In this document: piece by piece, positions 1 to 64,000 of the stretch | Layout: each line of letters opens with the position of its first letter | Position numbering within the stretch: position 1 is the first letter of the stretch | NCBI GenBank assembly: GCA_021785435.1 | Contig: JAJYFE010000002.1 | Span: 7,978 to 71,977, forward strand | DNA length: 64,000 nucleotides | Origin: Planctomycetota bacterium | Lineage (GTDB): Bacteria > Planctomycetota > Phycisphaerae > WQYP01 | Direction: 5' to 3' | Position numbers and translations under genes: made by a program | The notes under the pieces: model-generated | What the model saw: only the letters and a program-made list of their open reading frames with translations | What the model was told of the DNA's origin: nothing | Databases searched by the model: none

Positions 1-580
1 GGACCTGATCGCCGCCTTTGAACAGGATCAGCGGGTGCACCGTTATGAAACCTTCCCGCAGCTTCTCGACTACTGCCGACGCAGTGCGGATCCCGTGGGA
101 CGGCTCGTGTTGTATCTGTGCGGCTACCGGGATGCCCAGCGCCAGACCTTGTCCGACCAGACGTGCACCGCTTTGCAGTTAACCAACTTCTGGCAGGATG
201 TGCGCCGCGATTTGCTTCAGCGCGATCGCGTCTATCTGCCGGCGGAGTCCCTGCGCCGTTTCCACGTCTCGCTCGAACAATTGCGCCAGGGCCGCTGTGA
301 TGAAAACTACCGTCAGTTGCTGCGTTTTGAGGTGGAGCGCACCGCGGTGCGCTTCGCGGAAGGCGGGCGGTTGCTGGAGTTGATCCGGCCGGCGTTGCGC
401 CTGCCGATCGCTCTGTTCAGTGCCGGCGGCCTGGCGGTTCTAGAGGAAATACGCCGGCGCAACTACGATACGCTCAGCGCGCGCCCGGCCCTTTCCCGCA
501 CCCGCAAGCTGCGCTTGCTGATCCGGGCGGTGGCCGCCATGGCCTTCGGCGGCTGGCGGGCCAGGGAGCATGTTCCATGA
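1..580 (+). CDS. Squalene/phytoene synthase family protein, C-terminal part (HpnC/HpnD type); the N-terminus lies upstream of the window
   Basis: ORF 35..580 is open to the window edge. Motifs YCRRSADPVGRLV, QLTNFWQDVRRD and RVYLP are typical of class-1 isoprenoid synthases. The stop codon overlaps the next start (ATGA at 577). Confidence 0.7.
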   Translation, partial: DLIAAFEQDQRVHRYETFPQLLDYCRRSADPVGRLVLYLCGYRDAQRQTLSDQTCTALQLTNFWQDVRRDLLQRDRVYLPAESLRRFHVSLEQLRQGRCDENYRQLLRFEVERTAVRFAEGGRLLELIRPALRLPIALFSAGGLAVLEEIRRRNYDTLSARPALSRTRKLRLLIRAVAAMAFGGWRAREHVP

Positions 581-1701
581 GCCGCGCTGTCGTATCGCTT
601 TATGCCGGCGCCTTAGCCGCGTCGTACCAATTCTGCCGTGACGTAACCCGACGCGTGGGAAGAAACTTTTATTACGGCATGAAGTTGCTGCCGCCGGCCA
701 AGCGTTCCAGCTTGTTCGCCCTGTACGCCTGGATGCGCCGTGCGGACGATTTGGCCGATGCCACGACCGCGGAGTCTATTCCCCAGCGGATCGAAATGCT
801 GGAGCAGTTTCGCCGCGCCACCCGCCTGGCCATAGCGCTGGACGGCGCCACCCCGGCCGCTGCCGGGCCACTTTCGGGCAAGCCGTGGCCGTCGTGGGGC
901 GAGCTGGCCTTGACCCATGGCCTGCCCGCCGCTCCGCCCCCGCCGGTCGCCCCCGTCCCGCGGACACCTAGGGAAAATGAAAATGGCGCCAACCTTGCCG
1001 ATATAGCCCTGATCGGGGAGTCGCCTTGGGAGACCTTCTCGGAGGTGGTGCCTCCGGGACCACCCCACCCCGCCATTCTCAAGACAGATGACTGGTCCGG
1101 CTGGCTGGCCTTCCGTGATTGTGTGCACCGACATAGGCTTCCCGCCGCACTCTTTGACGCCATGATCGACGGGCAGCAGCAGGATCTGGCGTTTGTCGAG
1201 CCAGCGACCTTTGATCAACTGGAGCGCTATTGCTACCGGGTGGCCGGCGTCGTCGGACTGGCGAATATCCACATCTTCGGTTACACGGGTGGTTCCGCGA
1301 CGGAGGCCTTGGCCGTCGATCTCGGCACCGCTTTTCAATTGACCAATATCCTGCGCGACCTGCGGGAGGATGCGCAACGCGGCCGTATTTATCTGCCCCG
1401 GGATGAGCGGCAGCGGTTTGCGGTTACCCTCGCAGATATCTTGGCCAGCCGGTCCGGTCCGCATTTCGACGAATTTATGCAATGGCAGATCCGGCGGGCT
1501 GAGGATTTGTATAAACGGTCCGCACCGCTGGAGGCGCGCATTTGTGCCGACTCCCGCCCCGCGCTGCTGGCCATGACGGGCGTTTATCACGGCCTGCTCA
1601 AAAGAATATCGCGCCATCCACGGCGGGTGCTGCACGGCCGCGTCCGCTTAGGCGCACTGACCAAAACCGCCATCGCCTGGCGGGCCATTTTAAGCCGGTA
1701 A
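577..1701 (+). CDS. Squalene/phytoene synthase family protein (HpnD-like) carrying a ~90-aa Pro-rich insertion
   Basis: Motifs YYGMKLLP, YAWMRRADDLAD, YCYRVAGVVGL and QLTNILRDLREDAQRGRIYLP. Translationally coupled to the upstream paralog. Confidence 0.7.
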   Translation: MSRAVVSLYAGALAASYQFCRDVTRRVGRNFYYGMKLLPPAKRSSLFALYAWMRRADDLADATTAESIPQRIEMLEQFRRATRLAIALDGATPAAAGPLSGKPWPSWGELALTHGLPAAPPPPVAPVPRTPRENENGANLADIALIGESPWETFSEVVPPGPPHPAILKTDDWSGWLAFRDCVHRHRLPAALFDAMIDGQQQDLAFVEPATFDQLERYCYRVAGVVGLANIHIFGYTGGSATEALAVDLGTAFQLTNILRDLREDAQRGRIYLPRDERQRFAVTLADILASRSGPHFDEFMQWQIRRAEDLYKRSAPLEARICADSRPALLAMTGVYHGLLKRISRHPRRVLHGRVRLGALTKTAIAWRAILSR

Positions 1702-2094
1702 CCAGACCAACGAAAATTGGCCGTGGACTATTTCCCGCCCCCCCACCGAGGCGGACCCTTCGCATAAGAACATGTTCCCGATCCGCTGGATCATTTTCAC
1801 CCGCAGTTCCACCCGCTCCCCGGCGGCCGGCGCGCCGGCAATGGCTACATCCCGCAGTCCGATCAACATGCCGCGGCCGGCGCGCCCCGCCGCCGTGGCG
1901 ACGCCCGCGCAGGCCGCGGTCTGCGCTATCATTTCAATCAGCGCGCTACGTGGCAGACGTCCGCCAGTGAGAAAAGGATGTTCCGCGGAAATGGTGCTGT
2001 GGGCCGCCACGGTTCCATCCGCCTGCAGCACCGCGTCGTCCAGCCAATGCATCGGCGGGCGATGCGGAATCCCTTCCACCAAGTCGCTGTCCAT
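1690..2094 (-). CDS. FabZ/FabA-like hotdog-fold 3-hydroxyacyl dehydratase
   Basis: IPHRPPMHWLD resembles the FabZ LPHRYPFLLVD motif. Start moved from the TTG at 2160 to the internal ATG at 2094 (MDSDLVEG). Overall pattern is hotdog-like. Confidence 0.5.
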   Translation of the reverse strand: MDSDLVEGIPHRPPMHWLDDAVLQADGTVAAHSTISAEHPFLTGGRLPRSALIEMIAQTAACAGVATAAGRAGRGMLIGLRDVAIAGAPAAGERVELRVKMIQRIGNMFLCEGSASVGGREIVHGQFSLVWLPA

Positions 2095-2164
2095 GCGTTT
2101 ATTGTCACAGCGCGGTCCGCGGACCGCAACCCCAACGGCCAGACCCCAAGGCTGCGGCAAGTTT

Positions 2165-3241
2165 TCAGCTTTCGGTGTTTCGATGGGCGCGTTCCAGCGC
2201 TCTGGCGATCAGCGCCAAGCTTTCTTGTTTGAGCCGCAGGCAGGTCCGCCGAGACGCCGCCTGAAGCTGTCGGGACGGCTCGCCCCCCGCTCGATGCCGG
2301 CCGGCTTCGGAAATCTCCGACGCGCTGGTGGCGGCGTCAGGGCTATCACCAAGGTCTGGCGCACCGCCGTCGGGAGTGGATATGGCGTCAGGATACAAGA
2401 TTCCCAGCGGTTCGACCCGCAATGGCACGTCAAAAATGGCGATGTGATCCGGCGTCATGCACCGTCCAGAGCCGTGAATCGCCACCGGTACGATTGGACA
2501 ATTCGTGCGCGCCGCCAGCAGAAACGCCCCATCGTGGAATCTTCCCAGGCGTCCGTTACGCGAACGCGTTCCCTCCGGAAAGACGTATAAACTAACGCCC
2601 CGGCGCAGGCTTTCCGCGGCCTGTTCCAGCACGTCGGCGTGTTGGACGTGCAAATGGCCGCACAGCTTCATTAGAGCGCCCAGAAAGGGCATCCGAAACG
2701 GCCAGTTCTTAGCCCAGCAGCGGGCGTCCGGCGGCAATTGCAGCAGCAACAGAATGTCAATGGCCGATTGATGGTTCGCCACCAGAATGCAAGGCTGCGG
2801 AACCGCCCGCCAGTCGAACGGCGCGATCCATAGATTCCGACCGCAGAAACCGTGCATTCCGTGGCGGTACAGCGCCCGCACGATGCGCCGCGCCAGGCGC
2901 CGGTCCCGATCCCACCACTGATTGAACACCCACAGCCATGGCCCCAGCACCACCACAAAAAAGACCAGATACGTGGCAAACCATCCAAACACTTGTACGC
3001 TGCGCAACACGACGCGCCAAGTTACACGGGCCGGCTGGAATCCCGTCGGCGGCGCCGGCCGTGGTGAACCGGCGCCGGGCTGGGCCGTCCCCAAAGATGC
3101 CGACGCCACGACGGCGCACACCGCGTGCCGGCTACCAGACCTGCCGCCGCGGGGCCGTCCGCAGGTGCAACTTGCCTTCACTGAAGGCGGCCGCAGCGGC
3201 CTCGCTCCAAGAACGGCAGCTAGTCCACGAAACGGAAACAT
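2165..3241 (-). CDS. Membrane-anchored lysophospholipid acyltransferase (PlsC/LPLAT family)
   Basis: The NHQSAIDILLL (HX4D) and FPEGTRS motifs are present. A TM segment precedes the catalytic domain. AAGGTG lies upstream of the ATG at 3241. Confidence 0.6.
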   Translation of the reverse strand: MFPFRGLAAVLGARPLRPPSVKASCTCGRPRGGRSGSRHAVCAVVASASLGTAQPGAGSPRPAPPTGFQPARVTWRVVLRSVQVFGWFATYLVFFVVVLGPWLWVFNQWWDRDRRLARRIVRALYRHGMHGFCGRNLWIAPFDWRAVPQPCILVANHQSAIDILLLLQLPPDARCWAKNWPFRMPFLGALMKLCGHLHVQHADVLEQAAESLRRGVSLYVFPEGTRSRNGRLGRFHDGAFLLAARTNCPIVPVAIHGSGRCMTPDHIAIFDVPLRVEPLGILYPDAISTPDGGAPDLGDSPDAATSASEISEAGRHRAGGEPSRQLQAASRRTCLRLKQESLALIARALERAHRNTES

Positions 3242-3419
3242 CGGCAGCTCTTACACCTTTATGGCGGGCTTTTGATACTCTGCCATTCTATCCGGTTTCC
3301 ACGGCGCAGGCGTTCCCAAGCATGGGGCGATCGGCCGTGGGTGAGCGAGAACCGAAAGTCCCCCAACTGACCGCCCGAACATTCGCCCCCGCGACTGATT
3401 AAAATGGCTTGACTCCGCG

Positions 3420-3525
3420 CTGGAGTTTCGTCGCCCCCGGCGACTTTGGGGCTAGGTGGTACGCGGGGTTTTGAGTTCATAGCCCGGAGGTCGCCATGGG
3501 CGACGAAACTGCAGCGATGGGTGGT
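3420..3525. repeat. Head-to-head pair of ~47-bp family-1 palindromic elements (cores GTCGCCCCCGGCGAC at 3430-3444 and GTCGCCATGGGCGAC at 3490-3504)
   Basis: The two units are reverse complements of each other. The same unit recurs at 10040-10085 and 19048-19095. Confidence 0.6.
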
Positions 3526-3586
3526 AACGGCTCCAGCCCCGAAACAGTTACAATAATGCCAACTGAATGGTGACCGGTACGCAACC

Positions 3587-4732
3587 TTGATTGCTTGCTC
3601 TTTCTTTGGCTGCACCCGTGAATATTCGAGCTTGGACGTGCTGTTTGAAGCGTGGCTGCAACCGGCGCCGGCCCTGGCCCGGCTTGGTGAACCTTCCGAT
3701 GAGACCGTGCTCTGGAATGACCTGGTTCGCCGGGCGATTCAGCCTGTCTTACCCGCGCCCCGACAGCGCCGTCAGTGTGGCTTTATCCTCGCCACTACCA
3801 AGGGCGACATCGGCCGGCTGGAAACTTGGTTAAGCGCTGTGGATGCGAAGGGCGACGGGGAGCGCCTCCGTGGCCTGCCACCAACCGCTCCTTCCGCCTC
3901 TTACCAGACGCCTACCGCTGGCCCGTCTGTAGTCCCACTGCTATCCCAATCCGTCGGTACTCTGGCCGACCAGTTCAAGCTGGACGGGCCGCGGTTTTGT
4001 GTTTCCACGGCGTGCGCATCGGGACTGGCGGGCCTGATTGAAGCGGCCATAATGGTGCAAACCGGTGAAGCGCCGCGCATGCTGGTCTGCGGCGCCGATA
4101 TCGCCGGCGGCTTTGTCCGCGATGGGTTTGCGGCGCTAAAGGCGATCAGCGCCACCGCTTGCCGCCCGTTCGACAAACACCGTGATGGGTTGGCCCTTGG
4201 ATCCGCGGCCGCAGCCAGCCTGGTGGAACCCGCCCCGGTTATGCCGCGCCGTGGAACCAACCCCGCCATCGCTCTGGCAGGCTGGGCTGTGGCGACGGAT
4301 GCGGTGCACTTGACCGCACCGGATCGGCAGGCCGGCGGGCTTATACGCGCTATTCAAGGCGCCCTGGCCATGGCTGGAATTGAGCCTGGCCAAGTCGACG
4401 CGGTGCTTCTCCACGGCACCGGCACGCCGTACAACGACGCCATGGAGGCCACTGCGATGCGCCGGCTGTTCACGCACCAACCGCCCCTGACCGCAGTGAA
4501 AGGATTGATTGGCCATACGCTGGGGGCCAGCGGCCTGATTGAAACCGCTCTCGCCGCCCGGATGCTGCAGCGTCAGCTCGTGCCGCCCGTCACCGGCCTG
4601 CGGGAATCGCAGTTCCCGGACCTGCGCTTGGTGCAGGGTCGGCCCCTGCGCCGACCGCTGCGCCACGTCCTGAAAACCGCCAGCGGCTTCGGCGGCCTCA
4701 ATGCCGCCGTCATCCTCGCAGCGCGACGCTGA
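3587..4732 (+). CDS. Beta-ketoacyl-ACP synthase (KAS I/II family) protein
   Basis: Active-site CVSTACASG, HGTGTPYND and GHTLGASG motifs. The N-terminus is short, begins at a TTG, and is uncertain. Confidence 0.65.
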   Translation: MIACSFFGCTREYSSLDVLFEAWLQPAPALARLGEPSDETVLWNDLVRRAIQPVLPAPRQRRQCGFILATTKGDIGRLETWLSAVDAKGDGERLRGLPPTAPSASYQTPTAGPSVVPLLSQSVGTLADQFKLDGPRFCVSTACASGLAGLIEAAIMVQTGEAPRMLVCGADIAGGFVRDGFAALKAISATACRPFDKHRDGLALGSAAAASLVEPAPVMPRRGTNPAIALAGWAVATDAVHLTAPDRQAGGLIRAIQGALAMAGIEPGQVDAVLLHGTGTPYNDAMEATAMRRLFTHQPPLTAVKGLIGHTLGASGLIETALAARMLQRQLVPPVTGLRESQFPDLRLVQGRPLRRPLRHVLKTASGFGGLNAAVILAARR

Positions 4733-4872
4733 TCCCCGCCGGCTGGTTTCATCGGCGGCCATGGTTATTTCCAATTATCATAGCGCCGCCAGGTCGCCAC
4801 TGGGATGCCATTAGGCGACTCGACCAAGGCCTGCTCGTCCCCCGGCGCGGTGACCGGTGTTCGGCACTATCT

Positions 4873-5586
4873 TCACTCTCCGCGAAGCCGCTGAATTGTC
4901 GCGGCCCAATCCGGAGCGCGGAAAATCGCGGCCCCGGCCACCAGCACGTCGGCGCCCGCCCGGAGCGCGTCTGGCGCGGTCTGCAGACCGATGCCGCCGT
5001 CGATTTGAAGGCGCTGGTGCGGACTCAGGCGGCGGTGTAATTCCGTGACTTTCGACAGCGTCTCGGGCATAAAATTCTGACCTGTAAAACCCGGATGCAC
5101 GCTCATCACCAGCACCAGATCCGCCAGGGACAGGATTGACTCCAGCGCCGCGACCGGCGTGGATGGATTGAGCGCCACGCCGGCGGTGGCGCCGCGCGCA
5201 TGAATGCGCCGAATCAAATCGGAAGCGGAACACCGCGCCAGGCCCGGCGCTTCAATATGAAAGCTGATATGGCCGGCGCCGGCATCCAGAAATGGTTCGA
5301 TGAAGTTTTGCGGATCGGTCACCATCAGGTGCACGTCTGGCATCAGGCGGCAGCTTCGGCGCAAAGCCTGCACCATATCCGGCCCCATGGTCAGATTGGG
5401 GACAAAGTGACCGTCCATGATATCCACGTGGATCAGATCCGCGCCCGCCTTTTCGACTTCGTTCACCTGCCGTCCAATCTGGCCAAAATCCGCCGCCAGA
5501 AGGGACGGTGCGATTAAAGGCAAGTGCGGCGGATGCGGAAATACGCTTACGTTGCTTTTCAAACTGTATCCAGAATATCCAGACAT
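4873..5586 (-). CDS. rpe: Ribulose-phosphate 3-epimerase
   Basis: [10 protein letters not shown] and [10 protein letters not shown] motifs. The true start is probably ~60 nt inside the called ORF, which would avoid the overlap with the pgk stop. Confidence 0.8.
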
Positions 5587-6749
5587 TCCAGGCCGCGGCC
5601 TTCCATAAATTCCAGGCTCGCCCCGCCGCCCGTGGAGACGTGCGACACTTTTTCCGCGAGATGCAGCTTTTCAATGGCCGCCGCGGAATCGCCCCCGCCG
5701 ATCACCGTCGTCGCCCCGCCCGCCGTGATTTGCGCCAGGACCATGGCGATGGCCCGCGTGCCATTGGCAAACGGCTTTTTCTCAAAGACGCCCATAGGTC
5801 CGTTCCACAGCACGGTTTTGGCGTTTTGAATTTTCGCGCTATACAGCGCCACCGTTTTCGGGCCGATGTCTAGGCCTTCCTGCCCATCCGGAATATCGCC
5901 CTGCACCACCTCCGTGGCGGCGGTGTCCGAGATTTCGGCCGCGATGACCGTATCCACCGGGAGCAGTAGTTTGCCGCCGCCTTTCTGGAGCAGCGCTGCG
6001 GCCAACGGAACCTTATCTTTCTCGCACAGCGACTGGCCGATCTTACGGCCCTGCGCCAGAAAGAACGTATACGCCATGGCCCCGCCGATCAGAACCAGGT
6101 CGGCCTTGGACCGCAGATTCTCAATGACGGAAATTTTGTCCGATACCTTCGCTCCACCGAGAATCGCGACGAATGGCCGCACCGGGTGTTCCAGCGCCTC
6201 GCCAAGAAACCGCAACTCCTTTTCCACCAGAAAGCCGATGACGCGTTTACCCGGCCCGAGCAACTCCGGCACACCGTAGGTGGAGGCGTGCTTGCGGTGC
6301 GCCGTGCCAAAGGCGTCGTTGACATAAAGTGTGCCCCCTTGGGCCAGCGCGGCGGCGAAGGCGGCGTCATTTTTTTCCTCGCCTTTATGAAAACGCGTAT
6401 TCTCCAGCACCAGCACATCGCCGGCGGCCATTTTTTGAACCAGACCCTGTACCTCCGGTCCGATGCAATCCGGCGCCATGGCGACCGGCCGGTGCAGCAG
6501 TTCACCCAACCGCACGGCGGTCGGCGCCAGGGAAAATTTCGGGTTGGCCGCGCCTTGGGGCCGGCCCAGGTGGCTCATCAGAATCGCTTTGCCGCCGCGT
6601 TCTATGATGCTGCGAAGCGTCGGCACGGCGGCGACGATCCGCCGATCATCGGTAATCCGGCCGCCGTCGAGCGGCACATTGAAATCAACGCGAACCAGCA
6701 CGCGCTGATTCTGTACATTCAACTGGGCCACCGTCTTTTTCTTCGCCAT
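5559..6749 (-). CDS. pgk: Phosphoglycerate kinase
   Basis: [12 protein letters not shown]...VRVDFNVPL...ILMSHLGRP motifs. Start at the ATG at 6749, with a GGAGG RBS at 6753-6765 on the minus strand. Confidence 0.9.
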
Positions 6750-7136
6750 AAGTTCATTCCTCCCACTGGACGAAAACGCTCGACCTTCAGCTTTCAGCGA
6801 TCGGCGGCCGGCGGTCAACTGCCCGCCGCCGGCCGCAGTTGCCCGCGGCGGTGGCTGTAGGTCAACGCTTGGCCGGTATGCTAGGCCATGCTCCCGTACC
6901 GGTCAACTGCTCGGCGGCTCTATAGCGGTGTGGCAACCGATCGCGTATATAGCCGCCGGTTTACCGGCGGTGGGATGACCGTTGAAAACACGGCGCCGCG
7001 GTTATGGTCTGTGGCGTTGCGTACACCATCGGGCGTACCATCGCCGACCGGGTCGGCCCGACCGCTCTTGGCTCGGCGACTATATACACCACGCGCCGAC
7101 GGGATTGAACCCATCGGCACCGGCCGCGACGGGACC

Positions 7137-8855
7137 TCAAAGGCCGAGTTGGGACTGCGCCGGCACCGGCTGCGGCGCCTGCACCGGCACGATCAAGCTG
7201 AAAGTGGCCCCTTCGCCGGTGGCGCTGACCAGTTCAATGCGGGCGCCAAGCATATCCGCCAATTCCTTGCTGATGGCTAGCCCCAATCCGGTGCCGCTGT
7301 GTTGCCGGGTGACCGATGCGTCGAGCTGGTGGAATTTTTCGAAAATATCGTGGTGATGTTCCAAAGCAATGCCGGGGCCGGTGTCGCGCACGGCGATTTT
7401 GACATGAGCGCCATCCGGGGCGCTCACCGTCAGCCGGACTTGGCCATCCGGGGGAGTAAACTTGATGGCATTGGAAAGCAGGTTGTACAAAATCTGTTGA
7501 AACCGCCCCGGATCGGTCGTAACCAGCGCAATCGCCCCCTCCACCGTCAGCCCCACGTCAAGATTCTTCTTCTGGGCCAGCGGCTTCATAAAATTAATCA
7601 AGGATTCACAAATGTCCGGCACGTTCACGCGTTCCAAACGCAGGACCATTTTACCCGCTTCGATTTTGGCCAGATCCAACAGGTCGTTGATCAGCTCCAA
7701 TAATTGGCGCGCACTGTGGAGAATGTTTTCAACGTAGCGGGCCAGGCGCGGGTCGGCCCGCGCGGATTCACCCGCCGCGAGCAATTCGGCGAAGCCGATG
7801 ATGGCGTTTAACGGGGTCCGCAGCTCATGGCTGACGTTGGTTAAGAACTCACTTTTGATGCGGTTGGCCTGAAACAAATCGACATTCCGCTGGGCCAGCT
7901 CCCCGACCCGGGTGTCCAGGCTGCGGTTGGTGGCCTGCAGTTGATCCTGGGACATTTTTAAAGTGGCGAGCATGGCGTTGAACGTTTCAGAAAGCTGCTG
8001 GAATTCGTCCCCGGTGGAAATGGCCGAGCGGATGGACAGGTCGCCTTGGGCCACTTTTTCGGCGGTGTTGCGCAGCACCCGCACGGGTTGGAGGATCAGC
8101 CGCGTGGTAATCAGGTAAAACACGATGATGGCCAGGGCGCAGCCGATCAGACCGGAAACGATGATCACCAGGCGATTCAAGAGCAATTGGTCTTCATCAA
8201 TGTGGACCGGCATGGCCACGCGCACCACCGCCACCAGCGGATGTTGGTCGTGGACGCCGGCGCCGCTTCGCGCCAGGGCGGCCGGTGATGGAAACCAGGC
8301 GGCCCAGTTGCCGTGGCAGCGCAAACAGGAAACCGAGGCTCGCACCGCGGAAACGTAGTCGTACCAGGGATGTTTCTGAAAGGCGTTTTCAACCCGGCCG
8401 AAATCAAGGCGCGACCCGTGCAGAAAAAGATGAATCGCCCGCAGCGTGAGCTTATCGCGAATTTTTGGCGCCACGCCCGGCGCCGGCAGGACCACAATGC
8501 GCGGCGCTGGATAGTTCTCACCGGGTAAACCCTTGGGCCCGCCGGCGCGCCGGCGCCAGGCGGGCGACGGCGGCTTGCTCGGACGAGTGGCGCCGACGTT
8601 CCTCGGGATCAAACCCGGCGCTTGGGATAGCGCGGCCTGTTGCAAGCGGACTGCCGGCGACGCTGGACTCTGATGCACCTGGCGCAGAGCCAGGTCCGCC
8701 GCAACCCGCGCTTCATAGTACGGCTGACGGTCGGTCAGTTGCTCCATCCGCTGCCACGGAATGGTCAGGGCGCCGGCGATAATGATCAGCACGGCAAAGC
8801 CAAACAGCAGCTGGCATTTCGCAGCCAGAGATATGGTCAGCTCGCGTTTGGCCAT
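7137..8855 (-). CDS. Sensor histidine kinase (TM segments, HAMP, HisKA, HATPase_c)
   Basis: H-box SHELRTPLNAIIGFAELL plus N/G1/G2 boxes (DTGPGI, GTGLGLAI). Start taken at the internal ATG at 8855 (MAKRELT); the upstream part of the ORF is Arg/Cys-rich junk. Confidence 0.8.
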   Translation of the reverse strand: MAKRELTISLAAKCQLLFGFAVLIIIAGALTIPWQRMEQLTDRQPYYEARVAADLALRQVHQSPASPAVRLQQAALSQAPGLIPRNVGATRPSKPPSPAWRRRAGGPKGLPGENYPAPRIVVLPAPGVAPKIRDKLTLRAIHLFLHGSRLDFGRVENAFQKHPWYDYVSAVRASVSCLRCHGNWAAWFPSPAALARSGAGVHDQHPLVAVVRVAMPVHIDEDQLLLNRLVIIVSGLIGCALAIIVFYLITTRLILQPVRVLRNTAEKVAQGDLSIRSAISTGDEFQQLSETFNAMLATLKMSQDQLQATNRSLDTRVGELAQRNVDLFQANRIKSEFLTNVSHELRTPLNAIIGFAELLAAGESARADPRLARYVENILHSARQLLELINDLLDLAKIEAGKMVLRLERVNVPDICESLINFMKPLAQKKNLDVGLTVEGAIALVTTDPGRFQQILYNLLSNAIKFTPPDGQVRLTVSAPDGAHVKIAVRDTGPGIALEHHHDIFEKFHQLDASVTRQHSGTGLGLAISKELADMLGARIELVSATGEGATFSLIVPVQAPQPVPAQSQLGL

Positions 8856-9889
8856 TGAGAACCGTTCAGCAATATGCGATGGTAGCTCGAACGCAGCGCA
8901 GCATAAAAACCCAAGATGGCGCCTGTCATGCCCGCTGCGACATAGGCGATCGGAAGACCGCGGACAAGGTAAATCGGCCAGCCATACACGGCCAGCCGTG
9001 GAACCTGGCCCGGAAGCGCCGCCGCGGAGGCCAGAGGGCTGGCGGCCAGAAGATAACCGGCAGCGGCCGTCGCAGGCACGGCCAGCCAGAGGCTCCAGGT
9101 GGAAGTCCCGGGAATCGTGCGACCGGTGGCAAACGTGGCGACAAAAAAAGCGGCAAAGCACGCAAACAAAACTTGCCCCACATCCTGAGATTGAAGCAAT
9201 ATTGCCAGAATTGCCCCCGCCAACAGGCCGGTTAACAAGAATCCAGCCACCTGATCAAGCCAACGGCCCGGTGACGCCTCAGCCGCCGATTTTGCGCCGG
9301 CCAGAAGCACCCGCCCCGTGGAAGGAAAACCTGGCCCCCCCGCCCCGACGGATCGCCACGGCGCCGCCCCCGGAACACCCAGCAGCGCCGGCCAATCCTG
9401 ATGCCGGGAAAACCAGGCAAAGACCAGCCGGCAGCAAACCTCGCCCAGCAGAATAAAGATCAGCCAAAACCCACATTGCAGCAGCAAGTTGTGGAAAACG
9501 CCGCTGGAAGCGGTAGGATCCAGCAGCAAGGGCTGGACCCCGCCCCAGCGGACCGCCAGGGCCATCAAGCCGGCGTTGGCGATGAACAGCCCGGCATGGG
9601 GCATGTCGCACCAGGTCACGAGCGTTCCCACCGCCAGCGCCAGCACCAGGGCGGCGAGAATCGCCCCTGCGGCGAACCCGGAAACCGCCGGCCCCCAGGA
9701 CAACGCCAGTGTTCCATCCAGCTCCGGCGCCGGCACGCTGTGCGTGCCAACCCATAGAAATATCGCCGCAGCGATGACGATGCCCACCAGATAGCGAAGC
9801 TCACGCAGGAAAAGCCGCGCCCCCAGGGGTACCGCGTGGTCACCCGACCTGGGGTTTATGGTTTTGTTGGAAGCTGTATCCTGCGACAT
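8837..9889 (-). CDS. Polytopic integral membrane protein, unknown function
   Basis: About 9 hydrophobic helices. The 3' end overlaps the histidine kinase start by 19 nt, suggesting an operon. Confidence 0.45.
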   Translation of the reverse strand: MSQDTASNKTINPRSGDHAVPLGARLFLRELRYLVGIVIAAAIFLWVGTHSVPAPELDGTLALSWGPAVSGFAAGAILAALVLALAVGTLVTWCDMPHAGLFIANAGLMALAVRWGGVQPLLLDPTASSGVFHNLLLQCGFWLIFILLGEVCCRLVFAWFSRHQDWPALLGVPGAAPWRSVGAGGPGFPSTGRVLLAGAKSAAEASPGRWLDQVAGFLLTGLLAGAILAILLQSQDVGQVLFACFAAFFVATFATGRTIPGTSTWSLWLAVPATAAAGYLLAASPLASAAALPGQVPRLAVYGWPIYLVRGLPIAYVAAGMTGAILGFYAALRSSYHRILLNGSQWPNAS

Positions 9890-10039
9890 AGTCGGCCCGT
9901 TGGAGACTCTATGAATCGAACCACCTTCGACAATTCCCGTGCCGGCTATTATATAGGTAACCGTTCACGGGCCGCACCTGGCCCCGCGGCACGCCCGATG
10001 ACCATCGGGAGGGCTGCCGAGGTATCATGCGGCCTGTGG

Positions 10040-10085
10040 TTCATAGCCTGGAGGTCGCCGTGGGCGACTAAACTGCAATGGTGGG
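10040..10085. repeat. Family-1 palindromic element, single copy (core GTCGCCGTGGGCGAC at 10054-10068)
   Basis: Aligns to the reverse complement of the 3421-3468 unit. Confidence 0.55.
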
Positions 10086-10197
10086 CGGGAACCGCCCCCG
10101 TCCCGAGAGTCCCGATGGACATCGGCAGACCTGTGAATGGTTATTTATATACTCGGACTGGATTGGGGAGCAGCGACACGTGCCAATAGTATGCTGG

Positions 10198-10368
10198 CGA
10201 GGATGTGGCCATAAATTGTGGCTCAACGTGGTAGGTCGAAGATCCGCCCCGGTGGACACACTCCGATGTGCTGTCCTCCCGCCGCTGCGACGCCGCGGGC
10301 GGTACGGCAACCTATCCCGACTTAGAGTACGCGGGATAGGATCGTGCCTGCTACTGCCACAATTTATG
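10198..10368. mobile_element. MITE-like element: 22-bp imperfect inverted ends (GGATGTGGCCATAAATTGTGGC vs its reverse complement, 2 mismatches) flanked by a 9-bp direct repeat TGCTGGCGA, with an internal hairpin CCTATCCCG-N10-CGGGATAGG
   Basis: 18-bp perfect inverted repeat at 10207-10224 and 10342-10359. The direct repeat TGCTGGCGA lies at 10194-10202 and 10364-10372. Confidence 0.4.
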
Positions 10369-11397
10369 GCCACGCCCTGCTGGCGACATGGTGGAACGCG
10401 GTGGAACGCTGTAGCGTTATGGGTCCTGTTCGCCTGGGCGAGCGCCTCGGTGGGCGCCGCTCCAGTGGTCCGCTCCACCCCACCGCCGCCGGCGAACCTC
10501 CCCGCCCACCCCCACCCGGAAACTCTGGTCCAACCTCTTAAAGTTCCGCCCGCCTCCGGCGGGGCCAGCGGTCTGCCGGTGGCCGCCGTGCGAACCAACG
10601 CAGCCTCCCGGCTCGCCACGGCAAGCCGGCCGATCCCCTCGCCGCCAGCCCTGCGTGAAGGCATGATGATCGTCCATGCTGCGGGCCTTCTGGTGCCCGC
10701 GCGGGGGGCGCGGTATGCGCGTTTCCAGTTTATCCTGCCTCCGCGGCGCTGGCCGCCGCGGGTAAGACTGTTACCCTGTCTGGCCCTCGCCGCCATGCAG
10801 ACTGCCGCGTCCAGGCGCCACCACGCCATTTTTGTCATCGACGGCCAAGTCCTGGTTTATAGGAGGAAAATTTACGTTTTGCCTTCGGCCAACATTCGCT
10901 GGCGCTGGACGCCACGGAGATCGACCGTCCGTGCGGGGCCGCACCCGGCAATCCAGATGGGCGCCGCCAGCGCCGGAAATCCCGAGGGGGTGCTACGAAG
11001 CCTCCTTAGGCACCACCTCCAGCGGCCGCTGGCGGCAATGAATCCAAGTCGAGCGGCCACACGGGTAAAGGCGATTCTGCCGTCGCCCGTGCCTGGAGCG
11101 CCGCTCACATGGCCGGCGCGGCCGCAAGAAAGCTATTTATGGAATCGCCGCGGTCGTCTGCTCTACAATCCGGCGGACCAAGACTGGTTATTGCAACTGC
11201 GCGCGCCCGACCATCTCCTACCCGGCGCCACGTTGATCCTGTTGCCCTGCCGCCTGCTGGCGGTGATGCGCCGACGGGCCGGCGCGAGGGTCAGCCCCCT
11301 GACGTTTCGCGTCAGTGGCCGGATTACCCAGTACCGACATCGCAATTATCTGTTGCTGACCTACGTGCACGTGTTCCATAACTTGGGCCGATTTTAA
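10363..11397 (+). CDS. Hypothetical secreted protein (signal-peptide-like N-terminus WNAVALWVLFAWASASVGAAP)
   Basis: Long ORF with Arg/Pro-biased composition and no recognisable domain. The start overlaps the right inverted end of the MITE-like element, so this could be spurious. Confidence 0.3.
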   Translation, partial: FMATPCWRHGGTRWNAVALWVLFAWASASVGAAPVVRSTPPPPANLPAHPHPETLVQPLKVPPASGGASGLPVAAVRTNAASRLATASRPIPSPPALREGMMIVHAAGLLVPARGARYARFQFILPPRRWPPRVRLLPCLALAAMQTAASRRHHAIFVIDGQVLVYRRKIYVLPSANIRWRWTPRRSTVRAGPHPAIQMGAASAGNPEGVLRSLLRHHLQRPLAAMNPSRAATRVKAILPSPVPGAPLTWPARPQESYLWNRRGRLLYNPADQDWLLQLRAPDHLLPGATLILLPCRLLAVMRRRAGARVSPLTFRVSGRITQYRHRNYLLLTYVHVFHNLGRF

Positions 11398-13415
11398 CGC
11401 GCGTGGGCGCCATCTTCAGCGCGGCGTTTAAGGTTCATGATCGCCTGCATGATTGTCTCGGCGACGTGCTGCAATACTTCACGCTCCCTATGTCGGGAGC
11501 GCCATTCGTCAAACCGCAGGGGCGCACCGAAATACACCCGCACATTGGCGCGGCGGAAATAATCGTCCGCCAGCGACCGGTGCCGACGGGTCCCGTGAAT
11601 ATACACCGGCACCACCGGCGCCCCGGAAAGCAGGGCCAGCATGGCCACGCCCAATTCCGGCGCGCGCAGCACGTGATCCACGCTCAGCGCGCCTTCCGGA
11701 AAGATGCCCACCACCGAGCCTTCCCGCAGCGCCTGTACCGCGGCGAGCACGGCGACCGGATCATGGCCGCTGCGGTCCACGGGAATAGCGCCGTCCAGGC
11801 GGCAGGACCACGCCACCAGCGGCCCAATGGCAGGCAGACGGTAGGAAGCGCGATCCACCATGAAACGAATCAGACGGCGGCGACTGGCCAGCAGCAGCAG
11901 CAGCGGATCCAGGGTGCTGGTATGGTTGGCCGCCACAATCGCCGCACCGGTCGCGGGAATGCGGCAGGCCCCGGCCAGCCGCCAGCGATGCCAGAATCTT
12001 ATATACATGGAGATCAGACGCAGCAGGAAGGCCTGCCGCAGGGGCAGCGGTTGACGGCGCATGTAAAGGACGACCAGCACCGCCCCCAGCGCCGCCGTTC
12101 CGTAGGCTGTCGCCACCACCAGATCGTGCACATACGCATCCACATTCGGCCACATCGCCAGGGGCACGGTCATCATCACCAGGCCCAGCGTGGTGGCCAT
12201 ATCGCGCACCGCCATCACGCGCCCACGGACGTAATCCGGCACCACGCGCTGCAACAGGGTGTCCACGCTGCTGAACATGATAGCGCCGAAGAAAGCCCCG
12301 CTTACCAGATAGGCCAACAACATCTCCCAGTGGCTGGCCCACGAAGCCAGCAGAAGACTGCCGCCCATCAGCACCGTGGACCAGGCAATGCCCAGCTCTT
12401 TCGGAATACCCTGCCGCGCCTGGCTGATCGCCGCGGCGCCAGCCACCATCCCCGCCCCCGCCAGCCCCATAAAAATTCCGAAATCCTGTGGAGGTAAATG
12501 AAAACGTTGCGTTAAAATGCTCGGCAGGCTGTTGAACACCACGGAACTGATTGTGAAAAAGACCATCTCCAGGCCAATCACTTGAAAAGGCCGCTTATGC
12601 CGCCGCAAATAGGCCACGCCTGGCCCGATATCGCGCCACAGTTTGCCTGGGCTGGTTGAACGGCCTTCGGCTGTCGCCGCAGCCTTTTCCACAGCCGGCT
12701 CGCCCAACGGCGAGGCCGGCTCGCCCAGCGGTTTCCCGGCCGTCAACGGCCGCGGTGGGCGCATCAGCGCCAGGCCGCCGGCCGAAAGTAGGAAAGCCGC
12801 GCCATCGACGTATAGGGCGTAATCGAGCCGCCAGGCGACCAACACCCCGCCGGCGATGAACCCGAGCAGCGAAAAGATCGTCCCGGCGGTGGTAATCATG
12901 GCGTTGGCCTGCAGCAGTTGCCGTGGATGCACCAGATTGGGCAAAATGGCGGCACGGGCCACGTAGAAGAATTCTCCCACACTCGACAGGATGATTTCCG
13001 AGCCAAACAAAAGAATCAGCAGAGTAGTCAGGGGCAGCCAATGCCCGGCGGCGCCCGCCAACAGCACCGTGCGGGCCAGAAACACCAGACCAGCGCGAAC
13101 CAGGTCAGCGGTGATCATGATGCTGCGCCGCGGCCAACGGTCGGAAAGTATTCCGGCCAGCGGAGCCACGGCCAGGAAGGGTAGAAACATCGCCAGGTTC
13201 AACTGGGCGGTCTGCTGGGAGCCGATGTGGTGCTGGCGCAACAGAACGATGCAAAGCAGTTGGAGCATCACCAGCCAGTGCACGCGATCGGCCAGCGCGG
13301 ACACGACATAGCTCAACCAAAGCAAAATGAAGTTACGATTTTTGCCCAACGACGGGAAATCTTGCAGCAACGGCGCAACGGTCAGCTCGGACGAGACCTG
13401 GGGCTGGGTCATCAT
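11394..13415 (-). CDS. MFS lysophospholipid transporter (LplT-like) fused to a C-terminal PlsC-type acyltransferase
   Basis: 12 TM helices in the N-terminal half. The C-terminal half has the NHTSTLDPLLL (HX4D) and FPEGALS motifs. Start at the ATGATG at 13415 (MMTQPQV). Confidence 0.75.
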   Translation of the reverse strand: MMTQPQVSSELTVAPLLQDFPSLGKNRNFILLWLSYVVSALADRVHWLVMLQLLCIVLLRQHHIGSQQTAQLNLAMFLPFLAVAPLAGILSDRWPRRSIMITADLVRAGLVFLARTVLLAGAAGHWLPLTTLLILLFGSEIILSSVGEFFYVARAAILPNLVHPRQLLQANAMITTAGTIFSLLGFIAGGVLVAWRLDYALYVDGAAFLLSAGGLALMRPPRPLTAGKPLGEPASPLGEPAVEKAAATAEGRSTSPGKLWRDIGPGVAYLRRHKRPFQVIGLEMVFFTISSVVFNSLPSILTQRFHLPPQDFGIFMGLAGAGMVAGAAAISQARQGIPKELGIAWSTVLMGGSLLLASWASHWEMLLAYLVSGAFFGAIMFSSVDTLLQRVVPDYVRGRVMAVRDMATTLGLVMMTVPLAMWPNVDAYVHDLVVATAYGTAALGAVLVVLYMRRQPLPLRQAFLLRLISMYIRFWHRWRLAGACRIPATGAAIVAANHTSTLDPLLLLLASRRRLIRFMVDRASYRLPAIGPLVAWSCRLDGAIPVDRSGHDPVAVLAAVQALREGSVVGIFPEGALSVDHVLRAPELGVAMLALLSGAPVVPVYIHGTRRHRSLADDYFRRANVRVYFGAPLRFDEWRSRHREREVLQHVAETIMQAIMNLKRRAEDGAHAR

Positions 13416-13529
13416 GGTTCCGTCTACAGACTTCTGGCCCACTCCAAGATAACCGAGCCAACAGCGATGAACCAGTGCATGGTCGCCGCCGCCGGGGTGG
13501 CTGACCGATTTGGCGAACGAGACCACCGC

Positions 13530-13730
13530 CGCGTAAGGTCGAAACCATCGCGGCCGGATCCAGCGGACCACCCCTTCGGAGACAGCTTTCCAGGCCGCCA
13601 GTCTTGGACCGAGTCGGGCAAGTCGCCTCAGTTTTACCCGCTGCCGCGCGGCGACTCCCTGCCGCGAGATACCCGATCCCCTGGAGGTCTTCCAACCATG
13701 TCTCAATTTTCAAGTGCGCGCGGTGTCGCG
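13530..13730. repeat. Structured ~200-bp repeat, copy A (homologous to 51120-51315)
   Basis: About 75% identity to copy B. Shared blocks: GAAACCATCGCGGCCGG, TTCCAGGCCGCC, ACCCGCTGCCGCG, CTTCCAACCATGTCTCAAT and AAGTGCGCGCGGT. Confidence 0.55.
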
Positions 13731-13893
13731 AACTTTCCAGTTCGCCCGCCTTCCAGTTCGCCCCTTTCGTGCAGCGGGGTACCCCGCGCGGCGCAGCAGG
13801 AAGGCGCCGGTCTGGCCCAGCGGCAGTTTGGACAGACGCCCGGAATAAACCTTAAGATGATACAGACGATGACGAGCAGGCTTAGGAGTTAAC

Positions 13894-14604
13894 ATGCCCG
13901 CACCACCGATTCTGGCCATTCAGCACGTTCCATGTGAAACCATCGGGGCTATTTCCGGTGCGCTCGCCGCCGCGGGTTTGTCCGCGCAGATCTGCGAAAT
14001 TTTTGCTGGTCAAACCCCGCCGCGGACGTTGGACGGCTATGCCGGACTGATCATTATGGGTGGGCCGATGAGTGTGTACGAATCAAACCGCTATCCCTTT
14101 ATCCGGGATGAGCTGCGCCTGCTTGAGGCGGGCCTCCACGCCGGGAAAGCCATTTTAGGCGTCTGTCTGGGCAGTCAACTTCTGGCCGCGGCGCTCGGAG
14201 CGAAAGTGGTTCCAGGGCCGACGAAGGAAATCGGCTGGTATCCGGTGCGCAAACTCCCTGCCGCCGCGGACGACCCCTTACTGGCGGAACTACCGGCGAG
14301 TTTCACTGCGCTGCATTGGCACGGCGATATTTTTGAGTGCCCGTTTGGCAGCACCGCCTTGCTGTCCTCCGACCTGACCGCGTGCCAGGGGTTTCGGCAC
14401 GGCAGCCGCGCATATGGTCTGCTCTGCCACTTGGAAGTCACCTGCCCGCAACTTATCCGCATGGTAACCACGTTCCGGGAGGAACTGGGCCAAAGCCGGA
14501 TTTCAGGTGAAAATATCCTCAAGCAGGCGCCAGCGTATATGATTGATCTGGAAAAATACGCCGGGCAGGTCTTTTCCCGCTGGACGGCCTTGGTTTCGTC
14601 ATAA
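13894..14604 (+). CDS. Class I glutamine amidotransferase-like protein
   Basis: GATase1 nucleophile elbow GVCLGSQLL and a HWHGD motif. AGGAG RBS upstream of the ATG. Confidence 0.7.
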   Translation: MPAPPILAIQHVPCETIGAISGALAAAGLSAQICEIFAGQTPPRTLDGYAGLIIMGGPMSVYESNRYPFIRDELRLLEAGLHAGKAILGVCLGSQLLAAALGAKVVPGPTKEIGWYPVRKLPAAADDPLLAELPASFTALHWHGDIFECPFGSTALLSSDLTACQGFRHGSRAYGLLCHLEVTCPQLIRMVTTFREELGQSRISGENILKQAPAYMIDLEKYAGQVFSRWTALVSS

Positions 14605-14645
14605 GCGTGCACGACTGTTTTCTCACACGATAAATTTCTGCTTGG

Positions 14646-14785
14646 CAAAAGAGCCCCGGCCCCGCCACTGAACCCGAAGCACTGGCTCTCGGGTCGCCGT
14701 GGCGAGTCGCTCGCGGCGACCCGGTGAATGGCGGCGACCGTGGCGCCCGAAAGCTAAGTGGTGAACAGAGCACTGGCCCCAACCC
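14646..14785. repeat. Family-2 dispersed gene-end element
   Basis: AAAGAGCCCC...GAACCCGAAGCAC...[GC-rich hairpin]...CCGGTGAATGG...CCCGAAAGCTAAGTGGTGA...AGCACTGGCCCC. Homologous to 30490-30605 and 56608-56755. Confidence 0.5.
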
Positions 14786-14823
14786 GACCCCGCACCGGAG
14801 TTTGACCTCCAAGGAGAATCCCG

Positions 14824-15321
14824 ATGCCTCTATCTTCACCGCTCATTTCTGGTGAATCCGGCCCCACCGAACGCGTCACCGCCGAATTGGTTTGGCTCGA
14901 GCATGGCCGCGGTTTGGAACCGCCGGCCTATCAGAGCGCTCTATCCGCCGGCATGGATTTGCGGGCGGCGATCACCGCGCCGCTTCTGCTGGGGCCACGG
15001 GATCGCCGGGCCGTTCCCTGCGGCTTTAAGATGGCTTTGCCGGCCGGATACGAGGCGCAGATCCGCCCCCGGTCGGGACTGGCGCTTCAACACGGCATCA
15101 GCGTACCCAACGCCCCGGGCACCATCGACGCTGATTACCGCGGCGAGGTGATGGCGCTGTTGATCAATCTTGGCTCCGAGCCTTTCACCATTACGCGGGG
15201 AATGCGTATTGCCCAGATGGTGGTGGCCCCGGTGACCCATCTGCGATGGCAGGTGCTTGACGGCACGGAACTATCCGCCACCGCCCGCGGCGCCGGCGGT
15301 TTCGGCAGCACGGGTCGGTGA
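14824..15321 (+). CDS. dut: dUTP diphosphatase
   Basis: [16 protein letters not shown] and GSTG motifs. AAGGAGA RBS upstream. Confidence 0.8.
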
Positions 15322-15373
15322 TCCTTTTCATCCACCCTTGAACGTGCCCAAGTGTCTTGTAGATCCTGTTGAC

Positions 15374-15402
15374 TTGACTTTTAAAAACTTATACCGTATA
15401 GT
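15374..15402 (+). promoter_or_regulatory. Sigma70-type promoter TTGACT-N17-TATAGT in an AT-rich island
   Basis: -35 TTGACT at 15374-15379 (duplicated at 15369-15374) and -10 TATAGT at 15397-15402. The local AT richness is exceptional for this genome. Confidence 0.45.
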
Positions 15403-15454
15403 ATATGTATTGGACGATCGTTTATAGTTTGTATTTTGTGAAAATGCATTTTTG

Positions 15455-16720
15455 ATGATTATTATGCCGGAAAATAAACGTGAAACTGGCACGGCAACGA
15501 AACGCTCGCGTATCGTCGATATGCTCGAAGAGCGTATTCGCCGGGGTGATTACGTGGCCAACGGCCTGCCCACGGAACCAGAGTTGGCCGCCGAAGTTGG
15601 CGTGTCGCGGACGACGGCCCGGCTGGCCATGTTGGACTTGGTCCGCAAGGGCTTGATGGTCCGCAAACCGCACGGAAAACTCGAACTCAACCGGGCGCAT
15701 CAAACGCTATCCAACGGGTTGCAGGTGGCGTTGTTGATGCCGGCGTTTAGCTCGGCGGTTTCTGAAAATTGGCGGTTTGCCATTGAACGTGTGGCAGCCG
15801 GTCAAAACGCCCTGGCGCGGGTGGTGGATTTTGTGCATTGGGATGACCCGGCCATTCCCCGGACCCTGGCCGGCTTTGACGGCGTGTTCCTGATACCGTC
15901 TTGCGAGCCGATTTCCCAAGGGGTGTTGGAGCAGTTTAAACGCTGTCGCCACCTGGTGGTTCTGGACGAAGACCTCAGCCGCGAGGGCATCGCGTCCGTG
16001 GACCTGCTTCCAGCCATGTTCATCCGCCGTTTGGGGGAACATCTGTATGCCCTTGGCCACCGCCACGTTGACTGCCTGAACACGCAGCCGGCCTCCCCGG
16101 GCGTGGTCCGCCGGCTCGAACAATGGCGGCTATGGCAGAGGCTGCGGAAAGCGGATGGCCGCGTCATTGACGAGCCGGTGGAATCTTACACCCATCCGAC
16201 GCCGCACGCGTATGCGGTGATGAAACGGCTGCTGGAAAGCGGTGAATTCAAGGCTACCGCGCTGGTTTGCATCACAGGGGCGGCCGCAACGGGCGCCATG
16301 CGAGCCCTACGCGAGCACGGCCTGGAGGTCGGCAAGGATGTGTCGGTCTGTGCGGTGGAAGGCGAGGGGTTGGAACGCTACCAATACGTCTCATTAACCG
16401 TGCTGGAACCCGTCGACGCCAGGCCGTACCTGGAGGTTTTCTTTGAGTGGTTTGCAAAACGCACCGAGCCATGGAGGGGACCGAAGCTGGTCCAACCCGC
16501 CGATCTGGCTGTACTTGTCGGCGAATCCACAGGGCCGGCGCCGGGTGCGGCGCGGGATTGCACCACAAAGGGCACGGAGGCGACGGATAACGCACGCGAT
16601 CCCGATAGCCAACCGCGGGCAAGGGAAACCGGGGAACACGCGAAGGGGGACGATTCGCCGCAACGGGCACGAGGGAGCGTAGCCGGCGGGGCCCCACCCG
16701 CCGCCGCGATTGAAAGATAG
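15455..16720 (+). CDS. GntR-type HTH transcriptional regulator with a periplasmic-binding-protein-like effector domain; the last ~60 codons are low-complexity
   Basis: HTH LPTEPELAAEVGVSRTTARLAMLDL. The C-terminal half resembles a LacI/sugar-binding domain. The ORF-track start at 15452 is a TTG; the first ATG is at 15455. Confidence 0.6.
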   Translation: MIIMPENKRETGTATKRSRIVDMLEERIRRGDYVANGLPTEPELAAEVGVSRTTARLAMLDLVRKGLMVRKPHGKLELNRAHQTLSNGLQVALLMPAFSSAVSENWRFAIERVAAGQNALARVVDFVHWDDPAIPRTLAGFDGVFLIPSCEPISQGVLEQFKRCRHLVVLDEDLSREGIASVDLLPAMFIRRLGEHLYALGHRHVDCLNTQPASPGVVRRLEQWRLWQRLRKADGRVIDEPVESYTHPTPHAYAVMKRLLESGEFKATALVCITGAAATGAMRALREHGLEVGKDVSVCAVEGEGLERYQYVSLTVLEPVDARPYLEVFFEWFAKRTEPWRGPKLVQPADLAVLVGESTGPAPGAARDCTTKGTEATDNARDPDSQPRARETGEHAKGDDSPQRARGSVAGGAPPAAAIER

Positions 16721-17565
16721 TGCCGTGGCAAAACCACGCACGAAAGCTCACACGAAGCCGCGAAGAGCGCGAAGGACGAATTAGAGAACCCGGGGGCAAT
16801 AGTTGCAGCGAAGTGAACTCGGAAAGAGTTTTAAGGGACCATTAAAAAGGTGTTTTCGCGGCCTTCGCGGCGTAGTTTAGTCGCCAGGGCGACCGTGAGA
16901 TAAGGAATCATAAACACCGCGTCGAAGAGTCGCTACGGCGACCTTTAGCGCGGTGAACCGAACGAGAATGGAGCACCCGAAGGCCCCGCGGAAGAGGAAT
17001 GATGAGCCGCGGGTGACCCGAAACACCAGAACCACAGTTTACCCGCCGCGGCGGGGATCACACGGATGGCACGGATGACGTTGGTTTTCTCCCTCGATTC
17101 GTGCAACCAGGTAGTCTGTGGTGAAGGACGCTAAAAAGACGAACTCCAAGCACCGCGCTTCAGCGCGGTGAACCGATGTAGACAGGTTTTAGGTTATAGC
17201 GGTCAGGGAGCAGGGAACCGTAAGGGAAAAAGTAAAAGGAAAAAAACTGAAAACTGAACACCGAAAACTTCGTTAGTTCCGTCCCGGCGGATGTGGGTGT
17301 GCACCGGGTCGAGTGATCCGGGGCCGGCTTTTCGCGCGGCGTTTAAAAAGGGAGGTGCCTTATGGCACGGCAGGATTTACATCTTCGTGACGGTGGTTTG
17401 TTCGCGGAATTCCGGGCGGCGTTCGCCGGGAGCCGCAAGATTGGTCCCCTTTTTTCAAAGGAGTCTGTCATGTTTAGCCCACGGAAAACGGATCGCGGAG
17501 TCGCCAGGGCGACCAACTTAACCCTGGAAACTGGTAATACTGGCTCTCTTTTAAAGGAGATTACG
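16721..17565 (+). other. Purine-rich ~850-bp non-coding region (candidate long 5' leader or ncRNA) between the regulator and the DUF1559 gene
   Basis: No credible ORF. Repeated GCGCGGTGAACCGA motifs at ~16946 and ~17163. Hairpins CACCGCGC-ttca-GCGCGGTG, GTCGCCAGGGCGAC (16880 and 17500) and GTCGCTACGGCGAC. GC content is lower than in the flanks. Confidence 0.4.
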
Positions 17566-18849
17566 ATGAGAGCGTACCAAAACATCCAATCCGTAATCGC
17601 GGCCGGGTTGTCCCCCGTTACCTGGCTGCTTGCTTGTGTGGCCCTGTTTCTGAATTCCATGGTGCTGAGCCTGGCCCGGGGGCTGGGCGCCTATGGTGAC
17701 CTGGAATCCCTGGTCAGCCGAGCGGGATTCCGGTCGTGGCGACACCGTTTCCGGGGCGCCTTGGGCTTTACCCTGATCGAACTGCTGGTGGTGATATCGA
17801 TAATAGCCATTCTCATATCTATATTACTACCTGCGTTAGCCAAGGCCCGCGAACTGGCCAATCGGGCGGTATGCATGGCGAATGTCAGGGGGATCATCCA
17901 GGCCATGGTGGTCTACGCACAATCGAACAACGGAACCTTCCCGGCGACGCTGCTGGCCTCCGGCATACCGGGTTACCAGAACTCGCCAGCTGAAGCCCCA
18001 GCCTACGTGCCGGCGAACTGTGCCACCGCCGTGGCGGCCGCGCAGGCCTGGTACGAGCCGAACAACACAAACCCGGTCTTCGGCTGGCCCTCTCCCACAG
18101 GCTCCATGTGGCTGCTGGTGCTCAAGGGCTACACCACCCCGGCGAGCTTCATCTGCCCGTCGGATCCAATTGGAGGCGCCGCCGGTCCCTCGGCGGAATA
18201 TTACGTAAACGGCGCCTCCAATGAGTACGTCAGCAACTTCGGCTACATACCCGGCCTGGCCAGTTCCACCTCGCCGCCGAACGGTGCATTCTTCGCGATC
18301 ACAAACACCACCGGCCAGGGCGAAAGCTACTCCTTCGCCTTCGCCTGGCCGTGGCATTCTGCCTCCGGCCAGCTTGGCCAGCCCGGCCAGTGGTGGACCA
18401 CGAACGGCGCCAACACGCAGGTTCCCCTGGTTGGCGATATGGCGCCGGAAAGCGATGATGGGACAACCGGCCTCACGGGCAACGGTGACAACACGGGAAC
18501 TTACCTACGCATCACCACCACCCTGCCCACCGCCAACACCTATGGCCCGTACATTTACAACTCCGGCAATCACGCCGGCGACGGCCAGAATGTCGGCTTC
18601 GGCGACGATCACGTGACCTGGGAAACCTCGCCTTATGTGGGTGAAAACGGCGACAATATTTTCACCTACACCACCGCCACGGGCGTGGTGAACGGTACCA
18701 CGGACACCAATCAGGTGCCGATGAAGTATCCAGGCGGCATGGGAGCGCTGCAGGGGATCGAAACCTTGGCTCCTCCGTTTGACACCTGCATGGTGCCGGT
18801 GCGCACGGTGAACCCGCAGTCCGCCGTCAGCGGCTATTGGGCGTGGTGA
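17566..18849 (+). CDS. DUF1559 (H-X9-DG) protein with a type IV prepilin-like N-terminal methylation motif
   Basis: [30 protein letters not shown] and a C-terminal [18 protein letters not shown] motif. AAAGGAGA RBS before the ATG at 17566. An alternative start at 17658 is possible; the 17362 start reads through a family-1 hairpin. Confidence 0.7.
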
Positions 18850-19047
18850 GGATGGCTCGCGGCGCGCCGGAGAAATTGGCCGCCGTCAGCCCTGCGCTGA
18901 CCGGACAAAAGGCTAATTCCGGCGCGCCGGCAGCGCACGGAGGAAAATAACGGGTGCGCCAGCCGTACGCCCCCGCATTCCTGAAAGCAGAGACAAATAA
19001 TATAGCGCGTAATCGTTCATAGGCCCAGGCCTGCCCCCGCGCTGCAG

Positions 19048-19095
19048 TTTAGTCGCCCGCGGCGACTTTGGGGCTATGTGGTACGCGACCAAGAG
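19048..19095. repeat. Family-1 palindromic element (core GTCGCCCGCGGCGAC at 19052-19066)
   Basis: CTGCAGTTTAGTCGCCCGCGGCGACTTTGGGGCTATGTGGTACGCG aligns with 3421-3468. Confidence 0.55.
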
Positions 19096-19201
19096 CGGGT
19101 GATTGCTGTGGCCACGACCCGGCCGACGCATCCAATCAGGAAGCGTTAAACCAAAACGACGGAAAGGATGAATGTCTACTGAGTTTCGCAAGGAGTCACA
19201 C

Positions 19202-21001
19202 ATGAAGCGTTTTGCCCTGATGTTTGTAGTTGGTTTGGCGCTGCTGGTAGCTGGTGGTGCGGCGTCGGCAAAGACAGGCGCCGGAGCCTGGGCGGCGGAT
19301 TGGCCCATCGGGCGGATTGGAATGGCGCAGGTGCCGGATTCCCTGGGAGTGAATATCCATTTCACCAACCCCCGGCCCGGTGAGATGCGGATGCTGGCGG
19401 CAGCCGGCTTCCGTTGGATCCGCATGGACTTTGCCTGGGGCGCAACCGAGCGGATCAAGGGCCGCTACGATTTCCACGCCTATGACCGTCTGCTGGCGGC
19501 GCTGGAGCGCCACCACATGCGGGCCTTATGGATACTGGACTACGGCAATCCGCTGTATCAACATGGCCACGCCCCGACCACGCCGGCGGCTCGCCACGCT
19601 TTCTGCCGCTGGGTGGCCGCGGCGGTGCGGCATTTCAAAGGCCATGGCATCGTGTGGGAGATGTGGAATGAACCGAATGGCGGCTCCTTCAGTAGCGGCA
19701 CCGGCGGGCCGATGGGCCACTGGGGCGGTGCCGACGATGGTGTCCTGCATTTTCCGACCACCAGCGTAGCCTTCGGCATCCTCAATGTCGTGCGCCCGGG
19801 CCTTGGGAACTTCGCCGGCACGCTGGACTTTTCCAGCGCCAGTTTCGCAGCCGGAAAGGGAAGGCCCGCGACGCTGAAACTCTTCACCCGAGGGCGGTCC
19901 TGGAAATTCTGGAACGGCGCGGAATTTCCCGGCGCCAAGGGGAGTTTCAAACTGGCCAAGGTTCATGGCCAACGGGCGGGTGTCTTCTCCTACAATTTCT
20001 CCGGCGGCGGCAACTATGTGGACGCCACAACCAGGCTACGGCTCCGCGGGCCGGGGGTTCTGCGCTTCGAGGTCCGGTCGGTCGCGCCGCAGACCGTGCT
20101 GGTGCGAATCACGGACCACACGGGGCAAACGCTGCAGTTTTACCGCACGTATCCCACGGTTGGCCGCTGGCAGGAATTCCACATCCGACTCAGCCGCTGG
20201 CCGTCCACGGCCGCCGCTTACGCCCGGCTGGCGCTCGATGTCGGCAAGACGATCCGACGGGTGGCGCCGCAGGAGCTTTACGTCGGGCCGGCCTTGGCGG
20301 GCGTGCCGCATCTGAATTTCCTGCGGAGCTGTTTTCAGGCCGGCCTCTTGAAGTATTGGAACGCCGTTACGGTGCATCCTTATCGGCTGGGCGGCCCGGA
20401 AAGCGTGGTGGGCGACTATGCCGCCATTCGTAAGCTTATCACCCAATACGCCCCGCCGGGCAAGCGGATTCCCCTACTCTCCGGCGAATGGGGCTATAGC
20501 AGCACCTGGTACCGCGGCAATAATGGCCACCAGGCCCGCTACGTCGCGCGCGAGCTGCTGGTGAATCTGTGGCGGAAGATTCCGCTGTCCATCTACTATG
20601 ACTGGCACAATGACGGCGCCAATCCCGCAAACCGCGAGGATAATTTTGGCTTGGTGGATTTCGCTTACCACCCTGCCCGCGATCCCGTCTACACGCCCAA
20701 GCCAGCTTATCTGGCGGTTAAGACGTTGGCGAGCCAATTGCACGGCTGTGTTTGTACTGGGCGTCTGAAGGTCCGCCAATCCAACGACTATATCCTGCGG
20801 TTCGCTGGTCCAGGCGGCAAACGCCTCGTGGTGTGGAAAATCGGCAAGGGGCCGCGCGCTGTCTTTGTGCCGCTGCAATCCGGACGCTGGCGGGTCACCA
20901 ATTACATTGGCACGAAGACCCGCACCGTGGTGGTTCCACCCGGGGTGCACGGGCTGAAGCTGGCGATCTCCTACAACCCACAATATCTGATCCGGCGGTG
21001 A
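19202..21001 (+). CDS. Secreted glycoside hydrolase family 5-like (cellulase superfamily) protein with C-terminal beta-rich domains
   Basis: Signal peptide MKRFALMFVVGLALLVAGGAASA. Catalytic acid/base motif IVWEMWNEPN. AAGGAG RBS before the ATG at 19202. Confidence 0.7.
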   Translation: MKRFALMFVVGLALLVAGGAASAKTGAGAWAADWPIGRIGMAQVPDSLGVNIHFTNPRPGEMRMLAAAGFRWIRMDFAWGATERIKGRYDFHAYDRLLAALERHHMRALWILDYGNPLYQHGHAPTTPAARHAFCRWVAAAVRHFKGHGIVWEMWNEPNGGSFSSGTGGPMGHWGGADDGVLHFPTTSVAFGILNVVRPGLGNFAGTLDFSSASFAAGKGRPATLKLFTRGRSWKFWNGAEFPGAKGSFKLAKVHGQRAGVFSYNFSGGGNYVDATTRLRLRGPGVLRFEVRSVAPQTVLVRITDHTGQTLQFYRTYPTVGRWQEFHIRLSRWPSTAAAYARLALDVGKTIRRVAPQELYVGPALAGVPHLNFLRSCFQAGLLKYWNAVTVHPYRLGGPESVVGDYAAIRKLITQYAPPGKRIPLLSGEWGYSSTWYRGNNGHQARYVARELLVNLWRKIPLSIYYDWHNDGANPANREDNFGLVDFAYHPARDPVYTPKPAYLAVKTLASQLHGCVCTGRLKVRQSNDYILRFAGPGGKRLVVWKIGKGPRAVFVPLQSGRWRVTNYIGTKTRTVVVPPGVHGLKLAISYNPQYLIRR

Positions 21002-21183
21002 TGCGTCAGCTGACTGCAGGAATTGTCCGCCACCAGGCCGCAGCGGTGCTGGACGCACGAGACCCCGAACGTGTTAAACTATTTACCCAAGAACGTACAC
21101 CGCCAGGCCAAGGACCAAATCAATCAGATAACCATGGCGGAAAACCGTGAAGAGGCCGACCAGGCGTTTAAATGGAGACCATC

Positions 21184-22863
21184 ATGACCGTTTGGCGGAT
21201 GCACCGTTCCGCGCACGCGCTCGGCCTGTTGTTGGTATGGGCGTCGATTCACGTGCCGGTGGCGCAGGCCACCGGCACGAAGCCACTGTATGTGGTATCA
21301 ATCGGGAACCCGGCACGCGCCGCTCAGCTTCCCACCGAGTTGGCCGAGGTACATGCCCACGGCGCGGTGGACATTAAGATCAATCCCGGCGTTTACCGGC
21401 TGCCCAAGACGGCCAACGCCAACAAGCCGGTATTCAACCTGGTGCGTTGGCGGCACGTTGTGATTGGGGGTCATCACGTCATTTTGGTCATGCGCTCAAC
21501 CGATTCCGGGGACTGCTTCCGTTTGGATCGCTGTCGGCACGTGACCATCGAAGGGCTGACCATCATCCAAACCCGCCTCACGTTCTACCAGGGCAAGATT
21601 ACCGCGGTGCACAACACGAAGGCCGGGCTCACGTGTAACTGGCGCTGCGCTGCCGGCTACCCCTGCCCGGACGCCCACGCCAAGGGATTCCCGGCCAGCC
21701 AATTCCAGGCGACCACCAAGGGCCGAGTCCTGTTCAACTTGGTGGATCGCGAAACCAGGCGTTTGAGCCGTGGCGTGCCCGATTTGTGGGGGCGGGTTAC
21801 CCCGCTCGGGAGCCGGCTCTGGCGCGTGGCCTTTCAGGATCCCCGCCTGCCGTTGAAGGTCGGCGACTGGTTGGTTTCGCGATACGGTAATTGGCCACGA
21901 AAAATATTTCTCGATCACAGCCGAGGCTGTACGGTGCGGGGCGTCACACTGATGCGCAACGACTTTGCGCCGATCTTCGAGAACTACGGCGGCGGAAACC
22001 GCTTGCTCGATGACCGCTGGGTTCCGGGACCCAAGCCCGCAGGCGCACGGCAAGCCCCGCTGGTCACCAACGAGGCCGACGGCTTTCACAGTATCGGCGC
22101 TGAGCCGGGGCCGAGTGTCGAACATTGTGTTTTTCGGGGCGTGTTCCTCGACGATTGCATTGCCATTCATGGTTTCTTCCAGCAGGTGATCGCTGGGTCG
22201 GGCCGAAATCTAACTGTTCGGGAGCATGTGGCACGCCCGTATATGCACGCCGATCTTCGGGTCGGTGAACCTATACAAATTTCCGATACGCACGGTTTCT
22301 TCGCTGTTGCCCGGGTGATTTCTATCAAGTGCCACCGCAACCACACCGTCACCGTGACGCTGGACCGTAGCCTGGCCGTCCCTGCGGACGCGGATGTCAC
22401 CAACCCAGACCACTGCGGCCAGGGTTATCGGATTATCGACTGCTGGCTGGGAGATACGCGATCCCGTGGCATAATTGCCAAGGCGAATAACGGGATTATT
22501 CTCAACAATACCATCCGCGGCTGCGGTATGGCGGGCATATGTATCGGCCCTGAACTCGTGCATTGGTACGAAGCCGGATACTGCCATAACGTGATCATCG
22601 AGGGCAACACCCTCAGCCACAACGGAAAGGGTGGTGGCAATAATGCCGCGATCTACGTACACGGCGCGGTCTATGGATGCCAGCACCCCAACGCCGGCGC
22701 CATGGGCAACAGCGGCATCGTGATCAAGGACAACACACTGGCTGCCAACTACTCCGGCGGGATTCGCATGACCTGGACGGATGGCGGCGTGATCCGCGGC
22801 AATTGGTTTATAGGCGGTCCACCCTCTGTCGCAACCAGTCACTGCGTCTTGGTCCGCCATTGA
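21184..22863 (+). CDS. Secreted right-handed parallel beta-helix repeat protein (pectate-lyase fold)
   Basis: Tandem PbH1-like turns (NNTIRGCGMAGICIG, NVIIEGNTLSHNG, GIVIKDNTLAANYSGGIRM). Signal peptide present. GGAGA RBS before the ATG at 21184. Confidence 0.65.
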   Translation: MTVWRMHRSAHALGLLLVWASIHVPVAQATGTKPLYVVSIGNPARAAQLPTELAEVHAHGAVDIKINPGVYRLPKTANANKPVFNLVRWRHVVIGGHHVILVMRSTDSGDCFRLDRCRHVTIEGLTIIQTRLTFYQGKITAVHNTKAGLTCNWRCAAGYPCPDAHAKGFPASQFQATTKGRVLFNLVDRETRRLSRGVPDLWGRVTPLGSRLWRVAFQDPRLPLKVGDWLVSRYGNWPRKIFLDHSRGCTVRGVTLMRNDFAPIFENYGGGNRLLDDRWVPGPKPAGARQAPLVTNEADGFHSIGAEPGPSVEHCVFRGVFLDDCIAIHGFFQQVIAGSGRNLTVREHVARPYMHADLRVGEPIQISDTHGFFAVARVISIKCHRNHTVTVTLDRSLAVPADADVTNPDHCGQGYRIIDCWLGDTRSRGIIAKANNGIILNNTIRGCGMAGICIGPELVHWYEAGYCHNVIIEGNTLSHNGKGGGNNAAIYVHGAVYGCQHPNAGAMGNSGIVIKDNTLAANYSGGIRMTWTDGGVIRGNWFIGGPPSVATSHCVLVRH

Positions 22864-23607
22864 CCGTCTCGGGGCCGAGCAATGAGGCTGGGCAGAGACT
22901 CCGAGGGAAAGGGGCGACGCCCAGTCGTCATGTGCACGTTTAGGTAACCTCGGACCTGGCCAATGGTCGCTGCCGGAGCTGCTCGCCTTCGCAGACCACA
23001 GCATCGCTCCCGATGGCTGGCCCCACACGCCCTCTGTGCCGCAGCACGCCTACCCACCAAAGGAGGCCACACTGATCGGAGCGCGAAACGGGCACGCCAA
23101 TAGTTCCGTCGTGCGCGACCCGCGCCAGCCGCTCCGCCGTGCGGTTCAGCATGTGATGAACCTCGGCACCCCCGTAGAGCCGACGCCCTCATCGGCCAAG
23201 CCAAATCGCGTGCCGGCGCTCCCCCGGAAATCAGTGACCGCCCGTTTGTCGAAGCCCTACTGTACCCTGCCCGGACGGGTATTCCGTGGGGGGATTGGCC
23301 GACCCGTTTTGCTGCTTGGGACGCGGTATACCAGTGACTTCGGCGCCGGCAAAACGGCGGTATCTGGCGAGCGTGGTTCGAACGTTCGCCGGAAAGCTGG
23401 CCGCCGGCTGTACAGGTGTTATTTCTCGACAGTATGCTTATCCGCGCCCATCCTCCTGCGGCCGGTACGGTCCCATTCGACTTTGGGCTACCAGCCGCGG
23501 GCGCCGGAGACACAAGCCGTGGATGCCCCTGTGCTCCGCTCCCCCCCACGGCTTGCCAGCTTCGATGGACTCTCACACGTTGTGGTATGACGCGTGGGGG
23601 AAGGTCA

Positions 23608-25614
23608 CTACCGTTTCTCGCCTCGTACCGCCACGGCGCCTTGCATCTGGCCGGTGGTACGTTCAGCACCGGTGAAGCCCAGAGTTTCGTCGAGCCATTG
23701 ATCGGCAAGGGTTACGCCGCGTCTCTGGCGGACGGCGCGATGACTGGCGAAAAATTGGGCCAAACGCAGAATCAGGCGGCCCGCCAAGTTTGGCAGTGGT
23801 TGGCGACGTCGCCACAGAACCCGCAGCAGACTCGAAAGTCGCGCTAACCGCAGGCGCATCAGATCATCTTCCAGAGAGGCAAAAATGATCGAACTGCCGG
23901 GGTCGCCTTGGCGACCGGCTCGACCGGCGAGTTGGCGGTCAATGCGCGGAGCTTCGTGGCATTCGGTGGCAATCACATGCAGGCCGCCGCGACGGCGGAC
24001 ATCGTCCGATAATTGGATGTCCGTTCCGCGACCGGCCATATTGGTGGCCACGGTGATGACAGCCGTTTGCCCGGCCTGAGCGACAATATGGGCTTCTTGC
24101 TCATGGTGCAGGGCGTCAAGCACCACATGCCCAAGCCCCAGGGCGGTTAAGCGCCGGCTTAGGTCGCCGCTGGCGCGGACACTGCGCGTACCAATCAGAA
24201 GCGGGCGGCCCTGGGCATGCACACGCTGAATCTCGGCCAGCACGGCCTGCGTGCGGGATTCACTGTCGGCGAAAAGATGGGTTCCCTCCCGCCGGCGGAT
24301 ACAAGGCCGGTGCGGACCGATGCGGACCAGGGGCAGGCCATAGGTGCGCATCAGCTCCGAGCGAACCTCGGCCATGGTGCCAGACATACCCGCCAGCTTG
24401 GGGTAGCCGCGGAAGAACTGCTGAAAGCTGATGCGGGCCATGGTGCTCCGCGGGCCTTGGACATCTACGCGTTCGCGAGCCTCGACCATCTGGTGCAGGC
24501 CGTCGCGCCACTGGCGATCCGGCATCAGCCGGCCGGTAAATTCATCGACGATGACCACTTTGCCTTCGCGCACCACATACTGGACATCCGGCAGGTAGAA
24601 ATGTTTCGCTTCCAGCGCACGGCCGATCAGTTCGGCGCTGCGCCGGTGGGAGCGCCACACGCCGGGCAGGTCGTGGCGGAGTTCATCAATGCGGTTGGGG
24701 CCGGAGCCGGTGATTTCGACGGTTTTATCCGCCGCCACCAACTGATAGTGGACGCCTAACCGCATCCGCTCCGCCAGACGGTTGGCCATATGGTAGGCTT
24801 CAAGTTGCTCGGAGTTGGGCTGATCGGTGGAAATAATCAGGGGCGTAACCGCTTCATCGATGAGGATGGAATCGGCCTCGTCGACGATGGCGAAATGTAA
24901 CTCCCGCTGCACCCGCCCCGTCGCTGCCGGGCCAAGGCCGGCATGGCCACGCCGGTTCCCCGCCGCCCGGGCGATCAAGCGGTCTCGCAAGAGATCGGCG
25001 CAAACTTCCTTGTTGGTGCAATAGGTGACATCCGCGGCATAAGCCTGCGCGCGGGCGACCGCATCCATTTCGGCGTGGATATAGGCGACCGAAATCCCGC
25101 AGAAATTGTAGAGTTCGGCAAACTGTGCGGCGTCACGCCTGGCCAGATAGTCGTTGACGGTCACCACGTGTACGCCCCGACCACGCCAGCCTTCCAGTAC
25201 GGCCGGCAATACGGCGGTGATCGATTTACCCTCGCCGGTGGCCATTTCGATAAACAGGCCGTCGGCCAGAGCCAGGCCGCCGGCAAACTGTTCCAAGTAG
25301 AGCGTCAGACCGATTTTCCGGCGAACGACCTCGCCGATCAGGGCCGTGGCCCGCACACGATCAGCGGTAGATTGGCGATTACGGCGAAAACGTACGGCTA
25401 AACTGACCAGTTCATCGCGCAGGGCGGCCTCCGAAATATCGCGCAACGCGGGCAGGAGGCATAGGGCTTGCTCCGCCAGACGAAGGTAGTAATTTCGGCG
25501 GGGCCTAAGCTCGCGCAGTTTGCAAGCGGCCGCGTACCACAAGGCATCCAGGCCGGTCGGCAACGGCTCCGCCGAAAATTCAGCAGCGCGTTTTCGCCGC
25601 TGGCCGCTCGACAT
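23608..25614 (-). CDS. SecA-family ATPase paralog (NBD1-PPXD-NBD2 with a truncated scaffold/wing region)
   Basis: Walker A EMATGEGKSI followed by VHVVTVNDYLARRDA. Walker B LHFAIVDEADSILIDEAVTPLIIS. PPXD-like YVVREGKVVIVDEFTGR. Motifs KLAGMSGT, TNMAGRGTDI and RIDRQLAGRAGRQGDPGSS. Only ~95 aa follow motif VI, against ~330 in E. coli SecA. GGAGG RBS 7 nt before the ATG at 25614. Confidence 0.8.
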   Translation of the reverse strand: MSSGQRRKRAAEFSAEPLPTGLDALWYAAACKLRELRPRRNYYLRLAEQALCLLPALRDISEAALRDELVSLAVRFRRNRQSTADRVRATALIGEVVRRKIGLTLYLEQFAGGLALADGLFIEMATGEGKSITAVLPAVLEGWRGRGVHVVTVNDYLARRDAAQFAELYNFCGISVAYIHAEMDAVARAQAYAADVTYCTNKEVCADLLRDRLIARAAGNRRGHAGLGPAATGRVQRELHFAIVDEADSILIDEAVTPLIISTDQPNSEQLEAYHMANRLAERMRLGVHYQLVAADKTVEITGSGPNRIDELRHDLPGVWRSHRRSAELIGRALEAKHFYLPDVQYVVREGKVVIVDEFTGRLMPDRQWRDGLHQMVEARERVDVQGPRSTMARISFQQFFRGYPKLAGMSGTMAEVRSELMRTYGLPLVRIGPHRPCIRRREGTHLFADSESRTQAVLAEIQRVHAQGRPLLIGTRSVRASGDLSRRLTALGLGHVVLDALHHEQEAHIVAQAGQTAVITVATNMAGRGTDIQLSDDVRRRGGLHVIATECHEAPRIDRQLAGRAGRQGDPGSSIIFASLEDDLMRLRLARLSSLLRVLWRRRQPLPNLAGRLILRLAQFFASHRAVRQRRGVTLADQWLDETLGFTGAERTTGQMQGAVAVRGEKR

Positions 25615-25683
25615 GGCGACGCCTCCACCGCTATTCGTCGGCTGGCAGGTTGGCGCAAGCGGCAATTTAGGCATGTGCGTCAT

Positions 25684-25830
25684 AGGCAGTGACCAGTGAC
25701 CAGCGAACCGTGACCAGAGATAAGGAACTCCTTAATGATGACCAATGGCCAGCGAGCAGTGACCAGTGACCGAAGATAAGGCATTCCTTTTTTCTGGTCT
25801 CTGCGTCACTGATCACTGGTCACTGGATCA
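25684..25830. repeat. Two tandem hairpin units of the TGACCAG-heptad / AGATAAGGAAYTCCTT element filling the gap between the M50 gene and the SecA paralog
   Basis: GTGACCAGTGACC arms at 25688-25703, matched by the reverse-complement arm GGTCACTGATCACTGGTCAC at 25808-25828. Cores AGATAAGGAACTCCTTA (25717) and AGATAAGGCATTCCTTTTTT (25777). Confidence 0.6.
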
Positions 25831-28009
25831 TGCGGGCGATCATATCCCACACCTGCACGGCCGCCGGCGCGGATTGCAAGGACAACCGTACCGACACCGT
25901 CTGGCCGGGCCGTAAACACGACAGGCACGGGGAGGTCGGCTGCAACTCCAGGACAAAAAAGGGATTCCGGGCGGCCTGGGGCGTTTTCGCGGCCGGGGCG
26001 ATGGCTCCGCCAGCCAGATAGCTTAGGGCGGCCGAAAACAGTTGGGTTTCCCCGCCGGGGTATTCATGCACGATACGGGCGGATATCAAATCACCCGGTT
26101 GGCCAAACGGCCGGATCTGAGCCTGCCGAGATCCCCCCTGAAAGATGCGGCCCGCTTGATCCTGGCTGACGGCGGCCAACACCAGCAGTTGGTTACAGTT
26201 GACGACTTCACCCAAAGGGTCTCCGCGATGAAAATACGCCCCTATCCGCCGATCTAGATCAGCCGCCACCCATTCACCCGCCACCGGCGCGCGCACCACC
26301 AAGTCCGCGATACGCCGCTTAACATCGGTCAACTCGTCGTTGATGGCGCGAATTTGCCGGGCATAAATTTGCGCTTCAGCCGGATCGTGGGCAATCGCCT
26401 GGAGCCTCTTCATGCGGGTCTGGTCCCACTGCGCCAATAGTTCGGCGCGTTGGGTCAAGAGGTCGGGATTGGTCAAACGCACGAGAACTGTTCCGTCCCG
26501 GCCGGCGGTGACCTCTCGGCCTGATGCGACAAAACGGTGCAGGAATCCATCCGCCTGCGCGTAGACATTCCGTTGCGGTTCACCCCGCACCACGGCCTCA
26601 GCACGGCAATGCTGGGGCAGGGGAATCATCCCCAAGCCGACAATCGCCGCCGCGGCGATTCCGCCGCTCCATAGCAAGGCCCGGGGCCGCCGCCCGTGCA
26701 GTTCCGGGCTGGTCAGCACGTACCAGACACAACGGCCCAGCGGCACGACCACCCAGGCGATGATGCCGGCGGCCGCCATCACCATCAGCAGCAGCATGGC
26801 CGCCGGATATTGGTTCAGCGCCCTGATCAGGAACAACAAGATGCCGACCGATACCAACACCCTCACGACAACCGCACCAACCATATACGCCACCAGCCAA
26901 GCCCGCTGGCCGGGGGCTTCGGTCGGATCCAGCGCCCGTGGCACACGGAAAAGATAGTGGCGGAACAGGAATGAGACATATTGCATGCATCGGCCCAATA
27001 GATTGGGAATCTGCAATAGATCACAGCAAATGTAGTAACCGTCATAACGCAGAAATGGATTGCCGTTGAAAAGCACCGTTGCGACCGAGCCAATGAGCAC
27101 CAGGTCGTAGCAGAGAATGTTCGCCGCACTGCCGGGACTGGTCAGCGTCCAGAGAATCGCCGCGGTCGCGGCAACGGCAAAATCCATCCACATGCCCGCC
27201 GCCCCCACCACGACCCGGCGCCAGCGGTTCTTAAACGCCCACGCGCTGGAGGCATCGACATACGGAATGGGGGTGAAAACCAGCAGCATCAGCCCCATGA
27301 TGTGCACTTCGCCCGTGCGGCCTTCGCGCCAGCCGAATTTCTTGCACGCCAGGGCGTGGGCGGATTCGTGGAGCGTTTTGTCGATTACAAAGGCCAGGTA
27401 CAGCAGCAGCCAGTTGCCGGGCTTGAGCACCGTGGCGATACTCTGGGCCGCGCTGGAGAGACTGCGGCCCGAAGTCAGCACCGCGTAGACGGCGGCGACG
27501 AACAGCGCCAGCCAGAGCAGCAGCCCCGGCCAGGAAAATATCCAACCGAATACTGGAGTCACGGCGTTCAGCACGGCATCCGGATCAAAAAGCGGAATGC
27601 GTGGGAAGAGTAGGTTCATCAGGTTACCTTGGAGTTCGCGTTTGCGACGCTGCCGGTAGCGCCGCATCATCGACGCGGCATCCGGCGGCAACTCGGATTC
27701 CAATAGATTGCTGGACGCCAGTTGGCCAAGCAGTTCCAACGCCTCGGGTTGGGAAGGGGCGTCGTCTTCCAGCCGAGCCAGGCAGATCTCCCAGCACTGG
27801 GCCACGGTCCGTCTCCCGTCCATGAGGCCGATGAACTCGTAGGCCGAGCGGTTCAGCCGGAAATGGGTGTTGTTGGCTTGATCCTGCACCACATACCAGC
27901 GTTTGCCGCGATACGTTTGGCGGACGATCGCCACGCCGCTGCGGATGCGTGGCTTTAAGCCCGCCACCAAGTGCCAGGATTCATGGAAAATGGATTCAAT
28001 GCGCGGCAT
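25820..28009 (-). CDS. Tri-domain fusion: PqqD-like peptide-binding domain + peptidase M50 (site-2 protease) membrane domain + HlyD-family periplasmic adaptor domain
   Basis: N-terminal HFRLNRSAYEFIGLMDGRRTVAQCWEICLARL matches the PqqD consensus (LNxtAxxIxxLxDGRRxVA). HESAH zinc motif inside a TM helix. NGNPFLRYDGY matches the M50 NxxPxxxLDG motif. The C-terminal 250 aa is a HlyD-type barrel-sandwich/beta-barrel domain (VVRAPVAGEWV). The ORF-track start at 28036 lies inside a heptad repeat, so the start was moved to the ATG at 28009. Confidence 0.65.
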   Translation of the reverse strand: MPRIESIFHESWHLVAGLKPRIRSGVAIVRQTYRGKRWYVVQDQANNTHFRLNRSAYEFIGLMDGRRTVAQCWEICLARLEDDAPSQPEALELLGQLASSNLLESELPPDAASMMRRYRQRRKRELQGNLMNLLFPRIPLFDPDAVLNAVTPVFGWIFSWPGLLLWLALFVAAVYAVLTSGRSLSSAAQSIATVLKPGNWLLLYLAFVIDKTLHESAHALACKKFGWREGRTGEVHIMGLMLLVFTPIPYVDASSAWAFKNRWRRVVVGAAGMWMDFAVAATAAILWTLTSPGSAANILCYDLVLIGSVATVLFNGNPFLRYDGYYICCDLLQIPNLLGRCMQYVSFLFRHYLFRVPRALDPTEAPGQRAWLVAYMVGAVVVRVLVSVGILLFLIRALNQYPAAMLLLMVMAAAGIIAWVVVPLGRCVWYVLTSPELHGRRPRALLWSGGIAAAAIVGLGMIPLPQHCRAEAVVRGEPQRNVYAQADGFLHRFVASGREVTAGRDGTVLVRLTNPDLLTQRAELLAQWDQTRMKRLQAIAHDPAEAQIYARQIRAINDELTDVKRRIADLVVRAPVAGEWVAADLDRRIGAYFHRGDPLGEVVNCNQLLVLAAVSQDQAGRIFQGGSRQAQIRPFGQPGDLISARIVHEYPGGETQLFSAALSYLAGGAIAPAAKTPQAARNPFFVLELQPTSPCLSCLRPGQTVSVRLSLQSAPAAVQVWDMIARMIQ

Positions 28010-28040
28010 TTTCGGTGACCAGTGACCAGTGGCCAATGAT
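28010..28040. repeat. TGACCAG heptad repeat (left flank of the four-helix-bundle cassette)
   Basis: GGTGACCAGTGACCAGTGGCC. Confidence 0.55.
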
Positions 28041-28046
28041 ATGGAA

Positions 28047-28505
28047 TTACCCAGATTTCAGGCGGAGTGTGCGGATCGTGGCAAAAAGAATCCGCGCGAT
28101 TTCATCCGCAGCGTCGAGCAGTTGCTGCGCCGTCTGATGGTCCAAGTAATCTATATCCCGCATCCAGCTGATCCAGTACTTCGACTCCTGACATTCCTTG
28201 TATGCAATTGACGCCTGGTGCGACAGTTCCATGCCAGAAATGGCGGCGCCCGCCTCCGCCAGATTTGCGCCGATGGAGGTCCCGCTTCTGAGCAGCTGTC
28301 TGGACAATACGAAGTCGCGCTTTCGCCGGCGCGCGTCTTCGCAAGTCTTCACCACACGGAGCGCAAAGCCATAAGCCTTCACATACGCGGGACCCCCGGC
28401 GGCAGCGCCATCATTCTTGGGGTATCGCACTGCCGGCCCCGTCGTGCAACTGCCCTCTGCCACGTTATCGGTCACGGTGTTCCCTTTCCTCTGGTCACTG
28501 GTCAC
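28047..28505 (-). CDS. Four-helix-bundle protein (23S rRNA intervening-sequence protein family)
   Basis: LSRQLLRSGTSIGANLAEAG and KECQESKYWISWMRDIDYLD are signatures of this family. 152 aa. Confidence 0.8.
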   Translation of the reverse strand: MTSDQRKGNTVTDNVAEGSCTTGPAVRYPKNDGAAAGGPAYVKAYGFALRVVKTCEDARRRKRDFVLSRQLLRSGTSIGANLAEAGAAISGMELSHQASIAYKECQESKYWISWMRDIDYLDHQTAQQLLDAADEIARILFATIRTLRLKSG

Positions 28506-28532
28506 TGGTCACTGGTTACTGGTCACTGACTT
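28487..28532. repeat. Five tandem copies of heptad CTGGTCA (one variant CTGGTTA); right flank of the four-helix-bundle cassette, overlapping the stop codon of the TolC-family gene
   Basis: CTGGTCACTGGTCACTGGTCACTGGTTACTGGTCACTGAC. Inverted relative to the 28010-28040 copy. Confidence 0.65.
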
Positions 28533-30414
28533 TCACGCCGCTGAAACGCAGTAGCGTGCCTTTGGCCTGCTGAAACTTCACCAGGTCCACATCGTAACGG
28601 GCAATGGCGGCCTGCTCGGCTTGACTGGCCGCCGCGAGGTTTTGCGCCGCATCCAACTCCAGCTGCAAGAACGTGGGGGTCAGACTTTGGCCCGATTGTT
28701 CCTGCACGCGCAGGCCCGTCACCACGCGCTGGGCGGCCGCGCGCCGCCGTCGAGCCGCCCGCAATTGCTGCCAGTCTTCCGCCAGATTCCACAGGCTGAT
28801 TACAATGTCGCGCGTGACATTCTGGGCATCACGCAGCAGACGAGTAAGCGCCCCTTGGCGCTGGTAGCGACGACGCTCCAGCTCGGCTTTTGCGGCCCGG
28901 TTGCCCAGCGGCACTTCCAATTTCAAACCCACTTCGTACCCAATATGCGGATCATTGAGCATGCGATTGTCCGCGCCGGCGAAACTGCCGTTCGGGGCCA
29001 ACCCCATGGAACTCGTCGAGGCCACCAAGTCCAGCTTGGGTAAAAGGCCGTTTTCCGCAACCTGCACATCGATTCCAGCGCGGGCCATCGCGGCGCGATC
29101 GTGCGCCAATTCCGGCCGATTGTGCAAAGCCGTGGCAATGTCGTCGCGCAAATCGAACAGGATGGGCACCGCTAACAGCGGTGTGGACGGTACCATCCGC
29201 ACCGTGGAAGCCACCGGAATCGAAGGCGTGTTTATCTGGGCCTTAAGCCGCTGCGAGTAATCATGGGCGTCGCGCAGCGTGCCGGCCAGTGTGAAACGCG
29301 CCTGGGCCAGCGCCGAATTCGCCTGGCTGATCTGCACGGCATCGACATCCATGCCTTGACGCGCCAGCAACCGCGATCGGATCTGCTGGAGCGAGGCGAT
29401 CAACCGCTGTTCGATGCGGATGTCGGCCGTCGCATTGGCCAATGAAAAATAGGTTTCCTCCAACTGGGCGAGGATCTTGATCACGCCGGCGCGAAAGTCC
29501 GCCAGGGCGATCCGCCGGTTGGTCCGGGCGATGCGTATCTTGGCCGAAGTGACCGTGGGACCAAAACCCCGTAACAACGGTTGGGAGAGGCCCAGCGTCA
29601 GGGCATTGCTGTAGGAAGGATTAATGTCCGGCGGCAAGCTGGAAGAGGAATGGACATCCAAATAGTTGGATGTTCCTTGCAGATACATGGTGCCGCCAGT
29701 GGGCAGCAAACCCCGCAATCCGATGTCGTTATTGAACGTGTCCTGATTGTTGTAACCGATGGGTCCTACTCCGCCGATAGTGGACGGGTATGGGGTTGGC
29801 TGATTCTGCTTCTGCCAGTCGCTTTCGCCAAAAAAGATCGGGTCGAATGCCGCCTCGGCTTGGATCAGTTCGGACTGGGCGATTCGAGGCGAAAACGATT
29901 CGAGCTTGATGGATAAATTATGCCCGAGGGCATCGTCCATCGCCTTGGCCAGTGAAATGGGAACCCTGCCGCCAGGGGGCAGCGTGGCGATGGTGGGTTG
30001 GGTTGACGCCGTGGTTGTGGTTGGGCCGGGGGTGGGCTGTGACGATGGCCCCACTTGGGTACCGGGCGCGGGGAGTTCCTGTATGCCATGGTCGGCCAGT
30101 ATCGCCTCTTTTCCTAAAACCAGGCCGTAATTATTACGGATGTTATGCGCCACCGCAGCAGCCGCATAAGCCTGCCATTCGGCGCCATGGGGACCTTGCT
30201 CGAACACTGAGGCACAGCCGGCCAAGGCAAACAGCGCGGCTACCAGTGCCGTCAAGGCACACGCGCCCCAGCCGGAGCGCTGTAGCCGGCAGCTGACACG
30301 AAGCAACGAAGACTTAACGGATTTTTGGGGTGCGGGGCGCGGTGGAACCGGCAACCGAAAGAATTCGCGGATTACGCGGAGGGCGGGGATTTTGGGTAGG
30401 AACGAAATGAACAA
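28516..30414 (-). CDS. TolC/NodT-family outer-membrane factor lipoprotein
   Basis: Signal peptide and lipobox ALFALAGC. Two OEP-type repeat halves with long coiled-coil segments. Thr/Pro-rich linker. The start is probably non-ATG and lies upstream of the signal peptide. Confidence 0.75.
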   Translation of the reverse strand: MFISFLPKIPALRVIREFFRLPVPPRPAPQKSVKSSLLRVSCRLQRSGWGACALTALVAALFALAGCASVFEQGPHGAEWQAYAAAAVAHNIRNNYGLVLGKEAILADHGIQELPAPGTQVGPSSQPTPGPTTTTASTQPTIATLPPGGRVPISLAKAMDDALGHNLSIKLESFSPRIAQSELIQAEAAFDPIFFGESDWQKQNQPTPYPSTIGGVGPIGYNNQDTFNNDIGLRGLLPTGGTMYLQGTSNYLDVHSSSSLPPDINPSYSNALTLGLSQPLLRGFGPTVTSAKIRIARTNRRIALADFRAGVIKILAQLEETYFSLANATADIRIEQRLIASLQQIRSRLLARQGMDVDAVQISQANSALAQARFTLAGTLRDAHDYSQRLKAQINTPSIPVASTVRMVPSTPLLAVPILFDLRDDIATALHNRPELAHDRAAMARAGIDVQVAENGLLPKLDLVASTSSMGLAPNGSFAGADNRMLNDPHIGYEVGLKLEVPLGNRAAKAELERRRYQRQGALTRLLRDAQNVTRDIVISLWNLAEDWQQLRAARRRRAAAQRVVTGLRVQEQSGQSLTPTFLQLELDAAQNLAAASQAEQAAIARYDVDLVKFQQAKGTLLRFSGVKVSDQ

Positions 30415-30489
30415 CTGGGTTACTCTCCGTTTGCGTTAATGATACTCTGACACCCCTGGCGCGTTGTCAAACGATAGATTTCGGGTCGG

Positions 30490-30605
30490 AGAAAGAGCCC
30501 CAGACTCCCCACCGAACCCGAAGCACCCGCCTTTAGGCGGGTGAACGGATTCCGGACGCGATACCCGAAAGCTAAGTGGTGACAAAGCACTAAAGCCTTG
30601 GCCGG
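30490..30605. repeat. Family-2 dispersed element (intra-operon copy)
   Basis: GAAAGAGCCCC...GAACCCGAAGCACCCGCCTTTAGGCGGGTGAACGG...CCCGAAAGCTAAGTGGTGACAAAGCAC. Confidence 0.5.
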
Positions 30606-30653
30606 ACATCCCTCCCCCACGCCATCGCCACGGCGATGGCGTGGGGGATCGCG

Positions 30654-32120
30654 CTACACCCATAACTTCATCCGCAGCCAGTCGATAAGGCGGCGCGTCC
30701 AAATCCAGATGTAATGGCCTTTCCCCGCGTCGATGCGGGCCGTGCCCTGCATCCCCGGATGAAACCAGGTCGGGGGGCGAATCAACCGCGCCCATACATC
30801 GAACACATTCTTCTTATGCCTCACCTGGGCCGCCGGATCGACCCGGGAAACGACCAAACGCACCTTGATGCCCGGATTGGAGGCCGGCGCCAGGGAGCCA
30901 CTTTCGCCCGCGTGGATATAAAGAATGTCCGCATCCGCCACGCGGATGCGCGCCACCAACGGTTTCAGCGGCGCCACCGTAAAAAGCACCTGACCCTTGC
31001 GCACCGGCGAACCGATTTTCCGCTCCAGCCGACCCGTCAGGACCTCGCCGGAAAGGGCCGACCGGATATCCGCATGGCGGATTTCCCGTTTGAGCAGACG
31101 AATCCGAGCCGCGGCGGCGTTGGCCCCATCCGCCGCGATCTGGGCGTCGGCGAACTTGCCCCGACTTTGGGCGATCTGCTCTTGTTTAAGATAGGTTGAC
31201 CGTTTCGCCTCGGCCGTGGCCAATTGGTCGCGCAAACTGGCTGTATCCAGGGTCGCCAATGTGGTCTGTTTAGCCGTGATCTCATCGCCAGGCAAAACGT
31301 CAACTGTCCGCAGATAGCCGTCGAATGGAGCGATCACCTGGGCCTGCCGAGTTGGTTCCAGCCGAAAGGGCGCCCGAATTCGAAATGTCCCGACGCCAAA
31401 AATCGCCCATCCCAGCAACCCAGCAATCGCCACCGCCGCCGCTTTCACCCACGTGTGCTTTGGCCCCACCGCCAGCGCCAAGCCACGCCGCAGCGATTCA
31501 GCCAGTTTTACGCCAATCCACCGCTCGTGCCGCCAGGCGTCCGCGATCCGCGGCGTCAACAAATCCGCCAGCCGGCGCATCGTTTCAAGTTCGGTCTGAT
31601 CCGGTGTGCGCGGCGCGGCGAACTCGAAAAGCAACGCCCCCCCAAGCTCGCCGTGCCGCAGCGGAAGCACGAGCACCGAACGATGCTCATCGCTTTGGCT
31701 TAACTTCTCGGCGCAACGGTACAGAAATTTAGAATCCGGTGGCGCTGGGACCAGGACTTCGCAATCCTGATCCAGGCATTCCTCCATCGCCTCCTCAATC
31801 AGGATCACTGCCTGCATCTTGCGCAGGATTTTTTCCGTGTGGCTCATTGCCACGACGTGGACTTGGCGGCCTTTCAGTATCCCCAGCGTCACCCGCGCGG
31901 CGGCGAAATCCGCGGCGAGCTGGTTGCAAACCGCCATCGCCAGGGCCATGAAGTGCTTGAAGTCCTGCGCCAGGGCCGCCAGAGAGCCTAGCGTCTTTTC
32001 GTGTAGTTCCGCCCGCCGTTGCTGCTCTTGCGCCGCCTGGACCTGCTGCTGCGTATGCTCCCACGCCGCCTGCGGCACCATCACATAGGGGGACTCGGTC
32101 ACACTCTGCGGCTGACTCAT
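30654..32120 (-). CDS. GAF-like N-terminal cytoplasmic domain + TM helix + HlyD-family membrane fusion (periplasmic adaptor) protein
   Basis: GAF-like block ending VLVLPLRHGELGGALLFEF. TM WVKAAAVAIAGLLGWAIFGV. Lipoyl-like QVIAPFDGYLRTVDVLPGDEI. Coiled coil. Beta-barrel GMQGTARIDAG. Confidence 0.6.
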   Translation of the reverse strand: MSQPQSVTESPYVMVPQAAWEHTQQQVQAAQEQQRRAELHEKTLGSLAALAQDFKHFMALAMAVCNQLAADFAAARVTLGILKGRQVHVVAMSHTEKILRKMQAVILIEEAMEECLDQDCEVLVPAPPDSKFLYRCAEKLSQSDEHRSVLVLPLRHGELGGALLFEFAAPRTPDQTELETMRRLADLLTPRIADAWRHERWIGVKLAESLRRGLALAVGPKHTWVKAAAVAIAGLLGWAIFGVGTFRIRAPFRLEPTRQAQVIAPFDGYLRTVDVLPGDEITAKQTTLATLDTASLRDQLATAEAKRSTYLKQEQIAQSRGKFADAQIAADGANAAAARIRLLKREIRHADIRSALSGEVLTGRLERKIGSPVRKGQVLFTVAPLKPLVARIRVADADILYIHAGESGSLAPASNPGIKVRLVVSRVDPAAQVRHKKNVFDVWARLIRPPTWFHPGMQGTARIDAGKGHYIWIWTRRLIDWLRMKLWV

Positions 32121-32140
32121 AATCGCTCACGCTTCAGGGG

Positions 32141-32195
32141 CCAGTGACGCAGTGGCCAGAGACCCTAAATAAGGAACTCCTTTGCTCTGGTCACG
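32141..32195. repeat. Degenerate heptad/AAATAAGGAACTCCTTT hairpin element that fills the 70-bp gap between the two adaptor genes
   Basis: CCAGTGACGCAGTGGCCAGAGACCCTAAATAAGGAACTCCTTTGCTCTGGTCACGGGTCA, with CCAGAG/CTCTGG stem arms. Confidence 0.55.
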
Positions 32196-33120
32196 GGTCA
32201 TTGAAATTCACCGTTACTTCCTGGCCCGCGGGGAGATGGCGCGGATTCGGCACGCGCAATTCCACCTGCACCGTCGCACTCGAGGGATCCGCTACCTCGG
32301 CGATCCACCGCACCGTACCGGTAAGCCGCCCGCCTGAGGCGAGCGTAACGGTACCCGTCTGTCCAACCCGCAACCGCCGTGCGGCGTCCAGCGCTACGGT
32401 CGCCATCACCCGCAAAGGATCGACCTGCACCAACTGGATCACTTTTTGCGCTGGCTGCACCGGCATTCCGATCCGGCCGCGCCGATCGTCGATGACTCCA
32501 TCGAAGGGCGCTAAAATTTCACGATCTATCAGCGCCTGCCGGGCTTGCCCCAGCGCCAACTGATCCGCCTGATGCTTGAGCCGGGCCAGCTGCAACGACA
32601 GTTGATCCATAATCACTTTCAGCTTCGCCTGCTGCAGTTCAAAATTCGTGACCGCATGTTTGCGGTAACCAAATTCCTTTTCCGCCAGAACCACTTGGTC
32701 GTACGCGAGTTGGGCCTTGCCGGCGGCAACTTGCAGCGTGCTCTTGGCCTTAAGCGCCGCCGCCCGGACCGCGAAGTCTTCGCGCTCATGATGTTCCGCG
32801 GCGAGCAATTCGCCGCGCTTAACCGCCGCTCCGCGCTGCACGCGAACCTCGCCAATCACGCCGCCCTGCGCGAAGCCCAGCCACACATTCCGCCAGGCGC
32901 GGGCTACCCCGGGAAAGCCCGCCGCATTGTCGGATGGACGGGTGGCTTGAGCGCTGTTCGCAGTAAACAGAAATATCAGCAACACCAGCGCTGCCGTATG
33001 GTTTAAGAATAAAGCGGTTTTCCCTATATATTCTTTCGCTTGCATTGTGGCCTTTGCTTTGTGACCAAGCCAGGAAACTGTGGCGCTTAGGTAGCCAGCA
33101 ACACCCCCGGCAAAAGCCAT
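32191..33120 (-). CDS. HlyD/RND-adaptor family periplasmic membrane fusion protein
   Basis: N-terminal TM anchor, coiled-coil hairpin, lipoyl motif EILAPFDGVIDD and a beta-barrel domain. An alternative start is the ATG at 33045 (MQAKEY). Confidence 0.6.
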   Translation of the reverse strand: MAFAGGVAGYLSATVSWLGHKAKATMQAKEYIGKTALFLNHTAALVLLIFLFTANSAQATRPSDNAAGFPGVARAWRNVWLGFAQGGVIGEVRVQRGAAVKRGELLAAEHHEREDFAVRAAALKAKSTLQVAAGKAQLAYDQVVLAEKEFGYRKHAVTNFELQQAKLKVIMDQLSLQLARLKHQADQLALGQARQALIDREILAPFDGVIDDRRGRIGMPVQPAQKVIQLVQVDPLRVMATVALDAARRLRVGQTGTVTLASGGRLTGTVRWIAEVADPSSATVQVELRVPNPRHLPAGQEVTVNFNDP

Positions 33121-33388
33121 CGGCGTTCAGCTTTCCGCATGCGATATTCAACAACAATCAGCCATTGGCAAGCCAACCGGCGGTTTATTCCGACCAGCGG
33201 AATCACTGTTCGTCGGCGCCAATGCAGGCGGCACGCCTGCGCTACAGCAGACCCGGAGGTCTGCGCCACAAGGCCTGGCAGGCTGGAAAGGTCTCCTGGG
33301 GCGACTCTCCGACGTGCCCCACAAGCAACTGCCCACCGCCGCCGAGCCACGGGGCGAAATCCCGATGCCGATCTGGAACGGGAATCAC

Positions 33389-36300
33389 TTATTTCAGCGC
33401 GATCGCCACGCCGGCCATGACGCTTTGGGCCATCTGGTGTTCCTGGCCAACCTGGGCTTCATAATTGAGGAACAACGTCATATTCTTCGCCAAGTTGCCG
33501 CTGACGCCCGCCCCTAACAACGCCGAGTCTCGTTCCGGTGCGGGCGTGCTGATGGCAAACGGCACGCCGCCGGGGAAGAACGCATTGATCGCCCGACTGC
33601 CATTTAAATATTCATGCTGCCAAAAGGCGTTGCCGGTGAAATTCACCGCCGGGGCGGTTGGCCGCAGGCGCCAGGCGTAAGCGAGCTGGGCGCCGAGCAA
33701 GGACCGTAAGGAATCAACGGACATCGGTGCTATCGTCAGGTCCTGCGCCGGGGCGCCGGTTTCCGTATAACCGGAAACATTCAAGTGCGTGTAACCCAGG
33801 CCCACCGCGGGACCGGCCTTAAAGCCACGGAAGAAATGGAAGTTGTAGCCGGCCAGGGCGTCTAAATCGAACTGGTGGCCATAGGGACTGCTGCTGGCCG
33901 TGGCCGCGGTGACATTGCGGTGCAACCGGTAATCGTTGTACGTATAGCTGGCCAGGCCGTTCAGATAAAAATGGCTCTTCCGCACGCCAAAATAAACGCC
34001 TGGCGAATAGGCGTTGTCGCGCAGGGCGCTGCCGATATTGTCCAGCTTCGCGCCGGTATAGTTGTACGCGAACATCGCCCCGACCACCAAATGGGAGGCC
34101 AGGTTGTAATCCACGCCTGCAATCACCCCGCCGGTGGTGTAATGGGCCACTTCGCCGGTATCGGCGACGATGATATCGCCGGTGACAAAGCCGGAGAGGG
34201 TATTCTTCCGCGATTCACTGCTCGGGACCGGCACCGCCCCGCCTCCAGCCGCTACGCCGGGATTGAAGACATCCAGATCCCGCACAGAATCCCGCGCCTG
34301 CTGGCTGGTGGATTTCATCGCCGCGTTAAGCGCGGTGGTGAATGGATCCGCATCGGGCGTGTGCAGCAGGCTAAGGCCGGAGGCGTTAAAGCCGGTGACG
34401 CCATTAAAAATGTCGCCGATTTCCTGGAAGATCGTTTCACTGGTGAAGATGCCGGTTTCCACGCTCGTATTGCCCATATCCGCCGCCGCCTCTTCCGTCA
34501 GCTCCGGCTTGATGGGCAGAACCTCGATGGTATCCGTAGTGCTGGTGGCGGTCTGGGTAAGGGTGTATAGCGGATCGGTGCTCCTGGCGTTCGCGAACGG
34601 GCCGGTGACGCTGGCAGCGGTGACCACGGTGTACTTGTCCAGGGCGGCCGGGCTGTAGCCGTGGTTGAACTGCACCAACAGGTTGCCATTCGGCAAATTG
34701 GCTGTCCCAGCCACATTCAGCGTGTCGTAGCTGCCCGTGTCCGTCGATGGTCCGGCGATGGCCAGAACCAGGGTGGAATTAGCGCCCATGGTGTAATTGC
34801 CACCGACGTTAATGGCTATGCCGGTGCTGTTATTGATGTTGGCCGGAACGGCGTTGATGCTGGCCAGCACCGCCCCGCTGTTCAGGATGACATCGCCGGT
34901 TCCCAATGCCGAGGAATTGCCCACATCAATGGCGGCGCCGCTGTCAATGGTCGTGCCGCCGACGTAGCTGTTGGCATTGGGTAGGATCAGTTCGCCGCCG
35001 GGGCGGCTGGAGGCAACCGTCAACCCCCCGCCGCCGGTGATGGCGCCGGAATAGGTTTCCGCGGCAACGCCGCCGAAGCCGTTGGCATCGATGGTTCCGC
35101 TGCTACTGAGCGTCAGGTTGTTGGCGACGTTCAAACTCGCGGCGCCAAACTGAATCGTTCCACCCCCATCCCCCTTGATGGTGACGCCGCCGCTGCCGAG
35201 AGAGCTGGACTGGCCCACTTGGACCACGCTGGCATTGGTAAGAGTCGTGCCGCCCGAGTAAGTGTTGGCGCTGGAAAGAGCCAGGGTGCCGCCACCAGAT
35301 AGGATTAGGCTGCCGCCCGTACCGCTGCCGATGCCGCCATCTTGAACCACGCCGGCAAAGGTATTGGCGCCGCTGGAGATATTGATCGTCAAGGCCTTGC
35401 CGCCCAAGGCCACGGTTCCGCCCGCGCCCGTTAGGCCAAGAATAGTCGCACCGCTGGTGGTTTGCGAAATGTCAAACGCGGCCCCGCCGCTTAACGCCAC
35501 ACCGCTGGAATCGGCAATGCTCCCGGCGCCGGAAAGGGCCAGCGTGCCGGAAGCGACGCTGGTGGCGCCGGTGTAGGTCTCGGTCACGGAAAAGGTCAGC
35601 GTGGTATCCGCTGCGCCATTTTCGGCTACGCCGCCGCTGCCGGAGATTGCACCCGAAAGGCCGCTGCTGGCGGCCTGCGCGAAAATCAACGCTGTATTAT
35701 CAGTCACATTGCCGGTCAGCTCGGCGGTGCTGGCCGTGAATTCCAGCGTGCCGCCGGAGATGGTGGTCGTGCCGGTATAGGTATTCGCGCCAGAGAGGAT
35801 CAGCGTGCCGTTACCGCCAAGCACCAGGCTGCCGCCGGCGCCACTGCCGATACCGCCATCTTGAATCGCGCCGCCAAAGGTGTCGGAGCCGCTGGCGATA
35901 TTGATCGTCAAGGCTTTACCGCCCAAAGCGACGGTTCCCCCCGTGCCGGTCAGGCCAGGAATGGTTGCACCGCTGGTGGTTTGGGAAATATCCAACGTGC
36001 CGCCGCTGCTTAGCGCTACGCTGGAATCAGCGATGCTGCCGCCACTGCCCAGCGCCAGCGTGCCGGCGCTGATGGTGGTCGTCCCCGTGTAGGTGTTGGC
36101 ACCCGTGAGCGTTAGCGTGCCGGCGCCGGAAAGGGTCAGGCCGCCGCCCGTACCGCTGCCGATGCCGCCGTCCTGGATGACGCCGCCAAAGGTATTGGCG
36201 CCGCTGGCGACGTTCACCGTCAGGGTTTCGCCACCCAACGCCACCGTGCCACCCGGTCCGGTCAGGCCAAGTATGGTTGCACCTGTGGTAACTTGCGAAA

Positions 36301-39300
36301 TATCAAACGTCGCGCCGCTGCTCAAAACCACACCGCTGGAATCGGCCACGCCGCCGGCCCCGGAAAGCGCCAGCGTGCCGGCGCTGAGGGTGGTCGCGCC
36401 GGTGTAAGTGTTAGCGCCGGAAAGCGTTTCGGCGCCGGAATTGAGCACCACGCCGCCGTTGCCGCTGGCGCCGTTCTGGATGATACCGGAGAAGGTGCCG
36501 CTGGCGTCGGTTAGCGTCAAATTCTTCGCCCCCAGCGTGACGGTACCACCGCCCGCTAGCGAGGTGATCGACGTACCGGCGGCATTGATCCGTGAGATAT
36601 CAAACGTGGCCCCGCCGCCAACCGTCACCCCGCTGGAATCAGCGATGCTGCCATCCGTACTGGTGCCGCTGTTGTAGGCGAGCGCCAGCGTGCCGGAATT
36701 GACGGCGGTGGCGCCGGTATACGTGTTGACGCCCTCAAGCGTCAGCGTATCCGGCCCGGCGACGGTCAACACGCTGCCGCCAATGATGGGGGCGCTGATC
36801 GTGGCGCTGGCGTTCATGGTGACCGCGCCGTTGAGAACCAGGCTGCCTCCCCCGCTGGCGGCAATGGTATAGGAACCGCCTGTCCCCATCGCGTTAAATG
36901 TAATTCCCGCCGCGGTGACACCGGCCTGGTCAATCGTCACCGTGACCGCGCTGGTCCCGCCCGCGCCGAAGGAAGCGATATCACCGTTCGCCCACACTTG
37001 AGCCGTTCCGCCGGTCTGCGCTGTGCTCCACAGCGTGTTTCCGCTGCTGGTGTCCCAGTTGCCGTTGTTATCCGCCTGCGCTGTTCCGCCCACCGTGCCG
37101 GTCCAATAGAGCGTCGGCGTACTGACGAGCGAAATAACCTCGCCGGTGTCGGCCACATAGGCGGCCGTATAAGAAAGGGATCCCGCGTTGGTAAGATGCA
37201 CGGCGCTGAAATTACCGGTGACCGGGCCGGTCGTCCCAATCACGGTATAATTTTGGCCCGCCTGCGGGTTGGCGCCGCTGGCGAAGATCAAGTCCAGCGT
37301 GCCGGCCAATGAGGCCGCCCCGCTGCCGAGTCGAAGGGAATCGTAGCTGGTGCTGCTGCCCACCAGCAGGGCCAGCGTGGAATCAGCTTGCTGAGTGTAG
37401 CTGGCGGCGTTGACGGCCAGCGTCGTGCCCGATCCCGCCTGCGCGCCGGTGGTTTCAAGCGTTGTCCCGGAATTGACAGTTAAGGCCCCCGTTCCGAACG
37501 CGCTATCGCTGCCCGCGACCAACTTTCCATTGCTGACAACCGTTCCCCCGGTGTAAGTGTTGGTTCCAGAAAGCGTCAGTGTCGTGGCGGTCGTACCAGC
37601 ATCCAGGACCACGCGGCCGCCGCCGGAGATGACGTGTGAAAAACTGGTGTTGCCGGCTGGCGGCTCGGCGCTTGGGGCGAAGATCAGGGCGGAATTATCC
37701 ACGATGCCGCCGCCTAACTGCGACGTGTCGCCCTCCAATCGCAGCGTGGCGCCGTTGCCGATGGTGGTGGTGCCGCTGTAGGTGTTGGCGCCGGAAAGGA
37801 TCAGTTCGCCGCCGCCGTCGTTGGAGGTGACGGTCAAGGCGCCGCCACTGGTTTTGTCAGCGATCACACCGGAGAGCGTAAAGACCGTGCCCGTGCCGAC
37901 ATTGATCGTGTTGGTAACGCCCGTCCCGTTGAAAAGATACCAGTTGTTGGCGAGGCTGGAACCGCTGCCGCTGTTATTGTCGCCGAAGTCAATGGTTCCG
38001 TTGTCCAGGTAAAACAGGACGTTGCTTGTCGGCTGCCCGCCGCCGCTGCCGACCTGGAATGTCGTCGGCGTGCTCGCCCCGCCGCCGATTTGCAGCGTAC
38101 CGGCGGTCACGCCCGTGAAGTTAGCGCCATTGTCGACAAAAGTGCCGTCCGTCAATACCAGAATATTGCCGGCGCCGCTGCTGGTGACCGATCCGCTCAG
38201 GGTGAGCGTCTGGCCACCGGCGTCAATGAAGTTGTTGGCGCCGGATATGGTAATGTTATTGGGGACACCCAGCCCGATTCCCGTTTCATTTACAAATGTT
38301 CCATCATCCAGCGCGATGGTGGCGCCGGCGCCGATAAAGCCATTAGCCTTCGGCCCGGCCGTAAATGTCGCCGCGGTGGCCAGCGTGCCGTTACCGGTCT
38401 GAATTGTCCCCGCGGTAAAGCCGGTAAAACTGCCATTATCGACAAATCCGCCGTCCTGCAGGATCAACGTGTTTCCCGCCGCGGCGCTGCTGACCGTACC
38501 GGTCCAGGTGATGGTGGTGCCGAAGCCGCCGGCGTCGATGGTATTGGTGGTCGAGCCGGTGACGGTGATAGCGGTGTTCGATGAGAAGCTCGTGCCGCTC
38601 GCATTGACCACTGTGGCGCCTGCGAGCGTCAGCGGACCGGTTCCAAGGTCGGGTCCGGACGTTGTCTCCAAGTCAACTGTTACGCCGCCTTCCAACGTGG
38701 TGCCGCCGCTGTAAGTGTTGGCGTCGCTTCCCAAGGTGAGCGTATGGGCCCCGGTGATGGTCACCGCGCCGCTGCCGGAGATCGCGTGCGAAAAACTGGT
38801 GTTGGCCGTTAGTTCAAAAATCAGGGCGGAATTATCCACGATGCCGCCGCCTAACTGCGAGATGTCACCTTCCAGCTCCAGTGTCGCGCCGGCCTCAATC
38901 GTGGTCGTGCCGGCGTAGGTGTTCGCCGCCGGATTGCCGCCGCTCTGGGGGTTCAAAATCAAGGTGCCTCCGGCGGTGCTGGAGGCGACCGTCAGGCCGC
39001 CACCGCCGGAAATAACGCCGTCGAGTTCCTGCGAGCTTTCGTTGCCCACGTCGATGGTGTTGGTGACGCCCGTGCCGGAAAGGAGGGTCCAGGGATTGCT
39101 CCTCGGGCTCCCGGCGCCGCCGCTGCCGCCGGCGAAGGACAACGTGCCGTTGTCGAGTTGAAAGATCACGGCACTTTTGGGCTGACCGTTTGCGACGTTG
39201 TTGCCGCCGACCTGCAAAGTTGCCGGCGTGTCGGCCCCACCGCCAATTTGCATCGTGCCAGCAGTGACGCCGCCGAAATCGGCGCCGCTAAGCACAAAGT

Positions 39301-40075
39301 GGCCGTTCTGGAAGACCAGGGTGTTGCCGACGCCGCTGCCGCTGGATCCAGTGCCGTTGACGATGGAACCGCTAAGCGTCAGCGTGTTGCCGGAACCACC
39401 GGCATCGATGATGTTGACGGTCGTGCCCGAGGTGTCGGTGATGTTGATGCCGGTGATAATGCCGCTGGTGCTGGTGCCGGCCGTAAGGTCCAGTGTCCCG
39501 CCACCGGTGAACTGAAGGCTGACGGGAATCGCGGGGCTGGCGTTTTGAAACATGCTTAACGTGTCGTAAGAAACGCTGACCGGACTGTTGCTGCTGTTAA
39601 CAGCGATACCATATTGCACGGTGGTTGTGCTTGGATTGGCGGTCGAGCTTTGGTAGGTGCCACTACTATTTATCCATCCAAGCACCAGGTCGGTCGCATC
39701 TTTTGAAGTATCATAGATATTACCGAGGTCCCAGGTGCCGGCGGTGACGATCTGCGGTGAAGTGGGCGAGGATGCCTCTTCGCCTACGCCGGTAGTCGTA
39801 GCCCCGGTCGACTCCCAGGTCATTGGAAATTGTTTCTGCACCGGGCCTTCATAGCCCGCCGGGATCACCAAGCCCGCGTCTGTGCTTGAGAACACGGAGT
39901 ACCCCTGCATCTGGGTGCCATTGCCAACCAAACTTAGGTCACCGCTGGCAATATCCACCTCTATGGTCATATCGCTCGATGACGGTGGCAGCGTGAACGC
40001 CATCGCGGGCAGGGATAGGGAACCAACGGCGGCCATCGCGGCCAACAGGCACAGTCTCTTCTGGGTACGTTTCAT
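33389..40075 (-). CDS. Giant type Va autotransporter: signal peptide, passenger with many autotransporter-associated beta-strand (PATR) repeats, C-terminal 12-strand beta-barrel translocator
   Basis: Signal peptide MKRTQKRLCLLAAMAAVGSLSLPAMA, start ATG at 40075. Dozens of LTLSGANTYTGTTTISAGTLAL repeats with ~516-bp periodicity in the DNA. Autotransporter barrel (GVDYNLASHLVVGAMFAYNYTG ... LNYEAQVGQ). Confidence 0.85.
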   Translation of the reverse strand: MKRTQKRLCLLAAMAAVGSLSLPAMAFTLPPSSSDMTIEVDIASGDLSLVGNGTQMQGYSVFSSTDAGLVIPAGYEGPVQKQFPMTWESTGATTTGVGEEASSPTSPQIVTAGTWDLGNIYDTSKDATDLVLGWINSSGTYQSSTANPSTTTVQYGIAVNSSNSPVSVSYDTLSMFQNASPAIPVSLQFTGGGTLDLTAGTSTSGIITGINITDTSGTTVNIIDAGGSGNTLTLSGSIVNGTGSSGSGVGNTLVFQNGHFVLSGADFGGVTAGTMQIGGGADTPATLQVGGNNVANGQPKSAVIFQLDNGTLSFAGGSGGAGSPRSNPWTLLSGTGVTNTIDVGNESSQELDGVISGGGGLTVASSTAGGTLILNPQSGGNPAANTYAGTTTIEAGATLELEGDISQLGGGIVDNSALIFELTANTSFSHAISGSGAVTITGAHTLTLGSDANTYSGGTTLEGGVTVDLETTSGPDLGTGPLTLAGATVVNASGTSFSSNTAITVTGSTTNTIDAGGFGTTITWTGTVSSAAAGNTLILQDGGFVDNGSFTGFTAGTIQTGNGTLATAATFTAGPKANGFIGAGATIALDDGTFVNETGIGLGVPNNITISGANNFIDAGGQTLTLSGSVTSSGAGNILVLTDGTFVDNGANFTGVTAGTLQIGGGASTPTTFQVGSGGGQPTSNVLFYLDNGTIDFGDNNSGSGSSLANNWYLFNGTGVTNTINVGTGTVFTLSGVIADKTSGGALTVTSNDGGGELILSGANTYSGTTTIGNGATLRLEGDTSQLGGGIVDNSALIFAPSAEPPAGNTSFSHVISGGGRVVLDAGTTATTLTLSGTNTYTGGTVVSNGKLVAGSDSAFGTGALTVNSGTTLETTGAQAGSGTTLAVNAASYTQQADSTLALLVGSSTSYDSLRLGSGAASLAGTLDLIFASGANPQAGQNYTVIGTTGPVTGNFSAVHLTNAGSLSYTAAYVADTGEVISLVSTPTLYWTGTVGGTAQADNNGNWDTSSGNTLWSTAQTGGTAQVWANGDIASFGAGGTSAVTVTIDQAGVTAAGITFNAMGTGGSYTIAASGGGSLVLNGAVTMNASATISAPIIGGSVLTVAGPDTLTLEGVNTYTGATAVNSGTLALAYNSGTSTDGSIADSSGVTVGGGATFDISRINAAGTSITSLAGGGTVTLGAKNLTLTDASGTFSGIIQNGASGNGGVVLNSGAETLSGANTYTGATTLSAGTLALSGAGGVADSSGVVLSSGATFDISQVTTGATILGLTGPGGTVALGGETLTVNVASGANTFGGVIQDGGIGSGTGGGLTLSGAGTLTLTGANTYTGTTTISAGTLALGSGGSIADSSVALSSGGTLDISQTTSGATIPGLTGTGGTVALGGKALTINIASGSDTFGGAIQDGGIGSGAGGSLVLGGNGTLILSGANTYTGTTTISGGTLEFTASTAELTGNVTDNTALIFAQAASSGLSGAISGSGGVAENGAADTTLTFSVTETYTGATSVASGTLALSGAGSIADSSGVALSGGAAFDISQTTSGATILGLTGAGGTVALGGKALTINISSGANTFAGVVQDGGIGSGTGGSLILSGGGTLALSSANTYSGGTTLTNASVVQVGQSSSLGSGGVTIKGDGGGTIQFGAASLNVANNLTLSSSGTIDANGFGGVAAETYSGAITGGGGLTVASSRPGGELILPNANSYVGGTTIDSGAAIDVGNSSALGTGDVILNSGAVLASINAVPANINNSTGIAINVGGNYTMGANSTLVLAIAGPSTDTGSYDTLNVAGTANLPNGNLLVQFNHGYSPAALDKYTVVTAASVTGPFANARSTDPLYTLTQTATSTTDTIEVLPIKPELTEEAAADMGNTSVETGIFTSETIFQEIGDIFNGVTGFNASGLSLLHTPDADPFTTALNAAMKSTSQQARDSVRDLDVFNPGVAAGGGAVPVPSSESRKNTLSGFVTGDIIVADTGEVAHYTTGGVIAGVDYNLASHLVVGAMFAYNYTGAKLDNIGSALRDNAYSPGVYFGVRKSHFYLNGLASYTYNDYRLHRNVTAATASSSPYGHQFDLDALAGYNFHFFRGFKAGPAVGLGYTHLNVSGYTETGAPAQDLTIAPMSVDSLRSLLGAQLAYAWRLRPTAPAVNFTGNAFWQHEYLNGSRAINAFFPGGVPFAISTPAPERDSALLGAGVSGNLAKNMTLFLNYEAQVGQEHQMAQSVMAGVAIALK

Positions 40076-40258
40076 GGCACTTTCCCTTTCATATAATGGG
40101 GCATGATAATCCTCATCGTTGCCACCTGGCCAATAGCGTCTGCGCCCGAACCGAATACGCCTTTGACCGCAAAAAATTTCCCCTGTTTCGCGCCAGAAAA
40201 AGCTGGAGCGCATAATAACCAGGCCGACCAAGGCTGTCCACACATTACAGTTCACTCC

Positions 40259-43200
40259 TCACGCGGCCAACAGCGCCCCGGATATCAACGGCGGCTGCAG
40301 CGGATTGGCCAAAAGCCCTGTTGGGCCAATGATCGCCGGAGGTAGGGCAAATTCACTGTTGTCCGCGGTTGGCGCTGTGCCGCCCGCGAAGCTTGCTTCA
40401 GATGCGGCGCCGAATATCGATCCGCCGACAGTGACGGATGGCGTCAAATTGCCGGTGGGGCCCACGCCACCGGTGCACGGCGCAGCGGGCGTCAACGTGC
40501 CAGTGTTATTCAGCGTCAATGTCTCGCCGGTATTCAGGCTCGGCGCGCTATCGAGTGTCGCCGTCAAGGTCAGGACCGCGCCACCGCCCGCGCCGCCCGG
40601 GGTCAAGCCGGCGCCACCGGGCGTGGTGGCGCCGGACAAAATGGCGTCGATGGCCGGCGACTGCGTGGTGGCGCTCAACGCCTTACCATAGTGGTCACGC
40701 ACCGCCGTGAAGTCTTGCAGATTCACGACACCGCTGTAGCCGAAGTTGCCGTGGTCCCAGCCCTGATTCGCCTGGCCGTAATGATCCCGCACCGCGGTGA
40801 AATCCGGCAAGGTCACGAGGCCGTCCAGGTTGGCATCGCCCGGCAGGGTGGCCATGATTTTCTCCTGGCCCGCGCTTAAGCCGTTGACAACGCCATCGGC
40901 GCCGTTGGCGTAGCCTACGCTATAGCCGCTCGGCGCGGTGATGGCGCCACTGGCGATGTAGCCCTGGATCGTGGTATTGGGGTTTGTCCCGCTGCCATAG
41001 GTGATGATCACGCCGTTGCCAACAGCAGTGTTATCCAGATTCAGCGTCGCCCCGCCGGCGATCGTCAAACCGGACGTGCCGTCCAATGTGCCGCCGGAGC
41101 CGACAATCAGCGCACCGGCGTTGATGGTTGTCAGACCGGTGAAAGTGTCGCTGTTTTCAAGGGTCAACGCCCCGCCGCCGGTGACGGTCAAACCGCCGTT
41201 GCCGGTGATGGCGCCGGTCGCGAGGCTAGCCAACAGATTGGTGTTGACCGTGCCGCCGCCGCTGTTGAGCGTCAGGGCGTTACCGATGGTCAGGCTGCCG
41301 CCGCTGTTGTTTTCCAATGTGCCGCCGTCGAGGGTGATCCCGCCACCGGGCAGGGCGTTGCCCGAGTCGGCCAGCAGGGTCGAAGAACCGGCGGTATCGC
41401 TTAATTCCAGCGTGCCCGCAAAACCCGCATTGTTGCCGGAAAGCTCGACGTTGCCGTCGGTCAGTTGCAGTGTGGCTGCCGCTGGACCGTCGATGTCGCC
41501 GGTGAATTGGAGCGTATATGCACCGCTGAAACCGCCGGAGTCGATTATATTCGAAGTTCCCGATACCGCCAGAACATTACCAATGCTCACTGTGGATGCC
41601 GTGGAACCGGTGTAAGCCAGGTCGCCATTATTCAAAGTGATCGTGGCGCCGGGAGCGGGCAAACTCGCGGGGCTGGCGAACTGCAGTGTGGCCGCCGCCA
41701 AAGGCCCACCAACCTGCAACGTGCCGAGGGTGAAATCGCCCGTGCCATTGTTGGTGCCGCTGAAATTGACTGCACCATTTTCAATCGTCAACGTCTGGCC
41801 GGTCGTATCGGTGACCGTTCCGGAATACGTCACAGGGTTACTGGCGGTGGCCCCGCCGGCATTGATGATACCGTTAGCCTGAAGGGTGAGGTTATTCGCA
41901 GAGCTTAGACCGGAGGCATATTGCAGGGTGCCGCCACCAAGACCAACGGTAATGGCGGCGCTGGCTGGCAACAGCGCGGGTGCCGTGGTGAAATCGACCG
42001 TGGCGCCATTCTCAAGCGTCAGACCGCCGGTTAGCTGCGAATCATCACCGCTTAGCGTGAGCGTATGAGGGCCAGAGACAACCAACGGCCCGCTGGCGAT
42101 GATCGGGGCACTGATGGTGGCGTTATTGTCGAGCGTGATGGTGCCGCTAAGGGTCAAAGGATCGCTGCTGGTGCCGGAAATTGTGTAAGAATCGCCGCTG
42201 CCCATGCTGTTGAAGATCAGGCCACCGGCGGAAACCTGGCCGCCACTGTCATCAATAGTGATTGTGTACGATCCGCTGCCGCCGTTGCCGATGGAAGCAA
42301 CATCGCCGCTGGTCCAGGCCGTGGTGCCGCTGCCCCAGCTGGCGGCGCTCGCGCTCCAGGTGCCGTCGCCATCAACGCCGGTGCCCTTTGGATCCCAAGT
42401 TAACGCCGTTGGCCCCGCGGTAGGCGTCAACAAAAACGCCTCGGTTTTGCCGCCGCGAACGGCCCCGAACCCTACGATGTCTCCGTTGGAATTAATGCCC
42501 GTGGATTCCTCAAGCGCCCAGCCCGGATTGTTCAGAATCAATGAAGCCAGTGGTGTCATGGTTCCATTGGCGTAGATGAAGGCCTGGCTGTCACCAAGCG
42601 AGTCCGAACGGTAGTAGCCCACAATGACGCCTGAATTGTTGATCGCCAAGGGGTACGTGCCGAAGCCATCGACGTCGCCTAAGTCATGCATCGTGCCATC
42701 GTAGAAGAAAGCATGGTCATCGCCGCCGGTGGTGGCGGGAGAGAAGCCAACCACGTCGCCGGAATCATTGACCGCGGTAGCAGTGCTGGCGTTGCCGCCC
42801 AGCGTACCAAGATCCTGCATTTCAGGATTGCCGGAGACACCGCTGGTCCCACCGTTGGTCCACAGGAACGCGTGGGATGGATTCCCCGTGCCGGAGGTCG
42901 TTGAACTGCCAACGATATAGGTACCGTTCGGGCTGATTCCGCTGGCATAGCTTGCTGATCCACCCAGCGTGCCCAAATCCGTCATGCTGTTGTTTGACAC
43001 GGTCGGGTTGGGGAAGAGGAACGCATGGTATGCGTCGGCGTTGGTGCCGCTGGTGCCGACTACGTCTCCAGCGGTGTCAATGCCCGCACCGTAGCTGACT
43101 GGAAGACCCAGCGAGCCGCTCAGTGAGCCTAGAGCCACCGTGAGTCCGCCGGTGTCTGCGGTGCCGCTGCCGCCCGAATAAAGGAACGCATTGTAATTTT

Positions 43201-43741
43201 GCCCGGCGGTTTGGCCGGAGCCGGCGATCTGGCCGCTGGCGTTAATGGCGAGCGCCGACCAGTTGGAACTGCCCGGGAACGGCACGGGGCTATATTGGTT
43301 GCCGGAATACACGAACCCCTGGTTGTAGGAGGAAGTTGAGGTCTCAAAAGTCGCGTAACCCACGATCTGGTTGGAGTCGTTCATCCCGGTGGCGAACGTG
43401 GCCGAGGCGTCGGAAGGAATGCCCAAGCCCTGAATCGTATAATAAGTTGGCACGGATGGAGCATCAGTGCCGGCCTGTTGCGACCCGGCCGTCAACGGCA
43501 TCACAACCGACGCGGATGTCGGCGGGTTATTCGCCAACAGGCCAGCGGCGGCCCCGGCCGATGCGCTCAGGAGCACGCGCGGCTCCAGCGCTTCAAGACG
43601 TGGGCCGCGCCGTGCCACGCGGCGATGCTTGGCGGCCCTGCGGCGGCTGCGCCTCCGTAATACGCTGTCCAAATTGTGCAAAAAGATAAGGAAGGGCACC
43701 GCCGCACTCCCTAAATTCGAGCACCGCTCGCTGGAATCCAC
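40259..43741 (-). CDS. Giant secreted protein: Arg-rich N-terminus with a LEALEPRVLLSA motif, beta-strand repeat passenger-like region, two dockerin-like Ca-binding repeats
   Basis: N-terminus RRRSRRRAAKHRRVARRGPRLEALEPRVLLSASAG. Dockerin-like DANLDGLVTLPDFTAVRDHYG and VVNLQDFTAVRDHYG. PATR-like GxxTLTLSG repeats. Confidence 0.7.
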   Translation of the reverse strand: MDSSERCSNLGSAAVPFLIFLHNLDSVLRRRSRRRAAKHRRVARRGPRLEALEPRVLLSASAGAAAGLLANNPPTSASVVMPLTAGSQQAGTDAPSVPTYYTIQGLGIPSDASATFATGMNDSNQIVGYATFETSTSSYNQGFVYSGNQYSPVPFPGSSNWSALAINASGQIAGSGQTAGQNYNAFLYSGGSGTADTGGLTVALGSLSGSLGLPVSYGAGIDTAGDVVGTSGTNADAYHAFLFPNPTVSNNSMTDLGTLGGSASYASGISPNGTYIVGSSTTSGTGNPSHAFLWTNGGTSGVSGNPEMQDLGTLGGNASTATAVNDSGDVVGFSPATTGGDDHAFFYDGTMHDLGDVDGFGTYPLAINNSGVIVGYYRSDSLGDSQAFIYANGTMTPLASLILNNPGWALEESTGINSNGDIVGFGAVRGGKTEAFLLTPTAGPTALTWDPKGTGVDGDGTWSASAASWGSGTTAWTSGDVASIGNGGSGSYTITIDDSGGQVSAGGLIFNSMGSGDSYTISGTSSDPLTLSGTITLDNNATISAPIIASGPLVVSGPHTLTLSGDDSQLTGGLTLENGATVDFTTAPALLPASAAITVGLGGGTLQYASGLSSANNLTLQANGIINAGGATASNPVTYSGTVTDTTGQTLTIENGAVNFSGTNNGTGDFTLGTLQVGGPLAAATLQFASPASLPAPGATITLNNGDLAYTGSTASTVSIGNVLAVSGTSNIIDSGGFSGAYTLQFTGDIDGPAAATLQLTDGNVELSGNNAGFAGTLELSDTAGSSTLLADSGNALPGGGITLDGGTLENNSGGSLTIGNALTLNSGGGTVNTNLLASLATGAITGNGGLTVTGGGALTLENSDTFTGLTTINAGALIVGSGGTLDGTSGLTIAGGATLNLDNTAVGNGVIITYGSGTNPNTTIQGYIASGAITAPSGYSVGYANGADGVVNGLSAGQEKIMATLPGDANLDGLVTLPDFTAVRDHYGQANQGWDHGNFGYSGVVNLQDFTAVRDHYGKALSATTQSPAIDAILSGATTPGGAGLTPGGAGGGAVLTLTATLDSAPSLNTGETLTLNNTGTLTPAAPCTGGVGPTGNLTPSVTVGGSIFGAASEASFAGGTAPTADNSEFALPPAIIGPTGLLANPLQPPLISGALLAA

Positions 43742-44102
43742 CGGGTAATCAGCCAGACGCCAACAAAGTCACCTGGCGCAGCGCCATTGACCCTGTGGCG
43801 ACAGGATCAAACCGCCGCGTGTGCCCAAAAACCGCCTCTTGCCCCGAAAATCCAGACCGCCATGCCCGTTGGCCTGCCCATGCATCGCGGCACGAGGCGG
43901 CGCGCCGAGTCGCAGCAACTCTACTCCGTCTTTCCCTCCCATACGAAATACAACAACCGGTTGAAAGAGTTACGGCAGATGAATAACCCGGCAACCGGAT
44001 TGCAACACAAAGAACGACTGCATTGTCGGACCCCCAAGATATCTGTCAAGCCACCAATCATGATGGCAGCAACCCGGCGTCTGCGTTCAACCGGGCGCCC
44101 CC

Positions 44103-47100
44103 TCAAAGCGGCCTCGCCTCTAACGGCAACCTTAAAATATCCGGCGCAAGGCTGGCGTCCAATCCACCCGCTAGCCGGGACGTGGGGCTGGCTCCCGGCG
44201 GAGAAACCGTGCCGAAGCTCGCGGTGGAAATCGGCCCGCCGGAGAAATCCCCCGCTGGCAGGATCCAATATGCGCTACCGCCGAACGACGCGACGACCCG
44301 GACGGCGCCCGAGGTCGTCGAACGGGCCAGCGCCGAGCCGATCGCCGAATCGAAGGCAAGCGCACTACCGTTGCCCGCAACCCCGGCCCCGGCGCGACCA
44401 AGCGGGACCCCTACCTGTGCGGCGGGCCCGTAGCCGCTATTCAATGAGCCAGCGTGTGTCCGGCTCGTGCCCTGGCTGCTCTGCGGGACCGCGGTCGCGC
44501 TAACCACACCCGGTACCAGGAGGTTCGCTATCGGGCTGCCCAAGCCGGTGACCAAGTCGTACCCGGGGCCAGCGTAGTAGCCGTTATAGCCGCTGGTAAT
44601 GTCGTGGAAATCCGTGCTTGGGAGATTATAAAGTGCAGATAGGGTCTGGCCCGAAGAGAGAGAGCCGTCACCCAAAGACGCCCGGCCCTGGTCGACGAGC
44701 GCTACCAGGCCAGCCCACATGGGACAAGCCAGGCTCGTACCGCCCTCCTCTCTATTTATCCACGGTGCCGCTGATCCATAGTCGTAGGAGTCATAGATCG
44801 GCACGCCAGTGGCTGGATCGGCGTCCATCGAGACATCGGGCGTGGTTCGGTACCCAGAACCTAGCCCGTTGGTCTTGCCGCTCTGGTAGGCTGGCTGCGG
44901 TTCGCTTTGGCTGATCCCGCCACCCCCGGCGATCGCTGGATTCCACGAGTCGCTTCCCAGGCTCCAGCCCACCTCGCCACCCCAACTATACCCGCCGCTG
45001 CCATTCGCGTTGACAGTGAGCGTCGTTCCCCCGACCGCGACCACATTGGGCGAATAAGCTGGGTAATTGCCGGGCGCTCCCTGGTCCCCCGTCGAAGCGA
45101 GGAACGTGACTCCACCCGCCAAGCCGGAGCCGCCCGTGTGCCCGGGAGGCGTCACCAGAAGTTTATCGTAACTCGGTTCATATGACCACCACAAGGTCGT
45201 CAGGTCCGACTCAGGCTCGCCCCAGCTCATGGAAACCGCGACGACCCCATTCAACGATGCCGCGGTCTGCACGGCGGTATAAAGGTCGCCAGCAGAGCTA
45301 TTCGCCTCGACGAGCACGATATTGGCGTCCGGCGCGATGACGTGCGCCCATTCGACGTCAAGGGATTCCTCGCTGGTCCAGCTACCGCCATCGGACGGCA
45401 ACTCCGATGAACCACCATCCTGGTTGACCACGGAAAGCGTCGGGCCGCCTGCCGTACCGAACTGCGGCAGACCAAATTCAGCGCTAAACGCATTGGCATC
45501 GGCAACAATGTAGGGATCGTTGTACGCATCGACGATAGCGATCGTCTGGCCCTGCCCGTAAGCCGGCGTACCGCCAAAATTAATCGTGCTGGCGCCATAG
45601 GCGCCCAGACCATACGCCTCCCGCATTTGCGTCGGCGTCAGTCCGGACGGCGTGGTGCTGCCTGGGCCCAGAGCGGGGAGTATGGCCGTAGCGACATTCG
45701 AGACTAAACCCGTGCCGGGGTTGCTTACGGTAACTTCAATGGTATCGCCCGGCTGAGCTTGGTAAGGCCAGTCGCCATACGCCCAACCGCTGAACCCCGC
45801 AACCGTTAACTCTGAGTCGGTCCAATTCGTCACCTCCAGGCCAACAGCATCGCCCGTGCCGCCAGCGTGGAAGTCTTGCGTGACATCGTACACGTCGATG
45901 TACGGGCTTGTGCCGTCGAAAGCTGCCTGCGAGCCGAAGCCGCTGCCACTGATCGTGAGGTCATCATTGTAGTACCAGAGAAACTCGGTTGGCGAACCGG
46001 GAGCAACGCCTGATATCGCTGGTGACTGGGCAGCCGAGTAAGCCGCCAGGTACGGTACCAGCAGGTTGGCCTTGGGGGTTCCCAGGCCTGTCTCATCCTG
46101 ATAGCCGTATTTGGCGTACTGGGAGCCGGCGCTGTTGAGGTAGAAGTCGCTCGCGGAGGCGGTGTACAAGGCGGGCAACGTTTGTGCGTTTCCCGTGAGC
46201 GTCGGCAGACCAGCGTCTGCACGCCCCTGATCCGCCAACGCAATCAGACCGGCCCACTGCGGCGCGCCGGCGCTGGTCCCCAGAACGGCCTCCCAGCCGC
46301 TGCTGGTGTAGATAGCGTACGGCTTAGCGCAGTATGACACGTCCGGGGTGGAGCGGTCGGAGGTGTCGGAGAGGCCGTTGGCGCCCTGTTGATAGCTTGG
46401 CTGCGGCTCGTACTGGCTGGTACCCCAAGCAGTGCCCTGATAGGGACCGTTGCCATCGTGCCAGGCGCTCTCACCACCGGATGGATAGTCGCCCGCAGCA
46501 TCCAGCCCACCGGTCGCCGAAGGGCCGTTAAACACCGTGCCGCCGACGGATAAAACATTGCCTGAAGCGGACGGCCAGTTCACCGTGTTCCATTGGTCGC
46601 CGGCGGCGGCGACGAACGTGACACCGCTCGTTGCGAACGCGGAGTCGAGGGATGTTTCCGTCGCACCACCCCAAAGGGAATCGGACGAATTCCATTCCCG
46701 CCACCCGAGGCTCATCGACACAACCGACGGACTAAAGTTCAGCGCGGTTTTCACAGCGTTCGCTAGATCCACAGGGCTATATGCGCCAATCTGAGGGAGG
46801 CCCCGCCAGGTCCAACCGACCCACGCACTGCTGTCTTCCTCCACTACGACGATTTTCGCGGCCGGCGCCACGGCGTGCGCCCACTCAACGTCAAGCACGT
46901 TTTCCAGTCCATCGCCCGAATCGTTGCCGCAGTTTTCAGTGTCGGGATTATACTGGCCGGGCGAAAGCACGTTGCCGTTTTGGTCGGTTACCGTCAGCCA
47001 GGTACTGGCACCACCGTAGGTGCCATACAGGTTATCGCCATTGGCCGCCTTCATGTTGTAGTCAAACGCGTTCACATCTGCGTAAAGGTTTAGATCGTTG

Positions 47101-49856
47101 GTAAGGCCGATGACGGCGATCGTCTGGCCCTGGCCGGTATAAGCGTTGCCGGCTGAATCAGTCGTCAATTGGTTGAAACCATAAGCATTGAGAACTTGGG
47201 TGGTCGCGAGCTCAGAAGCTGGCGGCGGTTCATGCCCCTGCGAAATCGTAAACTGGTATACCTGCGAGGAAAGGCCGGTTCCAGGATTCACCACACGCAG
47301 GCTTAGCGGATCGTTCGGCGAAAGCACGTTTGTGGTCTCATTGACCTGCTGCCCATACTCGCCACCGAGGCTGGCGACCTGAATCGAATTTGGAGTCCAC
47401 GAGGTGACGTCGGCTGTGACCCAGTCGTATGAGTGACCGGCATTGAACGATGCATTAAAGTCCTCCAGCCAAAGGTCGGGGCTGTCGCCGTTGAAGGCAT
47501 TCTGCGTTCCAAAGTTGCTGCCCTGGATCGCGAAGCTCCAATTGTCATAGCTCTGGCCCGATACGGGAATGGCTGTCGCCGTCACACCCGTGATCTTTGG
47601 CGGGCTTGCCGAGGTCCCAACCGATGGCGCTTGGAACGCGTAAACATTCGACACCTGGTTATTGTCTGGGTTCACCACCGTCAGGGTCAAGTTATCGCCG
47701 GGATTGATGAAGTACGTGCCCGTGCCGTAGTTGCCGCCCAGATTCGAAATGGCGATGGAGGTCGCGCTCCAGGCGCCGGAAGCTATGTTGGCCGTGACGC
47801 CGTTCTTCGAATCGGTGCTCCAACCAGCGGTGCTGTCGCTCAAGACCAGGTCAGCACCGGTGCCGTTGGAACCGAATCCGCCGCCGGTGACAGCAAAACT
47901 CCAATTATAGCCGCCGCCGCTCATCGGAATGGCGCCGGGAGTGGCATTCGTAATCGCTGGAACGGCCGAGTTGGTTACATTGCACCAGTCGATGACGTTG
48001 GTGGGAGTCCACGCGTTGCCGGCGGTGCTATACTCGCCGCCCGCGAACATCACTAGGTCGCCCACGGACGCCGAGGCCATCCCATAGCGTGGTTGGGACA
48101 ACTCAGCGAATGACCACTGGTTCGTGGTAACGTCAAATATATTGACGATGCCCGTGTAGTTACCAACCGCGGCATCGGATTCTGTGTCCCCACCCGCAAA
48201 AAAAGCAAGATCGCCGGAAGTAACTGCGGACATTTCACCCGCCGCCTGTGGCACAGCGGCGGTTGTCCACTGGTTAGTATCCAAGTTGTAGATGTCTACG
48301 GCGCCGCTGGCGGCGTAGCCGCCTACACCCGGCGGCAACCAGTTGCCCATCGTTACAACATCAGTTTGGTGGGTCTGTCCGCCAGCGAAGATCGCATCGT
48401 CGCCCACAGTTGTCGCTGCGATGCTGCTACGCGCCTGCGAGAGCAAGGCGGTGGACCATTTTCCATTGTTGGCGTTATAAATGTCCACTGCGGCAGTTGT
48501 ATTGGGAGTGGCGCTGGCAACATTGTTGACCGTCCCGCCCGCAAAGATCGCCAGATCGCCCACGGTGGTCGCGGCAATAAACCAGCGTGCTACCGAAAGC
48601 GTTGCCGTCGACCATGTTCCCGTGCTTGTGTTGTAAATGTCCACATCGCTGCTGGGCGACCATGTTCCGTCCGAATACGTGGCGCCACCGGCGAATATTG
48701 CGAGACTGCCCACGGTCCCGGCGGCCAAACCGTAACGCGCTTGCGAAAGGGCGGGTGCGCTGGACCACTGGCCGGTGCTGACATTGTAGGTATTTACCGC
48801 AGCGGTCGGAGCCCAAGCTCCGTTCGAGTATGACGCGCCGCCAGCGATGATCAGCTCATCGCCGACCGCAGTCCACCCCGCCCCGACCGTTGCGTCTGGC
48901 TGTACAGTGGCGGACCATTGGTCCGTGCCGGTGTTATATATCTCGAGACTGCTGTTAATAGCCCACCCGCCGCTTGTGTAATAACTTCCGCCCGAGAGGA
49001 CGACGTATTGGCCCACCGAGATCGCGCGCATCGCGCCACCGGGACTGGGCAATGAACTGGTTGACCATTGTCCTACGCCGGGCTGCGGCGCTGGAGCTGC
49101 TACCTGGTAAATGTTGGATGCTTGGCCGGTGCTGGGATTGGCGATCTGTACGGTCAGGGCGTCGCCTGACGAAATAACCCAGCTACCGCTGCCATAACCG
49201 CCCGTCAGACCGTCAATTTGAATCTGCGTGTCCGACCAATTGACGACATTTGCGGTTACGGCGTCGTTGGAACCGGAATACCCGGCACCCCAACCTGCTG
49301 TGGCGTCGTAGATCAGCAAGTTGGAACTATCGCCGTTGAAGGGCGATTGCGACCCAAAACCACCGCCCGTAATCGTAAATTCCCAGTTGTAGTAACTTTG
49401 TCCGTTGATTGGTATCGCGGTGAGGCTCACGCTGGCGATCACGGGGCCCGTCGTTGTAGCATCGGTGGATACGGCCAGACTGACCGAGTCTGTGGAGGGC
49501 TGCAGTAGCGTGGGGGATTCGGCCGGATTCGCCGTGCCGACAGTGGTGGAATCCACGCCCGCTACCAACGGCACCGTGACGGACCGCGTGGCGGCGGATA
49601 GGGCCGCCAGTGCAGCGGTGGGAAGCAGGCCGGACCCGCTCAACAGCAGCCGCGGCTCGAGGGCTTCAAAGACGGGGCGCTGGGCACGGGGCGGCCGCCT
49701 GAAAGATCGGCTGGGCCAAGCGTCCACCCCCGTAAAGGGCAGGCCAAGGTTTAACGAGGCCACAACTCGCTTAATAAACGCACGCCCCCGCACCCGGCCG
49801 ATCCGAGGCGCGCGACCCGTGTCAGAACGCGCCGCGGAAAATATGCGAACACCCAT
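44103..49856 (-). CDS. Giant secreted protein: FEALEPRLLLSGS N-terminal motif, IPT/TIG-like and Kelch-type propeller repeats, two sedolisin (S53) peptidase domains
   Basis: Two copies of GQGQTIA[VI]... VEWAH[AV][VI]AP... GGTS[AL][GA][AC]P[QM]WAGL[IV]AL[AV]DQG. Kelch-like repeats (IYNTGTDQWS, VDIYNTSTGTWS). AAGGAGG RBS before the ATG at 49856. Confidence 0.7.
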   Translation of the reverse strand: MGVRIFSAARSDTGRAPRIGRVRGRAFIKRVVASLNLGLPFTGVDAWPSRSFRRPPRAQRPVFEALEPRLLLSGSGLLPTAALAALSAATRSVTVPLVAGVDSTTVGTANPAESPTLLQPSTDSVSLAVSTDATTTGPVIASVSLTAIPINGQSYYNWEFTITGGGFGSQSPFNGDSSNLLIYDATAGWGAGYSGSNDAVTANVVNWSDTQIQIDGLTGGYGSGSWVISSGDALTVQIANPSTGQASNIYQVAAPAPQPGVGQWSTSSLPSPGGAMRAISVGQYVVLSGGSYYTSGGWAINSSLEIYNTGTDQWSATVQPDATVGAGWTAVGDELIIAGGASYSNGAWAPTAAVNTYNVSTGQWSSAPALSQARYGLAAGTVGSLAIFAGGATYSDGTWSPSSDVDIYNTSTGTWSTATLSVARWFIAATTVGDLAIFAGGTVNNVASATPNTTAAVDIYNANNGKWSTALLSQARSSIAATTVGDDAIFAGGQTHQTDVVTMGNWLPPGVGGYAASGAVDIYNLDTNQWTTAAVPQAAGEMSAVTSGDLAFFAGGDTESDAAVGNYTGIVNIFDVTTNQWSFAELSQPRYGMASASVGDLVMFAGGEYSTAGNAWTPTNVIDWCNVTNSAVPAITNATPGAIPMSGGGYNWSFAVTGGGFGSNGTGADLVLSDSTAGWSTDSKNGVTANIASGAWSATSIAISNLGGNYGTGTYFINPGDNLTLTVVNPDNNQVSNVYAFQAPSVGTSASPPKITGVTATAIPVSGQSYDNWSFAIQGSNFGTQNAFNGDSPDLWLEDFNASFNAGHSYDWVTADVTSWTPNSIQVASLGGEYGQQVNETTNVLSPNDPLSLRVVNPGTGLSSQVYQFTISQGHEPPPASELATTQVLNAYGFNQLTTDSAGNAYTGQGQTIAVIGLTNDLNLYADVNAFDYNMKAANGDNLYGTYGGASTWLTVTDQNGNVLSPGQYNPDTENCGNDSGDGLENVLDVEWAHAVAPAAKIVVVEEDSSAWVGWTWRGLPQIGAYSPVDLANAVKTALNFSPSVVSMSLGWREWNSSDSLWGGATETSLDSAFATSGVTFVAAAGDQWNTVNWPSASGNVLSVGGTVFNGPSATGGLDAAGDYPSGGESAWHDGNGPYQGTAWGTSQYEPQPSYQQGANGLSDTSDRSTPDVSYCAKPYAIYTSSGWEAVLGTSAGAPQWAGLIALADQGRADAGLPTLTGNAQTLPALYTASASDFYLNSAGSQYAKYGYQDETGLGTPKANLLVPYLAAYSAAQSPAISGVAPGSPTEFLWYYNDDLTISGSGFGSQAAFDGTSPYIDVYDVTQDFHAGGTGDAVGLEVTNWTDSELTVAGFSGWAYGDWPYQAQPGDTIEVTVSNPGTGLVSNVATAILPALGPGSTTPSGLTPTQMREAYGLGAYGASTINFGGTPAYGQGQTIAIVDAYNDPYIVADANAFSAEFGLPQFGTAGGPTLSVVNQDGGSSELPSDGGSWTSEESLDVEWAHVIAPDANIVLVEANSSAGDLYTAVQTAASLNGVVAVSMSWGEPESDLTTLWWSYEPSYDKLLVTPPGHTGGSGLAGGVTFLASTGDQGAPGNYPAYSPNVVAVGGTTLTVNANGSGGYSWGGEVGWSLGSDSWNPAIAGGGGISQSEPQPAYQSGKTNGLGSGYRTTPDVSMDADPATGVPIYDSYDYGSAAPWINREEGGTSLACPMWAGLVALVDQGRASLGDGSLSSGQTLSALYNLPSTDFHDITSGYNGYYAGPGYDLVTGLGSPIANLLVPGVVSATAVPQSSQGTSRTHAGSLNSGYGPAAQVGVPLGRAGAGVAGNGSALAFDSAIGSALARSTTSGAVRVVASFGGSAYWILPAGDFSGGPISTASFGTVSPPGASPTSRLAGGLDASLAPDILRLPLEARPL

Positions 49857-50197
49857 GGAAAGCCTCCTTACGTCGGCTTCACCCTAATCTCCAGGTTTAC
49901 ACGCTTCCTTGAAATTAATTACAGCAAAGGCGGAAAATGGTTACACTCGGCGGCCATGAGTTTCCCGTATTCCACGGTTTTTCCGCCCTTGGCGTGGACC
50001 GCGGCACACAAGCCCATGCGACCACCCTTCCACCGCCACGCACGGCAACCCGCGAACGCCGCCGCCCCTGGCAACGCCCATCCGCCGAAAGCCCCAAGCA
50101 ACCCCCTTGCCCCGAGCGCCACAACCGGCTTGGCCATCCTTGTGCTAATGCTCTCCGTCACCCGACAACCGGGTCGAAATATATGTTAATCGCGGGC

Positions 50198-50225
50198 CAT
50201 TATACTGGAGCTAAAAAATATTGCA
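50198..50225 (-). promoter_or_regulatory. Candidate sigma70-type promoter on the minus strand (TTGCAA-N16-TATAAT), ~340 nt upstream of the giant sedolisin gene
   Basis: On the minus strand, -35 TTGCAA at 50220-50225 and a perfect -10 TATAAT at 50198-50203. It sits in an AT-rich patch that also belongs to repeat family 5. Confidence 0.4.
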
Positions 50226-50309
50226 AGCCATCAATTGTGATGACGCCGTTAAGCCTCCAGCGATCAGCATCCGGCGATCAGCGGACCGCCTTTCGCGCTG
50301 GAAACGGCG

Positions 50310-50927
50310 CTAACGCATCGCCGCGATGATGTCAGGCACGGCCCGCTTCATCGCGTCCTGCAGTGCCGCGGCTATGCCTTTCTCGTAGTCGGCGGTGGAC
50401 ATGAACCCGCTCAGACGCGGCTGGCTGACATCACCCTCATACTCTTTATTCAGGACGATAGCCCCGCCCTTCCTCACGGTCAGCGTGAACCTTACCGTGC
50501 TGTGGATGACGTACTGATAGTCGTCCGAAAATATTTTCAGCACAGTGCCGCTGACGACGACCGCGTCGCGGGCCTGTTGGCGCCGATCGACGAGTTGCAC
50601 GCGGCAGCCGGCATGGGTCAACTCGGCCGCCAGGGCTCTGGCCACCCAGCCGCCGGCCGAGTTCGGCTTCTTCAGCTCGATCTGCCCGATCTGCAGCGCC
50701 AGTCGCTGCGCGGCCACCGCCTTCTTGTTTTTGCGGGCGTCCGCGAAACGCGCGACGGAGAGCGCCTTGCCCTGGGCCGCCGCGTTAGGCGGCGTAATGG
50801 GCGCGGGATACGTCAGCCGCACCAGTCCGGCACCGCATCCGGCCAGACCCACCAGGCTCAGCGTGACCAGCACGCCAGGCTCAGCCGTCCGAAGAATTCG
50901 ACCGATCATGGTAAATCCGCTATGCAA
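50310..50927 (-). CDS. Lipoprotein of unknown function
   Basis: Signal peptide plus lipobox LVGLAGCGAG. 205 aa. No recognised domain. Confidence 0.55.
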   Translation of the reverse strand: MHSGFTMIGRILRTAEPGVLVTLSLVGLAGCGAGLVRLTYPAPITPPNAAAQGKALSVARFADARKNKKAVAAQRLALQIGQIELKKPNSAGGWVARALAAELTHAGCRVQLVDRRQQARDAVVVSGTVLKIFSDDYQYVIHSTVRFTLTVRKGGAIVLNKEYEGDVSQPRLSGFMSTADYEKGIAAALQDAMKRAVPDIIAAMR

Positions 50928-51119
50928 GCCGCGATTTTGAATCCTCGCCCCTTATCCACTTACAACTTCCGCCGCGAAAGGTTACAAGGCGCTTACGGAC
51001 CACCGGACCGGAATATTAAGAACCTCGCCGATTATCGTCAGGTCAGGATATTTGCCAAGTCGTCAATTGTGATGATATCACTAAGCGGTCGGCGATCAGC
51101 GGTCAGCACTTATACCACA

Positions 51120-51315
51120 GGCACGTAAGATTGAAACCATCGCGGCCGGGGCCAGCGGACCGCCCATTGGGGGGCGGCCTTCCAGGCCGCCATGGCCTCG
51201 GGTCGAATCGGGCAGGCCGCCACAGTTTAACCGCTGCCGCGGAGCGACTCGCCGCGGCGAGATGCCCGCCCCCATGCGGGCCTTCCAACCATGTCTCAAT
51301 CTTTAAGTGCGCGCG
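51120..51315. repeat. Structured ~200-bp repeat, copy B (homologous to 13530-13730), preceded by a family-5 front segment at 51040-51110
   Basis: See copy A. The 51040-51110 stretch (CAATTGTGATGA...CGGCGATCAGCGG) is homologous to 50213-50290. Confidence 0.55.
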
Positions 51316-51814
51316 GTATGGCATCCGGCATTTGGCGTCCGCGTCTCAATCTGGACGTTGATCCGGGCCGTGGGCTGACCCACGGCCTGTTGGTCGGGAC
51401 CGCCACGGATCTGATGCCGCTGGTGCTTTTCGTGATAACGTATACTCGGTGCGGCCACCAATGATACATCCTTGTGAAGGCAAGAAGAGTATCTATACCG
51501 CCCCGGTGCGCCGGGATACCGCCTGCTGTTGTCGCGCTGGCGATGCAGGCAAGATGCCTGCGGTACAAGGGACTGCGCCGTCGATTGGCCTCATTCGGGG
51601 GCGAGCGAAGTATAGATACCCTATTCGGCCGCGCAGATAGCCGATGACACGGCCGACCCGAAACGAAACTTGCTCTCCCTGGGCGGAACCTCCGGAGAAC
51701 CCACCGCCTCAAAGCGCCGCAGACCGCGCTACAAGCCGGGGTTCTCCAGGACCGCCCCGGAATGGCAAGCGCTCGTGGCATGGCCACTGACGACCCAGGG
51801 GCGATCAGGGAAAC

Positions 51815-51900
51815 GGAGAGAGTGGGATTCGAACCCACGTCGCACTTGCGCACGAACCGGTTTTCGAAACCGGCGCCTTCAGCCGCTCAGCCATCTCTCC
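51815..51900 (-). tRNA. tRNA-Ser (anticodon CGA), class II with long variable arm
   Basis: Reverse complement reads GGAGAGA-TG-GCTGAGCGGCTGAAGGCG-CCGGT-TTCGAAA-ACCGG-[TTCGTGCGCAAGTGCGACG]-TGGG-TTCGAAT-CCCA-CTCTCTCC. 7-bp acceptor stem, T-loop TTCGAAT, anticodon loop uuCGAaa. Confidence 0.85.
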
Positions 51901-52027
51901 ACGGCCGCCACGGGCGGTGAGCTAAGTTGTATTTTCAGCCATTCCACCGTCTGCGCCAAGCGCCCTGTCTCCCAACCGCTGCCGCCGCCCGCGCAGCCCC
52001 CCGCCGGGACTGAAAAGTGAAAACGGT

Positions 52028-53053
52028 TTAGGCATACGACACCCGTGGGTCGGCGATGGCGTAACATATATCGGTTATCAAATATGAAATCAACGTCAGC
52101 GCCGAAACGATCAGACTGACGTCCTGAATCACCGGCAAATCCCGGGCCAGGATGGCCGAATACGCCAACTGGCCCATTCCGGGAATGGAAAAAATGGTCT
52201 CCACGATCACCGATCCGCCCAGCATGCCCGGCAGGATCGCGGCGGAAATGGTCAGCAGCGGCAGCAGGCTGTTGCGAAACACATGCCGGAGGATCACCGT
52301 GGTTTCCCGGAGACCCTTGGCCCGGGCGGTCCGGGTGTAATCCTGACGCAGGTTTTCCAGCATGGCGGACTGCACCTGCTGCGCCAGGAACGCGAAACTT
52401 CCATAGCTTAAGCACACCACGGGCAGCGCCACATGCCAGAAATAATCACCCAGATATTGAAAGAAAGTCAGGCTGGAGGTGTTCGTGGAATGAATGCCCG
52501 CGGCGGGGAACCAGTCCAGATACTGTGGATTCGCCAGAAACCCGACGGCCATCGATCCCACCCAGATCAGGGGCAGGGAAAACAGGGCCAGGGCGGTGAA
52601 GTTGAACACCCGGTCAAACCACCGGCCGCGCTGCACCGCCGCCAGCAAACCACCGGGAATCGCCACCCCATACACCACCACCAGGGAAATGAGATTCAGC
52701 GCCAGCGTCACCGGCAGACGCTGGCGGATCAGCGTCAGCACCGGCTCATCGTACTCCAGGGAAGTGCCGAACCGGCCGGTCACGGTGTCGCGCAGCCACA
52801 GCAGATATTGCAGGGGCAGAGCAATCGGCTGACCGCGGCGGTTCACCAGGTGCAGCCGGCGGGCCAGATAGCGGCTTTCCTGGGCCTGGGCCTGCTTGGA
52901 TTGCAGCAGGCCCGCGTTCATTTGTCCGCCGCTGGTGGTCAGGCCCGGGGCGAAACGGACCACGGCGAACAGCAGGAAAGTCATGCCCAGCAGGGTGGGA
53001 ATCATCAGCAACACGCGTTTGACGATATACGTAAACATGTAGATCCAACCCAT
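52028..53053 (-). CDS. ABC transporter permease (DppB/OppB family)
   Basis: Start MGWIYMFTYIVKRVLLMIPTLLGMTFLLFAVVRFAPG, six TM helices and an EAA-like loop (RTARAKGLRETTVILRH). Confidence 0.8.
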   Translation of the reverse strand: MGWIYMFTYIVKRVLLMIPTLLGMTFLLFAVVRFAPGLTTSGGQMNAGLLQSKQAQAQESRYLARRLHLVNRRGQPIALPLQYLLWLRDTVTGRFGTSLEYDEPVLTLIRQRLPVTLALNLISLVVVYGVAIPGGLLAAVQRGRWFDRVFNFTALALFSLPLIWVGSMAVGFLANPQYLDWFPAAGIHSTNTSSLTFFQYLGDYFWHVALPVVCLSYGSFAFLAQQVQSAMLENLRQDYTRTARAKGLRETTVILRHVFRNSLLPLLTISAAILPGMLGGSVIVETIFSIPGMGQLAYSAILARDLPVIQDVSLIVSALTLISYLITDICYAIADPRVSYA

Positions 53054-53183
53054 GCATGGCGCCCGCGCGGCCCGCAGCGCCCGGGGCCGGTGGAAGCACC
53101 GCCCGCCGTGTCCCGTCCACCTGGTTTTTCCAGGGAAGGCCTGAAGGCGACGGCCCGGGTGTGGCGCGGGGGGCGATCCTGAT

Positions 53184-53972
53184 TTAAGCCGCCGGGTTCA
53201 CACCCGGGGCCGGTGCGGCCCTATCCCCCACCGCGGCCAGCAGGGCGGCACAGGCCAGGGCCGCCGTCTCCACCCGCAATATATGTTCGGCCAGGCGCAC
53301 GGGCCGGGCCCGGCGCGTGCCGCTTAGCAGATCCCGTTCACGGGGGCTGAAATCCCCTTCCGGCCCGATCAGTATAACCGGTCCCGGAATCGGCGCGGAG
53401 GAAGCGACGGCTGCGGCCAGCACATGCCGGTCCAACCACGTCCACAGCGACTGGGCGGCCGCCGGATCAGCCCAAAGCACATCCCGGGCGCTATACGCCG
53501 GGTGTTCGAGAAGTTGCTCCAGCGGGGTGGGGCCGTCGAGCGCCAAAACGAAGTTCCGACCGCATTGTTTAGCGGCCTCGATCGCAGTCCGGCGCCAGGA
53601 GCGCATCTTTTCCCCCTCCGCGGCCGGCCGCACCACGCTGTGCGCGCAATGAAGCCATATCAGACGCGGAACGCCCAGCTGGCTGGCCTGTTCCACCAGC
53701 ATGGAAGCCCGCTGCCCCTTCGGAACAGCGGAAGCTAAAATCCAGTCCAGCCGGGGCGGCGGATCCTGATGCGGCGCTTCGCTCAAGACGCAGAAAACCG
53801 CGGCACCCTGAAGCTGCATCGTCCCCGCCGCCCATCCGCCGCGACCGTCGAACACGATCAGCGGATCGTCGGGGCGGGTGCGTAACACGTGCCGGGCATG
53901 GTGGGCCTCCTCGGCGGAGAGGCGACACCGCGGGGCCGTCAGGTTTTCAACGTAAAAACGTGGCACTTCCAC
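53184..53972 (-). CDS. rsmE: 16S rRNA (uracil1498-N3)-methyltransferase
   Basis: RsmE pattern: PUA-like N-terminus and ILIGPEGDFSPRE. Confidence 0.7.
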   Translation of the reverse strand: MEVPRFYVENLTAPRCRLSAEEAHHARHVLRTRPDDPLIVFDGRGGWAAGTMQLQGAAVFCVLSEAPHQDPPPRLDWILASAVPKGQRASMLVEQASQLGVPRLIWLHCAHSVVRPAAEGEKMRSWRRTAIEAAKQCGRNFVLALDGPTPLEQLLEHPAYSARDVLWADPAAAQSLWTWLDRHVLAAAVASSAPIPGPVILIGPEGDFSPRERDLLSGTRRARPVRLAEHILRVETAALACAALLAAVGDRAAPAPGVNPAA

Positions 53973-54340
53973 GGGCCTTGGCTCCGGTCGCCATCAGATG
54001 TCCCCAGATTACCCCGCGCGGCGGATGCACCGCAACTCTAAAACCACAGATCCGACGCATTTCACGGATTTTAAATGAAATGGACCGGCCCGCGCGCTAC
54101 GCGAAAAAACCTTGTGCCCACTGTGGAGATTCGAATGGATTGTGGGCCAACGCGGCCCGCCGCGGCAGCTGTTTTCCATGGGGCCTGCCAGGAAAAATTT
54201 TGGCGGGACGCGGGAACCTTGAGGGATAGTGATACGGATTTTTAACCCCAACCCGTCGGGACGCACCCGGATAAACTCCCCGCGTTAAATTCGCGCAAAC
54301 GACAGGCAACCGCTGCTTAAAGCAACGACAAGTTAAACGG

Positions 54341-55024
54341 TTAGTGGATTTTCATCGCCTTCGGTTTGGCCGCCGCAGCCGATGGCGCAGGATGGATCGC
54401 CGCGGCGGCGCGCGGTCCGGGGCCGGGGGCTGGCTCCTGTCGCGCATGGCTGGTCAACATGATGGTCGCGACAATGCCAATGATCAGCACAATGGCGGTG
54501 GCGATCACAAAGCGCGACCAAGGGGATAAATTCAGGCCCTCCATGGGATCTTCACCCGGTGCCGACCGTTTCTGCGGCGCCAGCAGGGGGTCATAGGCGA
54601 GCATGGATTGTTCCGCGGCGCCGCCGAGGCGCGCCGCCTCAATTTGCACCGCGGCCGCGAGGCGCGCCCAAGTATCCGCGGGCATGGCGACCGATGCTGT
54701 TGCCGGCGCGGCCATGCTGCTGGCGGAGTCAGGGGCGTGCGGGGAGTTCTCCAGCGCCTCCGTATTGCTCCGCACCGCGGAGCAATCAGCCGCGGACCGG
54801 GGAGCGGGCCCGGCTTGTTGAATCATCTGCGCCAACCGGGCCCCCAAGTTTTCATCCGTACAGGCCCCCGTGGCATAGACGCGATAGGCTTGCCGCACCG
54901 CCCGCTGCAGGATCAGTTCGGCTTTTGCCGCCCCCCCCGCGGACTGCGCCAGCGCGTACAGGTTGTCGCGCTGCGGATCCACCATCTCAAGAAAGCGACG
55001 ACTTACGGATTCAATCATTTGCAA
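54341..55024 (-). CDS. Hypothetical single-pass membrane protein (anti-sigma-factor-like architecture)
   Basis: Cytoplasmic helical N-terminus, Ala-rich linker, TM FVIATAIVLIIGIVATIMLT. No motif identified. Confidence 0.35.
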   Translation of the reverse strand: MQMIESVSRRFLEMVDPQRDNLYALAQSAGGAAKAELILQRAVRQAYRVYATGACTDENLGARLAQMIQQAGPAPRSAADCSAVRSNTEALENSPHAPDSASSMAAPATASVAMPADTWARLAAAVQIEAARLGGAAEQSMLAYDPLLAPQKRSAPGEDPMEGLNLSPWSRFVIATAIVLIIGIVATIMLTSHARQEPAPGPGPRAAAAIHPAPSAAAAKPKAMKIH

Positions 55025-55127
55025 CGATCCGGGCTTGGCTTATAGGTTCCAAGTCTTACACCCCCGGTTGCGGGTGGCTTCTTTCTCCGCGCCTATCTCC
55101 TATCTCCGGACCCCTACAACCGGAAAC

Positions 55128-55832
55128 CTACTTTCCCGGCACCGGCGCCGGGGCGGGTAGTGGAGGACTCAGCAACGCGTCGGAAATCGTAACGCCATCA
55201 TGGAGCATCATCGGAACCAGACCGGGATAAGATGGATCATCCCGGTAGGCCTGCTCGTAATACCGCGCGGCCTGTGTTTTTTGGCCCAGACGATCGAAGA
55301 ATTTCCCCACCTGTACCAGGACCGCCGGATTTTGCCGCGCCATCACGGCGGCTTTCATGTAATTCACGCGGGCGTCATCCAAGTCTCCCAGCCGCGCATA
55401 GAAGCGCGCGACGCGCAGCCGCCCGGTGACGCGCCCGGTCAACGCGGCATCGTGCTCCAGAAAATTCATGGCCTCGTTGGATTTACCTTCTTTAATCAGG
55501 GCCTCGGCCATGGCGCTCTTCACATTGCCGTAATTCGGATCCACCTGCCAGGCCAGTTTGTAGTGGTAAACCGCCTGCTCGTATCGGCCGAGCATAAAAT
55601 CGGCGGCGCCAGCGTAATAGTTGCCGCGCGGCTCGGATTGGTTGTATTGCAGTGCGGCATGGAATTTACTCAACGCCGCCTGATACCGCCCCTGGTGGTA
55701 AAGGCTCAGCCCCTGGTTGCGCAGTTGCATGGCCGGTGATTGGCAACCGGCCAAAAACGCCATGATCCCCGCCGCTGCGAGCATGGCCAACCCCCGAACC
55801 TTTCCGCTTCCAATTACGCCTTGAGTTTGCAT
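55128..55832 (-). CDS. TPR-repeat lipoprotein
   Basis: Lipobox FLAGCQSP. About 5 TPR-like units (YHQGRYQAALSKF, YYAGAADFMLGRYEQA...). Confidence 0.6.
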   Translation of the reverse strand: MQTQGVIGSGKVRGLAMLAAAGIMAFLAGCQSPAMQLRNQGLSLYHQGRYQAALSKFHAALQYNQSEPRGNYYAGAADFMLGRYEQAVYHYKLAWQVDPNYGNVKSAMAEALIKEGKSNEAMNFLEHDAALTGRVTGRLRVARFYARLGDLDDARVNYMKAAVMARQNPAVLVQVGKFFDRLGQKTQAARYYEQAYRDDPSYPGLVPMMLHDGVTISDALLSPPLPAPAPVPGK

Positions 55833-55950
55833 ACCAGACTCCCAACTTTCCCGAATGGAAACCTAAATCCCAGGACCTTGTAGCCTCGAACCTTTATCCT
55901 CAAACCGGATCCCGAAAACCTACGGCACTGCTTGATGGTATCATTGAAAT

Positions 55951-56532
55951 ATGGTTTGGCAAGGGCGCGGCTGCGAAGGAAAAAGTAAAAATTATAAGGA
56001 AGGACTTTTGGCAGGCGCACGGGTGCGAAGTAAGAAGGCCAAAGGTGTTGCCCGCTCATGCCGGGCAACTTGCCCCCCCCACCGTTCTTCCAGCCTGGCC
56101 TTGGATCGTTTCGCCATCCTGCGGCACACCCCGGGGGCCGGTAAGGTAACTTCACCTTACGCGGGGCGATCGGTGGGGCTGCATTGGGACCTCCTTCTGG
56201 CGCCTGCCGGGAGTCCCCGCGCCACCACGTGGCGAATTCCAACCGATCCGCGACAATGGTTCACGAACCCTCGACGGGCCTTCAGTACCCTGGTGGAAGC
56301 GCTTCCGCCTCATCGCCTGCTTTATCTAACCTATGAGGGGCCGGTCTCCGGCGAGCGCGGCCTGGTAAAGCGAGTCGATGGGGGCAGGATGCGGGTGATC
56401 CGTTGGGACCCTGATGCCATCGAAGTTGACTTGCTGAGCGCACGAAGGATCGTGCGGCTGCGGTTGGCCCAGCGCTGCAATCAGACCAATCGCTGGCAGC
56501 TGCGCGTTAAACTCCTCGGGGCGCTGCGATAG
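55951..56532 (+). CDS. LigD phosphoesterase-domain-like protein (DNA polymerase/ligase N-terminal domain family); the start is probably internal
   Basis: RFAILRHTPGAG...GLHWDLLL...TTWRIPTDP fits the pattern FVIQKHxAxxLHYDLRLE...SWAVP. The N-terminal ~45 codons of the ORF look non-coding. Confidence 0.4.
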   Translation: MVWQGRGCEGKSKNYKEGLLAGARVRSKKAKGVARSCRATCPPHRSSSLALDRFAILRHTPGAGKVTSPYAGRSVGLHWDLLLAPAGSPRATTWRIPTDPRQWFTNPRRAFSTLVEALPPHRLLYLTYEGPVSGERGLVKRVDGGRMRVIRWDPDAIEVDLLSARRIVRLRLAQRCNQTNRWQLRVKLLGALR

Positions 56533-56607
56533 GCCGGACCAGTTCACAGCGTACCATGATGCTTTTATATCCTGGCGCTTGGTCAATCGATAAACTTCTG
56601 GTCGACG

Positions 56608-56755
56608 AAATAGCCCCGGATCCGCCGCCGAACCCCAAGCACCGGGCTTCAGCCCGGTGACGGCTTCAGCCCGGTGACGGCTTCAGCTCGCCGTAGCGAT
56701 TTGCCCGCAGCGACCCGGTGAATGGCTTTCGGCCGCCGGCCCCAACGTGTGCTGG
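56608..56755. repeat. Family-2 dispersed element (partial, with internal tandem duplication GCTTCAGCCCGGTGACG x2) between convergent gene ends
   Basis: GAACCCCAAGCACCGGGCTTCAGCCCGGTGACGGCTTCAGCCCGGTGACGG...GCGACCCGGTGAATGGC. A related fragment lies at 63680-63730. Confidence 0.45.
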
Positions 56756-56830
56756 TCAAGATTTTCGAGGAATAAGGCCGAATGGCCGCCTTCAGGGTAG
56801 CCGCGTGAAACTCTTCCGCTGGAAACGGCG

Positions 56831-58372
56831 CTAACGCATCAACAACAAGGTTGACAACGGCAAGGAAACAATACGCGGGTCGTCCGGCGTAGGTTCATCC
56901 GTCAGCGTCACCAACACGCCGAACGATGCGTTATAGGCCGATTTTTCCATGAACGCCCGTAAGCCATACGTATCGACATGATCAAGGCGCCGGCGATATT
57001 TAATCTCCATTGGAATTCGCTGTTCGCCGACGGTCAAGACGTAGTCGACCTCCGGCTCGCTTGGTCGTTGCGGAAAATGTGCGACCTCCAGCCCGGTAAT
57101 CGAAGCCAGAAAATAACCGACCGTACTCTCCGCAATCCTGCCGGCAAGGTCGGCCAAGTGCGGGTGCGCTTCCAAAGCCTCCGGCGTAAGGGGAATTGTT
57201 TCCTGTAACCAGGCGGCCCGCAAGGCGTGATCACAAAGACCTATCTTCGGCGCGCCGCGCCGGCGCTTGAGCCTTAATTCCAGCGGTTCGATCAGCCGCA
57301 GCAGCAGCGTCCCATCCAGAAATTTTAAATAGTTGTGGACCCGGCTCCAGCCGATATTGGCGTTCATCGCCGCTGTGAGCTGCTGAATATAGAGACCTGG
57401 GGCCGGCGCTTGGCCTGTATATCTGCAGGCCAGGCGAAACACCTCTTCCAACAACTGTTCGTCCCGCTTCTGCCCGCGTGGTCCCCTCCGCAAATCATGC
57501 TGGATGGCGCGCTTGATCACGGTTTCATTGAGCGCATCCGCGAGGCGCTCCCACCGTAAATCGTTTTGCGCCTGCGCCATCGGATAGGCCCCCCGCGCGG
57601 AAAACGCCTCGAACGCCTTATCGCGAAATTCACGGTGCTTCTCGCCATAGGAGCGCAGCTCCCGCCACCAGGCTTTGTCTTTCAGGGGGCCTACACCATT
57701 GGGTGGCAGATAGGGTTGGATGGAGCCTAAATGCTGGAACTCCCCGATCTCCCGCAAAAACAACGGCCCCATTTCCAGGGTGCTGATCCGCCCCGCCAGA
57801 CTATCCCGTCCAGCCTCAATCCGCAGGGCGGAACTGCCGGTAACCACCGCGCGCACCGGCTGCGTGTCCACCAGGTGTTTGACCTGCGGCGCCCAATTGG
57901 CAAGGTTCTGCACCTCATCCAGAAATATTAAGGCTCCGCGCCCCTCATGGGCCGCCTGGTTCAACGTCGAGCCGAGAACGTTATCCGCATACCACTGCAC
58001 CAGGGTGAGAATTGGGTTTTCCATGGCGATCAGAGCGGGCAAGTCGTCAAATTGAATGCGCAGTATCCGTTGGGGATCCATCCCTTCGGCTTGAAAGCTA
58101 TCTATGATCTGATTCAGTAGAGTGGTCTTGCCCACCTGCCGTGGCCCGCGCAGCGCGACGGCGGGCGTCAGGCCCTTAAGCAGACCCCTCCGCACCGGCT
58201 CGAAGGCCCAGCGGCGAATCGGCGGTATTCCATAACGCCGCTCGCCACGCCACCAGAGATTGTCCGCCCGCAACAGCGATTCCACCGTCGGCATGGCTTG
58301 CGCCAGACCTGTCGGCCGCGAGCGCGTCAGCGGTGATGGATGGTCAGCGGCGAAAAGACCTTGAGGGCTCAT
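56831..58372 (-). CDS. AAA+ ATPase (P-loop NTPase with DUF4143-type C-terminal domain)
   Basis: Walker A GPRQVGKTTL and Walker B ALIFLDEVQ. A C-terminal restriction-endonuclease-like region is typical of the AAA_14/DUF4143 family. Confidence 0.65.
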   Translation of the reverse strand: MSPQGLFAADHPSPLTRSRPTGLAQAMPTVESLLRADNLWWRGERRYGIPPIRRWAFEPVRRGLLKGLTPAVALRGPRQVGKTTLLNQIIDSFQAEGMDPQRILRIQFDDLPALIAMENPILTLVQWYADNVLGSTLNQAAHEGRGALIFLDEVQNLANWAPQVKHLVDTQPVRAVVTGSSALRIEAGRDSLAGRISTLEMGPLFLREIGEFQHLGSIQPYLPPNGVGPLKDKAWWRELRSYGEKHREFRDKAFEAFSARGAYPMAQAQNDLRWERLADALNETVIKRAIQHDLRRGPRGQKRDEQLLEEVFRLACRYTGQAPAPGLYIQQLTAAMNANIGWSRVHNYLKFLDGTLLLRLIEPLELRLKRRRGAPKIGLCDHALRAAWLQETIPLTPEALEAHPHLADLAGRIAESTVGYFLASITGLEVAHFPQRPSEPEVDYVLTVGEQRIPMEIKYRRRLDHVDTYGLRAFMEKSAYNASFGVLVTLTDEPTPDDPRIVSLPLSTLLLMR

Positions 58373-58424
58373 GGTTCCATCCTAACGCTTACCCGCGAGC
58401 CTGGCGAGAGCGAAGGTGCACTTC

Positions 58425-58525
58425 TATAATACTATGGGGTTCGCCAGGGGGAGCGCCGATGCTTAACTGAGCATACACCCTTGGAATCCCAGCGCGCCGG
58501 GATTTGTACCGGTGTAAGGAACGCG
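58425..58525 (+). ncRNA. TPP (THI-box) riboswitch
   Basis: ACTATGGGGTTCGCC...CTGAGCATACACCCTTGGAATCC...GGGATTTGTACCGGTGTAAGGAA matches the THI-box cores (CUGAGA, ACCCUU-GAAYC, GUAAGGGA-like). A perfect TATAAT lies at 58425-58430 just upstream. thiC is downstream. Confidence 0.7.
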
Positions 58526-58810
58526 AGCCCATGGCTCCCGCAAAGGTCACCCGCTGGCCGGCCTTCCCATTACGCCGCAGGTTCGCCGGCGCGGCTTTTC
58601 GGCCCCTTACCAGGGTAACTGGGACGCCGCCCCCGATCGAAGAGTCGCCGTGGAGACCCGCTGTCCGCCCCGCCAACGGCCGGGCAGGTCGCCAGGGGGC
58701 GACTCGCAGACTGGCAAGCTTTGTCGAGTCGCCCCGAAGGGTTCTCCGTGGCGACTTGGTGGCGACCAGGCGCTGCCGATGGGCAACGCCGATTTTCAGG
58801 AGTCGCACTC

Positions 58811-60562
58811 ATGTCCGTATCCGCCTCATCGCACCGTTGCAACGGTCGCCCTCCGGTGACGCAGCTGGAATTCGCGCAGGCCGGAATGATTACGCCACAG
58901 GTGCGCCGCGTGGCGCAGCGTGAAGCCCAAACACCGGAGTTTATCCGCCAGGAGGTCGCCCGGGGTCGGCTGGTTATTCCCGCCAACATCCGCCATCTGC
59001 AGGGTACCGAGGGACAGGCCGGCGTCTCTTCGCCCCTGCGGATTGACTATCCGCCTCCTGCAGACCGCGGCCATCCCGGAGCCGAAAATGCCGCCGCCCA
59101 ACTTTGGGTTAATCAAACCGTCGCCCAGCGCACCGCGGCCCTGGCCGATGCCGAAACGCTCCGCGGCTGCGCTGCGCCGTGCCGCCTCGATCCCACCGGC
59201 ATCGGTCGCCTGATCACCACCAAAATCAACGCCAACATCGGCGCCTCGCCCGTCAGCAGCGGTACGCGGGAGGAAGTTGAAAAACTCCAGTGGGCCCAGA
59301 AATTCGGCGCCGATACGCTCATGGACCTCTCCACCGGCGGCAACCTGCTCCAGTGCCGCCAGGCCATCATCGATCACAGCACCATCCCCATCGGCACCGT
59401 TCCTATCTATTCCATGATCATCGGCCGACGCCTTGAAGAACTTACCTATGCCATGATCCTCGCGGAAATCGAACGCCAGGCCCAACAGGGCGTCGATTAT
59501 TTCACCATTCATGCCGGCGTGCTCCGGGAGCATCTGCCGCTGATTAAAAATCGCCTCACCGGCATCGTCAGCCGCGGCGGAAGCCTGCTCGCCAAGTGGA
59601 TGATCCATCATGGCCGCCAGAATCCTATGTATGAATTGTTCGATGAAATCTCCGCTATCATGCGGCAATACGATGTAACCTATTCGCTCGGCGACGGCTT
59701 GCGCCCCGGCTGCCTGGCCGACGCCACCGACGCGGCCCAGTTGGCCGAATTGCAAACCTTGGGCGAACTGGTGCAGCGGGCGCGGGAAGCGGGCGTGCAG
59801 GTTATGGTGGAAGGCCCGGGGCATATTCCTCTGGATCAAATTGCGGTGAATATGCAGTTGGAGCAGCGAATTTGCGATGACGCCCCATTTTATGTATTAG
59901 GCCCCCTGACCACCGATGTTTTCCCCGGTTACGACCACATCACCAGCGCTATTGGGGCCGCCGAAGCGGCGCGGGCGGGCGCGGCTATGCTCTGTTACGT
60001 CACCCCCAAAGAGCATGTCGGTCTGCCCAAGGCGCAGGATGTCAAGGCCGGGTGCATTGCTTATAAAATCGCCGCCCACGCCGGCGATCTGGCCCGGGGC
60101 ATCGCTTCGGCCCGACAGTGGGATGACGATATGTCCCGGGCCCGCGCTGCCCTGAATTGGCCGAAAATGTTCGAGCTGGCCTTCGACGGCGAAACCGCCC
60201 GGGCCTTGCACGATGAAGACCTCGACGCCGACACGGATTTCTGCGCCATGTGCGGCCACGATTGGTGCTCCATGCGCATCAGCAAGGAAATTCAGGAATT
60301 TGCCAGCGGCAAAGATCCTGCGTTCCAGCCGTCGAAAAAGTCGGCTGTCTCCAGCGGTTTAACCAAGGATGGCGCCGAACTTCTCCGCCAGCGCGGCGTA
60401 ATCACCGAACGGCAAATCCAGGCCTTGGTGCATAAAGGCCGTAAGGCCCCGTGCCATAGCGACTTGGTGGCCGACCCCGCCCAAGCCCAGCTGGTCCAGT
60501 TAAATGCCGTGAAATCCGGTTCTACGGCATCCCCCGCCACCCCTGCGTCGGTCAATGCATAG
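58811..60562 (+). CDS. thiC: Phosphomethylpyrimidine synthase
   Basis: Conservation throughout ([40 protein letters not shown]). Start at the ATG at 58811 with a CAGGAG RBS; the ORF-track start is a TTG at 58721. Confidence 0.9.
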
Positions 60563-60813
60563 CCCAAATAACTTGTATATGTTTTCTACACAACATACTG
60601 ATCGGCGATGGATTCGCCTCACTCGAAGAATCGCCGAAGAGCTGCTGGTCGAGGAGTCGCCTCCGGTACCCGGTCCAGTAACCACGAGGTCAGCCGCAAC
60701 CGCAAGCCCTTCCATTTTCAGAACCGCGGAATATGACACGCTGCCGCCCCCAGAGCGGATGAAAAGACAAAATTAGGAACTTTGCCTTTCCCTGCGGCGC
60801 GGCATGGTCGAAC

Positions 60814-61038
60814 TTAAGGTGGAATCTGGTCCCGATAACGCTCGCGGAAAGCCTCCAGCGATTCAACGCCCTCCGGCAGCTCGGCCTCCTCGATCAGCAA
60901 CACCGGCAGCCCGTCCCGAATCGGGTAGCGCAGGCCGCCGACCTGTCCAACCAGATGATCGCCTTCCAGCCGCAGCGGGCTGCGCGTCAGCGGGCAAACC
61001 AGAATTTTCAACATCTCCGGATCCAGGCCATTCCCCAT
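60814..61038 (-). CDS. Trm112-family small protein
   Basis: LKILVCPLTRSPL...YPIRDGLPVLLIEEA matches the Trm112/DUF343 signature. 74 aa. Confidence 0.7.
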   Translation of the reverse strand: MGNGLDPEMLKILVCPLTRSPLRLEGDHLVGQVGGLRYPIRDGLPVLLIEEAELPEGVESLEAFRERYRDQIPP

Positions 61039-61062
61039 GGTGCTTGCTCCACCTTTCCGCGA

Positions 61063-61965
61063 TCAGACCTCAGGAGAGCGGAAGGGTAGGCCGCTCAAGC
61101 GCTCATACGCCTCGATATACCGGCGACGCGTATTTTCCACCACTTCCGGCGGCAGAGCGGGACCGGGCGGCCGCTTGGTCCAGGCAAGCGTTTCGAGATA
61201 GTTGCGCACGTACTGTTTGTCGAAGCTGGCTGATTCCACGCCCGGCTTATAGCGATCCTTAGGCCAGAAGCGTGAGCTGTCGGGCGTGAGCACTTCGTCG
61301 ATTAAAATGGGTTGTTCGGCCCCTGGCGGCAAGCCCCATTCAAATTTGGTATCAGCGATAATAATACCGCGTGCCAGCGCCATCTCCGCCGCGCGCCGAT
61401 AAATCCGCAGGGACTGCGCGCGGACAAACTCCATCACGGCACGGCCGACGCGCTCCGCTGCCTGCTGCCAGGTAATGCTTTCATCGTGTCCTGTGGCGGC
61501 TTTGGTGCTGGGCGTAAAAATTGGTTCCGCCAATTGCTCGGAAAGGCGCAGTCCGACGGGCAGGCGCACCCCGCTGACCGTGCCGCTTTGCTGATATTCC
61601 TTCCAGCCGCCGCCAGCCAGGTAGCCGCGCACCACGCATTCCACCGGGATCACCTTGGTTTTTCGCACCAGCACCGCTCGACCACGCAGTTGCGCCGCGA
61701 AGGGCTCCAGTTCCGCCGGAAAATCTTCCACCCGGCTGGCGAGCAGATGGTGCGACACCTCGCCATCCAGCCAGCGGAACCAGAAGTTGCTCAGCCCGGT
61801 CAGAATCACGCCTTTATCGGGAATGGGTGTCGGCAGCACAACGTCAAAGGCGCTGAGCCGGTCGCTGGCGACAATTAATAATTTTTCCCCAAGATCGTAA
61901 ACATCCCGCACCTTGCCCCGGCGGACCGGCCATCCCGGCAGGTGGGATTGCATCAACGGCGGCAT
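61063..61965 (-). CDS. purC: Phosphoribosylaminoimidazole-succinocarboxamide synthase
   Basis: RGKVRDVYDLGEKLLIVASDRLSAFDVVL... Start at the ATG at 61965 (MPPLMQ), with GGGAG upstream. Confidence 0.85.
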   Translation of the reverse strand: MPPLMQSHLPGWPVRRGKVRDVYDLGEKLLIVASDRLSAFDVVLPTPIPDKGVILTGLSNFWFRWLDGEVSHHLLASRVEDFPAELEPFAAQLRGRAVLVRKTKVIPVECVVRGYLAGGGWKEYQQSGTVSGVRLPVGLRLSEQLAEPIFTPSTKAATGHDESITWQQAAERVGRAVMEFVRAQSLRIYRRAAEMALARGIIIADTKFEWGLPPGAEQPILIDEVLTPDSSRFWPKDRYKPGVESASFDKQYVRNYLETLAWTKRPPGPALPPEVVENTRRRYIEAYERLSGLPFRSPEV

Positions 61966-61979
61966 AACTCGGCTCCCAT

Positions 61980-62312
61980 TCACACCCGCACGCTCTGCAG
62001 CAAGCTGGCGGAAACCACAAAATCGCGGCGCACCCACACCACGCTACGGTTTACATGCACGCCCAACTGCCGGGCTTGGGCGATATAAAACTCTTTGGTG
62101 GACCGGCTGTCGCTGCAGTCGTGCACATCAACTTCCTCCAGGATCAGGGCGTCCGGGAAAACCTCCTTCAGCGTACCGATGTAAATCAGCGGGCCAGCGG
62201 TGTCCAACACCACCACCGCGCCAAGCCAGCGGGCCAGCGTCGTAGTCGCGGCGGGGATAGTCAGCGGTGCCGCCGCGTTTCCAGAACCACTCTGTTCTTG
62301 AGGCGTTTCCAT
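61980..62312 (-). CDS. Hypothetical small protein
   Basis: Internal ATG start (METPQEQ). Moderately hydrophobic core; no motif found. Weak call. Confidence 0.3.
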   Translation of the reverse strand: METPQEQSGSGNAAAPLTIPAATTTLARWLGAVVVLDTAGPLIYIGTLKEVFPDALILEEVDVHDCSDSRSTKEFYIAQARQLGVHVNRSVVWVRRDFVVSASLLQSVRV

Positions 62313-62361
62313 GTCGGCATTATAGTACGGGCACGGAACAATCAAGCCAAGGAGACCGGTC

Positions 62362-63549
62362 ATGAAGGACTCTGGCCGAATTTCGGGGCGCGGCCTCGCC
62401 CACCATCCGTTTGACGTCGGGGAACGAGGCGGCTCAGCTCGGCGTGCGGCATCGCCGTCGGAGGCCTTTCGTCTCATGCGCTCCGCCCCGGCTCGTACCT
62501 CCTACCGGTGGCGGAACGGCAGGTGGCTCCCAGCCGCCGCGGTATTGCTGCTCATGGCGCTGGGCGCTGGACTCTGGACGCCAGCCCCGCGGCTTGCCGC
62601 CGCGGCGCCGATGTCCGGGCGGGAGATTGCCCGCCGGATCGCAGCGCTCAATCCCCATGACGCTCCCGGTCACGAACACCTGGCGAAGCGATTGTATCAG
62701 CAAAAGCTTTATCCCCAGGCGCTCCAACAGGTGGATGCGGCCTTAAAGATCAATCCGCATTATCAGGATGCGTTTTTGCTCAAGCGCCTGATCCAAGCGG
62801 CCCAGCGGCGCCAGGCCGCCGCCACCACCCCCAGCACCGCGCCGGCGGCTCGGCCGCGACTGCTGACGCCAGCCGACATTGACGCAATCCGACTCTGGGA
62901 ATTAACGCCCGGCGAACTGGCCGGGCCCGGCCGCGTGCCCCTGGAAGCCCGCATCCGGCAGCGGCAACGGATTCTCAAGAAATTCTGGCGCCAGATCATC
63001 TTGACCAACCCCGCCTATCAGCGGCGTCCGCTGAGCCGAACCGATATGGAGCATTTCATCCGCCGGTCTAATTTCCGCCGACAAATCTATTTGATGTTGA
63101 TTCTCGGCAACGCGTACTACTGGAGCAAAATTCAGATTTCCAGCGATCCCGCGGTGCTACGCACCTACCGCACCGCTATCCAGCCTGTGGTGCTGCACAG
63201 TTGCGCCACCGCGGGCTGCCATCGCGGCCAGGCCTTTCACGGCTTTAAGCTCTTCGGGGCTGCGCGCGGTCCCACCCTGCGGCAGAGTTACACCAATTTC
63301 TATATGCTGACCCATTACCGGTACCGCGGCCGTGGTCTGATTGATTACCACAATCCGCGTCTTTCACTGGTGCTACAATATCTTCTGCCCCCGGCCACCG
63401 CGGTGTATCATCATCCCGGCAAGAAAGGCCCGGCGCCACGCCAATTTAACGGCGCCCGGATCGTCCAATGGATTGATTCGCTGCGTTATCCGCCCCACCA
63501 TTATGGATTTCACTTCGCCTGGCCTCGGCCAGTAAAAAAGCCAAGATAA
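62362..63549 (+). CDS. Hypothetical membrane-anchored or secreted protein with a TPR-like segment
   Basis: N-terminal hydrophobic helix WLPAAAVLLLMALGAGLW. TPR-like AKRLYQQKLYPQALQQVDAALKINPHYQDA. Cys/His-rich C-terminus. Confidence 0.4.
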   Translation: MKDSGRISGRGLAHHPFDVGERGGSARRAASPSEAFRLMRSAPARTSYRWRNGRWLPAAAVLLLMALGAGLWTPAPRLAAAAPMSGREIARRIAALNPHDAPGHEHLAKRLYQQKLYPQALQQVDAALKINPHYQDAFLLKRLIQAAQRRQAAATTPSTAPAARPRLLTPADIDAIRLWELTPGELAGPGRVPLEARIRQRQRILKKFWRQIILTNPAYQRRPLSRTDMEHFIRRSNFRRQIYLMLILGNAYYWSKIQISSDPAVLRTYRTAIQPVVLHSCATAGCHRGQAFHGFKLFGAARGPTLRQSYTNFYMLTHYRYRGRGLIDYHNPRLSLVLQYLLPPATAVYHHPGKKGPAPRQFNGARIVQWIDSLRYPPHHYGFHFAWPRPVKKPR

Positions 63550-64000
63550 GGGCCAAGCCGCAGGGAAGTCCTTGTATCTTGACGCGGTCTTGACGATTTT
63601 CTGTTTGATAACCGTTTACGACTCAAGCCGCTGGCACGGCCCGCCATCGACCTCGCGCCGGGGCGTTCGTGCCGCCAATAGCACCGTGGCTTCAGCCCGG
63701 TGAACGAACGCGCCCGGGATCCAGGATTGCCCCGCGGCCCCACGCCGCCACGGTGCCTCCGTACACCACCCTCCACCGGGCACGGTGCGCTGACGCGGAA
63801 CAGGTTTCGTGACCGGGCGGTCGGTACTGAACCGCCCGCCTTAACGCAGGCTCCGGAAATGCTGCGGTGATTCGGCGTTGTTCGTGCGGTGCGAGACCAG
63901 CAGGGCGGTCATCATCGACGCCGTTTCGATCAGCCCATGCGGCCAGCCTCGTTGCGGCGACGGCGGCGCCGTGAATTGCCGGCAAAATTCCTCCAGCTCC

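Follow-up and report, generated by a model that had tools for sequence, protein, structure and literature searches.

Bacterial MITEs are elements of 70-300 bp with terminal inverted repeats (TIRs) of 15-30 bp and no coding capacity, of which RUP, NEMIS/Correia, ERIC and Nezha are named examples (PMC3733652). MITEs of the IS6 family consist of two IS ends without an intervening ORF and are bordered by 8-bp target repeats (PMC7986276). Among other palindromic repeats, the Rickettsia palindromic elements (RPEs) are inserted in frame within ORFs, and REP sequences are hairpins of 20-40 bp with a GTAG or CGTC tag, often arranged as inverted doublets and inserted without target duplication (PMC3733652).

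The sequence described here lies in a 64-kb stretch of DNA, the whole of which was analysed and is referred to as the window, and it had been flagged in an initial annotation as a MITE-like insertion. That reading was supported by the TIRs, by the flanking duplications, by copies at unrelated loci and by an empty site at leuA; the flagged sequence is a real MITE of 177 bp, without a gene of its own. It belongs to a low-copy and previously undescribed MITE family of uncultured planctomycete (Phycisphaerae-like) bacteria and is an ordinary kind of element. With a size of 141-177 bp, 22-bp TIRs and a target duplication, the family resembles the bacterial MITEs, as it does in its intergenic location, its strongly folding palindrome, the lack of a constrained ORF and the presence of multiple diverged copies; it differs in its low copy number and in its host, an uncultured Planctomycetota lineage. 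The likeness to the IS6-family MITEs extends to two IS-like ends and a duplication of 8-9 bp, but no parent IS was found here, in the window or among the matches to the TIR core. We consider it about 85% probable that the element is a 177-bp MITE mobilized by a transposase acting in trans, with a target cut staggered by 8-9 nt. The family adds a documented MITE to a phylum in which the biology of mobile elements is almost unexplored.

The window has a GC content of ~62% and carries core chromosomal genes, including those for squalene/phytoene synthases, PGK, a histidine kinase, SecA, ThiC and PurC; its sequence is identical to contig DAICGJ010000054.1 of MAG GCA_027429555.1. The element is located between two divergently transcribed genes, in an intergenic region of 476 bp. 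The gene on the minus strand (8837..9889) encodes a 350-aa membrane protein, and that on the plus strand (10366..11397) encodes a conserved hypothetical secreted protein of 343 aa as annotated, the 5' end of which is overlapped by the element.

The element measures 177 bp from TIR to TIR and 195 bp when both direct repeats are included. The repeat finder placed the left copy of the 9-bp target-site duplication, TGCTGGCGA, at 10192..10200, where it abuts the left TIR, a 22-bp sequence on the plus strand (GGATGTGGCCATAAATTGTGGC, 10201..10222) that was identified both by reading and by the repeat finder. The interior of 133 bp (10223..10355) is non-coding, contains the inner hairpin and several GC-rich sub-hairpins, was delimited from alignments and nhmmer, and gave no Pfam or Rfam match. 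The right TIR, GCCACAATTTATGGCCACGCCC, occupies 10356..10377 on the minus strand, where it reads GGGCGTGGCCATAAATTGTGGC, and it contains an ATG at 10366-10368. It is followed at 10378..10386 by the right copy of TGCTGGCGA, which encodes residues 5-7 (C-W-R) of the annotated protein. The right TIR is the reverse complement of the left at 20 of 22 positions, with two mismatches (21/22 in the orthologous copy L012), and the two direct repeats are identical at 9/9 positions and abut both TIRs. The inner hairpin is formed by 9-bp arms, CCTATCCCG at 10311-10319 and CGGGATAGG at 10332-10340, separated by a loop of 12 nt. The initial annotation was thus accurate in describing 22-bp inverted ends with two mismatches, identical 9-mers abutting both of them and an inner hairpin with a 9-bp stem, while its positions needed correction: the left end, given as 10203-10224, was displaced by 2 nt and the right end, given as 10342-10363, by 14 nt, the 9-mers lie at the positions above, and the loop had been read as 10 nt.

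Other copies of the inverted ends were sought by scanning one genome per species for exact matches to an 18-mer of the TIR core. The scan returned 17 loci, seven of them relevant matches in four Planctomycetota MAGs, a number well above chance; most of the others fell in the part of sigma-54 activator genes that encodes the FVAINCG motif, or were due to chance. Further copies were recovered by translating the two open frames of the element and searching protein collections, in which spurious public ORFs span copies of it; neither the translations of the element nor the spurious public ORFs P0014 and P0015 had a Pfam match. Together with the window, the family is present at five independent loci, with full copies at four further unrelated loci in closely related MAGs and lengths from 141 to 177 bp. 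These are L014 (= L038; 863-1003), a copy of 141 bp upstream of leuA in the same MAG as L012; L036 (309-470); L034 (= L035; 3134-~3300), where the neighbouring genes, ydjC and a malK-like gene, are convergent; and L049 (1846-2001). The last three are those spanned by spurious public ORFs. The MAG YP1.bin19 carries two copies (L012 and L014). Neither the window nor ~320 kb of related sequence contained an extra copy. The TIR had no match in viral contigs, in plasmids (blastn) or in a full-text literature search, and a scan of JGI metagenomes with the TIR core, extended by a prefix excluding the FVAINCG coding matches, gave only low-GC chance matches; across these collections no similarity to a described MITE family was seen.

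The family TIR consensus is GGGYGTGGCCATAAATTGTGGC, and three interior core blocks, AGTAGCAGGCACGATCCTA, GCCCGCGNCGTCGNAGCGGCGGGAGGAC and CATCGGAGTG, are common to all family copies. Besides having the TIRs and these blocks in common, the paralogous copies show 77-84% identity where they align; two indels, of 15 and 21 nt, set them apart. The orthologous locus was found in L012 and in L023, the latter through the neighbouring protein; both are ~93-95% identical to the window, genes and spacer alike, and at the position of the left duplication they carry TGCTGGCCA, which matches at 8/9 positions. Identity at this locus was uniform at 92-95%, with no difference between the element and its flanks. 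The copy in the window is probably an old insertion that no longer moves, because it is common to relatives that have diverged by ~5% and its paralogues are only 77-84% identical to one another.

The length of the duplication varies: it is 9 bp in the window and 8 bp with one mismatch at L014 and L036, the two other copies whose TIRs are well preserved. At L014 the flanks are CCAAGGGT and CCAGGGGT, an 8-bp repeat matching at 7/8 positions, and at L036 they are GTCGAAAG and GTCGGAAG, also 7/8 over 8 bp; the background frequency of a flank match of at least 7/8 at fixed register is 6e-4. At the copies with decayed TIRs, L034 and L049, no recognisable duplication was found. A comparison with an empty site in relatives had been proposed, and such a site was found at the paralogous leuA locus, with the 8-bp target present once. 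The locus is filled in L014 and L038 and empty in L037, L039-L043 and L045, the assembly flanks being ~96-98% identical. Removal of the element and one 8-bp copy from L014 yields the empty alleles, in which CCAGGG[A/G]T occurs once at that point; the empty alleles L037, L039-L043 and L045 carry CCAGGGAT once and L046 carries CAGGGGT once. The empty site is not perfectly clean, as the filled allele lacks 15-16 nt adjacent to the target. For the locus in the window itself, the element is present in every relative that has this gene order. No empty allele was found there: the more distant homologues of the 343-aa protein lie in a different neighbourhood, and the contigs that encode the identical neighbour protein match the window at 100% identity.

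Two further observations were made around leuA. In L046 (contig DAICGJ010000003.1 of GCA_027429555.1, the window's own MAG) the gene order seen in L014 and L037 breaks at ~1180-1290, exactly at the MITE target CAGGGGTGG; upstream of the break the sequence is unrelated and a 774-aa gene is present instead of leuA. This may represent a rearrangement at an insertion hot spot. On the minus strand of L014, at ~640-700, a terminator-like hairpin (CCCCGCGAGCGGTCCTCGCGGGG followed by T6) is located immediately upstream of the leuA start codon and is conserved in L037 and L045; it may be a leader or attenuator.

In the proposed mechanism, a transposase supplied in trans, probably of the DDE type, would bind the 22-bp TIRs and join the element to a target cut with a stagger of 8-9 nt, repair of which would give the flanking direct repeat. 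A full-length element with the same ends and a transposase, which the initial annotation had suggested looking for, was found neither among the matches of the 18-mer scan nor in the window, where no transposase gene or domain was detected. The parent IS family was not assigned because no autonomous partner transposase was found. A duplication of 8-9 bp fits IS1, IS256, IS5/IS903, ISL3, IS6, IS1595 and ISAs1, and by fitting several IS families it identifies none of them. The TIR core, ATAAATTGTG, may bear a loose resemblance to the IS256 end.

The ORF overlapped by the element, which had been regarded as of low confidence, is a real conserved gene. MAGs of Phycisphaerae and other Planctomycetota encode homologues with 90% and 36-41% identity, and its reading frame is backed by the GC3 signal. 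No Pfam domain was found in the 343-aa protein. The suggestion that the element had disrupted or created an N-terminus was reasonable and right in substance. The annotated ATG at 10366 lies within the right TIR, such that M-A-T-P is encoded by the element and C-W-R by the duplicated target, and it gives a complete, normal signal-peptide N-terminus without reading through the element. An in-frame GTG upstream of the element (10180..10182, plus strand), which is used by a public gene call of 405 aa, is a candidate for the start codon before insertion; in the reconstructed pre-insertion sequence it would give M-P-I-V-C-W-R and then the same signal peptide. The insertion would have landed in the first codons of a conserved gene for a secreted protein, and the ATG of the right TIR would replace, or compete with, the GTG at 10180. 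Should the transcription start lie upstream of the left TIR, this ATG would be trapped in the 22-bp stem.

Together, the element and one copy of the target amount to 186 nt, or 62 codons, which keeps the reading frame of the downstream gene, and no stop interrupts that frame within the element in the window, L012 or L023. In being in frame and free of stops in the window and both orthologues, the element resembles the RPEs; it differs from them in that no sign of its being translated was found, that ~6/10 substitutions between the window and L012 in the open frame change the amino acid (a hand count of few substitutions), and that the ATG of the right TIR suffices for the signal peptide. The public gene calls at this locus conflict: one starts at the ATG (343 aa), another runs from the GTG through the element (405 aa), and a third is an antisense ORF of 256 aa across the element. 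The existence of three incompatible calls is due to the element, through which two reading frames are open and which provides an ATG in frame. The element explains the annotation problem at this locus, which illustrates clearly and on a small scale how a transposon can remodel the 5' end of a conserved gene.

That the inverted and direct repeats coincide by chance is a reading to which we attach a negligible probability. It is favoured by the presence of a single copy in the window, but two matches to the 18-mer TIR core (with up to three mismatches) were observed in the 64 kb against 0.02 expected, none of 100 shuffles reached two, and flanking 9-mers matching at 9/9 positions at fixed register have an empirical frequency of 2e-5 across the window. 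The initial annotation had allowed that the ends might have no other copies and the repeats be accidental; homologous copies elsewhere speak against both, and the chance reading is refuted because paralogous copies exist. The element might instead serve the host as a cis-regulator or a structured RNA: a hairpin in the 5' UTR could, for instance, control translation of the 10366 gene by sequestering its ATG, and the palindrome would then be kept for its RNA function. In keeping with this, the ATG sits inside the 22-bp stem, some stem mismatches are G.U on the plus strand (judged by eye), and the fold is very stable, with -106 kcal/mol for a 201-nt stretch on the plus strand against -73.5 +/- 4.6 for shuffles (z = -7.1); the fold of the element on the minus strand is slightly weaker. 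Against it, the copies occur in unrelated contexts, one of them between convergent genes, and RNAalifold on six copies gave a covariation term of +2.65, that is, no covariation, with double changes in only 2 of 47 predicted pairs. The TIR mutations in L036, L034 and L049 break pairs without compensation, no Rfam match was obtained at the gathering threshold or at E<=1, and the flanking duplications and the empty site indicate insertion, not vertical descent of a regulator. We regard an RNA function of this kind as very unlikely. A promoter or 5'-UTR role does not define the family, because one copy lies between convergent genes and no sigma-70-type promoter was called. Three specific candidates were also rejected: a promoter in the AT-rich TIR core, since no sigma-70-like site was called, no conserved -35 is present upstream in the copies and L034 lies between convergent genes; a sigma-54 promoter or DnaA box, resemblances in which the spacing does not fit (by eye); and a retron ncRNA, the downstream ORF having no reverse-transcriptase or any other Pfam domain.

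Movement as single-stranded DNA by a tyrosine transposase (HUH/RAYT or TIRYT), as a REPIN-like or hairpin element and not by a DDE enzyme, would agree with the absence of a DDE partner among our matches and with a separate REP-like family with an inverted doublet in the same genome; palindromic repeats with TIRs linked to tyrosine transposases have been described (PMC3733652). The element shares with REP/REPIN (RAYT) sequences the character of a palindromic extragenic repeat, but it does not have the features of a REP: instead of two short REP hairpins it consists of 22-bp terminal repeats around an interior of 133 bp, and duplications of 8-9 bp flank three independent copies. HUH/RAYT-type transposition is not known to make such 8-9-bp duplications, and we hold this route to be most improbable. 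A different possibility is raised by the end sequence itself, because the exact 22-24 nt, (AC)GGGTGTGGCCATAAATTGTGGC, occur alone in two other Planctomycetota MAGs, L004 and L007, which have no other nucleotide similarity to this genome. Both solo copies lie in divergent intergenic regions and point to a gene 260-320 nt away (serA-like in L004, mutS-like in L007), and no partner TIR within 3.5 kb and no duplication was found for either. The simple reading is that they are solo-TIR relics, but an exact solo TIR of 22 nt is not predicted by simple decay. Together with a TIR-like palindrome of 40 bp inside a 594-bp repeat in JA3.bin18 (L002, L010), the solo copies favour the idea that the 22 nt serve first of all as a site bound by a host protein or as a piece of a promoter, the element being a locally generated palindrome and its direct repeats incidental. 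That idea leaves unexplained the conserved 130-bp interior at five loci, the differing duplications and the filled/empty polymorphism; in addition, no sigma-70-type promoter was called in the region, and in L007 a canonical TTGACA-N17-TACAAT lies ~200 nt further downstream. It is accordingly judged highly improbable. Less improbable, if still unlikely, is that the 22-24-nt end functions as a signal in the host, perhaps as part of a promoter or as a site bound by a protein, which these elements carry and spread in Planctomycetota. Were this so, the persistence of exact solo copies upstream of the serA-like and mutS-like genes would be accounted for, and the break in gene order at one of the element's target sites in the window's own MAG would fit as well.

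Several other repeats were seen in the course of the analysis. The 594-bp repeat at L002 and L010 lies at contig ends of JA3.bin18, is 95% identical between the two contigs and contains runs of TTGGCCAAC and GTGGCCAAC units; in L002 it adjoins an ORF that by eye resembles an IS3-type OrfA. Directly beside the MITE, at 9945-10155 of the window, is a second hairpin-bounded block of ~210 nt with arms TATATAGGTAACCGTTCACGGG and CCTGTGAATGGTTATTTATATA, whose four mismatches all form G.U pairs on the plus strand. Its fold of -109 kcal/mol corresponds to z = -4.5 on the plus strand, with z = -2.6 on the minus strand; an Rfam search of the block gave no match, and in L012 and L023 it is conserved to the same degree as its flanks. 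It may represent a transcribed RNA or a further mobile element.

The REP-like repeat, GCAGTTTAGTCGCCCNCGGCGACTTTGGGGCTA, is ~33-37 nt long and different in sequence from the MITE. It occurs on the plus strand at 3422-3454 and 19044-19076 and on the minus strand at 3480-3512 and 10044-10076, and the pair at 3418-3516 forms an inverted, REPIN-like doublet. A 78-nt block rich in GTCGCC...GGCGAC hairpins (58657-58734) was found just upstream of thiC and is 87% identical to 1346-1420 of L034, an unrelated locus of another MAG, which on sequence similarity suggests a further dispersed repeat family. The ~350 nt upstream of thiC (58373-58720; thiC, 58721-60562) gave no Rfam match for a TPP riboswitch at the gathering threshold or at E<=1, and a stretch resembling CTGAG...ACCCTTGGAA was noted there by eye near 58460-58490. 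On the minus strand, at 33389-49856, the window also carries, side by side, three ORFs of very large size (2288, 1160 and 1917 aa).

Follow-up and report, generated by a model that had tools for sequence, protein, structure and literature searches.

A lineage-restricted, structured interspersed repeat in uncultured Phycisphaerae

The window, the whole 64,000-nucleotide stretch of planctomycete DNA analysed here, contains two intergenic copies of an element of about 210 nt, both oriented along the minus strand. Copy A (207 nt, 13520–13726, read from 13726 to 13520) lies between a gene for a 672-residue MFS (LplT-like)-acyltransferase fusion (11394–13412, minus strand; Pfam MFS_1, MFS_3 and Acyltransferase) and the divergent gene for a class I glutamine amidotransferase (13894–14604, plus strand; Pfam GATase). 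About 105 nt separate the end of copy A from the start of the LplT-like gene at 13412. Copy B (208 nt, 51112–51319, read from 51319 to 51112) is situated about 500 nt downstream of tRNA-Ser(CGA) (51813–51901, minus strand) and about 200 nt upstream of the start, at 50909, of a gene for a 199-residue LptE-like lipoprotein (50310–50909, minus strand), so that tRNA, element and lipoprotein gene share one strand. The lipoprotein reaches 24.9 bits against Pfam LptE (cut-off 23), and its gene call was recovered in seven contigs. In the interval between copy B and this gene lies a candidate sigma-70-like promoter (TTGGCA-16-GATAAT, 10/12; 51031–51058, minus strand), which is a consensus match only. 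A protein identical to the GATase of the window is encoded on a contig of the MAG GCA_027429555.1 and in several ENA and Logan assemblies, and the nearest named relatives of this GATase belong to the Phycisphaerae.

The pair was first noticed in a sequence-only reading of the window, which placed it at 13530–13730 and 51120–51315, upstream of two same-strand genes. Both the pair and its placement are real, and homology extends slightly past those borders. The identity of about 75% estimated at the time is too low: blastn aligns 13532–13724 with 51124–51317 at 81.0% identity over 195 nt (E 2e-47), and the mean column identity of a MAFFT alignment, which requires one 2-nt and one 1-nt indel, is 84%. 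Among the blocks listed as conserved, the 19-mer CTTCCAACCATGTCTCAAT, the 17-mer GAAACCATCGCGGCCGG, TTCCAGGCCGCC and AAGTGCGCGCGGT are identical in A and B, whereas ACCCGCTGCCGCG carries one mismatch in copy B. Neither CTTCCAACCATGTCTCAAT, for which 0.01 occurrences are expected by chance in the window, nor GAAACCATCGCGGCCGG occurs elsewhere in the window, even when three mismatches are allowed, and a third copy within the window is absent by blastn and nhmmer. The limits of the element were set by comparison with the further copies described below; for copy A they rest on homology to copies B, D and E and on the end motifs ACACC...GGUCU, and for copy B, whose ends are AUACC...GGUAU, on homology limits.

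Both copies overlap open reading frames that encode KIETWLE-like peptides (13333–13713 and 51103–51324, minus strand), just as the sequence-only reading reported, and these frames are spurious. A small protein was considered in two forms, namely a plus-strand MSQ(F/S).. frame ending at the GATase start and a sense-frame peptide kept in copies B, C, D and E, and was rejected. Indels of 1 and 2 nt separate A from B and throw every reading frame out of register, their substitutions are spread evenly across the three phases with no three-base periodicity, and the plus-strand frame, which begins in a conserved ATG block, is truncated to only 9 codons in the contig L062 described below.

Known RNA families do not account for the element either, in agreement with the earlier inspection by eye. 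At gathering thresholds, tRNA-Ser alone matches Rfam 15 in the whole window, and ARAGORN detects tRNA-Ser(CGA) and no tmRNA. With permissive thresholds (E≤10 for A and B, E≤1 for the further copies D, E2, L047 and L062), Rfam 15 returned noise in the form of short fragments with best E-values of 1.8–8; no riboswitch family matches A or B even at E≤10. In length and branching complexity the element is comparable to riboswitch aptamers and 6S RNA. However, no Rfam family, whether 6S, riboswitch, ribozyme or HEARO/omega-type, rises above noise on any tested copy. The family is thus absent from Rfam and, as far as the literature was searched, previously undescribed. Three other explanations of the pair were rejected. 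Attachment sites or direct repeats of a 37-kb island next to tRNA-Ser are contradicted by the lack of a compositional shift, the identity of only 81%, the distance of 500 nt from the tRNA and the presence of the family elsewhere. A template/variable repeat pair of a diversity-generating retroelement is at odds with the absence of a reverse transcriptase, the intergenic position of both copies and differences that are not adenine-specific. A CsrA sponge would have to rely on two conserved GGA motifs, neither of which lies in a supported loop.

Further copies were located by DNA patterns and through protein databases, which were searched with translations of the element because gene callers often translate such elements. 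A first DNA pattern of two blocks had no match among GTDB species representatives and was too strict even for A2, the counterpart of copy A in another strain. A loop-based core pattern gave 39 matches in GTDB, only two of which are homologous by blastn; both, the diverged copies L042 and L047, belong to Planctomycetota YP1.bin19. At the protein level, a six-frame core peptide search led through P0121 to contig L062, and a profile of the sense-frame peptide identified four true clusters (P0121–P0124) and three repeat-protein false positives among 1.84e9 representative proteins, while a long concatenated six-frame query had no match. The contigs of these clusters yielded copy C, which lies on DAICGJ010000122 (L069), a second contig of the MAG to which the window belongs, as well as copies D (L070), E (L071) and E2 (L072). 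E and E2 are orthologous (97.7% identical), whereas paralogues share 78–87% pairwise identity. Contig L062 is not an independent copy: up to the core it matches the C locus at 94% identity and from the core onward L042 at 98.5%, so that two loci are joined inside the conserved core, either in a chimeric assembly or by recombination. Copy C contains an internal tandem duplication of about 37 nt in its 3′ domain and has a degenerate 3′ end. Homologues were sought without result in JGI metagenomes, IMG/VR, plasmids and phages. In total the element is dispersed over seven non-orthologous loci, a copy number that is a lower bound, and the family is restricted to one narrow lineage of uncultured Phycisphaerae. 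Since the samples that yielded D and E also hold A2 or B, the population probably carries at least five copies.

The genomic contexts of these copies have little in common. Beyond the settings of A and B, copy C is flanked by genes for a PEP-CTERM protein and a prepilin-type protein on the same strand, copy D is divergent from a LacI-family regulator, and copy E is found in a gene-free stretch of about 2 kb, 930 nt upstream of a gene for an MmeI-like methyltransferase. L042 is divergent from a XylR-type regulator, with no open reading frame in the next ~670 nt, and L062 likewise has no downstream gene within this distance. L047 is antisense within a frame for a 487-residue PDZ protein; the codon-position GC periodicity of this frame is lost in a stretch of about 300 nt that surrounds the element and returns beyond it with the frame unchanged, and a frameshift error is possible because the contig is covered only 1.7×. 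No protein gene recurs beside the element among the examined loci, which argues against a gene-specific riboswitch. The sense strand of the element coincides with the strand of the downstream gene in all four loci that have one (A, B, C and E), a co-orientation that is only suggestive. Consensus scans of all copies found no sigma-70-like promoter or intrinsic terminator at the element borders, a weak negative for the promoters, since those of planctomycetes may depart from the sigma-70 consensus. The upstream flanks of the copies share no motif, terminator-like hairpins or T-runs occur just upstream of C, D and E, and a terminator-like site that could serve as expression platform is present downstream of neither A nor B.

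A plausible, strand-specific fold can be proposed for the minus strand of the window. In this model the imperfect inverted termini of about 27 nt pair as a closing stem (P0–P1–P2) around a multi-helix interior. In copy B the 5′ terminal arm (51293–51319, minus strand) contributes the first strands of P0 (AUACCGCG), P0b (GCAC) and P1 (AAGAUUGAGAC), and is predicted to pair with the 3′ arm (51112–51137, minus strand), which carries the opposing strands of P1 (GUUUCAAUCUU), P0b (GUGC) and P0 (UGUGGUAU), giving a closing duplex of about 23 bp. The corresponding arms of copy A (13700–13726 and 13520–13545, minus strand) would pair more weakly, with two A-C mismatches in P1. Inside the termini follow P2 (GGUUGG/CCGGCC) and P3, a short hairpin between a C-run and a G-run.

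The centre of the model is a compact core, situated at 13615–13675 in copy A and at 51209–51268 in copy B (minus strand). It is enclosed by the helix P-d (CGGGCA/UGCCCG; CGGGUA/UGCCCG in copy A), within which hairpin 1 (CUCGC-NNNN-GCGAG), P-b (UCGCC/GGCGA), hairpin 2 (CCGC-GGCA-GCGG) and a single strand are arranged. In copy A these elements read CUCGC-GGCA-GGGAG for hairpin 1, UCGCC/GGCGA for P-b, GCGC-GGCA-GCGG for hairpin 2 and GUAAAACUGA for the single strand; in copy B they read CUCGC-CGCG-GCGAG, UCGCU/GGCGG with two G-U pairs, CCGC-GGCA-GCGG and UUAAACUGU. Towards the 3′ end, a separate domain (13561–13600 in A and 51153–51192 in B, minus strand) is formed by helix H-c (UGGCGG/CCGCUG), an internal loop (CCUGGAAG in copy B) and hairpin P6 (GCCGCCC/GGGCGGU), which contains four G-U pairs in copy A. 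The hairpin potential to which the sequence-only reading had drawn attention is borne out in that the minus strand has genuine fold potential. However, several of the local hairpins it named, such as GCCCGC..GCGGGC in copy B, compete with the better-supported long-range helix CGGGCA/UGCCCG. RNAalifold itself proposes two other helices. In the core, its 9-bp helix UCGCCGCAG/CUGUGGCGA would produce mismatches wherever A, D and E vary, whereas this variation falls into loops in the model described here, which is favoured for this reason. In the 3′ domain, its 8-bp hairpin GGCGGCCU/AGGCCGCC with a GGA loop implies three A-C events, compared to none for H-c and P6.

Taken singly, the sequences have ordinary folding energies on either strand (z from +1.2 to −0.8). 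As an alignment of six full-length copies, the minus strand reaches −78.0 kcal/mol (z −2.9), with none of 200 column shuffles as low, compared to −68.6 kcal/mol (z −2.3) for the plus strand; an alignment of three sequences gives −74.5 and −62.9 kcal/mol for minus and plus strand, respectively. In the six copies, 93.6% of the 390 cells assigned to helices are paired. G-U pairs occur in 23 pair columns and A-C in 5, all of the latter in P0 and P1, and in the interior helices the ratio is 16 to 0, a contrast that is inflated because the helices were picked on the minus strand. G-U pairs of the minus strand become A-C mismatches if the sequence is read on the plus strand. In the 3′ domain, all six variable pair columns remain paired by G-U or A-U changes. 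One-sided changes in A2, D and E exchange G-U for Watson-Crick pairs or the converse in P2, P-b, H-c and P6, as a fold of this strand would predict. Examples are seen in A2 (U-G to C-G in P2, U-G to U-A in H-c), in D (U-G to U-A in P2) and in E (G-U to A-U in H-c), and G-U pairs were introduced into P-b in each of B, C and D. P1 is not consistently kept, with two uncompensated transversions in E and A-C mismatches in A and D. Double-sided compensatory changes are absent among the six full-length copies, and shuffle controls are not exceeded; once the diverged YP1.bin19 copies are included, a single pair, in P-d of L047, changes in a compensatory manner (G-C to U-A), and 74 of 500 shuffles also reach this count. 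For lack of double-sided changes and with non-significant covariation controls, the fold is not statistically proven.

Comparison of the window organism with YP1.bin19 reveals that only a core of about 60–70 nt is well conserved, together with a short motif at either terminus, AYACC..CGC (5′) and ACG..UGUGGU (3′). Across species, conservation is therefore higher in the interior core than at the termini. The stems of the core hardly vary, and variation is concentrated in the 4-nt loops, which read GGCA, CGCG, CGCA or CACA in hairpin 1 and GGCA, GGAA or GGCG in hairpin 2, while the 9-nt single strand varies as AAACUGA, AAACUGU, AAACUGG or AAACGGU. Between strains, 9 of 231 positions of the element separate A from A2, compared to no more than 2 of 246 in the intergenic flanks, a divergence above that of the flanks and contrary to what strong purifying selection predicts.

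Several traits recall a mobile element. When the terminal 30 bases are compared with the reverse complement of the other end, 23 of 30 positions agree in copy B, about 20 in D and E and about 17 in A. The dinucleotide TA brackets B and E, but it lies inside the conserved ATACC/GGTAT ends and is replaced by CA/TC in A, so that no clear target-site duplication can be discerned. In the examined loci the end motif ATACCGCGCGC is found only in copies of the element and in three unrelated matches; no transposase with matching ends is present there, and no gene for a recombinase or Y1 transposase lies near any copy. Near-identical copies, which would be a sign of recent transposition, are lacking as well, and the copy number looks low. 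The suggestion that the pair might be a MITE accordingly receives support from the imperfect inverted termini and the dispersal; it does not extend to dozens of copies, and the most conserved part is the interior and not the ends. Of five other assemblies with the lipoprotein gene, four have contigs that start inside copy B (at 51249, 51165, 51140 and 51123).

The element is also connected to a palindrome that is frequent in this DNA. GTCGCC-N(3–60)-GGCGAC occurs 12 times in the window, compared to about 1.3 expected (about 9-fold), with the element's helix P-b among them; GAGTCGCC occurs 9 times with 2.8 expected. A second repeat family, found at 58666–58733 upstream of thiC and on L071, is built from the same motif by chaining palindromic units in alternating orientation. 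A TPP riboswitch was sought upstream of thiC and not found.

A structured interspersed repeat is a familiar kind of element, and the reading preferred here, tentatively and with somewhat less than even confidence, is a lineage-restricted MITE-like repeat of this type, with a transcript of the sense strand that would preserve a self-contained fold and exert its effect as RNA. What the sequences themselves establish is the family, its borders, its dispersal, the strand bias of the pairing and the lack of a match to known RNA families, whereas transcription, past mobility and a part in processing or stability are inferred. The element would be an old and by now largely immobile repeat, with its transcript under selection to retain the fold, in which the terminal ~27 nt close around the multi-helix interior and a core of about 60 nt, composed of P-d, two similar 4–5-bp hairpins with 4-nt loops, P-b and the 9-nt single strand. 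Transcribed with or beside the neighbouring genes, the fold and its duplex of about 23 bp might function as a determinant of RNA processing or stability. The predicted closing duplex of copy B is long enough for a substrate of the RNase III type. Alternatively, the transcribed fold could represent a protein-binding module; a metabolite sensor is not envisaged.

A serious rival, possible though on balance doubtful, interprets the copies as paralogous and independently transcribed sRNA genes of about 210 nt, whose paired ends are protective and whose core binds a protein or carries a seed (GUAAACUGU) for targets in trans. A core that is near-identical across species within a diverged periphery is the pattern of a functional RNA, unlike that of a transposon, whose ends matter most. 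Moreover, the pairing is strand-specific, and the copy number is low, with four true clusters among the 1.84e9 representative proteins and two core matches in the sole positive GTDB species. The loci without a downstream gene (L042, L062) and the gene-free surroundings of E would suit independent genes, which the terminator-like hairpins or T-runs upstream of C, D and E would insulate from upstream transcription. Against this stand the missing sigma-70-like promoters and intrinsic terminators at the ends of any copy, upstream flanks that share no motif, the variability of both the candidate seed and the hairpin loops, the degenerate 3′ end of copy C and the location of L047 inside and antisense to a reading frame. 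That the family constitutes a new class of non-coding RNA of this Phycisphaerae clade (~210 nt), with the twin hairpins and junction of the core as a protein-binding, catalytic or ligand-binding centre and with paralogues that are functional genes and not transposon relics, appears unlikely. The view of the element as a regulatory leader of envelope genes such as the LplT-acyltransferase and LptE genes, either a riboswitch or a protein-binding attenuator, as the sequence-only reading had considered for its two genes, is the least probable of all. It draws on the position of A and B 105 and about 200 nt upstream of same-strand envelope-lipid genes, on that of C upstream of the prepilin-type gene and on the presence, in a conserved core, of a junction and of a single strand that is conserved as well. 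Yet seven further copies lie beside unrelated genes (a methyltransferase gene 930 nt away, divergent LacI and XylR regulators), in 2 kb free of genes or inside and antisense to a reading frame, and neither a terminator nor a platform sequestering the start site can be recognised. The promoter-like site separates copy B from its lipoprotein gene, Rfam riboswitches are unmatched even at E≤10, and the variable parts are the loops and the junction strand, not the stems.

Two further readings dispense with a function of the RNA. In one, considered distinctly unlikely, the element acts as DNA, forming single-stranded hairpins to which a recombinase or a REP-associated tyrosine transposase would bind, as a BIME-like composite related to the short GTCGCC..GGCGAC palindromes or as a recombination hot spot. 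The excess of these palindromes, P-b included, and of GAGTCGCC is in line with this, as are the second family built on the same motif, the junctions and contig breaks inside the element and its faster divergence than the flanks between strains. G-T pairs are likewise tolerated in DNA hairpins, so that the strand bias is no proof of RNA. Nevertheless, the absence of recombinase and Y1 transposase genes near the copies speaks against a DNA-level role, REP units are much shorter and simpler than the element, and breaks and chimeras can arise as assembly artefacts at any repeat. More doubtful still is a decaying selfish MITE with no host function, the fold being a by-product of inverted termini and GC-rich palindromic content. 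It would explain imperfect termini, dispersed and diverged copies of which one is degenerate and one internally duplicated, the non-significant covariation, the better folding of both strands than of shuffled alignments and the elevated strain-level divergence of the element. However, neutral decay predicts G-U and A-C in equal numbers, as opposed to 16:0 in the interior helices, the core is almost unchanged between species while the ends drift, and neither a clear target-site duplication nor near-identical copies betray recent movement.

Among known systems, the preferred reading of a MITE-like repeat with a folded transcript finds its closest parallels in the ERIC/IRU elements of enterobacteria and the Correia (CREE/NEMIS) elements of Neisseria, interspersed repeats of 100–160 bp with inverted termini, which fold as RNA when co-transcribed. 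The element resembles them in size class, in inverted termini that would give rise to a long closing duplex, in its intergenic dispersal beside unrelated genes and in co-orientation; by analogy, an RNA-level effect through the duplex as a substrate of RNase III or RNase E is plausible. It differs in sequence, to which theirs is unrelated, in its host, a member of the Phycisphaerae, and in copy number, a handful compared to tens to hundreds. Moreover, its interior has several branches and a near-invariant core that exceeds the termini in conservation, and a TA duplication of the kind characteristic of Correia elements is not clearly present. With REP/BIME repeats it shares the enriched GTCGCC..GGCGAC palindrome, but REP units measure 20–40 nt, whereas the element is a 208-nt composite with defined ends. 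Multicopy sRNA families (Qrr, csRNAs, CcsR/cuckoo RNAs) are shorter and possess recognisable promoters and terminators as well as an invariant single-stranded seed. Several diverged paralogues per genome and conserved stems and core are common to these families and the element, in which, however, loops and candidate seed vary and neither promoter nor terminator is seen.

The non-coding elements of Planctomycetota, and above all those of uncultured Phycisphaerae, are almost uncharted. Even if the element were a mere decaying repeat, it accounts for spurious reading frames, which have entered public protein databases as KIETWLE-like peptides, and for breaks of contigs, as well as at least one chimera, in metagenome assemblies from the lineage. 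A functional fold would represent a lineage-specific RNA module, which could influence envelope genes such as those for the LplT-acyltransferase and LptE and could also act as a repeat at which recombination occurs and assemblies break.

Short palindromes of the form GTCGCC-N(3-60)-GGCGAC are enriched in the window, where 12 are found against about 1.3 in mononucleotide shuffles. They occur, for example, at 3430-3444, 3490-3504, 4793-4819, 10054-10068, 14693-14720, 19052-19066, 46596-46613 and 58644-58755. Likewise, the 8-mer GAGTCGCC is present 9 times, with 2.8 occurrences expected. The GTCGCC..GGCGAC palindromes look like a REP-like hairpin motif spread across the genome, and it is from this motif that helix P-b (UCGCC/GGCGA), located in the near-invariant core of the folded repeat element, is built.

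A second repeat family, composed of overlapping GGCGACTCG/CGAGTCGCC hairpins arranged in a chain, is represented at window positions 58666-58733 and at 2414-2481 of L071, the contig that carries element copy E, with 88% identity over 68 nt. It shares the modules CGGGCA.., CGAGUCGCCCCG and GUGGCGACYUG with the element core. On L071, two 39-nt units, each forming a GGCGACTCG-ACAAGG-CGAGTCGCC hairpin, are additionally found in tandem (2634-2711), directly upstream of a gene for an MmeI-like DNA methyltransferase; their complementarity to the element core amounts to 70-76%. Within the window, a GC-rich hairpin (GGGTCGCCG...CGGCGACCC) is situated between the GATase and dUTPase genes at 14686-14722, and the segment enclosed by it, GGCGAGTCGCTCGCGG, matches the element core at 92% over 25 nt.

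The thiC gene (58721-60562) was assigned by its match to ThiC (PF01964, E 5e-177). Rfam detects no TPP riboswitch in the region upstream of it (58373-58720), even with the threshold relaxed to E<=1. Visual inspection points to a stretch, CUGAG...CCCUUGGAAUCCCAGCG, around 58460-58490 that might represent a divergent TPP riboswitch.

On the element's strand, copies C, D and E are preceded at a distance of 10-50 nt by terminator-like hairpins that carry T-runs or by T-rich tracts, at 5065-5090 of L069 (copy C), 660-690 of L070 (copy D) and 1530-1560 of L071 (copy E); these are absent upstream of copies A and B. A direct repeat consisting of two GGCGAACTGGAA units (13733-13765) immediately precedes copy A on its 5' side (minus sense), and the element's own AGATTGAGAC motif is found a second time (51345-51354) roughly 45 nt beyond the 5' side of copy B. 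Copy D adjoins a tandem duplication with a period of about 228 nt (L070 301-432 and 529-660), which covers the beginning (5' end) of a gene for a LacI-family regulator as well as the operator-like region upstream of it. Moreover, a perfect 15-bp inverted repeat (CCTATGGAGTCTGTC at 898-912, GACAGACTCCATAGG at 1034-1048) flanks 120 nt of AT-rich sequence on L070 and begins within the 3' end of copy D, where a further small element has possibly inserted.

In the region 25820-49856, between copies A and B, genes of the HlyD type and for outer-membrane efflux (OEP) are clustered beside three giant ORFs. These encode 2288, 1160 and 1917 aa, and the 1917-aa ORF gives Kelch/beta-propeller matches. The arrangement resembles a type I secretion-like system whose substrates would be giant proteins.

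Contigs of four independent assemblies (L064, L065, L066 and L068) start inside copy B (51123-51249), reflecting either branching of the assembly graph at the repeat or a strain-level rearrangement at this site. On contig L062, the locus of copy C (94% identical to L069) is joined to the L042 locus of Planctomycetota YP1.bin19 (98.5%), which carries a diverged element copy, and the junction (3157-3221) falls within the 65-nt core common to both loci; L062 is accordingly either a chimeric assembly or the product of true recombination between element copies. A further diverged copy from YP1.bin19 lies antisense within a PDZ-domain ORF of 487 aa (L047 1179-2642), which runs through it uninterrupted. 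The codon-position GC periodicity of this ORF is absent at about 1950-2250 and then returns in the same frame. The element copy possibly represents an in-frame insertion into the PDZ-domain ORF, but this contig is covered only about 1.7x.

Follow-up and report, generated by a model that had tools for sequence, protein, structure and literature searches.

We suggest that five genes at 23608-33120 of the window (the whole 64-kb stretch of DNA analysed here, 64,000 nucleotides) most likely encode a dedicated, ABC-independent, type-I-like trans-envelope exporter, the cargo of which would probably be giant surface proteins with an N-terminal LEPR-XLL motif; judging from sequence, we give this reading a probability of roughly 0.55. 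The five conserved genes code for a short adaptor, a GAF-adaptor, a TolC lipoprotein, a PqqD-like/M50/adaptor fusion and a truncated SecA-like ATPase. By gene and domain content this core is a further member of a widespread, conserved locus of the secondary SecA_DEAD / M50-HlyD / GAF-HlyD / HlyD (+TolC) type.

The first-pass annotation had called the system undescribed, which it is not: an ABC-less secondary SecA_DEAD locus was reported in five phyla in 2015, with the SecA_DEAD protein proposed as its ATPase and the M50 protein as its membrane component (Kamneva, Poudel & Ward 2015, PLoS One 10:e0129066, PMC4452313). The same paper termed the biological role of the locus "completely unknown" and noted that the Methylobacterium extorquens operon is barely expressed in exponential phase, the GAF gene excepted (PMC4452313). 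A literature search found no later work following up that paper and nothing relevant on other SecA-like/HlyD/M50/PqqD or site-2 protease/MFP/TolC combinations, and the searchable literature yielded no export partner for the LEPR-XLL domain. What is new here is the linkage of LEPR-XLL giants to the cassette, which points to a candidate cargo and a candidate signal.

Gene content of the array

An ORF check of 23608-49856 found minus-strand ORFs at all nine positions of the head-to-tail array that had been claimed for this region. Its features are as follows.

44103..49856, minus strand: giant protein 1, 1917 aa, with LEPR-XLL leader, Kelch propeller and sedolisin-like peptidase region; candidate cargo
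49605..49673, minus strand: LEPR-XLL leader motif of giant protein 1, residues 62-84 (...PVFEALEPRLLLSGS...)
40259..43741, minus strand: giant protein 2, 1160 aa, with LEPR-XLL leader, six HAF repeats, one PATR repeat and one dockerin-like Ca-loop motif; candidate cargo
43535..43600, minus strand: LEPR-XLL leader motif of giant protein 2, residues 48-69 (...PRLEALEPRVLLSAS...)
33389..40255, minus strand: autotransporter-type protein, 2288 aa from GTG, or ~2228 aa from an internal Met before the signal peptide
32191..33120, minus strand: short periplasmic adaptor, 309 aa, with N-terminal signal or anchor
30654..32120, minus strand: GAF-adaptor, 488 aa, with cytoplasmic GAF-like domain, membrane helix 225-243 and periplasmic HlyD-type adaptor
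28516..30414, minus strand: TolC-family outer-membrane lipoprotein, 632 aa, with OEP domain and LAGC lipobox
28047..28505, minus strand: four-helix-bundle (23S rRNA intervening-sequence) protein, PF05635 and TIGR02436
25820..28036, minus strand: PqqD-like/M50/adaptor fusion, 738 aa (729 from the database start); hallmark of the cassette
23608..25683, minus strand: truncated SecA-like ATPase, 691 aa as ORF and 668 aa as deposited

Profile searches upheld nearly all of the domains assigned earlier (SecA, TolC/OEP, HlyD, four-helix bundle, Kelch, sedolisin-like). HlyD_3/HlyD_D23 matches occur in three window proteins. The short adaptor matches both families and scores 106.4 bits against a cutoff of 94.9 for TIGR01730 (RND_mfp), and a homologue lies beside the cassette in 47/80 and 31/80 loci of two sets. 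In the GAF-adaptor the adaptor part is clear (HlyD_3, 5e-11) while the GAF part matches weakly in the window protein (GAF_2, E 0.02) and clearly in 18 of 20 aligned family members; the window copy also lacks an N-terminal extension of ~150 aa found in most homologues. The TolC lipoprotein combines an OEP match (2.4e-26) with the lipobox, and a gene of this family stands beside about a quarter of the cassettes (19/80 and 20/80 loci). A promoter and terminator scan of 23000-41000 returned sites no more often than shuffled sequence, and so gives no information on operon structure.

Two of the nine genes are taken to be bystanders. The four-helix-bundle gene (PF05635, 23S_rRNA_IVP, 1.4e-22), earlier counted as a member of the module, is a passenger, because no homologue is present in any of 160 related loci. 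The autotransporter is probably a self-sufficient neighbour: by inspection and hydropathy it carries a classical Sec signal peptide (MKRTQKRLCLLAAMAAVGSLSLPAMA), followed by ten PATR repeats and a C-terminal stretch of 240 residues resembling the C-terminus of the autotransporter EprS (E 1.7e-15), the Pfam Autotransporter domain itself not being reported. No LEPR motif was found in it, so that of the three giant secreted proteins first taken as cargo only two have the LEPR-XLL leader.

A peptidase fused to a periplasmic adaptor

The fusion consists of a PqqD-like peptide-binding domain (residues ~29-115), an M50/site-2-protease membrane core (~150-470) with HExxH at 223-227 and N324..P327..D332-G, and a periplasmic adaptor (472-738). 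It is the sole polytopic inner-membrane part of the module, as had been proposed. The PqqD and M50 assignments stand just under the Pfam gathering scores (22.3 vs 23.4 for PF05402; 21.8 vs 27.2 for Peptidase_M50) and are supported by other evidence. Residues 29-431 match the NCBIfam daptide intramembrane leader peptidase daptide_HExxH (NF041824) at E 1.5e-44 over model positions 1-370 of 379. H223, E224, H227, N324, P327 and D332, which make up the HExxH and N-x2-P-x4-DG motifs, are invariant in an alignment of 30 homologues. In an AlphaFold model (pLDDT 83), three strands and three helices form the N-terminal domain, 7 spans form the membrane core, and the C-terminus is an adaptor that Foldseek finds to be MacA/AcrA-like (E 1e-11). 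The family comprises 3,360 representative 50%-identity clusters at E<=1e-30, and its members are annotated variously as "PqqD family protein", "biotin/lipoyl-binding protein" or "HlyD family adaptor".

PqqD-like domains are a typical feature of RiPP biosynthesis, no family matches residues 29-431 better than the daptide peptidase, YydH/LiaK (NF058609) also matches (E 1.5e-4; 21.5 vs a cutoff of 225), and Streptomyces mpaP genes are among the remote tblastn matches. The cassette might then mature and export a small peptide, with the PqqD-like/M50 part trimming the leader of a small precursor that escaped annotation and the giants being incidental neighbours. However, the score on NF041824 is far under the cutoff of that model (152.7 vs 300), modifying enzymes and short precursor ORFs are neither present in the window nor conserved in 160 neighbourhoods, LEPR giants adjoin the cassette with p ~3e-12 (see below), and SecA-type motors handle long polypeptides. 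We regard a RiPP-like function as very improbable.

A shortened SecA paralog

The SecA-like protein gives strong matches to SecA_DEAD (2e-87), SecA_PP_bind (4e-25) and P-loop_SecA (1e-51) in a profile search and aligns to residues 17-552 of B. subtilis SecA. NBD1, the preprotein cross-linking domain and NBD2 are retained with intact motor motifs (Walker A/B and arginine finger), and only ~80 residues remain after NBD2, a tail that resembles the first scaffold helix alone. The alignment leaves no room for a helical wing domain, a two-helix finger, the scaffold's second half or a C-terminal tail. Its best NCBIfam score is 539.6 against a cutoff of 814 (PRK12904), and it is likewise under the cutoff of all SecA2 models. 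The 64-kb window holds no second SecA gene, and the domain searches bear out that this truncated paralog is the only ATPase of the module. Proteins of this type are often misannotated as "prepilin peptidase" or "DEAD/DEAH box helicase".

The first-pass annotation had envisaged a two-step export. Taken as a route coupled to Sec, this would have the paralog serve the housekeeping SecYEG channel as an accessory SecA2 that moves LEPR proteins into the periplasm, the M50 protein act as signal peptidase, and the adaptors and TolC take the product across the outer membrane. The retained domains would allow this, truncated SecA2 proteins working via SecYEG exist in mycobacteria (PDB 4uaq is among the matches), and an N-terminal leader suits threading from N- to C-terminus. 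At the same time, canonical SecA works with SecY through the wing domain, the two-helix finger and the C-terminal tail, precisely the parts missing here; the LEPR leaders lack the hydrophobic core needed by the SecYEG lateral gate; and the paralog is nearly always in an operon with M50 and adaptor genes, with no SecY2 or other accessory Sec gene near the cassette. We therefore consider a Sec-coupled route distinctly unlikely.

Conservation of the cassette and absence of a conserved pump

The comparison drew on ~170 related loci from several phyla; counts were made over 158 non-redundant loci, and neighbourhoods were clustered for 160. The SecA-like gene lies directly downstream of the fusion and co-directional with it in 115 of 120 loci (65/69 and 50/51); in the window the two share a strand and are 136 bp apart. 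The GAF-adaptor gene is directly upstream of the fusion in 117 of 125 (59/64 and 58/61). Because this arrangement recurs in ~170 loci of several phyla it is far beyond chance, and the co-occurrence of SecA paralog, M50 fusion and adaptor genes expected from the window is thereby confirmed across phyla.

Clustering of all neighbouring ORFs in the 160 neighbourhoods revealed no conserved ABC, RND or MFS pump gene, and none flanks the array in the window, so the claim of a type-I-like envelope system with no known inner-membrane energiser holds. An MFS-acyltransferase gene (11394-13706) and an ABC permease gene (52028-53053) were rejected as pump partners, as both lie far from the cassette and are not conserved alongside it, and an RND pump and an ABC-F-like gene in one related locus each (L014 and L005) are isolated cases. 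SecA-less relatives are found in Thalassospira marina and on E. coli and Citrobacter plasmids, the variant occurring in 24 of 5,426 complete E. coli genomes. This indicates that the motor is either dispensable, encoded elsewhere, or replaced.

The only conserved small gene among the 160 neighbourhoods encodes a DUF3467 protein (125 aa), a frequent extra component present in about a quarter of loci and missing from the window. A SecB-like chaperone role for it was discarded (hhalign probability of 0.2% against E. coli SecB, an approximate SecB sequence being used), a profile search of the PDB gave no match, and its AlphaFold model (pLDDT 57) was set aside.

LEPR-XLL giants beside the cassette

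Both window giants exceed the cutoff of 17 bits for NF012209 (LEPR-8K), with 26.1 and 25.5 bits, respectively. Giant 1 further matches Kelch families and, at residues 1434-1792, kumamolisin-As (E 2e-21); giant 2 matches TIGR02913 (HAF_rpt, 1.7e-42) and PATR. The dockerin assigned earlier to giant 2 comes down to a single DANLDG motif at residue 969, with no Pfam dockerin match at E<=0.01.

Among the 158 non-redundant loci an LEPR-type N-terminal motif on a long ORF was detected in 22 (~14%), a count taken from a set with many short contigs, in which the locus edge truncates many of the giants. In 20 of these 22 the nearest end of the gene is <1 kb from the cassette, a zone holding 20.5% of the flanking bases (binomial p = 2.6e-12; ~99 vs 2.5 per Mb), which bears out the expectation that LEPR-motif proteins would be enriched nearby. 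In the closest relative (L002) an LEPR-like giant follows TolC after 333 bp, and in a Nitrospira locus (L066) an LEPR/cadherin/RTX giant is directly upstream. A giant ORF of any kind abuts the cassette in 22 of 92 loci, a figure that may include antisense shadow ORFs in GC-rich sequence and is not used as evidence.

All five alphaproteobacterial plasmids in which the giant's N-terminus was examined carry an LEPR-XLL giant of 4,000-12,900 aa directly upstream. On the Methylosinus plasmid a protein of 8,847 aa (IIFDTLEPRVLLNAD) is followed by DUF3467, GAF-adaptor, fusion, SecA-like, adaptor and TolC genes. The giants of Pseudosulfitobacter (12.9K aa) and Thalassospira marina (4,033 aa) are named by PGAP as LEPR-XLL proteins (the former "LEPR-XLL domain-containing protein"), that of Mesorhizobium ciceri has 10.5K aa (HFEALEPRLLLSAD), and that of Alisedimentitalea (8.1K aa) has its motif just upstream of the annotated start.

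The leader follows the consensus P-x-F-E-x-L-E-P-R-x-L-L-S-A, with E(-2), L0, E+1 and R+3 near-invariant in 28 sequences, and is basic and non-hydrophobic. The maximal 15-residue hydropathy after the motif is 0.4-1.85, compared with 2.19 for the signal peptide of the autotransporter; judged by this profile, LEPR leaders lack a Sec-type hydrophobic core and are not Sec signals. Since LEPR giants adjoin cassettes far above chance, the five plasmids are alike in this respect, and the leaders have no Sec core, the two window giants (40259-49856) are likely cargo of the cassette.

It could be objected that in the window itself the juxtaposition is coincidental, the cassette serving unlinked substrates and the LEPR genes merely lying in a region rich in surface proteins. 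Planctomycete genomes contain many giant genes, distances of 7.1 and 11 kb, with a 6.9-kb unrelated autotransporter gene in between, separate the window LEPR genes from the cassette, and the promoter/terminator scan does not help. Nevertheless, the 64 kb contain no LEPR motifs besides the two in the array, and LEPR giants directly adjoin the cassette in the closest relative, in 20 other loci and on five plasmids, making coincidence quite improbable.

A further possibility, framed by analogy with LapA/LapG/LapD, is that the giants leave by an ABC-type T1SS encoded elsewhere while the cassette holds their N-terminus at the envelope until a GAF-controlled M50 protease cuts it, so releasing or maturing the adhesin. 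RTX repeats are typical of ABC-type T1SS cargo, and several LEPR-XLL giants (L066, L071, Vibrio) have them at the C-terminus; a GAF domain suggests ligand-regulated activity, site-2 proteases classically have a regulatory role, and SecA-less variants exist. Against such control of retention and release stand the three adaptor domains, the dedicated polypeptide motor and, in ~1/4 of loci, a TolC gene belonging to the system; no ABC exporter stands beside the plasmid-borne giants examined, and a Pfam search found no RTX repeats (HemolysinCabind) in the window giants. We consider this explanation unlikely.

Proposed export route

Returning to the dedicated exporter, we infer a series of steps comprising binding, cleavage, motor coupling and passage through a pore. 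The PqqD-like domain of the fusion would bind the LEPR leader in the cytoplasm, and the adjoining M50 active site would remove it near the cytoplasmic face of the membrane. The earlier notion that M50 cuts a signal-anchor within the membrane fits poorly with LEPR leaders, which have no membrane-spanning hydrophobic stretch. The SecA-like motor, having kept its polypeptide clamp and lost the SecY-engaging parts, may then drive the unfolded chain through an inner-membrane assembly of fusion and GAF-adaptor, from which three adaptor domains would bridge to the TolC lipoprotein for exit. The scheme has its weak points: the cassette shows no recognised pore-forming part, an LEPR gene is beside the cassette in only ~14% of loci, and SecA-less relatives exist.

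More broadly, we tentatively propose, at somewhat less than even odds, that a distinct and widespread secretion route serves the largest bacterial proteins (up to ~13,000 aa) and that LEPR-XLL is its N-terminal export leader. The PqqD-like domain would read this leader, the fused intramembrane M50 protease would remove it, and a SecA-derived motor in place of an ABC transporter would push the chain through a heteromeric conduit of adaptors and TolC, the variant on E. coli and Citrobacter plasmids being a SecA-less offshoot. To our knowledge, M50 proteases have no known role in protein translocation.

Should this function be correct, diderm bacteria would possess a separate route across the envelope built from parts of T1SS (adaptors and TolC), Sec (the motor) and RiPP biosynthesis (leader-binding domain and M50 leader peptidase), serving giant adhesin-like proteins in Planctomycetota, Verrucomicrobiota, Nitrospirota, Desulfobacterota and Proteobacteria. 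Since 2015 the module has been a computational curiosity with no cargo; the LEPR-XLL linkage gives it a testable cargo and signal, and plasmid-borne copies, including the SecA-less E. coli variant, offer tractable hosts. Across genomes, the SecA-like and fusion genes are systematically misannotated.

Comparison with known systems

The closest counterpart is the locus described in 2015, with a truncated SecA_DEAD protein, Peptidase_M50+HlyD, GAF+HlyD, HlyD and sometimes OEP, no ABC gene, and the same phyla (PMC4452313). The window likewise contains a short SecA_DEAD gene, an adjacent M50+HlyD gene, a GAF+HlyD gene and further HlyD/OEP genes with no ABC gene; neither TolC nor any of the three adaptor domains is missing, and the fusion also has the RiPP-type peptide-binding and protease architecture. 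The window version differs in being rearranged, with adaptors and TolC located upstream in the same orientation and an inserted four-helix-bundle gene, and in having a shortened GAF protein and no DUF3467. The 2015 paper makes no mention of the PqqD-like domain, DUF3467, cargo or LEPR-XLL (PMC4452313).

RiPP M50 leader peptidases (daptide MpaP, NF041824; YydH/LiaK, NF058609) share HExxH and NPxxxxDG and an N-terminal domain of the peptide-binding type, with near end-to-end alignment in the daptide case. The window fusion differs in scoring half of the family cutoff, in carrying a periplasmic adaptor, and in its setting, with no RiPP enzymes or short precursors nearby and presumed substrates of 1,000-13,000 aa. 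Accessory SecA2 proteins (mycobacterial SecA2; Gram-positive SecA2/SecY2) are similar in being a second, shortened SecA paralog for a subset of exported proteins. In contrast to these, the window-type paralog occurs in diderms, is much shorter (~660 aa), lacks the two-helix finger, wing domain and tail as well, falls below all NCBIfam SecA/SecA2 cutoffs, and is linked to M50 and adaptor genes with few exceptions (115/120 directly after the fusion) and never to SecY2 or Asp genes.

The window giants resemble LEPR-XLL proteins (NCBIfam NF012209) in placing the motif N-terminally on very large surface-type proteins, although at 1.2K and 1.9K aa they are small beside the 4K-13K aa of those on plasmids. 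With classical T1SS and PCATs (HlyBD-TolC; CvaAB-TolC) the system has in common the membrane-fusion adaptors and TolC-family duct and the presumed giant adhesin-like cargo, some of it with RTX repeats; with PCATs in particular it would share an N-terminal signal and a leader-cleaving protease physically joined to the export machine. Unlike either, it has no ABC transporter, its ATPase is SecA-like, its protease is an intramembrane M50 enzyme and not C39, and its adaptors in the window are three distinct proteins, of which two also have cytoplasmic domains.

Gene content of the array and architecture of its proteins

The nine head-to-tail minus-strand ORFs described in the first-pass annotation were all found, with exactly the coordinates it had given, and most of its domain calls succeeded in profile searches.

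Features of the window
23608-25683 (-): SecA paralog; SecA_DEAD 2e-87, SecA_PP_bind 4e-25, P-loop_SecA 1e-51
25820-28036 (-): PqqD-like/M50/adaptor fusion; HlyD_3, HlyD_D23, Peptidase_M50 21.8 bits, PqqD 22.3 bits
28047-28505 (-): four-helix-bundle protein (23S rRNA intervening-sequence protein, TIGR02436)
30654-32120 (-): GAF-adaptor, 488 aa
33389-40255 (-): third large protein, an autotransporter (longest ORF)
40259-43741 (-): giant 2
44103-49856 (-): giant 1
17362-18849 (+), 19172-22863 (+), 11394-13706 (-): prepilin-type N-methylation/DUF1559 protein, typical of Planctomycetota, and two beta-helix or glycosidase-like proteins, MFS-acyltransferase fusion

The fusion matches both adaptor models, but Peptidase_M50 and PqqD scored slightly below the Pfam gathering scores there. 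These two weak calls are rescued by a match of residues 29-431 to the NCBIfam daptide intramembrane metalloprotease model (E 1.5e-44), by HExxH and N-x2-P-x4-DG motifs that are invariant across 30 aligned homologues, by an AlphaFold model (pLDDT 83) in which an N-terminal domain of three strands and three helices precedes a core of seven spans and a C-terminal adaptor, and by Foldseek similarity of the C-terminal domain to MacA/AcrA/MexA (E 1e-11).

The TolC-family protein carries an OEP domain (2e-26) and a LAGC lipobox, and the two further adaptors and the four-helix-bundle protein match their earlier description in profile searches. For the GAF-adaptor, the GAF domain is a borderline hit in the window copy (E 0.02), but 18 of 20 family members have it. 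Giant 1 has the Kelch repeats and sedolisin-like region ascribed to it (kumamolisin match, E 2e-21), while the dockerin ascribed to giant 2 corresponds to one dockerin-like motif, and HAF repeats were found in the same protein. Both giants pass the NCBIfam LEPR-XLL model. In the third large protein a classical signal peptide begins at an internal Met, ten PATR repeats follow, and the C-terminus resembles that of autotransporters. Its longest ORF begins at a GTG, 60 codons ahead of that Met; the Met is probably the true start, ~180 bp from the preceding gene.

Conservation of the cassette and relation to a known locus

Scans with a fusion alignment yielded 80 loci each from representative genomes and from metagenomes, belonging to Planctomycetota, Verrucomicrobiota, Desulfobacterota, Nitrospirota and beta- and gammaproteobacteria; the fusion family comprises 3,360 clusters at 50% identity (E<=1e-30). 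Where enough sequence was available, the SecA-like gene lay on the same strand immediately downstream of the fusion in 65/69 and 50/51 loci, giving the phylogenomic co-occurrence that the first-pass annotation had proposed as a check. The GAF-adaptor gene lay immediately upstream in 59/64 and 58/61. Frequent extra genes encode a short adaptor, a TolC-family protein (19/80 and 20/80) and a DUF3467 protein (22/81 and 19/80), the commonest order being [TolC]-adaptor-DUF3467-GAF-adaptor-fusion-SecA-like. In the two closest relatives of the window (L001 and L002) the adaptor and TolC genes are transcribed divergently from those of the fusion and the SecA-like protein, and in the window all are on one strand.

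The DUF3467 gene (100-125 aa; e.g. 7671-8048 in locus L081 and 12741-13061 in locus L162) directly precedes the GAF-adaptor gene in roughly one cassette in four, and the cassettes that have it range from Planctomycetota to Alphaproteobacteria and Nitrospira. The window, L001 and L002 are without it and have a shorter GAF protein; their copies do not have the ~150-aa N-terminal extension typical of homologues (~620-690 aa in loci L013-L080). DUF3467 showed no similarity to SecB in hhalign, and its AlphaFold model was too poor for use. A SapC family protein gene, which may be a further accessory component in Rhodobacterales, sits between the fusion and SecA-like genes of the Pseudosulfitobacter cassette (L165, 22263-23084) and adjoins the giant gene in Alisedimentitalea (L171, 1558-2355). 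The four-helix-bundle gene lies between the TolC and M50-fusion genes, with a 10-bp gap to each; since no homologue occurs in any of the 160 related loci, it has the appearance of a small passenger gene or an insertion.

As had been claimed, conventional ABC, RND and MFS pumps are all missing from the array flanks among the window genes scanned, and clustering of all neighbouring ORFs of the related loci returned no conserved pump gene. None of the window genes at 17362-18849, 19172-22863 and 11394-13706 is conserved alongside the cassette. In a less likely rival reading, the cassette controls retention and release of adhesins that exit via a separate ABC T1SS, encoded elsewhere.

The core module is not, as first supposed, undescribed. 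Kamneva, Poudel and Ward (2015, PMC4452313) reported loci combining secondary SecA_DEAD, Peptidase_M50/HlyD, GAF/HlyD and HlyD proteins, sometimes with OEP and with no ABC transporter, and the cassette belongs to this kind of locus. In their proposal SecA_DEAD supplies the ATPase activity and the M50 protein may form a pore; they also inferred that the locus has spread by horizontal transfer, and called the biological role "completely unknown"; PqqD, DUF3467, LEPR, RTX or any substrate go unmentioned (PMC4452313). Our literature search found no follow-up, and only passing mentions of LEPR-XLL, in two papers.

LEPR-XLL giants adjacent to the cassette

An LEPR-leader HMM run on all six-frame ORFs of the loci picked out long ORFs with N-terminal LEPR-type motifs in 22 of 158 non-redundant loci. 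The nearest end of the LEPR gene was <1 kb from the cassette in 20 of these 22, in zones that make up 20.5% of flank bases (binomial p 2.6e-12; densities ~99 vs 2.5 per Mb), an enrichment near the cassette of the kind that the first-pass annotation had proposed to test. In L002, the closest relative, the LEPR gene follows TolC after 333 bp, and in a Nitrospira locus (L066) an LEPR/cadherin/RTX protein gene lies directly upstream. Annotated plasmids show the arrangement most clearly.

Plasmid-borne giants adjoining the cassette
Methylosinus sp. C49: 8,847 aa (IIFDTLEPRVLLNAD), then DUF3467, GAF-adaptor, fusion, SecA-like, adaptor, TolC
Pseudosulfitobacter: 12.9K aa, PGAP "LEPR-XLL domain-containing protein", immediately upstream
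Mesorhizobium ciceri: 10.5K aa, with HFEALEPRLLLSAD
Thalassospira marina: 4,033 aa, PGAP LEPR-XLL
Alisedimentitalea (NZ_CP123586.1, L171): 8.1K-aa "calcium-binding protein"; in-frame VEQLEPRLLLAAD at 1226-1378, just upstream of the annotated start

The position of VEQLEPRLLLAAD suggests that the start call has probably removed the LEPR-XLL leader from the Alisedimentitalea database protein. Across 28 cassette-adjacent giants the leader has the consensus P-x-[FL]-E-x-L-E-[PEQS]-R-[LVI]-L-L-[ST]-A, with a basic stretch in front and no Sec-type hydrophobic core behind. RPVFEALEPRLLLSGSGLL is an example of a 25-mer leader. A RiPP-type small-peptide system is an unlikely rival: the daptide match of the fusion speaks for it, and the adjacency of the LEPR giants against it.

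In the window itself distances of 7.1 and 11 kb separate the LEPR genes from the cassette, with the autotransporter gene in between, an arrangement that could be read as coincidental; the clustering within 1 kb at related loci argues for a link. C-terminal RTX regions occur in cassette-adjacent giants of a gammaproteobacterium (L071, 3-6719; also a Peptidase_M10 region) and of Nitrospira (L066, 2660-7381), matching an LEPR-XLL/RTX/serralysin giant of ~8,000 aa in a Vibrio genome paper (PMC10868602).

The SecA paralog and relatives that lack it

The SecA paralog aligns with B. subtilis SecA residues 17-552 (NBD1, preprotein cross-linking domain and NBD2), with Walker A, DEAD and arginine-finger motifs intact. 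Only ~80 residues follow NBD2, resembling the first scaffold helix only, and family length is uniform (~650-680 aa). Unlike canonical SecA, the protein is without the wing domain, two-helix finger and C-terminal tail, which disfavours canonical docking on SecY, and it scores below every cutoff of the NCBIfam SecA and SecA2 models. A Sec-coupled two-step route is a rival that would draw on the conserved motor core, and it is this truncation that it has to accommodate.

PGAP names many SecA-like proteins "prepilin peptidase" and others "DEAD/DEAH box helicase" (proteins P0122 and P0189; L162, 17219-19135; L165, 23077-25101), and the fusion appears variously as "PqqD family protein", "biotin/lipoyl-binding protein", "HlyD family..." or "hypothetical". 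The naming of cassette proteins is a systematic annotation problem.

The Thalassospira marina plasmid pCSC3H3 (L170, 5522-24487) encodes, in order, the LEPR-XLL giant, DUF3467, GAF-adaptor, M50 fusion, adaptor and TolC, with no SecA-like gene in the nearest 20 kb; the motor gene is therefore not universal in this gene run. On E. coli plasmid NZ_CP104683.1 (L172, 1-9773) and a Citrobacter freundii plasmid (L174), the gene for a 4,457-aa Ig-like giant with an LEPR-like N-terminus (RFALESRQLFDGA) comes first, and genes for TolC, two adaptors and an M50-adaptor fusion of 710 aa come after it. Among 5,426 complete E. coli genomes, 24 carry the cassette DNA at >=99% identity, in most cases on a plasmid. 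These SecA-less relatives temper the motor hypothesis and at the same time strengthen the link between the giants and the M50-adaptor fusion.

A candidate exporter of LEPR-XLL giants

We suggest, as the best-supported reading, that the cassette is a dedicated ABC-independent, type-I-like exporter of LEPR-XLL giants. The leader would be bound by the PqqD-like domain (residues 29-115) and cleaved by M50, and the SecA-like protein would act as motor, driving the chain along an inner-membrane path that the fusion and the GAF-adaptor may form. The observation made in the first-pass annotation is confirmed and its interpretation supported in part. Relative to prior work, the apparently new elements are the link to LEPR-XLL cargo, the PqqD-like domain and DUF3467, and they render the cassette testable. 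The proposed logic is like that of peptidase-containing ABC exporters, where a protease attached to the exporter recognises and removes an N-terminal leader, although the parts of the cassette differ.

Follow-up and report, generated by a model that had tools for sequence, protein, structure and literature searches.

A conserved 'secondary SecA_DEAD' locus was described in silico by Kamneva, Poudel & Ward (2015, PLoS One; PMC4452313), with META1p2399-2402 of Methylobacterium extorquens as an example, and has since been without function or substrate. It brings together genes for a truncated SecA_DEAD protein, a Peptidase_M50/HlyD protein, a GAF-HlyD protein, an HlyD/biotin-lipoyl protein and sometimes an OEP, and ABC transporters are absent from such loci (PMC4452313). 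Only 'weak' M50 similarity was reported and a pore was proposed; the PqqD/RRE domain, DUF3467, SapC, cargo and LEPR-XLL (0 occurrences) go unmentioned in that text. No functional study emerged from a literature search that covered PqqD+M50+HlyD proteins, later work on the 2015 locus and the mechanism of LEPR-XLL. The locus analysed here, in a window of 64,000 nucleotides (the whole stretch of DNA under analysis), is a member of this group, its gene types and the phyletic spread of its family being in agreement with the 2015 description. It departs from it in that an outer-membrane factor (OMF) gene and a four-helix-bundle gene separate the GAF-HlyD gene from the M50-HlyD gene, hereafter the target. 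Compared with the 2015 description, the new element is that the operon has giant same-strand LEPR-XLL genes next to it, with products as long as 12,919 aa.

Parts of the locus also resemble other known systems. Type 1 secretion systems (T1SS) and PCATs (C39) likewise combine a periplasmic adaptor with an OMF, giant repeat-rich and often RTX-type cargo is encoded beside the machine, and PCATs couple the removal of an N-terminal leader to export. In contrast, the target loci examined have no ABC transporter, their energy source presumably being the SecA-like ATPase, and they encode three different adaptor paralogues. In PCATs a C39 cysteine protease is joined to the transporter, and in the target an M50 metalloprotease to an adaptor; the signal, C-terminal in T1SS, is N-terminal (LEPR-XLL) in the target loci. 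Canonical site-2 proteases (RseP, SpoIVFB, MjS2P; PF02163) share with the target an HExxH motif placed in a TM helix close to the cytoplasmic face, a re-entrant beta-hairpin after it and NxxPxxxxDG on a later TM helix; unlike them, the target has neither PDZ nor CBS domains, and carries an RRE ahead of the protease and an HlyD domain behind it. Regarding possible cargo, giant LEPR-XLL proteins reach about 8,000-36,000 aa and some are made and exported; those of Chlorobium chlorochromatii are reportedly exported, are encoded beside SapC and TolC genes and have 'no known transport signal' (bioRxiv 10.64898/2026.03.19.712371). No publication assigning an export route to LEPR-XLL proteins was found in the literature search. 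In an Omnitrophota giant-gene preprint, SecA-like domains occur inside giant proteins, an arrangement different from that of the target loci.

The target gene (25820..28009, minus strand, stop codon included) encodes a protein of 729 aa. Its ORF starts with an ATG at 28009, and a TTG-extended form reaches 28036. HMM matches, fold and predicted topology showed that this protein joins an RRE predicted to be cytoplasmic, an M50-like intramembrane protease domain and an adaptor predicted to be periplasmic. The original prediction had already placed PqqD-like, M50-type and HlyD domains on one polypeptide, and the three strings that it quoted were all recovered from the translated ORF: the PqqD-consensus string HFRLNRSAYEFIGLMDGRRTVAQ (aa 49-71), HESAH (aa 214-218) and NGNPFLRYDGY (aa 315-325). 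It had also called this architecture unusual, which it is not in the sense of rare, the architecture search showing that thousands of clusters carry PqqD+M50+HlyD. More than 1,573 full-length homologues were found, and the RRE-M50-HlyD family comprised 3,358 clusters at 50% identity (E<=1e-30), distributed over Planctomycetota, Verrucomicrobiota, Proteobacteria, Nitrospirota, Desulfobacterota and others, with the nearest relatives of the target among Phycisphaerae and Planctomycetaceae. The locus set was recovered from a genome scan with the family alignment as query; the same scan with the target protein alone gave no match. Family-level Pfam and NCBIfam counts, residue conservation and loop charges were obtained from 60 diverse relatives, with a closer set of 91 sequences. 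The AF2 model of the target had a pLDDT of 88.8. Pfam matches to PqqD, Peptidase_M50 and HlyD were borderline on the target itself and recurrent across the 60 relatives.

The N-terminal PqqD/RRE-like domain (aa ~20-105; 27695..27952, minus strand, as are all domains and motifs of the target) was matched by PF05402 over aa 39-103 with 22.4 bits against a gathering threshold (GA) of 23.4 (E 1.6e-4). Among the relatives, this profile matched 35 of 60 (best E 3.4e-8) and the PqqD profile TIGR03859 matched eight. The predicted structure of the domain was winged-helix-like, built of three beta-strands and three helices like the RREs that bind leaders, and HMM and fold agreed on its PqqD-like nature. 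Hydropathy and the positive-inside rule gave seven TM helices and a re-entrant beta-hairpin (aa 235-253) in an N-in/C-out orientation, and lysines plus arginines amounted to 4.6-8.9 per predicted cytoplasmic loop and at most 0.83 per predicted periplasmic loop in the 60 relatives. Because of this topology and these loop charges, the PqqD-like domain is predicted to be cytoplasmic and the HlyD domain periplasmic, which is the disposition that the original prediction had called for. The HlyD-type periplasmic adaptor (membrane fusion protein; aa ~467-729; 25823..26611) consisted of a beta-barrel, a lipoyl domain and a short alpha-hairpin (aa 515-568). It was matched by HlyD_D23 (aa 480-647, 29.8 bits, GA 30) and by HlyD_3 (aa 571-633, 25.5 bits, above the GA of 22.2), profiles that were found in 21 and 38 of the 60 relatives, respectively. 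Both the lipoyl and beta-barrel domains with their helical hairpin and the HMM match being present, fold and profile concurred in assigning the C-terminal part to the HlyD type.

The M50-type intramembrane metalloprotease domain (aa ~150-466; 26612..27562) was recognised from PF02163, NF041824, hydropathy and the positive-inside rule. PF02163 itself covered aa 205-317 with 21.9 bits, below its GA of 27.2, and matched 53 of the 60 relatives at E<=0.01 (best 1.2e-7). The homology to PF02163 being real but distant, the domain is best called M50-like (a RiPP-type HExxH intramembrane protease). Its HExxH zinc/catalytic motif HESAH (27356..27370) lies at the cytoplasmic end of TM2, and its second motif, NGNPFLRYDG (aa 315-324; 27038..27067), at the end of TM4, D323 being the presumed third zinc ligand. 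In the alignment of 60 diverse relatives H214 and E215 were invariant and H218 at least 90% conserved, all three being invariant among the 91 closer relatives; N315, N317, P318, D323 and Y325 were likewise invariant among the 60. Since HExxH and NxxPxxxxD are kept in relatives down to 30% identity, sequence conservation suggests that the domain is probably an active protease and not a mere scaffold. The domain modelled alone reached a pLDDT of 91.3. A Foldseek comparison of this model with the PDB returned no significant match, solved S2Ps included, and PDB sequence searches, among them one with a family profile, found no S2P. The predicted M50 assignment was sustained by both zinc-ligand motifs, with HESAH located in TM2, and left unconfirmed at the level of fold against solved S2P structures.

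As judged from sequence, the RRE-M50 part (aa 20-422) has its closest characterised homologues among RiPP leader peptidases, namely daptide MpaP and YydH/LiaK, and the homology covers the RRE together with the complete HExxH membrane domain. The NCBIfam model daptide_HExxH (NF041824), which describes an RRE-fused intramembrane metalloprotease, matched aa 20-422 of the target with 152.8 bits (E 1.4e-44) and all 60 relatives (best E 4e-55), and the YydH/LiaK profile matched 54 of them. The RiPP leader peptidase profiles matched were NF041824 and NF058609. Because 152.8 bits is below the equivalog cutoff of 300, the target is a homologue with the RRE+HExxH layout and not an MpaP orthologue. MpaP (RRE plus site-2-type protease) is without an HlyD domain and acts on modified peptides of ~25 aa in Gram-positive bacteria, among modification enzymes, whereas the target loci have no such enzymes and their likely substrates are proteins whose lengths range from 1,000 aa to above 12,000 aa. 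No daptide enzymes were found near the target in the window. The daptide leader motif, ELExMEAP (bioRxiv 10.1101/2023.03.08.531785), resembles the LE.LEPR of the candidate cargo presented below.

The neighbours of the target in the window, encoded on the minus strand, composed the remainder of the operon. Next to it lies the gene for a truncated SecA-like ATPase of 691 aa (23608..25683), made up of NBD1, a preprotein-crosslinking domain and NBD2. SecA_DEAD (2.1e-87), SecA_PP_bind and P-loop_SecA were present, and no SecA_SW match was obtained even at E<=10. The protein aligns only to SecA residues ~17-552; its ATPase motifs are intact, and it is without the helical scaffold/wing, two-helix finger and C-terminal domains. 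On the other side, a TolC-like OMF (OEP) with a lipobox-like LAGC (28516..30414; PF02321 2.4e-26, TIGR01844), whose translation probably starts within the ORF, lies between the target and two further adaptor genes. One encodes a GAF-HlyD paralogue of 488 aa (30654..32120; HlyD_3 5.4e-11, GAF_2 E 0.02), laid out as a cytoplasmic GAF-like N-terminus, a TM segment and a periplasmic HlyD part, and matching the GAF-HlyD protein of a relative's locus at 2e-109. The other encodes a short HlyD/RND_mfp-type adaptor of 309 aa (32191..33120; TIGR01730 106 bits, above cutoff). Elsewhere in the window, 17362-18849 codes for a protein of the prepilin-type N_methyl kind, which also matched DUF1559 weakly.

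Synteny was analysed on 84 loci from at least eight phyla or classes. The SecA-like gene was directly downstream of the target homologue in 63 of 69 loci and the GAF-HlyD gene directly upstream in 70 of 75, while the short HlyD gene was found in 35 of the 42 loci with long flanks. DUF3467, SapC (recurring in eight loci) and TolC-like OMF genes were often encountered, OMFs in a subset of the loci. DUF3467 (~110 aa, well conserved) was the only small conserved gene of the loci and was absent from the window. It was considered as a SecB-like chaperone, an idea left unsupported by hhalign against E. coli SecB (probability 0.2%) and by the PDB, where it had no matches. An all-against-all BLAST of 5,442 small ORFs from the 84 loci revealed no recurrent precursor-like small family, only SapC and local noise, and no conserved sigma/anti-sigma or transcription-factor gene was found in the loci. 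No ORF of 85 loci contained the pair of ABC Walker A and signature motifs, as searched with a crude regular expression, and no ABC transporter was annotated in the operons of eight plasmid loci. The SecA-like gene was missing from three loci and from Thalassospira and Azospirillum plasmids, so that the system may be able to do without the motor or have its gene at another site. In the two closest relatives, only the M50-HlyD/SecA-like pair was clustered.

Candidate cargo was provided by giant proteins with an N-terminal LEPR-XLL leader, which was called with NCBIfam NF012209 ('LEPR-8K'; a 24-aa N-terminal domain, cutoff 17 bits) and a regular-expression census. The leader follows a pattern of basic residues, then LE.LEPR.LLSAD. 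Two such genes occur on the minus strand of the window. The first (40259..43741) encodes a HAF/PATR-repeat protein of 1,160 aa with the leader ..RRGPRLEALEPRVLLSAS (motif nt 43535-43600; NF012209 25.5 bits, aa 48-69), and the second (44103..49856) a protein of 1,917 aa with Kelch-repeat matches and the leader ..RPVFEALEPRLLLSGS (motif nt 49605-49673; NF012209 26.1 bits, aa 62-84). They are situated 12-22 kb from the target, and the gene directly upstream of the HlyD genes codes for a PATR protein of 2,288 aa that bears a Sec-type signal peptide and lacks LEPR-XLL. In the census, 30 of the 84 loci had an ORF of 1,000 aa or more on the same strand within 2.5 kb, as did 20 of the 42 whose flanks measured 3.5 kb or more on either side, and the giant ORFs adjoining the operon contained RTX, Calx-beta, cadherin, Big and PKD domains. 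The LEPR-XLL motif was detected in 17/17 genuine giant N-termini, the two window proteins included, and NF012209 scored 24-30 bits on the giants of four loci. Among the eight plasmid loci with RefSeq/GenBank annotation, six had a giant of 4,033-12,919 aa directly upstream; in the remaining two, the upstream gene was unlisted or the upstream stretch crossed the record start. The giants of the window could have been taken for a coincidence, the loci of four relatives having none nearby, a view that was overturned by the 84-locus census and the annotated plasmids. The 24-aa domain is common to the window giants, the operon-adjoining giants and LEPR-XLL proteins such as Cag_663 and Cag_665 of Chl. 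chlorochromatii, whose SapC and TolC neighbours recall the loci of the target family. No link of the Chl. chlorochromatii 'secA' Cag_1676 to a SecA-like/M50-HlyD locus was found in the supplements. We infer from these associations that LEPR-XLL giants are tied to the RRE-M50-HlyD/SecA-like module.

On the basis of gene neighbourhood and homology, the target is rather probably the inner-membrane core of a widespread type-1-like (tripartite) export system dedicated to giant LEPR-XLL proteins of the cell surface or the secreted fraction. By analogy with RREs and RiPP leaders, the cytoplasmic RRE would capture the LEPR-XLL leader as an added beta-strand, and the fused M50 protease, with its active site at the cytoplasmic face, would remove it. 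The SecA-like ATPase, reduced to a motor and preprotein clamp without SecY-docking parts, may then thread the unfolded giant from N- to C-terminus into a duct putatively built from the HlyD domain of the target and the GAF-HlyD and short HlyD paralogues, leading to the neighbouring TolC-like OMF. The original prediction had opted for processing-coupled export over a general site-2-protease role, a view which the SecA-like/HlyD/OMF synteny, the LEPR-XLL giants and the homology to RiPP peptidases strongly favour, unproven as it is. That this is a distinct pathway and not a T1SS variant, with an RRE-read LEPR-XLL leader, M50 clipping, a SecY-independent SecA-like motor and a hetero-oligomeric three-adaptor/TolC duct, is slightly less probable than not. 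Counted against the export reading were the adjacent giant seen in only about half of the long-flank loci, the below-GA M50 and PqqD scores, the lack of an S2P structural match, the SecA-less loci, the clustering of only two of the genes in the two closest relatives, and, in the window, the distance of the LEPR-XLL genes from the target, the gene directly upstream of the HlyD genes being the non-LEPR PATR gene.

Other explanations can be based on the same components. S2P-family proteases such as RseP clear signal peptides, and LEPR-XLL might be an atypical Sec-type signal, its basic n-region being followed by a short hydrophobic LLLSA stretch. The SecA-like protein, which retains motor and preprotein-binding domains, would then deliver the giants via SecYEG, the M50 domain would clear signal peptides as RseP-type enzymes do, and HlyD/TolC would move periplasmic cargo out, a last stage likened to MacAB-like or two-step T1SS adhesin systems. 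Loci without a SecA-like gene also fit this two-step route. Yet the SecA-like protein is without the two-helix-finger scaffold, wing and C-terminal tail used by canonical SecA with SecY and SecB, the hydrophobic stretch after LEPR (~4-6 residues) is too short for a Sec h-region, and the RRE that the protease carries indicates that leaders are captured sequence-specifically in the cytoplasm. These points make this route unlikely. A different objection can be raised against the idea, put forward by Kamneva et al. (2015; PMC4452313), that the M50-like domain is not proteolytic and merely stands in for the ABC membrane domain as a membrane scaffold or pore: its HExxH and NxxPxxxxD residues are kept at 30-50% identity, which is not expected of a dead enzyme. 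This proposal accounts for the absence of a significant structural match to solved S2Ps and for the weak Pfam scores, and passage through the inner membrane does need some component, but we give it little credit. It is compatible with the export reading if the M50 domain does both jobs.

Maturation and export of a small peptide (RiPP or bacteriocin) would be suggested by the nearest characterised homologues, which are RiPP leader peptidases (NF041824, NF058609), and by the peptide-related names in JGI and NCBI: RRE-M50 would trim a short precursor in the manner of daptide or epipeptide pathways, with the giants as bystanders. This is very doubtful given the 84 loci, which have neither a recurrent precursor family nor modifying enzymes; moreover, giants with a conserved leader-like N-terminus adjoin the operon in unrelated phyla, and the export of a small peptide hardly accounts for a SecA-like preprotein motor. 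Least probable, to a degree close to dismissal, is a regulatory site-2 protease performing regulated intramembrane proteolysis of a membrane-bound regulator, with the HlyD domain and GAF-HlyD as sensors and not as a conduit. M50 proteases are classically signalling enzymes, the partner protein carries a GAF (small-molecule sensor) domain, and a regulatory role for the GAF protein was suggested by Kamneva et al. (PMC4452313). Against this, the loci have no conserved regulator gene of the sigma/anti-sigma or transcription-factor kind, three adaptor paralogues, an OMF and an ATPase read as the parts list of a transport machine, and the RRE is homologous to that of leader peptidases.

Joining the LEPR-XLL giants to the locus of 2015 gives the export reading a testable form, in which LE.LEPR.LLSAD would be the leader, RRE-M50 its reader and cutter, and the SecA-like ATPase the motor. 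Cultured hosts include Methylobacterium extorquens AM1, Mesorhizobium ciceri R30, Pseudosulfitobacter sp. DSM 107133 and Methylosinus sp. C49. As a distinct pathway it would, if true, represent a new type of secretion system, explaining how proteins of 10,000-36,000 aa, like Cag_663 and Cag_665, leave the cell. If the export reading is correct, an RRE would for the first time be employed beyond natural-product pathways for small peptides, and a SecA paralogue would for the first time operate without SecY in a double-membrane-spanning machine; the secretion of very large adhesins could then also be predicted or engineered more readily. Members of the family are at present named 'putative peptide zinc metalloprotease' by JGI and 'PqqD family peptide modification chaperone' by NCBI, or else 'site-2 protease' and 'efflux RND adaptor', while their SecA-like partners appear as 'prepilin peptidase' or 'DEAD/DEAH box helicase'; the annotation of both could be corrected.

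The 729-residue fusion protein encoded at 25820-28009 of the minus strand (ATG at 28009), as read from its ORF and translation, contained the three strings quoted with the original prediction of a PqqD, M50 and HlyD fusion, i.e. HFRLNRSAYEFIGLMDGRRTVAQ (residues 49-71), HESAH (214-218) and NGNPFLRYDGY (315-325). On this single sequence each of the four Pfam matches was borderline: PqqD (residues 39-103) scored 22.4 bits for a GA of 23.4, Peptidase_M50 (205-317) 21.9 bits for a GA of 27.2, HlyD_D23 (480-647) 29.8 bits for a GA of 30, and HlyD_3 (571-633) 25.5 bits, above its GA of 22.2. A family of 60 relatives, at 30-52% identity, was therefore tested. Peptidase_M50 was detected in 53 of them, HlyD_3 in 38, PqqD in 35 (best E-value 3.4e-8) and HlyD_D23 in 21. 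The NCBIfam model NF041824, describing the daptide intramembrane metalloprotease fused to a RiPP recognition element (RRE, PqqD-like), matched all 60 relatives (best E-value 4e-55), and the YydH/LiaK epipeptide protease model matched 54. The window protein itself aligned with NF041824 over residues 20-422 (E-value 1.4e-44) with 152.8 bits, under the equivalog cutoff of 300.

In an AlphaFold2 model based on 91 homologues (mean pLDDT 88.8), three strands and three helices make up the N-terminal domain. The membrane domain is helical, a beta-hairpin (residues 235-253) lying directly behind the HExxH helix, and the C-terminal part is a beta-barrel/lipoyl domain that includes a short helical hairpin (residues 515-568). 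The modelled N-terminal fold confirmed the RRE assignment. Hydropathy indicated seven TM helices and a re-entrant hairpin and, among the 60 relatives, Lys+Arg values were 4.6-8.9 in predicted cytoplasmic loops versus at most 0.83 in predicted periplasmic ones. Owing to this bias, the RRE is predicted to be cytoplasmic and the HlyD domain periplasmic, which is the orientation initially proposed; HExxH and NxxPxxxxD are predicted at the cytoplasmic ends of TM2 and TM4, respectively. The tri-domain organization was thus upheld by family-wide Pfam and NCBIfam matches, model and predicted topology. Residues H214, E215, N315, N317, P318 and D323 of the catalytic and zinc motifs were invariant in a diverse alignment, a conservation which argues for an active enzyme, and H218 was at least 90% conserved. 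A Foldseek comparison of a separate model of residues 125-470 (pLDDT 91.3) with the PDB gave no significant match, and site-2 proteases were absent among the matches of PDB sequence and profile searches; at the level of the modelled fold, M50 membership of the membrane domain was not supported. For this reason, the domain is designated here as M50-like, of the RiPP-type HExxH intramembrane protease kind.

This architecture had been regarded as unusual, but it proved common, with 3,358 clusters at 50% identity (E≤1e-30). Scoring 8,000 candidates of a 90%-clustered collection gave more than 1,573 homologues; of the 120 matches listed, almost every one was full length, at about 725 aa. A scan of species-representative genomes placed the family in at least 562 species. 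The 80 loci kept were scattered over Planctomycetota, Verrucomicrobiota, Lentisphaeria, Desulfobacterota, Nitrospirota, Myxococcota, Spirochaetota and alpha-, beta- and gamma-proteobacteria. Their neighbourhoods were surveyed by searching the ORFs of the loci with the window's own proteins as queries. A gene for a SecA-like protein lay immediately downstream of the fusion gene in 63 of the 69 loci with enough sequence, and in 70 of 75 the immediate upstream neighbour encoded an adaptor paralogue, GAF-HlyD. When the count was restricted to the 42 loci flanked by at least 6 kb in both directions, a second paralogue, short HlyD, was present in 35, all three partners in 32 and a TolC-like outer-membrane factor (OMF) in 7. 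No ABC transporter was found in the loci by a crude regular-expression test. DUF3467, frequently encoded by the first operon gene, occurred in 24 of 84 loci and in four annotated plasmid loci (L087, L090, L091, L092); it was absent from the window, and its similarity to SecB or to PDB entries was not detectable. These proteins are about 110-130 aa long with the conserved motifs YAN..T.EEV..FG.N and AKRL (for example L001 7671-8048, L010, L039, L063 and L084). SapC was found in eight loci (L025 3551-4249, L041, L045, L070, L077, L080, L082, L057). In proteobacterial loci this family (PF07277, E-value 1e-72) lies inside or beside the operon, as also at L086 22263-23084.

In the window, the conserved genes all lie on the minus strand and their order differs slightly: short HlyD (32191-33120), GAF-HlyD (30654-32120, with GAF_2 at an E-value of only 0.02), the OMF (28516-30414), the fusion gene and the SecA-like gene (23608-25683). 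In the SecA-like protein the preprotein-crosslinking domain accompanies NBD1 and NBD2, the ATPase motifs are intact, and the chain ends about 80 residues past NBD2. It aligned only to residues ~17-552 of solved SecAs, and no scaffold/wing domain was detected in it even at E≤10. For the closest relatives of the fusion protein (48-53% identity), only the pair of M50-HlyD and SecA-like genes stays together. The SecA-like gene was missing nearby in L029, L058, L066, L092 (Thalassospira marina pCSC3H3) and L095 (Azospirillum sp. TSH58). In these variants a giant gene, the adaptor genes, TolC and the gene for RRE-M50-HlyD are still present; the motor is either supplied from another site or dispensable in some cases.

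Giant genes of this kind directly adjoin the operon on the same strand, as seen in the large-ORF listing of 84 loci. Of the 84 loci, 30 had such an ORF of at least 1,000 aa within 2.5 kb; for loci whose flanks both reached 3.5 kb or more, the figure was 20 of 42. The majority of the ORFs run off the end of the fetched DNA at >2,000-2,900 aa. Their sequences are heterogeneous, with extracellular repeat domains (RTX nonapeptide, Calx-beta, cadherin-like, Big_9, PKD), and every visible N-terminus consists of a short basic stretch followed by LE.LEPR.LLSAD, e.g. MDKKQKKRGAPLIEALEPRMLFSADMF in L066. This motif corresponds to the curated NCBIfam domain NF012209 ('LEPR-XLL domain-containing protein'), which exceeded its cutoff of 17 bits in the L026, L038, L051 and L066 giants. 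At L005, one of the closest relatives, a LEPR-XLL giant lies about 5 kb off in divergent orientation. Within the 64-kb window the motif matched only two proteins, for a roughly estimated chance expectation of ~0.05, both on the minus strand: one of 1,160 aa with HAF/PATR repeats (40259-43741, RRGPRLEALEPRVLLSAS, NF012209 25.5 bits) and one of 1,917 aa with Kelch repeats (44103-49856, RPVFEALEPRLLLSGS, 26.1 bits). Both genes are located further upstream than a 2,288-aa PATR protein gene (33389-40255, minus strand), which directly precedes the adaptors. Besides ten repeats of the PATR (autotransporter-associated beta-strand) type, the latter protein has a Sec-type signal peptide (MKRTQKRLCLLAAMAAVGSLSLPAMA) and a C-terminal barrel resembling that of autotransporters; the LEPR-XLL motif was not found in it.

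Independent RefSeq annotation of plasmids from cultured strains agrees with the position of giants beside the operon. The order is giant, (DUF3467), GAF-HlyD, fusion protein, (SapC), SecA-like, short HlyD, (TolC). LEPR-XLL proteins are annotated in Pseudosulfitobacter sp. DSM 107133 (12,919 aa), Pontibrevibacter nitratireducens (10,603 aa) and, without a SecA-like gene, T. marina (4,033 aa). Mesorhizobium ciceri R30 has an 'Ig-like' protein of 10,518 aa whose N-terminus contains HFEALEPRLLLSADF; giants of 8,848 aa and 4,969 aa occur in Methylosinus sp. C49 and in Azospirillum sp. TSH58, the latter again without a SecA-like gene. The Pseudosulfitobacter SecA-like copy shares 43% identity with that of the window over 601 aligned positions (of 691 aa). 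RefSeq labels this partner 'prepilin peptidase' or 'DEAD/DEAH box helicase' (L086 23077-25101, L087 22183-24144, L090 17219-19135, L091 17142-19127). Homologues of the fusion protein bear a range of names: 'site-2 protease family protein', 'PqqD family protein', 'biotin/lipoyl-binding protein', 'HlyD family efflux transporter periplasmic adaptor subunit' or 'hypothetical protein'.

A single chain unites an RRE predicted to be cytoplasmic, a membrane domain whose HExxH site is apparently competent for catalysis, and an adaptor predicted to be periplasmic. Its gene clusters with a SecA-like motor and two more adaptors in most loci, often with an OMF, and the giant neighbours have a common leader-like N-terminal domain. 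The locus probably encodes a machine by which the LEPR-XLL leader is captured and cut and the giant exported, so that the processing-coupled export initially put forward stands. The RRE would bind the leader and the M50-like site would cut it, the SecA-like motor would thread the unfolded giant, and the three adaptors would dock to the OMF. A precedent for an RRE-fused site-2-type protease is the daptide leader peptidase MpaP, whose RRE family served as the handle for the discovery of daptides; the leaders of daptides carry the motif ELExMEAP (bioRxiv 10.1101/2023.03.08.531785). L(-7), M(-4) and E(-3) of the daptide motif matter and cleavage occurs behind it; by analogy, the giants may be cut at or just after LEPR.

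Other explanations were weighed against this export model. A two-step route through SecYEG is unlikely. A small-peptide (RiPP) module comes to mind from the relationship between the RRE-M50 part and RiPP leader peptidases, but neither a conserved precursor nor a modifying enzyme was found at the loci, which makes it quite improbable. Equally improbable is a non-catalytic scaffold, partly compatible with leader-dependent export, and a regulatory site-2 protease is more doubtful still.

The locus was already known in silico. Exactly this locus had been defined by comparative genomics in the work of Kamneva, Poudel and Ward (PLoS One 2015, PMC4452313), who termed it 'secondary SecA_DEAD' together with proteins of HlyD and 'rather weak' Peptidase_M50 similarity, a GAF protein and, in some cases, an OEP. 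In their proposal, ATPase activity comes from the SecA-like protein and the pore may be formed by the M50 protein; the absence of ABC transporters agrees with their report. Their account mentions neither PqqD, DUF3467 nor any substrate, and no experimental follow-up was found in the literature searched. The present analysis adds the RRE by fold, the kinship to RiPP leader peptidases and the link to LEPR-XLL giants, a link not found in the literature searched. There, LEPR-XLL received passing mentions only, except in a 2026 preprint on Chlorobium chlorochromatii. In this species, proteins of 36,806 and 20,647 aa bear the LEPRxLL N-terminus, and SapC and TolC genes flank them; according to the preprint, they are expressed and transferred to the partner cell (bioRxiv 10.64898/2026.03.19.712371). 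The recurrence of SapC at the proteobacterial loci matches the pairing of SapC, TolC and LEPRxLL giants reported for Cag_662-665 of C. chlorochromatii. Compared with characterised systems, the locus follows the tripartite (T1SS/PCAT-like) logic in a new form and may be a secretion-system type of its own.

A four-helix-bundle gene (28047-28505, minus strand; PF05635 '23S rRNA-intervening sequence protein', TIGR02436), outside the conserved operon, is inserted between the OMF and fusion genes; among 84 related loci, L044 alone has a comparable gene nearby, and there it is located far from the core. It is bracketed by CAGTGAC heptamer arrays in inverted orientation (28012-28039 and 28488-28529). 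Further arrays (25687-25703, 25750-25773, 25809-25825) fill the 136-nt spacer between the fusion and SecA-like genes, and another lies at 32187-32203. Matches to CAGTGACCAGTGACCAG with at most two mismatches numbered 11, against 0 expected, and the element looks like a small mobile or STRR-like repeat. Since the TGA stop of the fusion gene falls inside the first heptamer and the protein lacks about 6 aa at the end of the family consensus (..QRRFxI), its C-terminus seems to have been clipped by the repeat. For the window as a whole, a planctomycete origin is suggested by its 62% GC, by the nearest relatives and by the product of 17362-18849 (plus strand), which carries a prepilin-type methylation motif at its N-terminus and matches DUF1559 weakly, as is typical of Planctomycetota.
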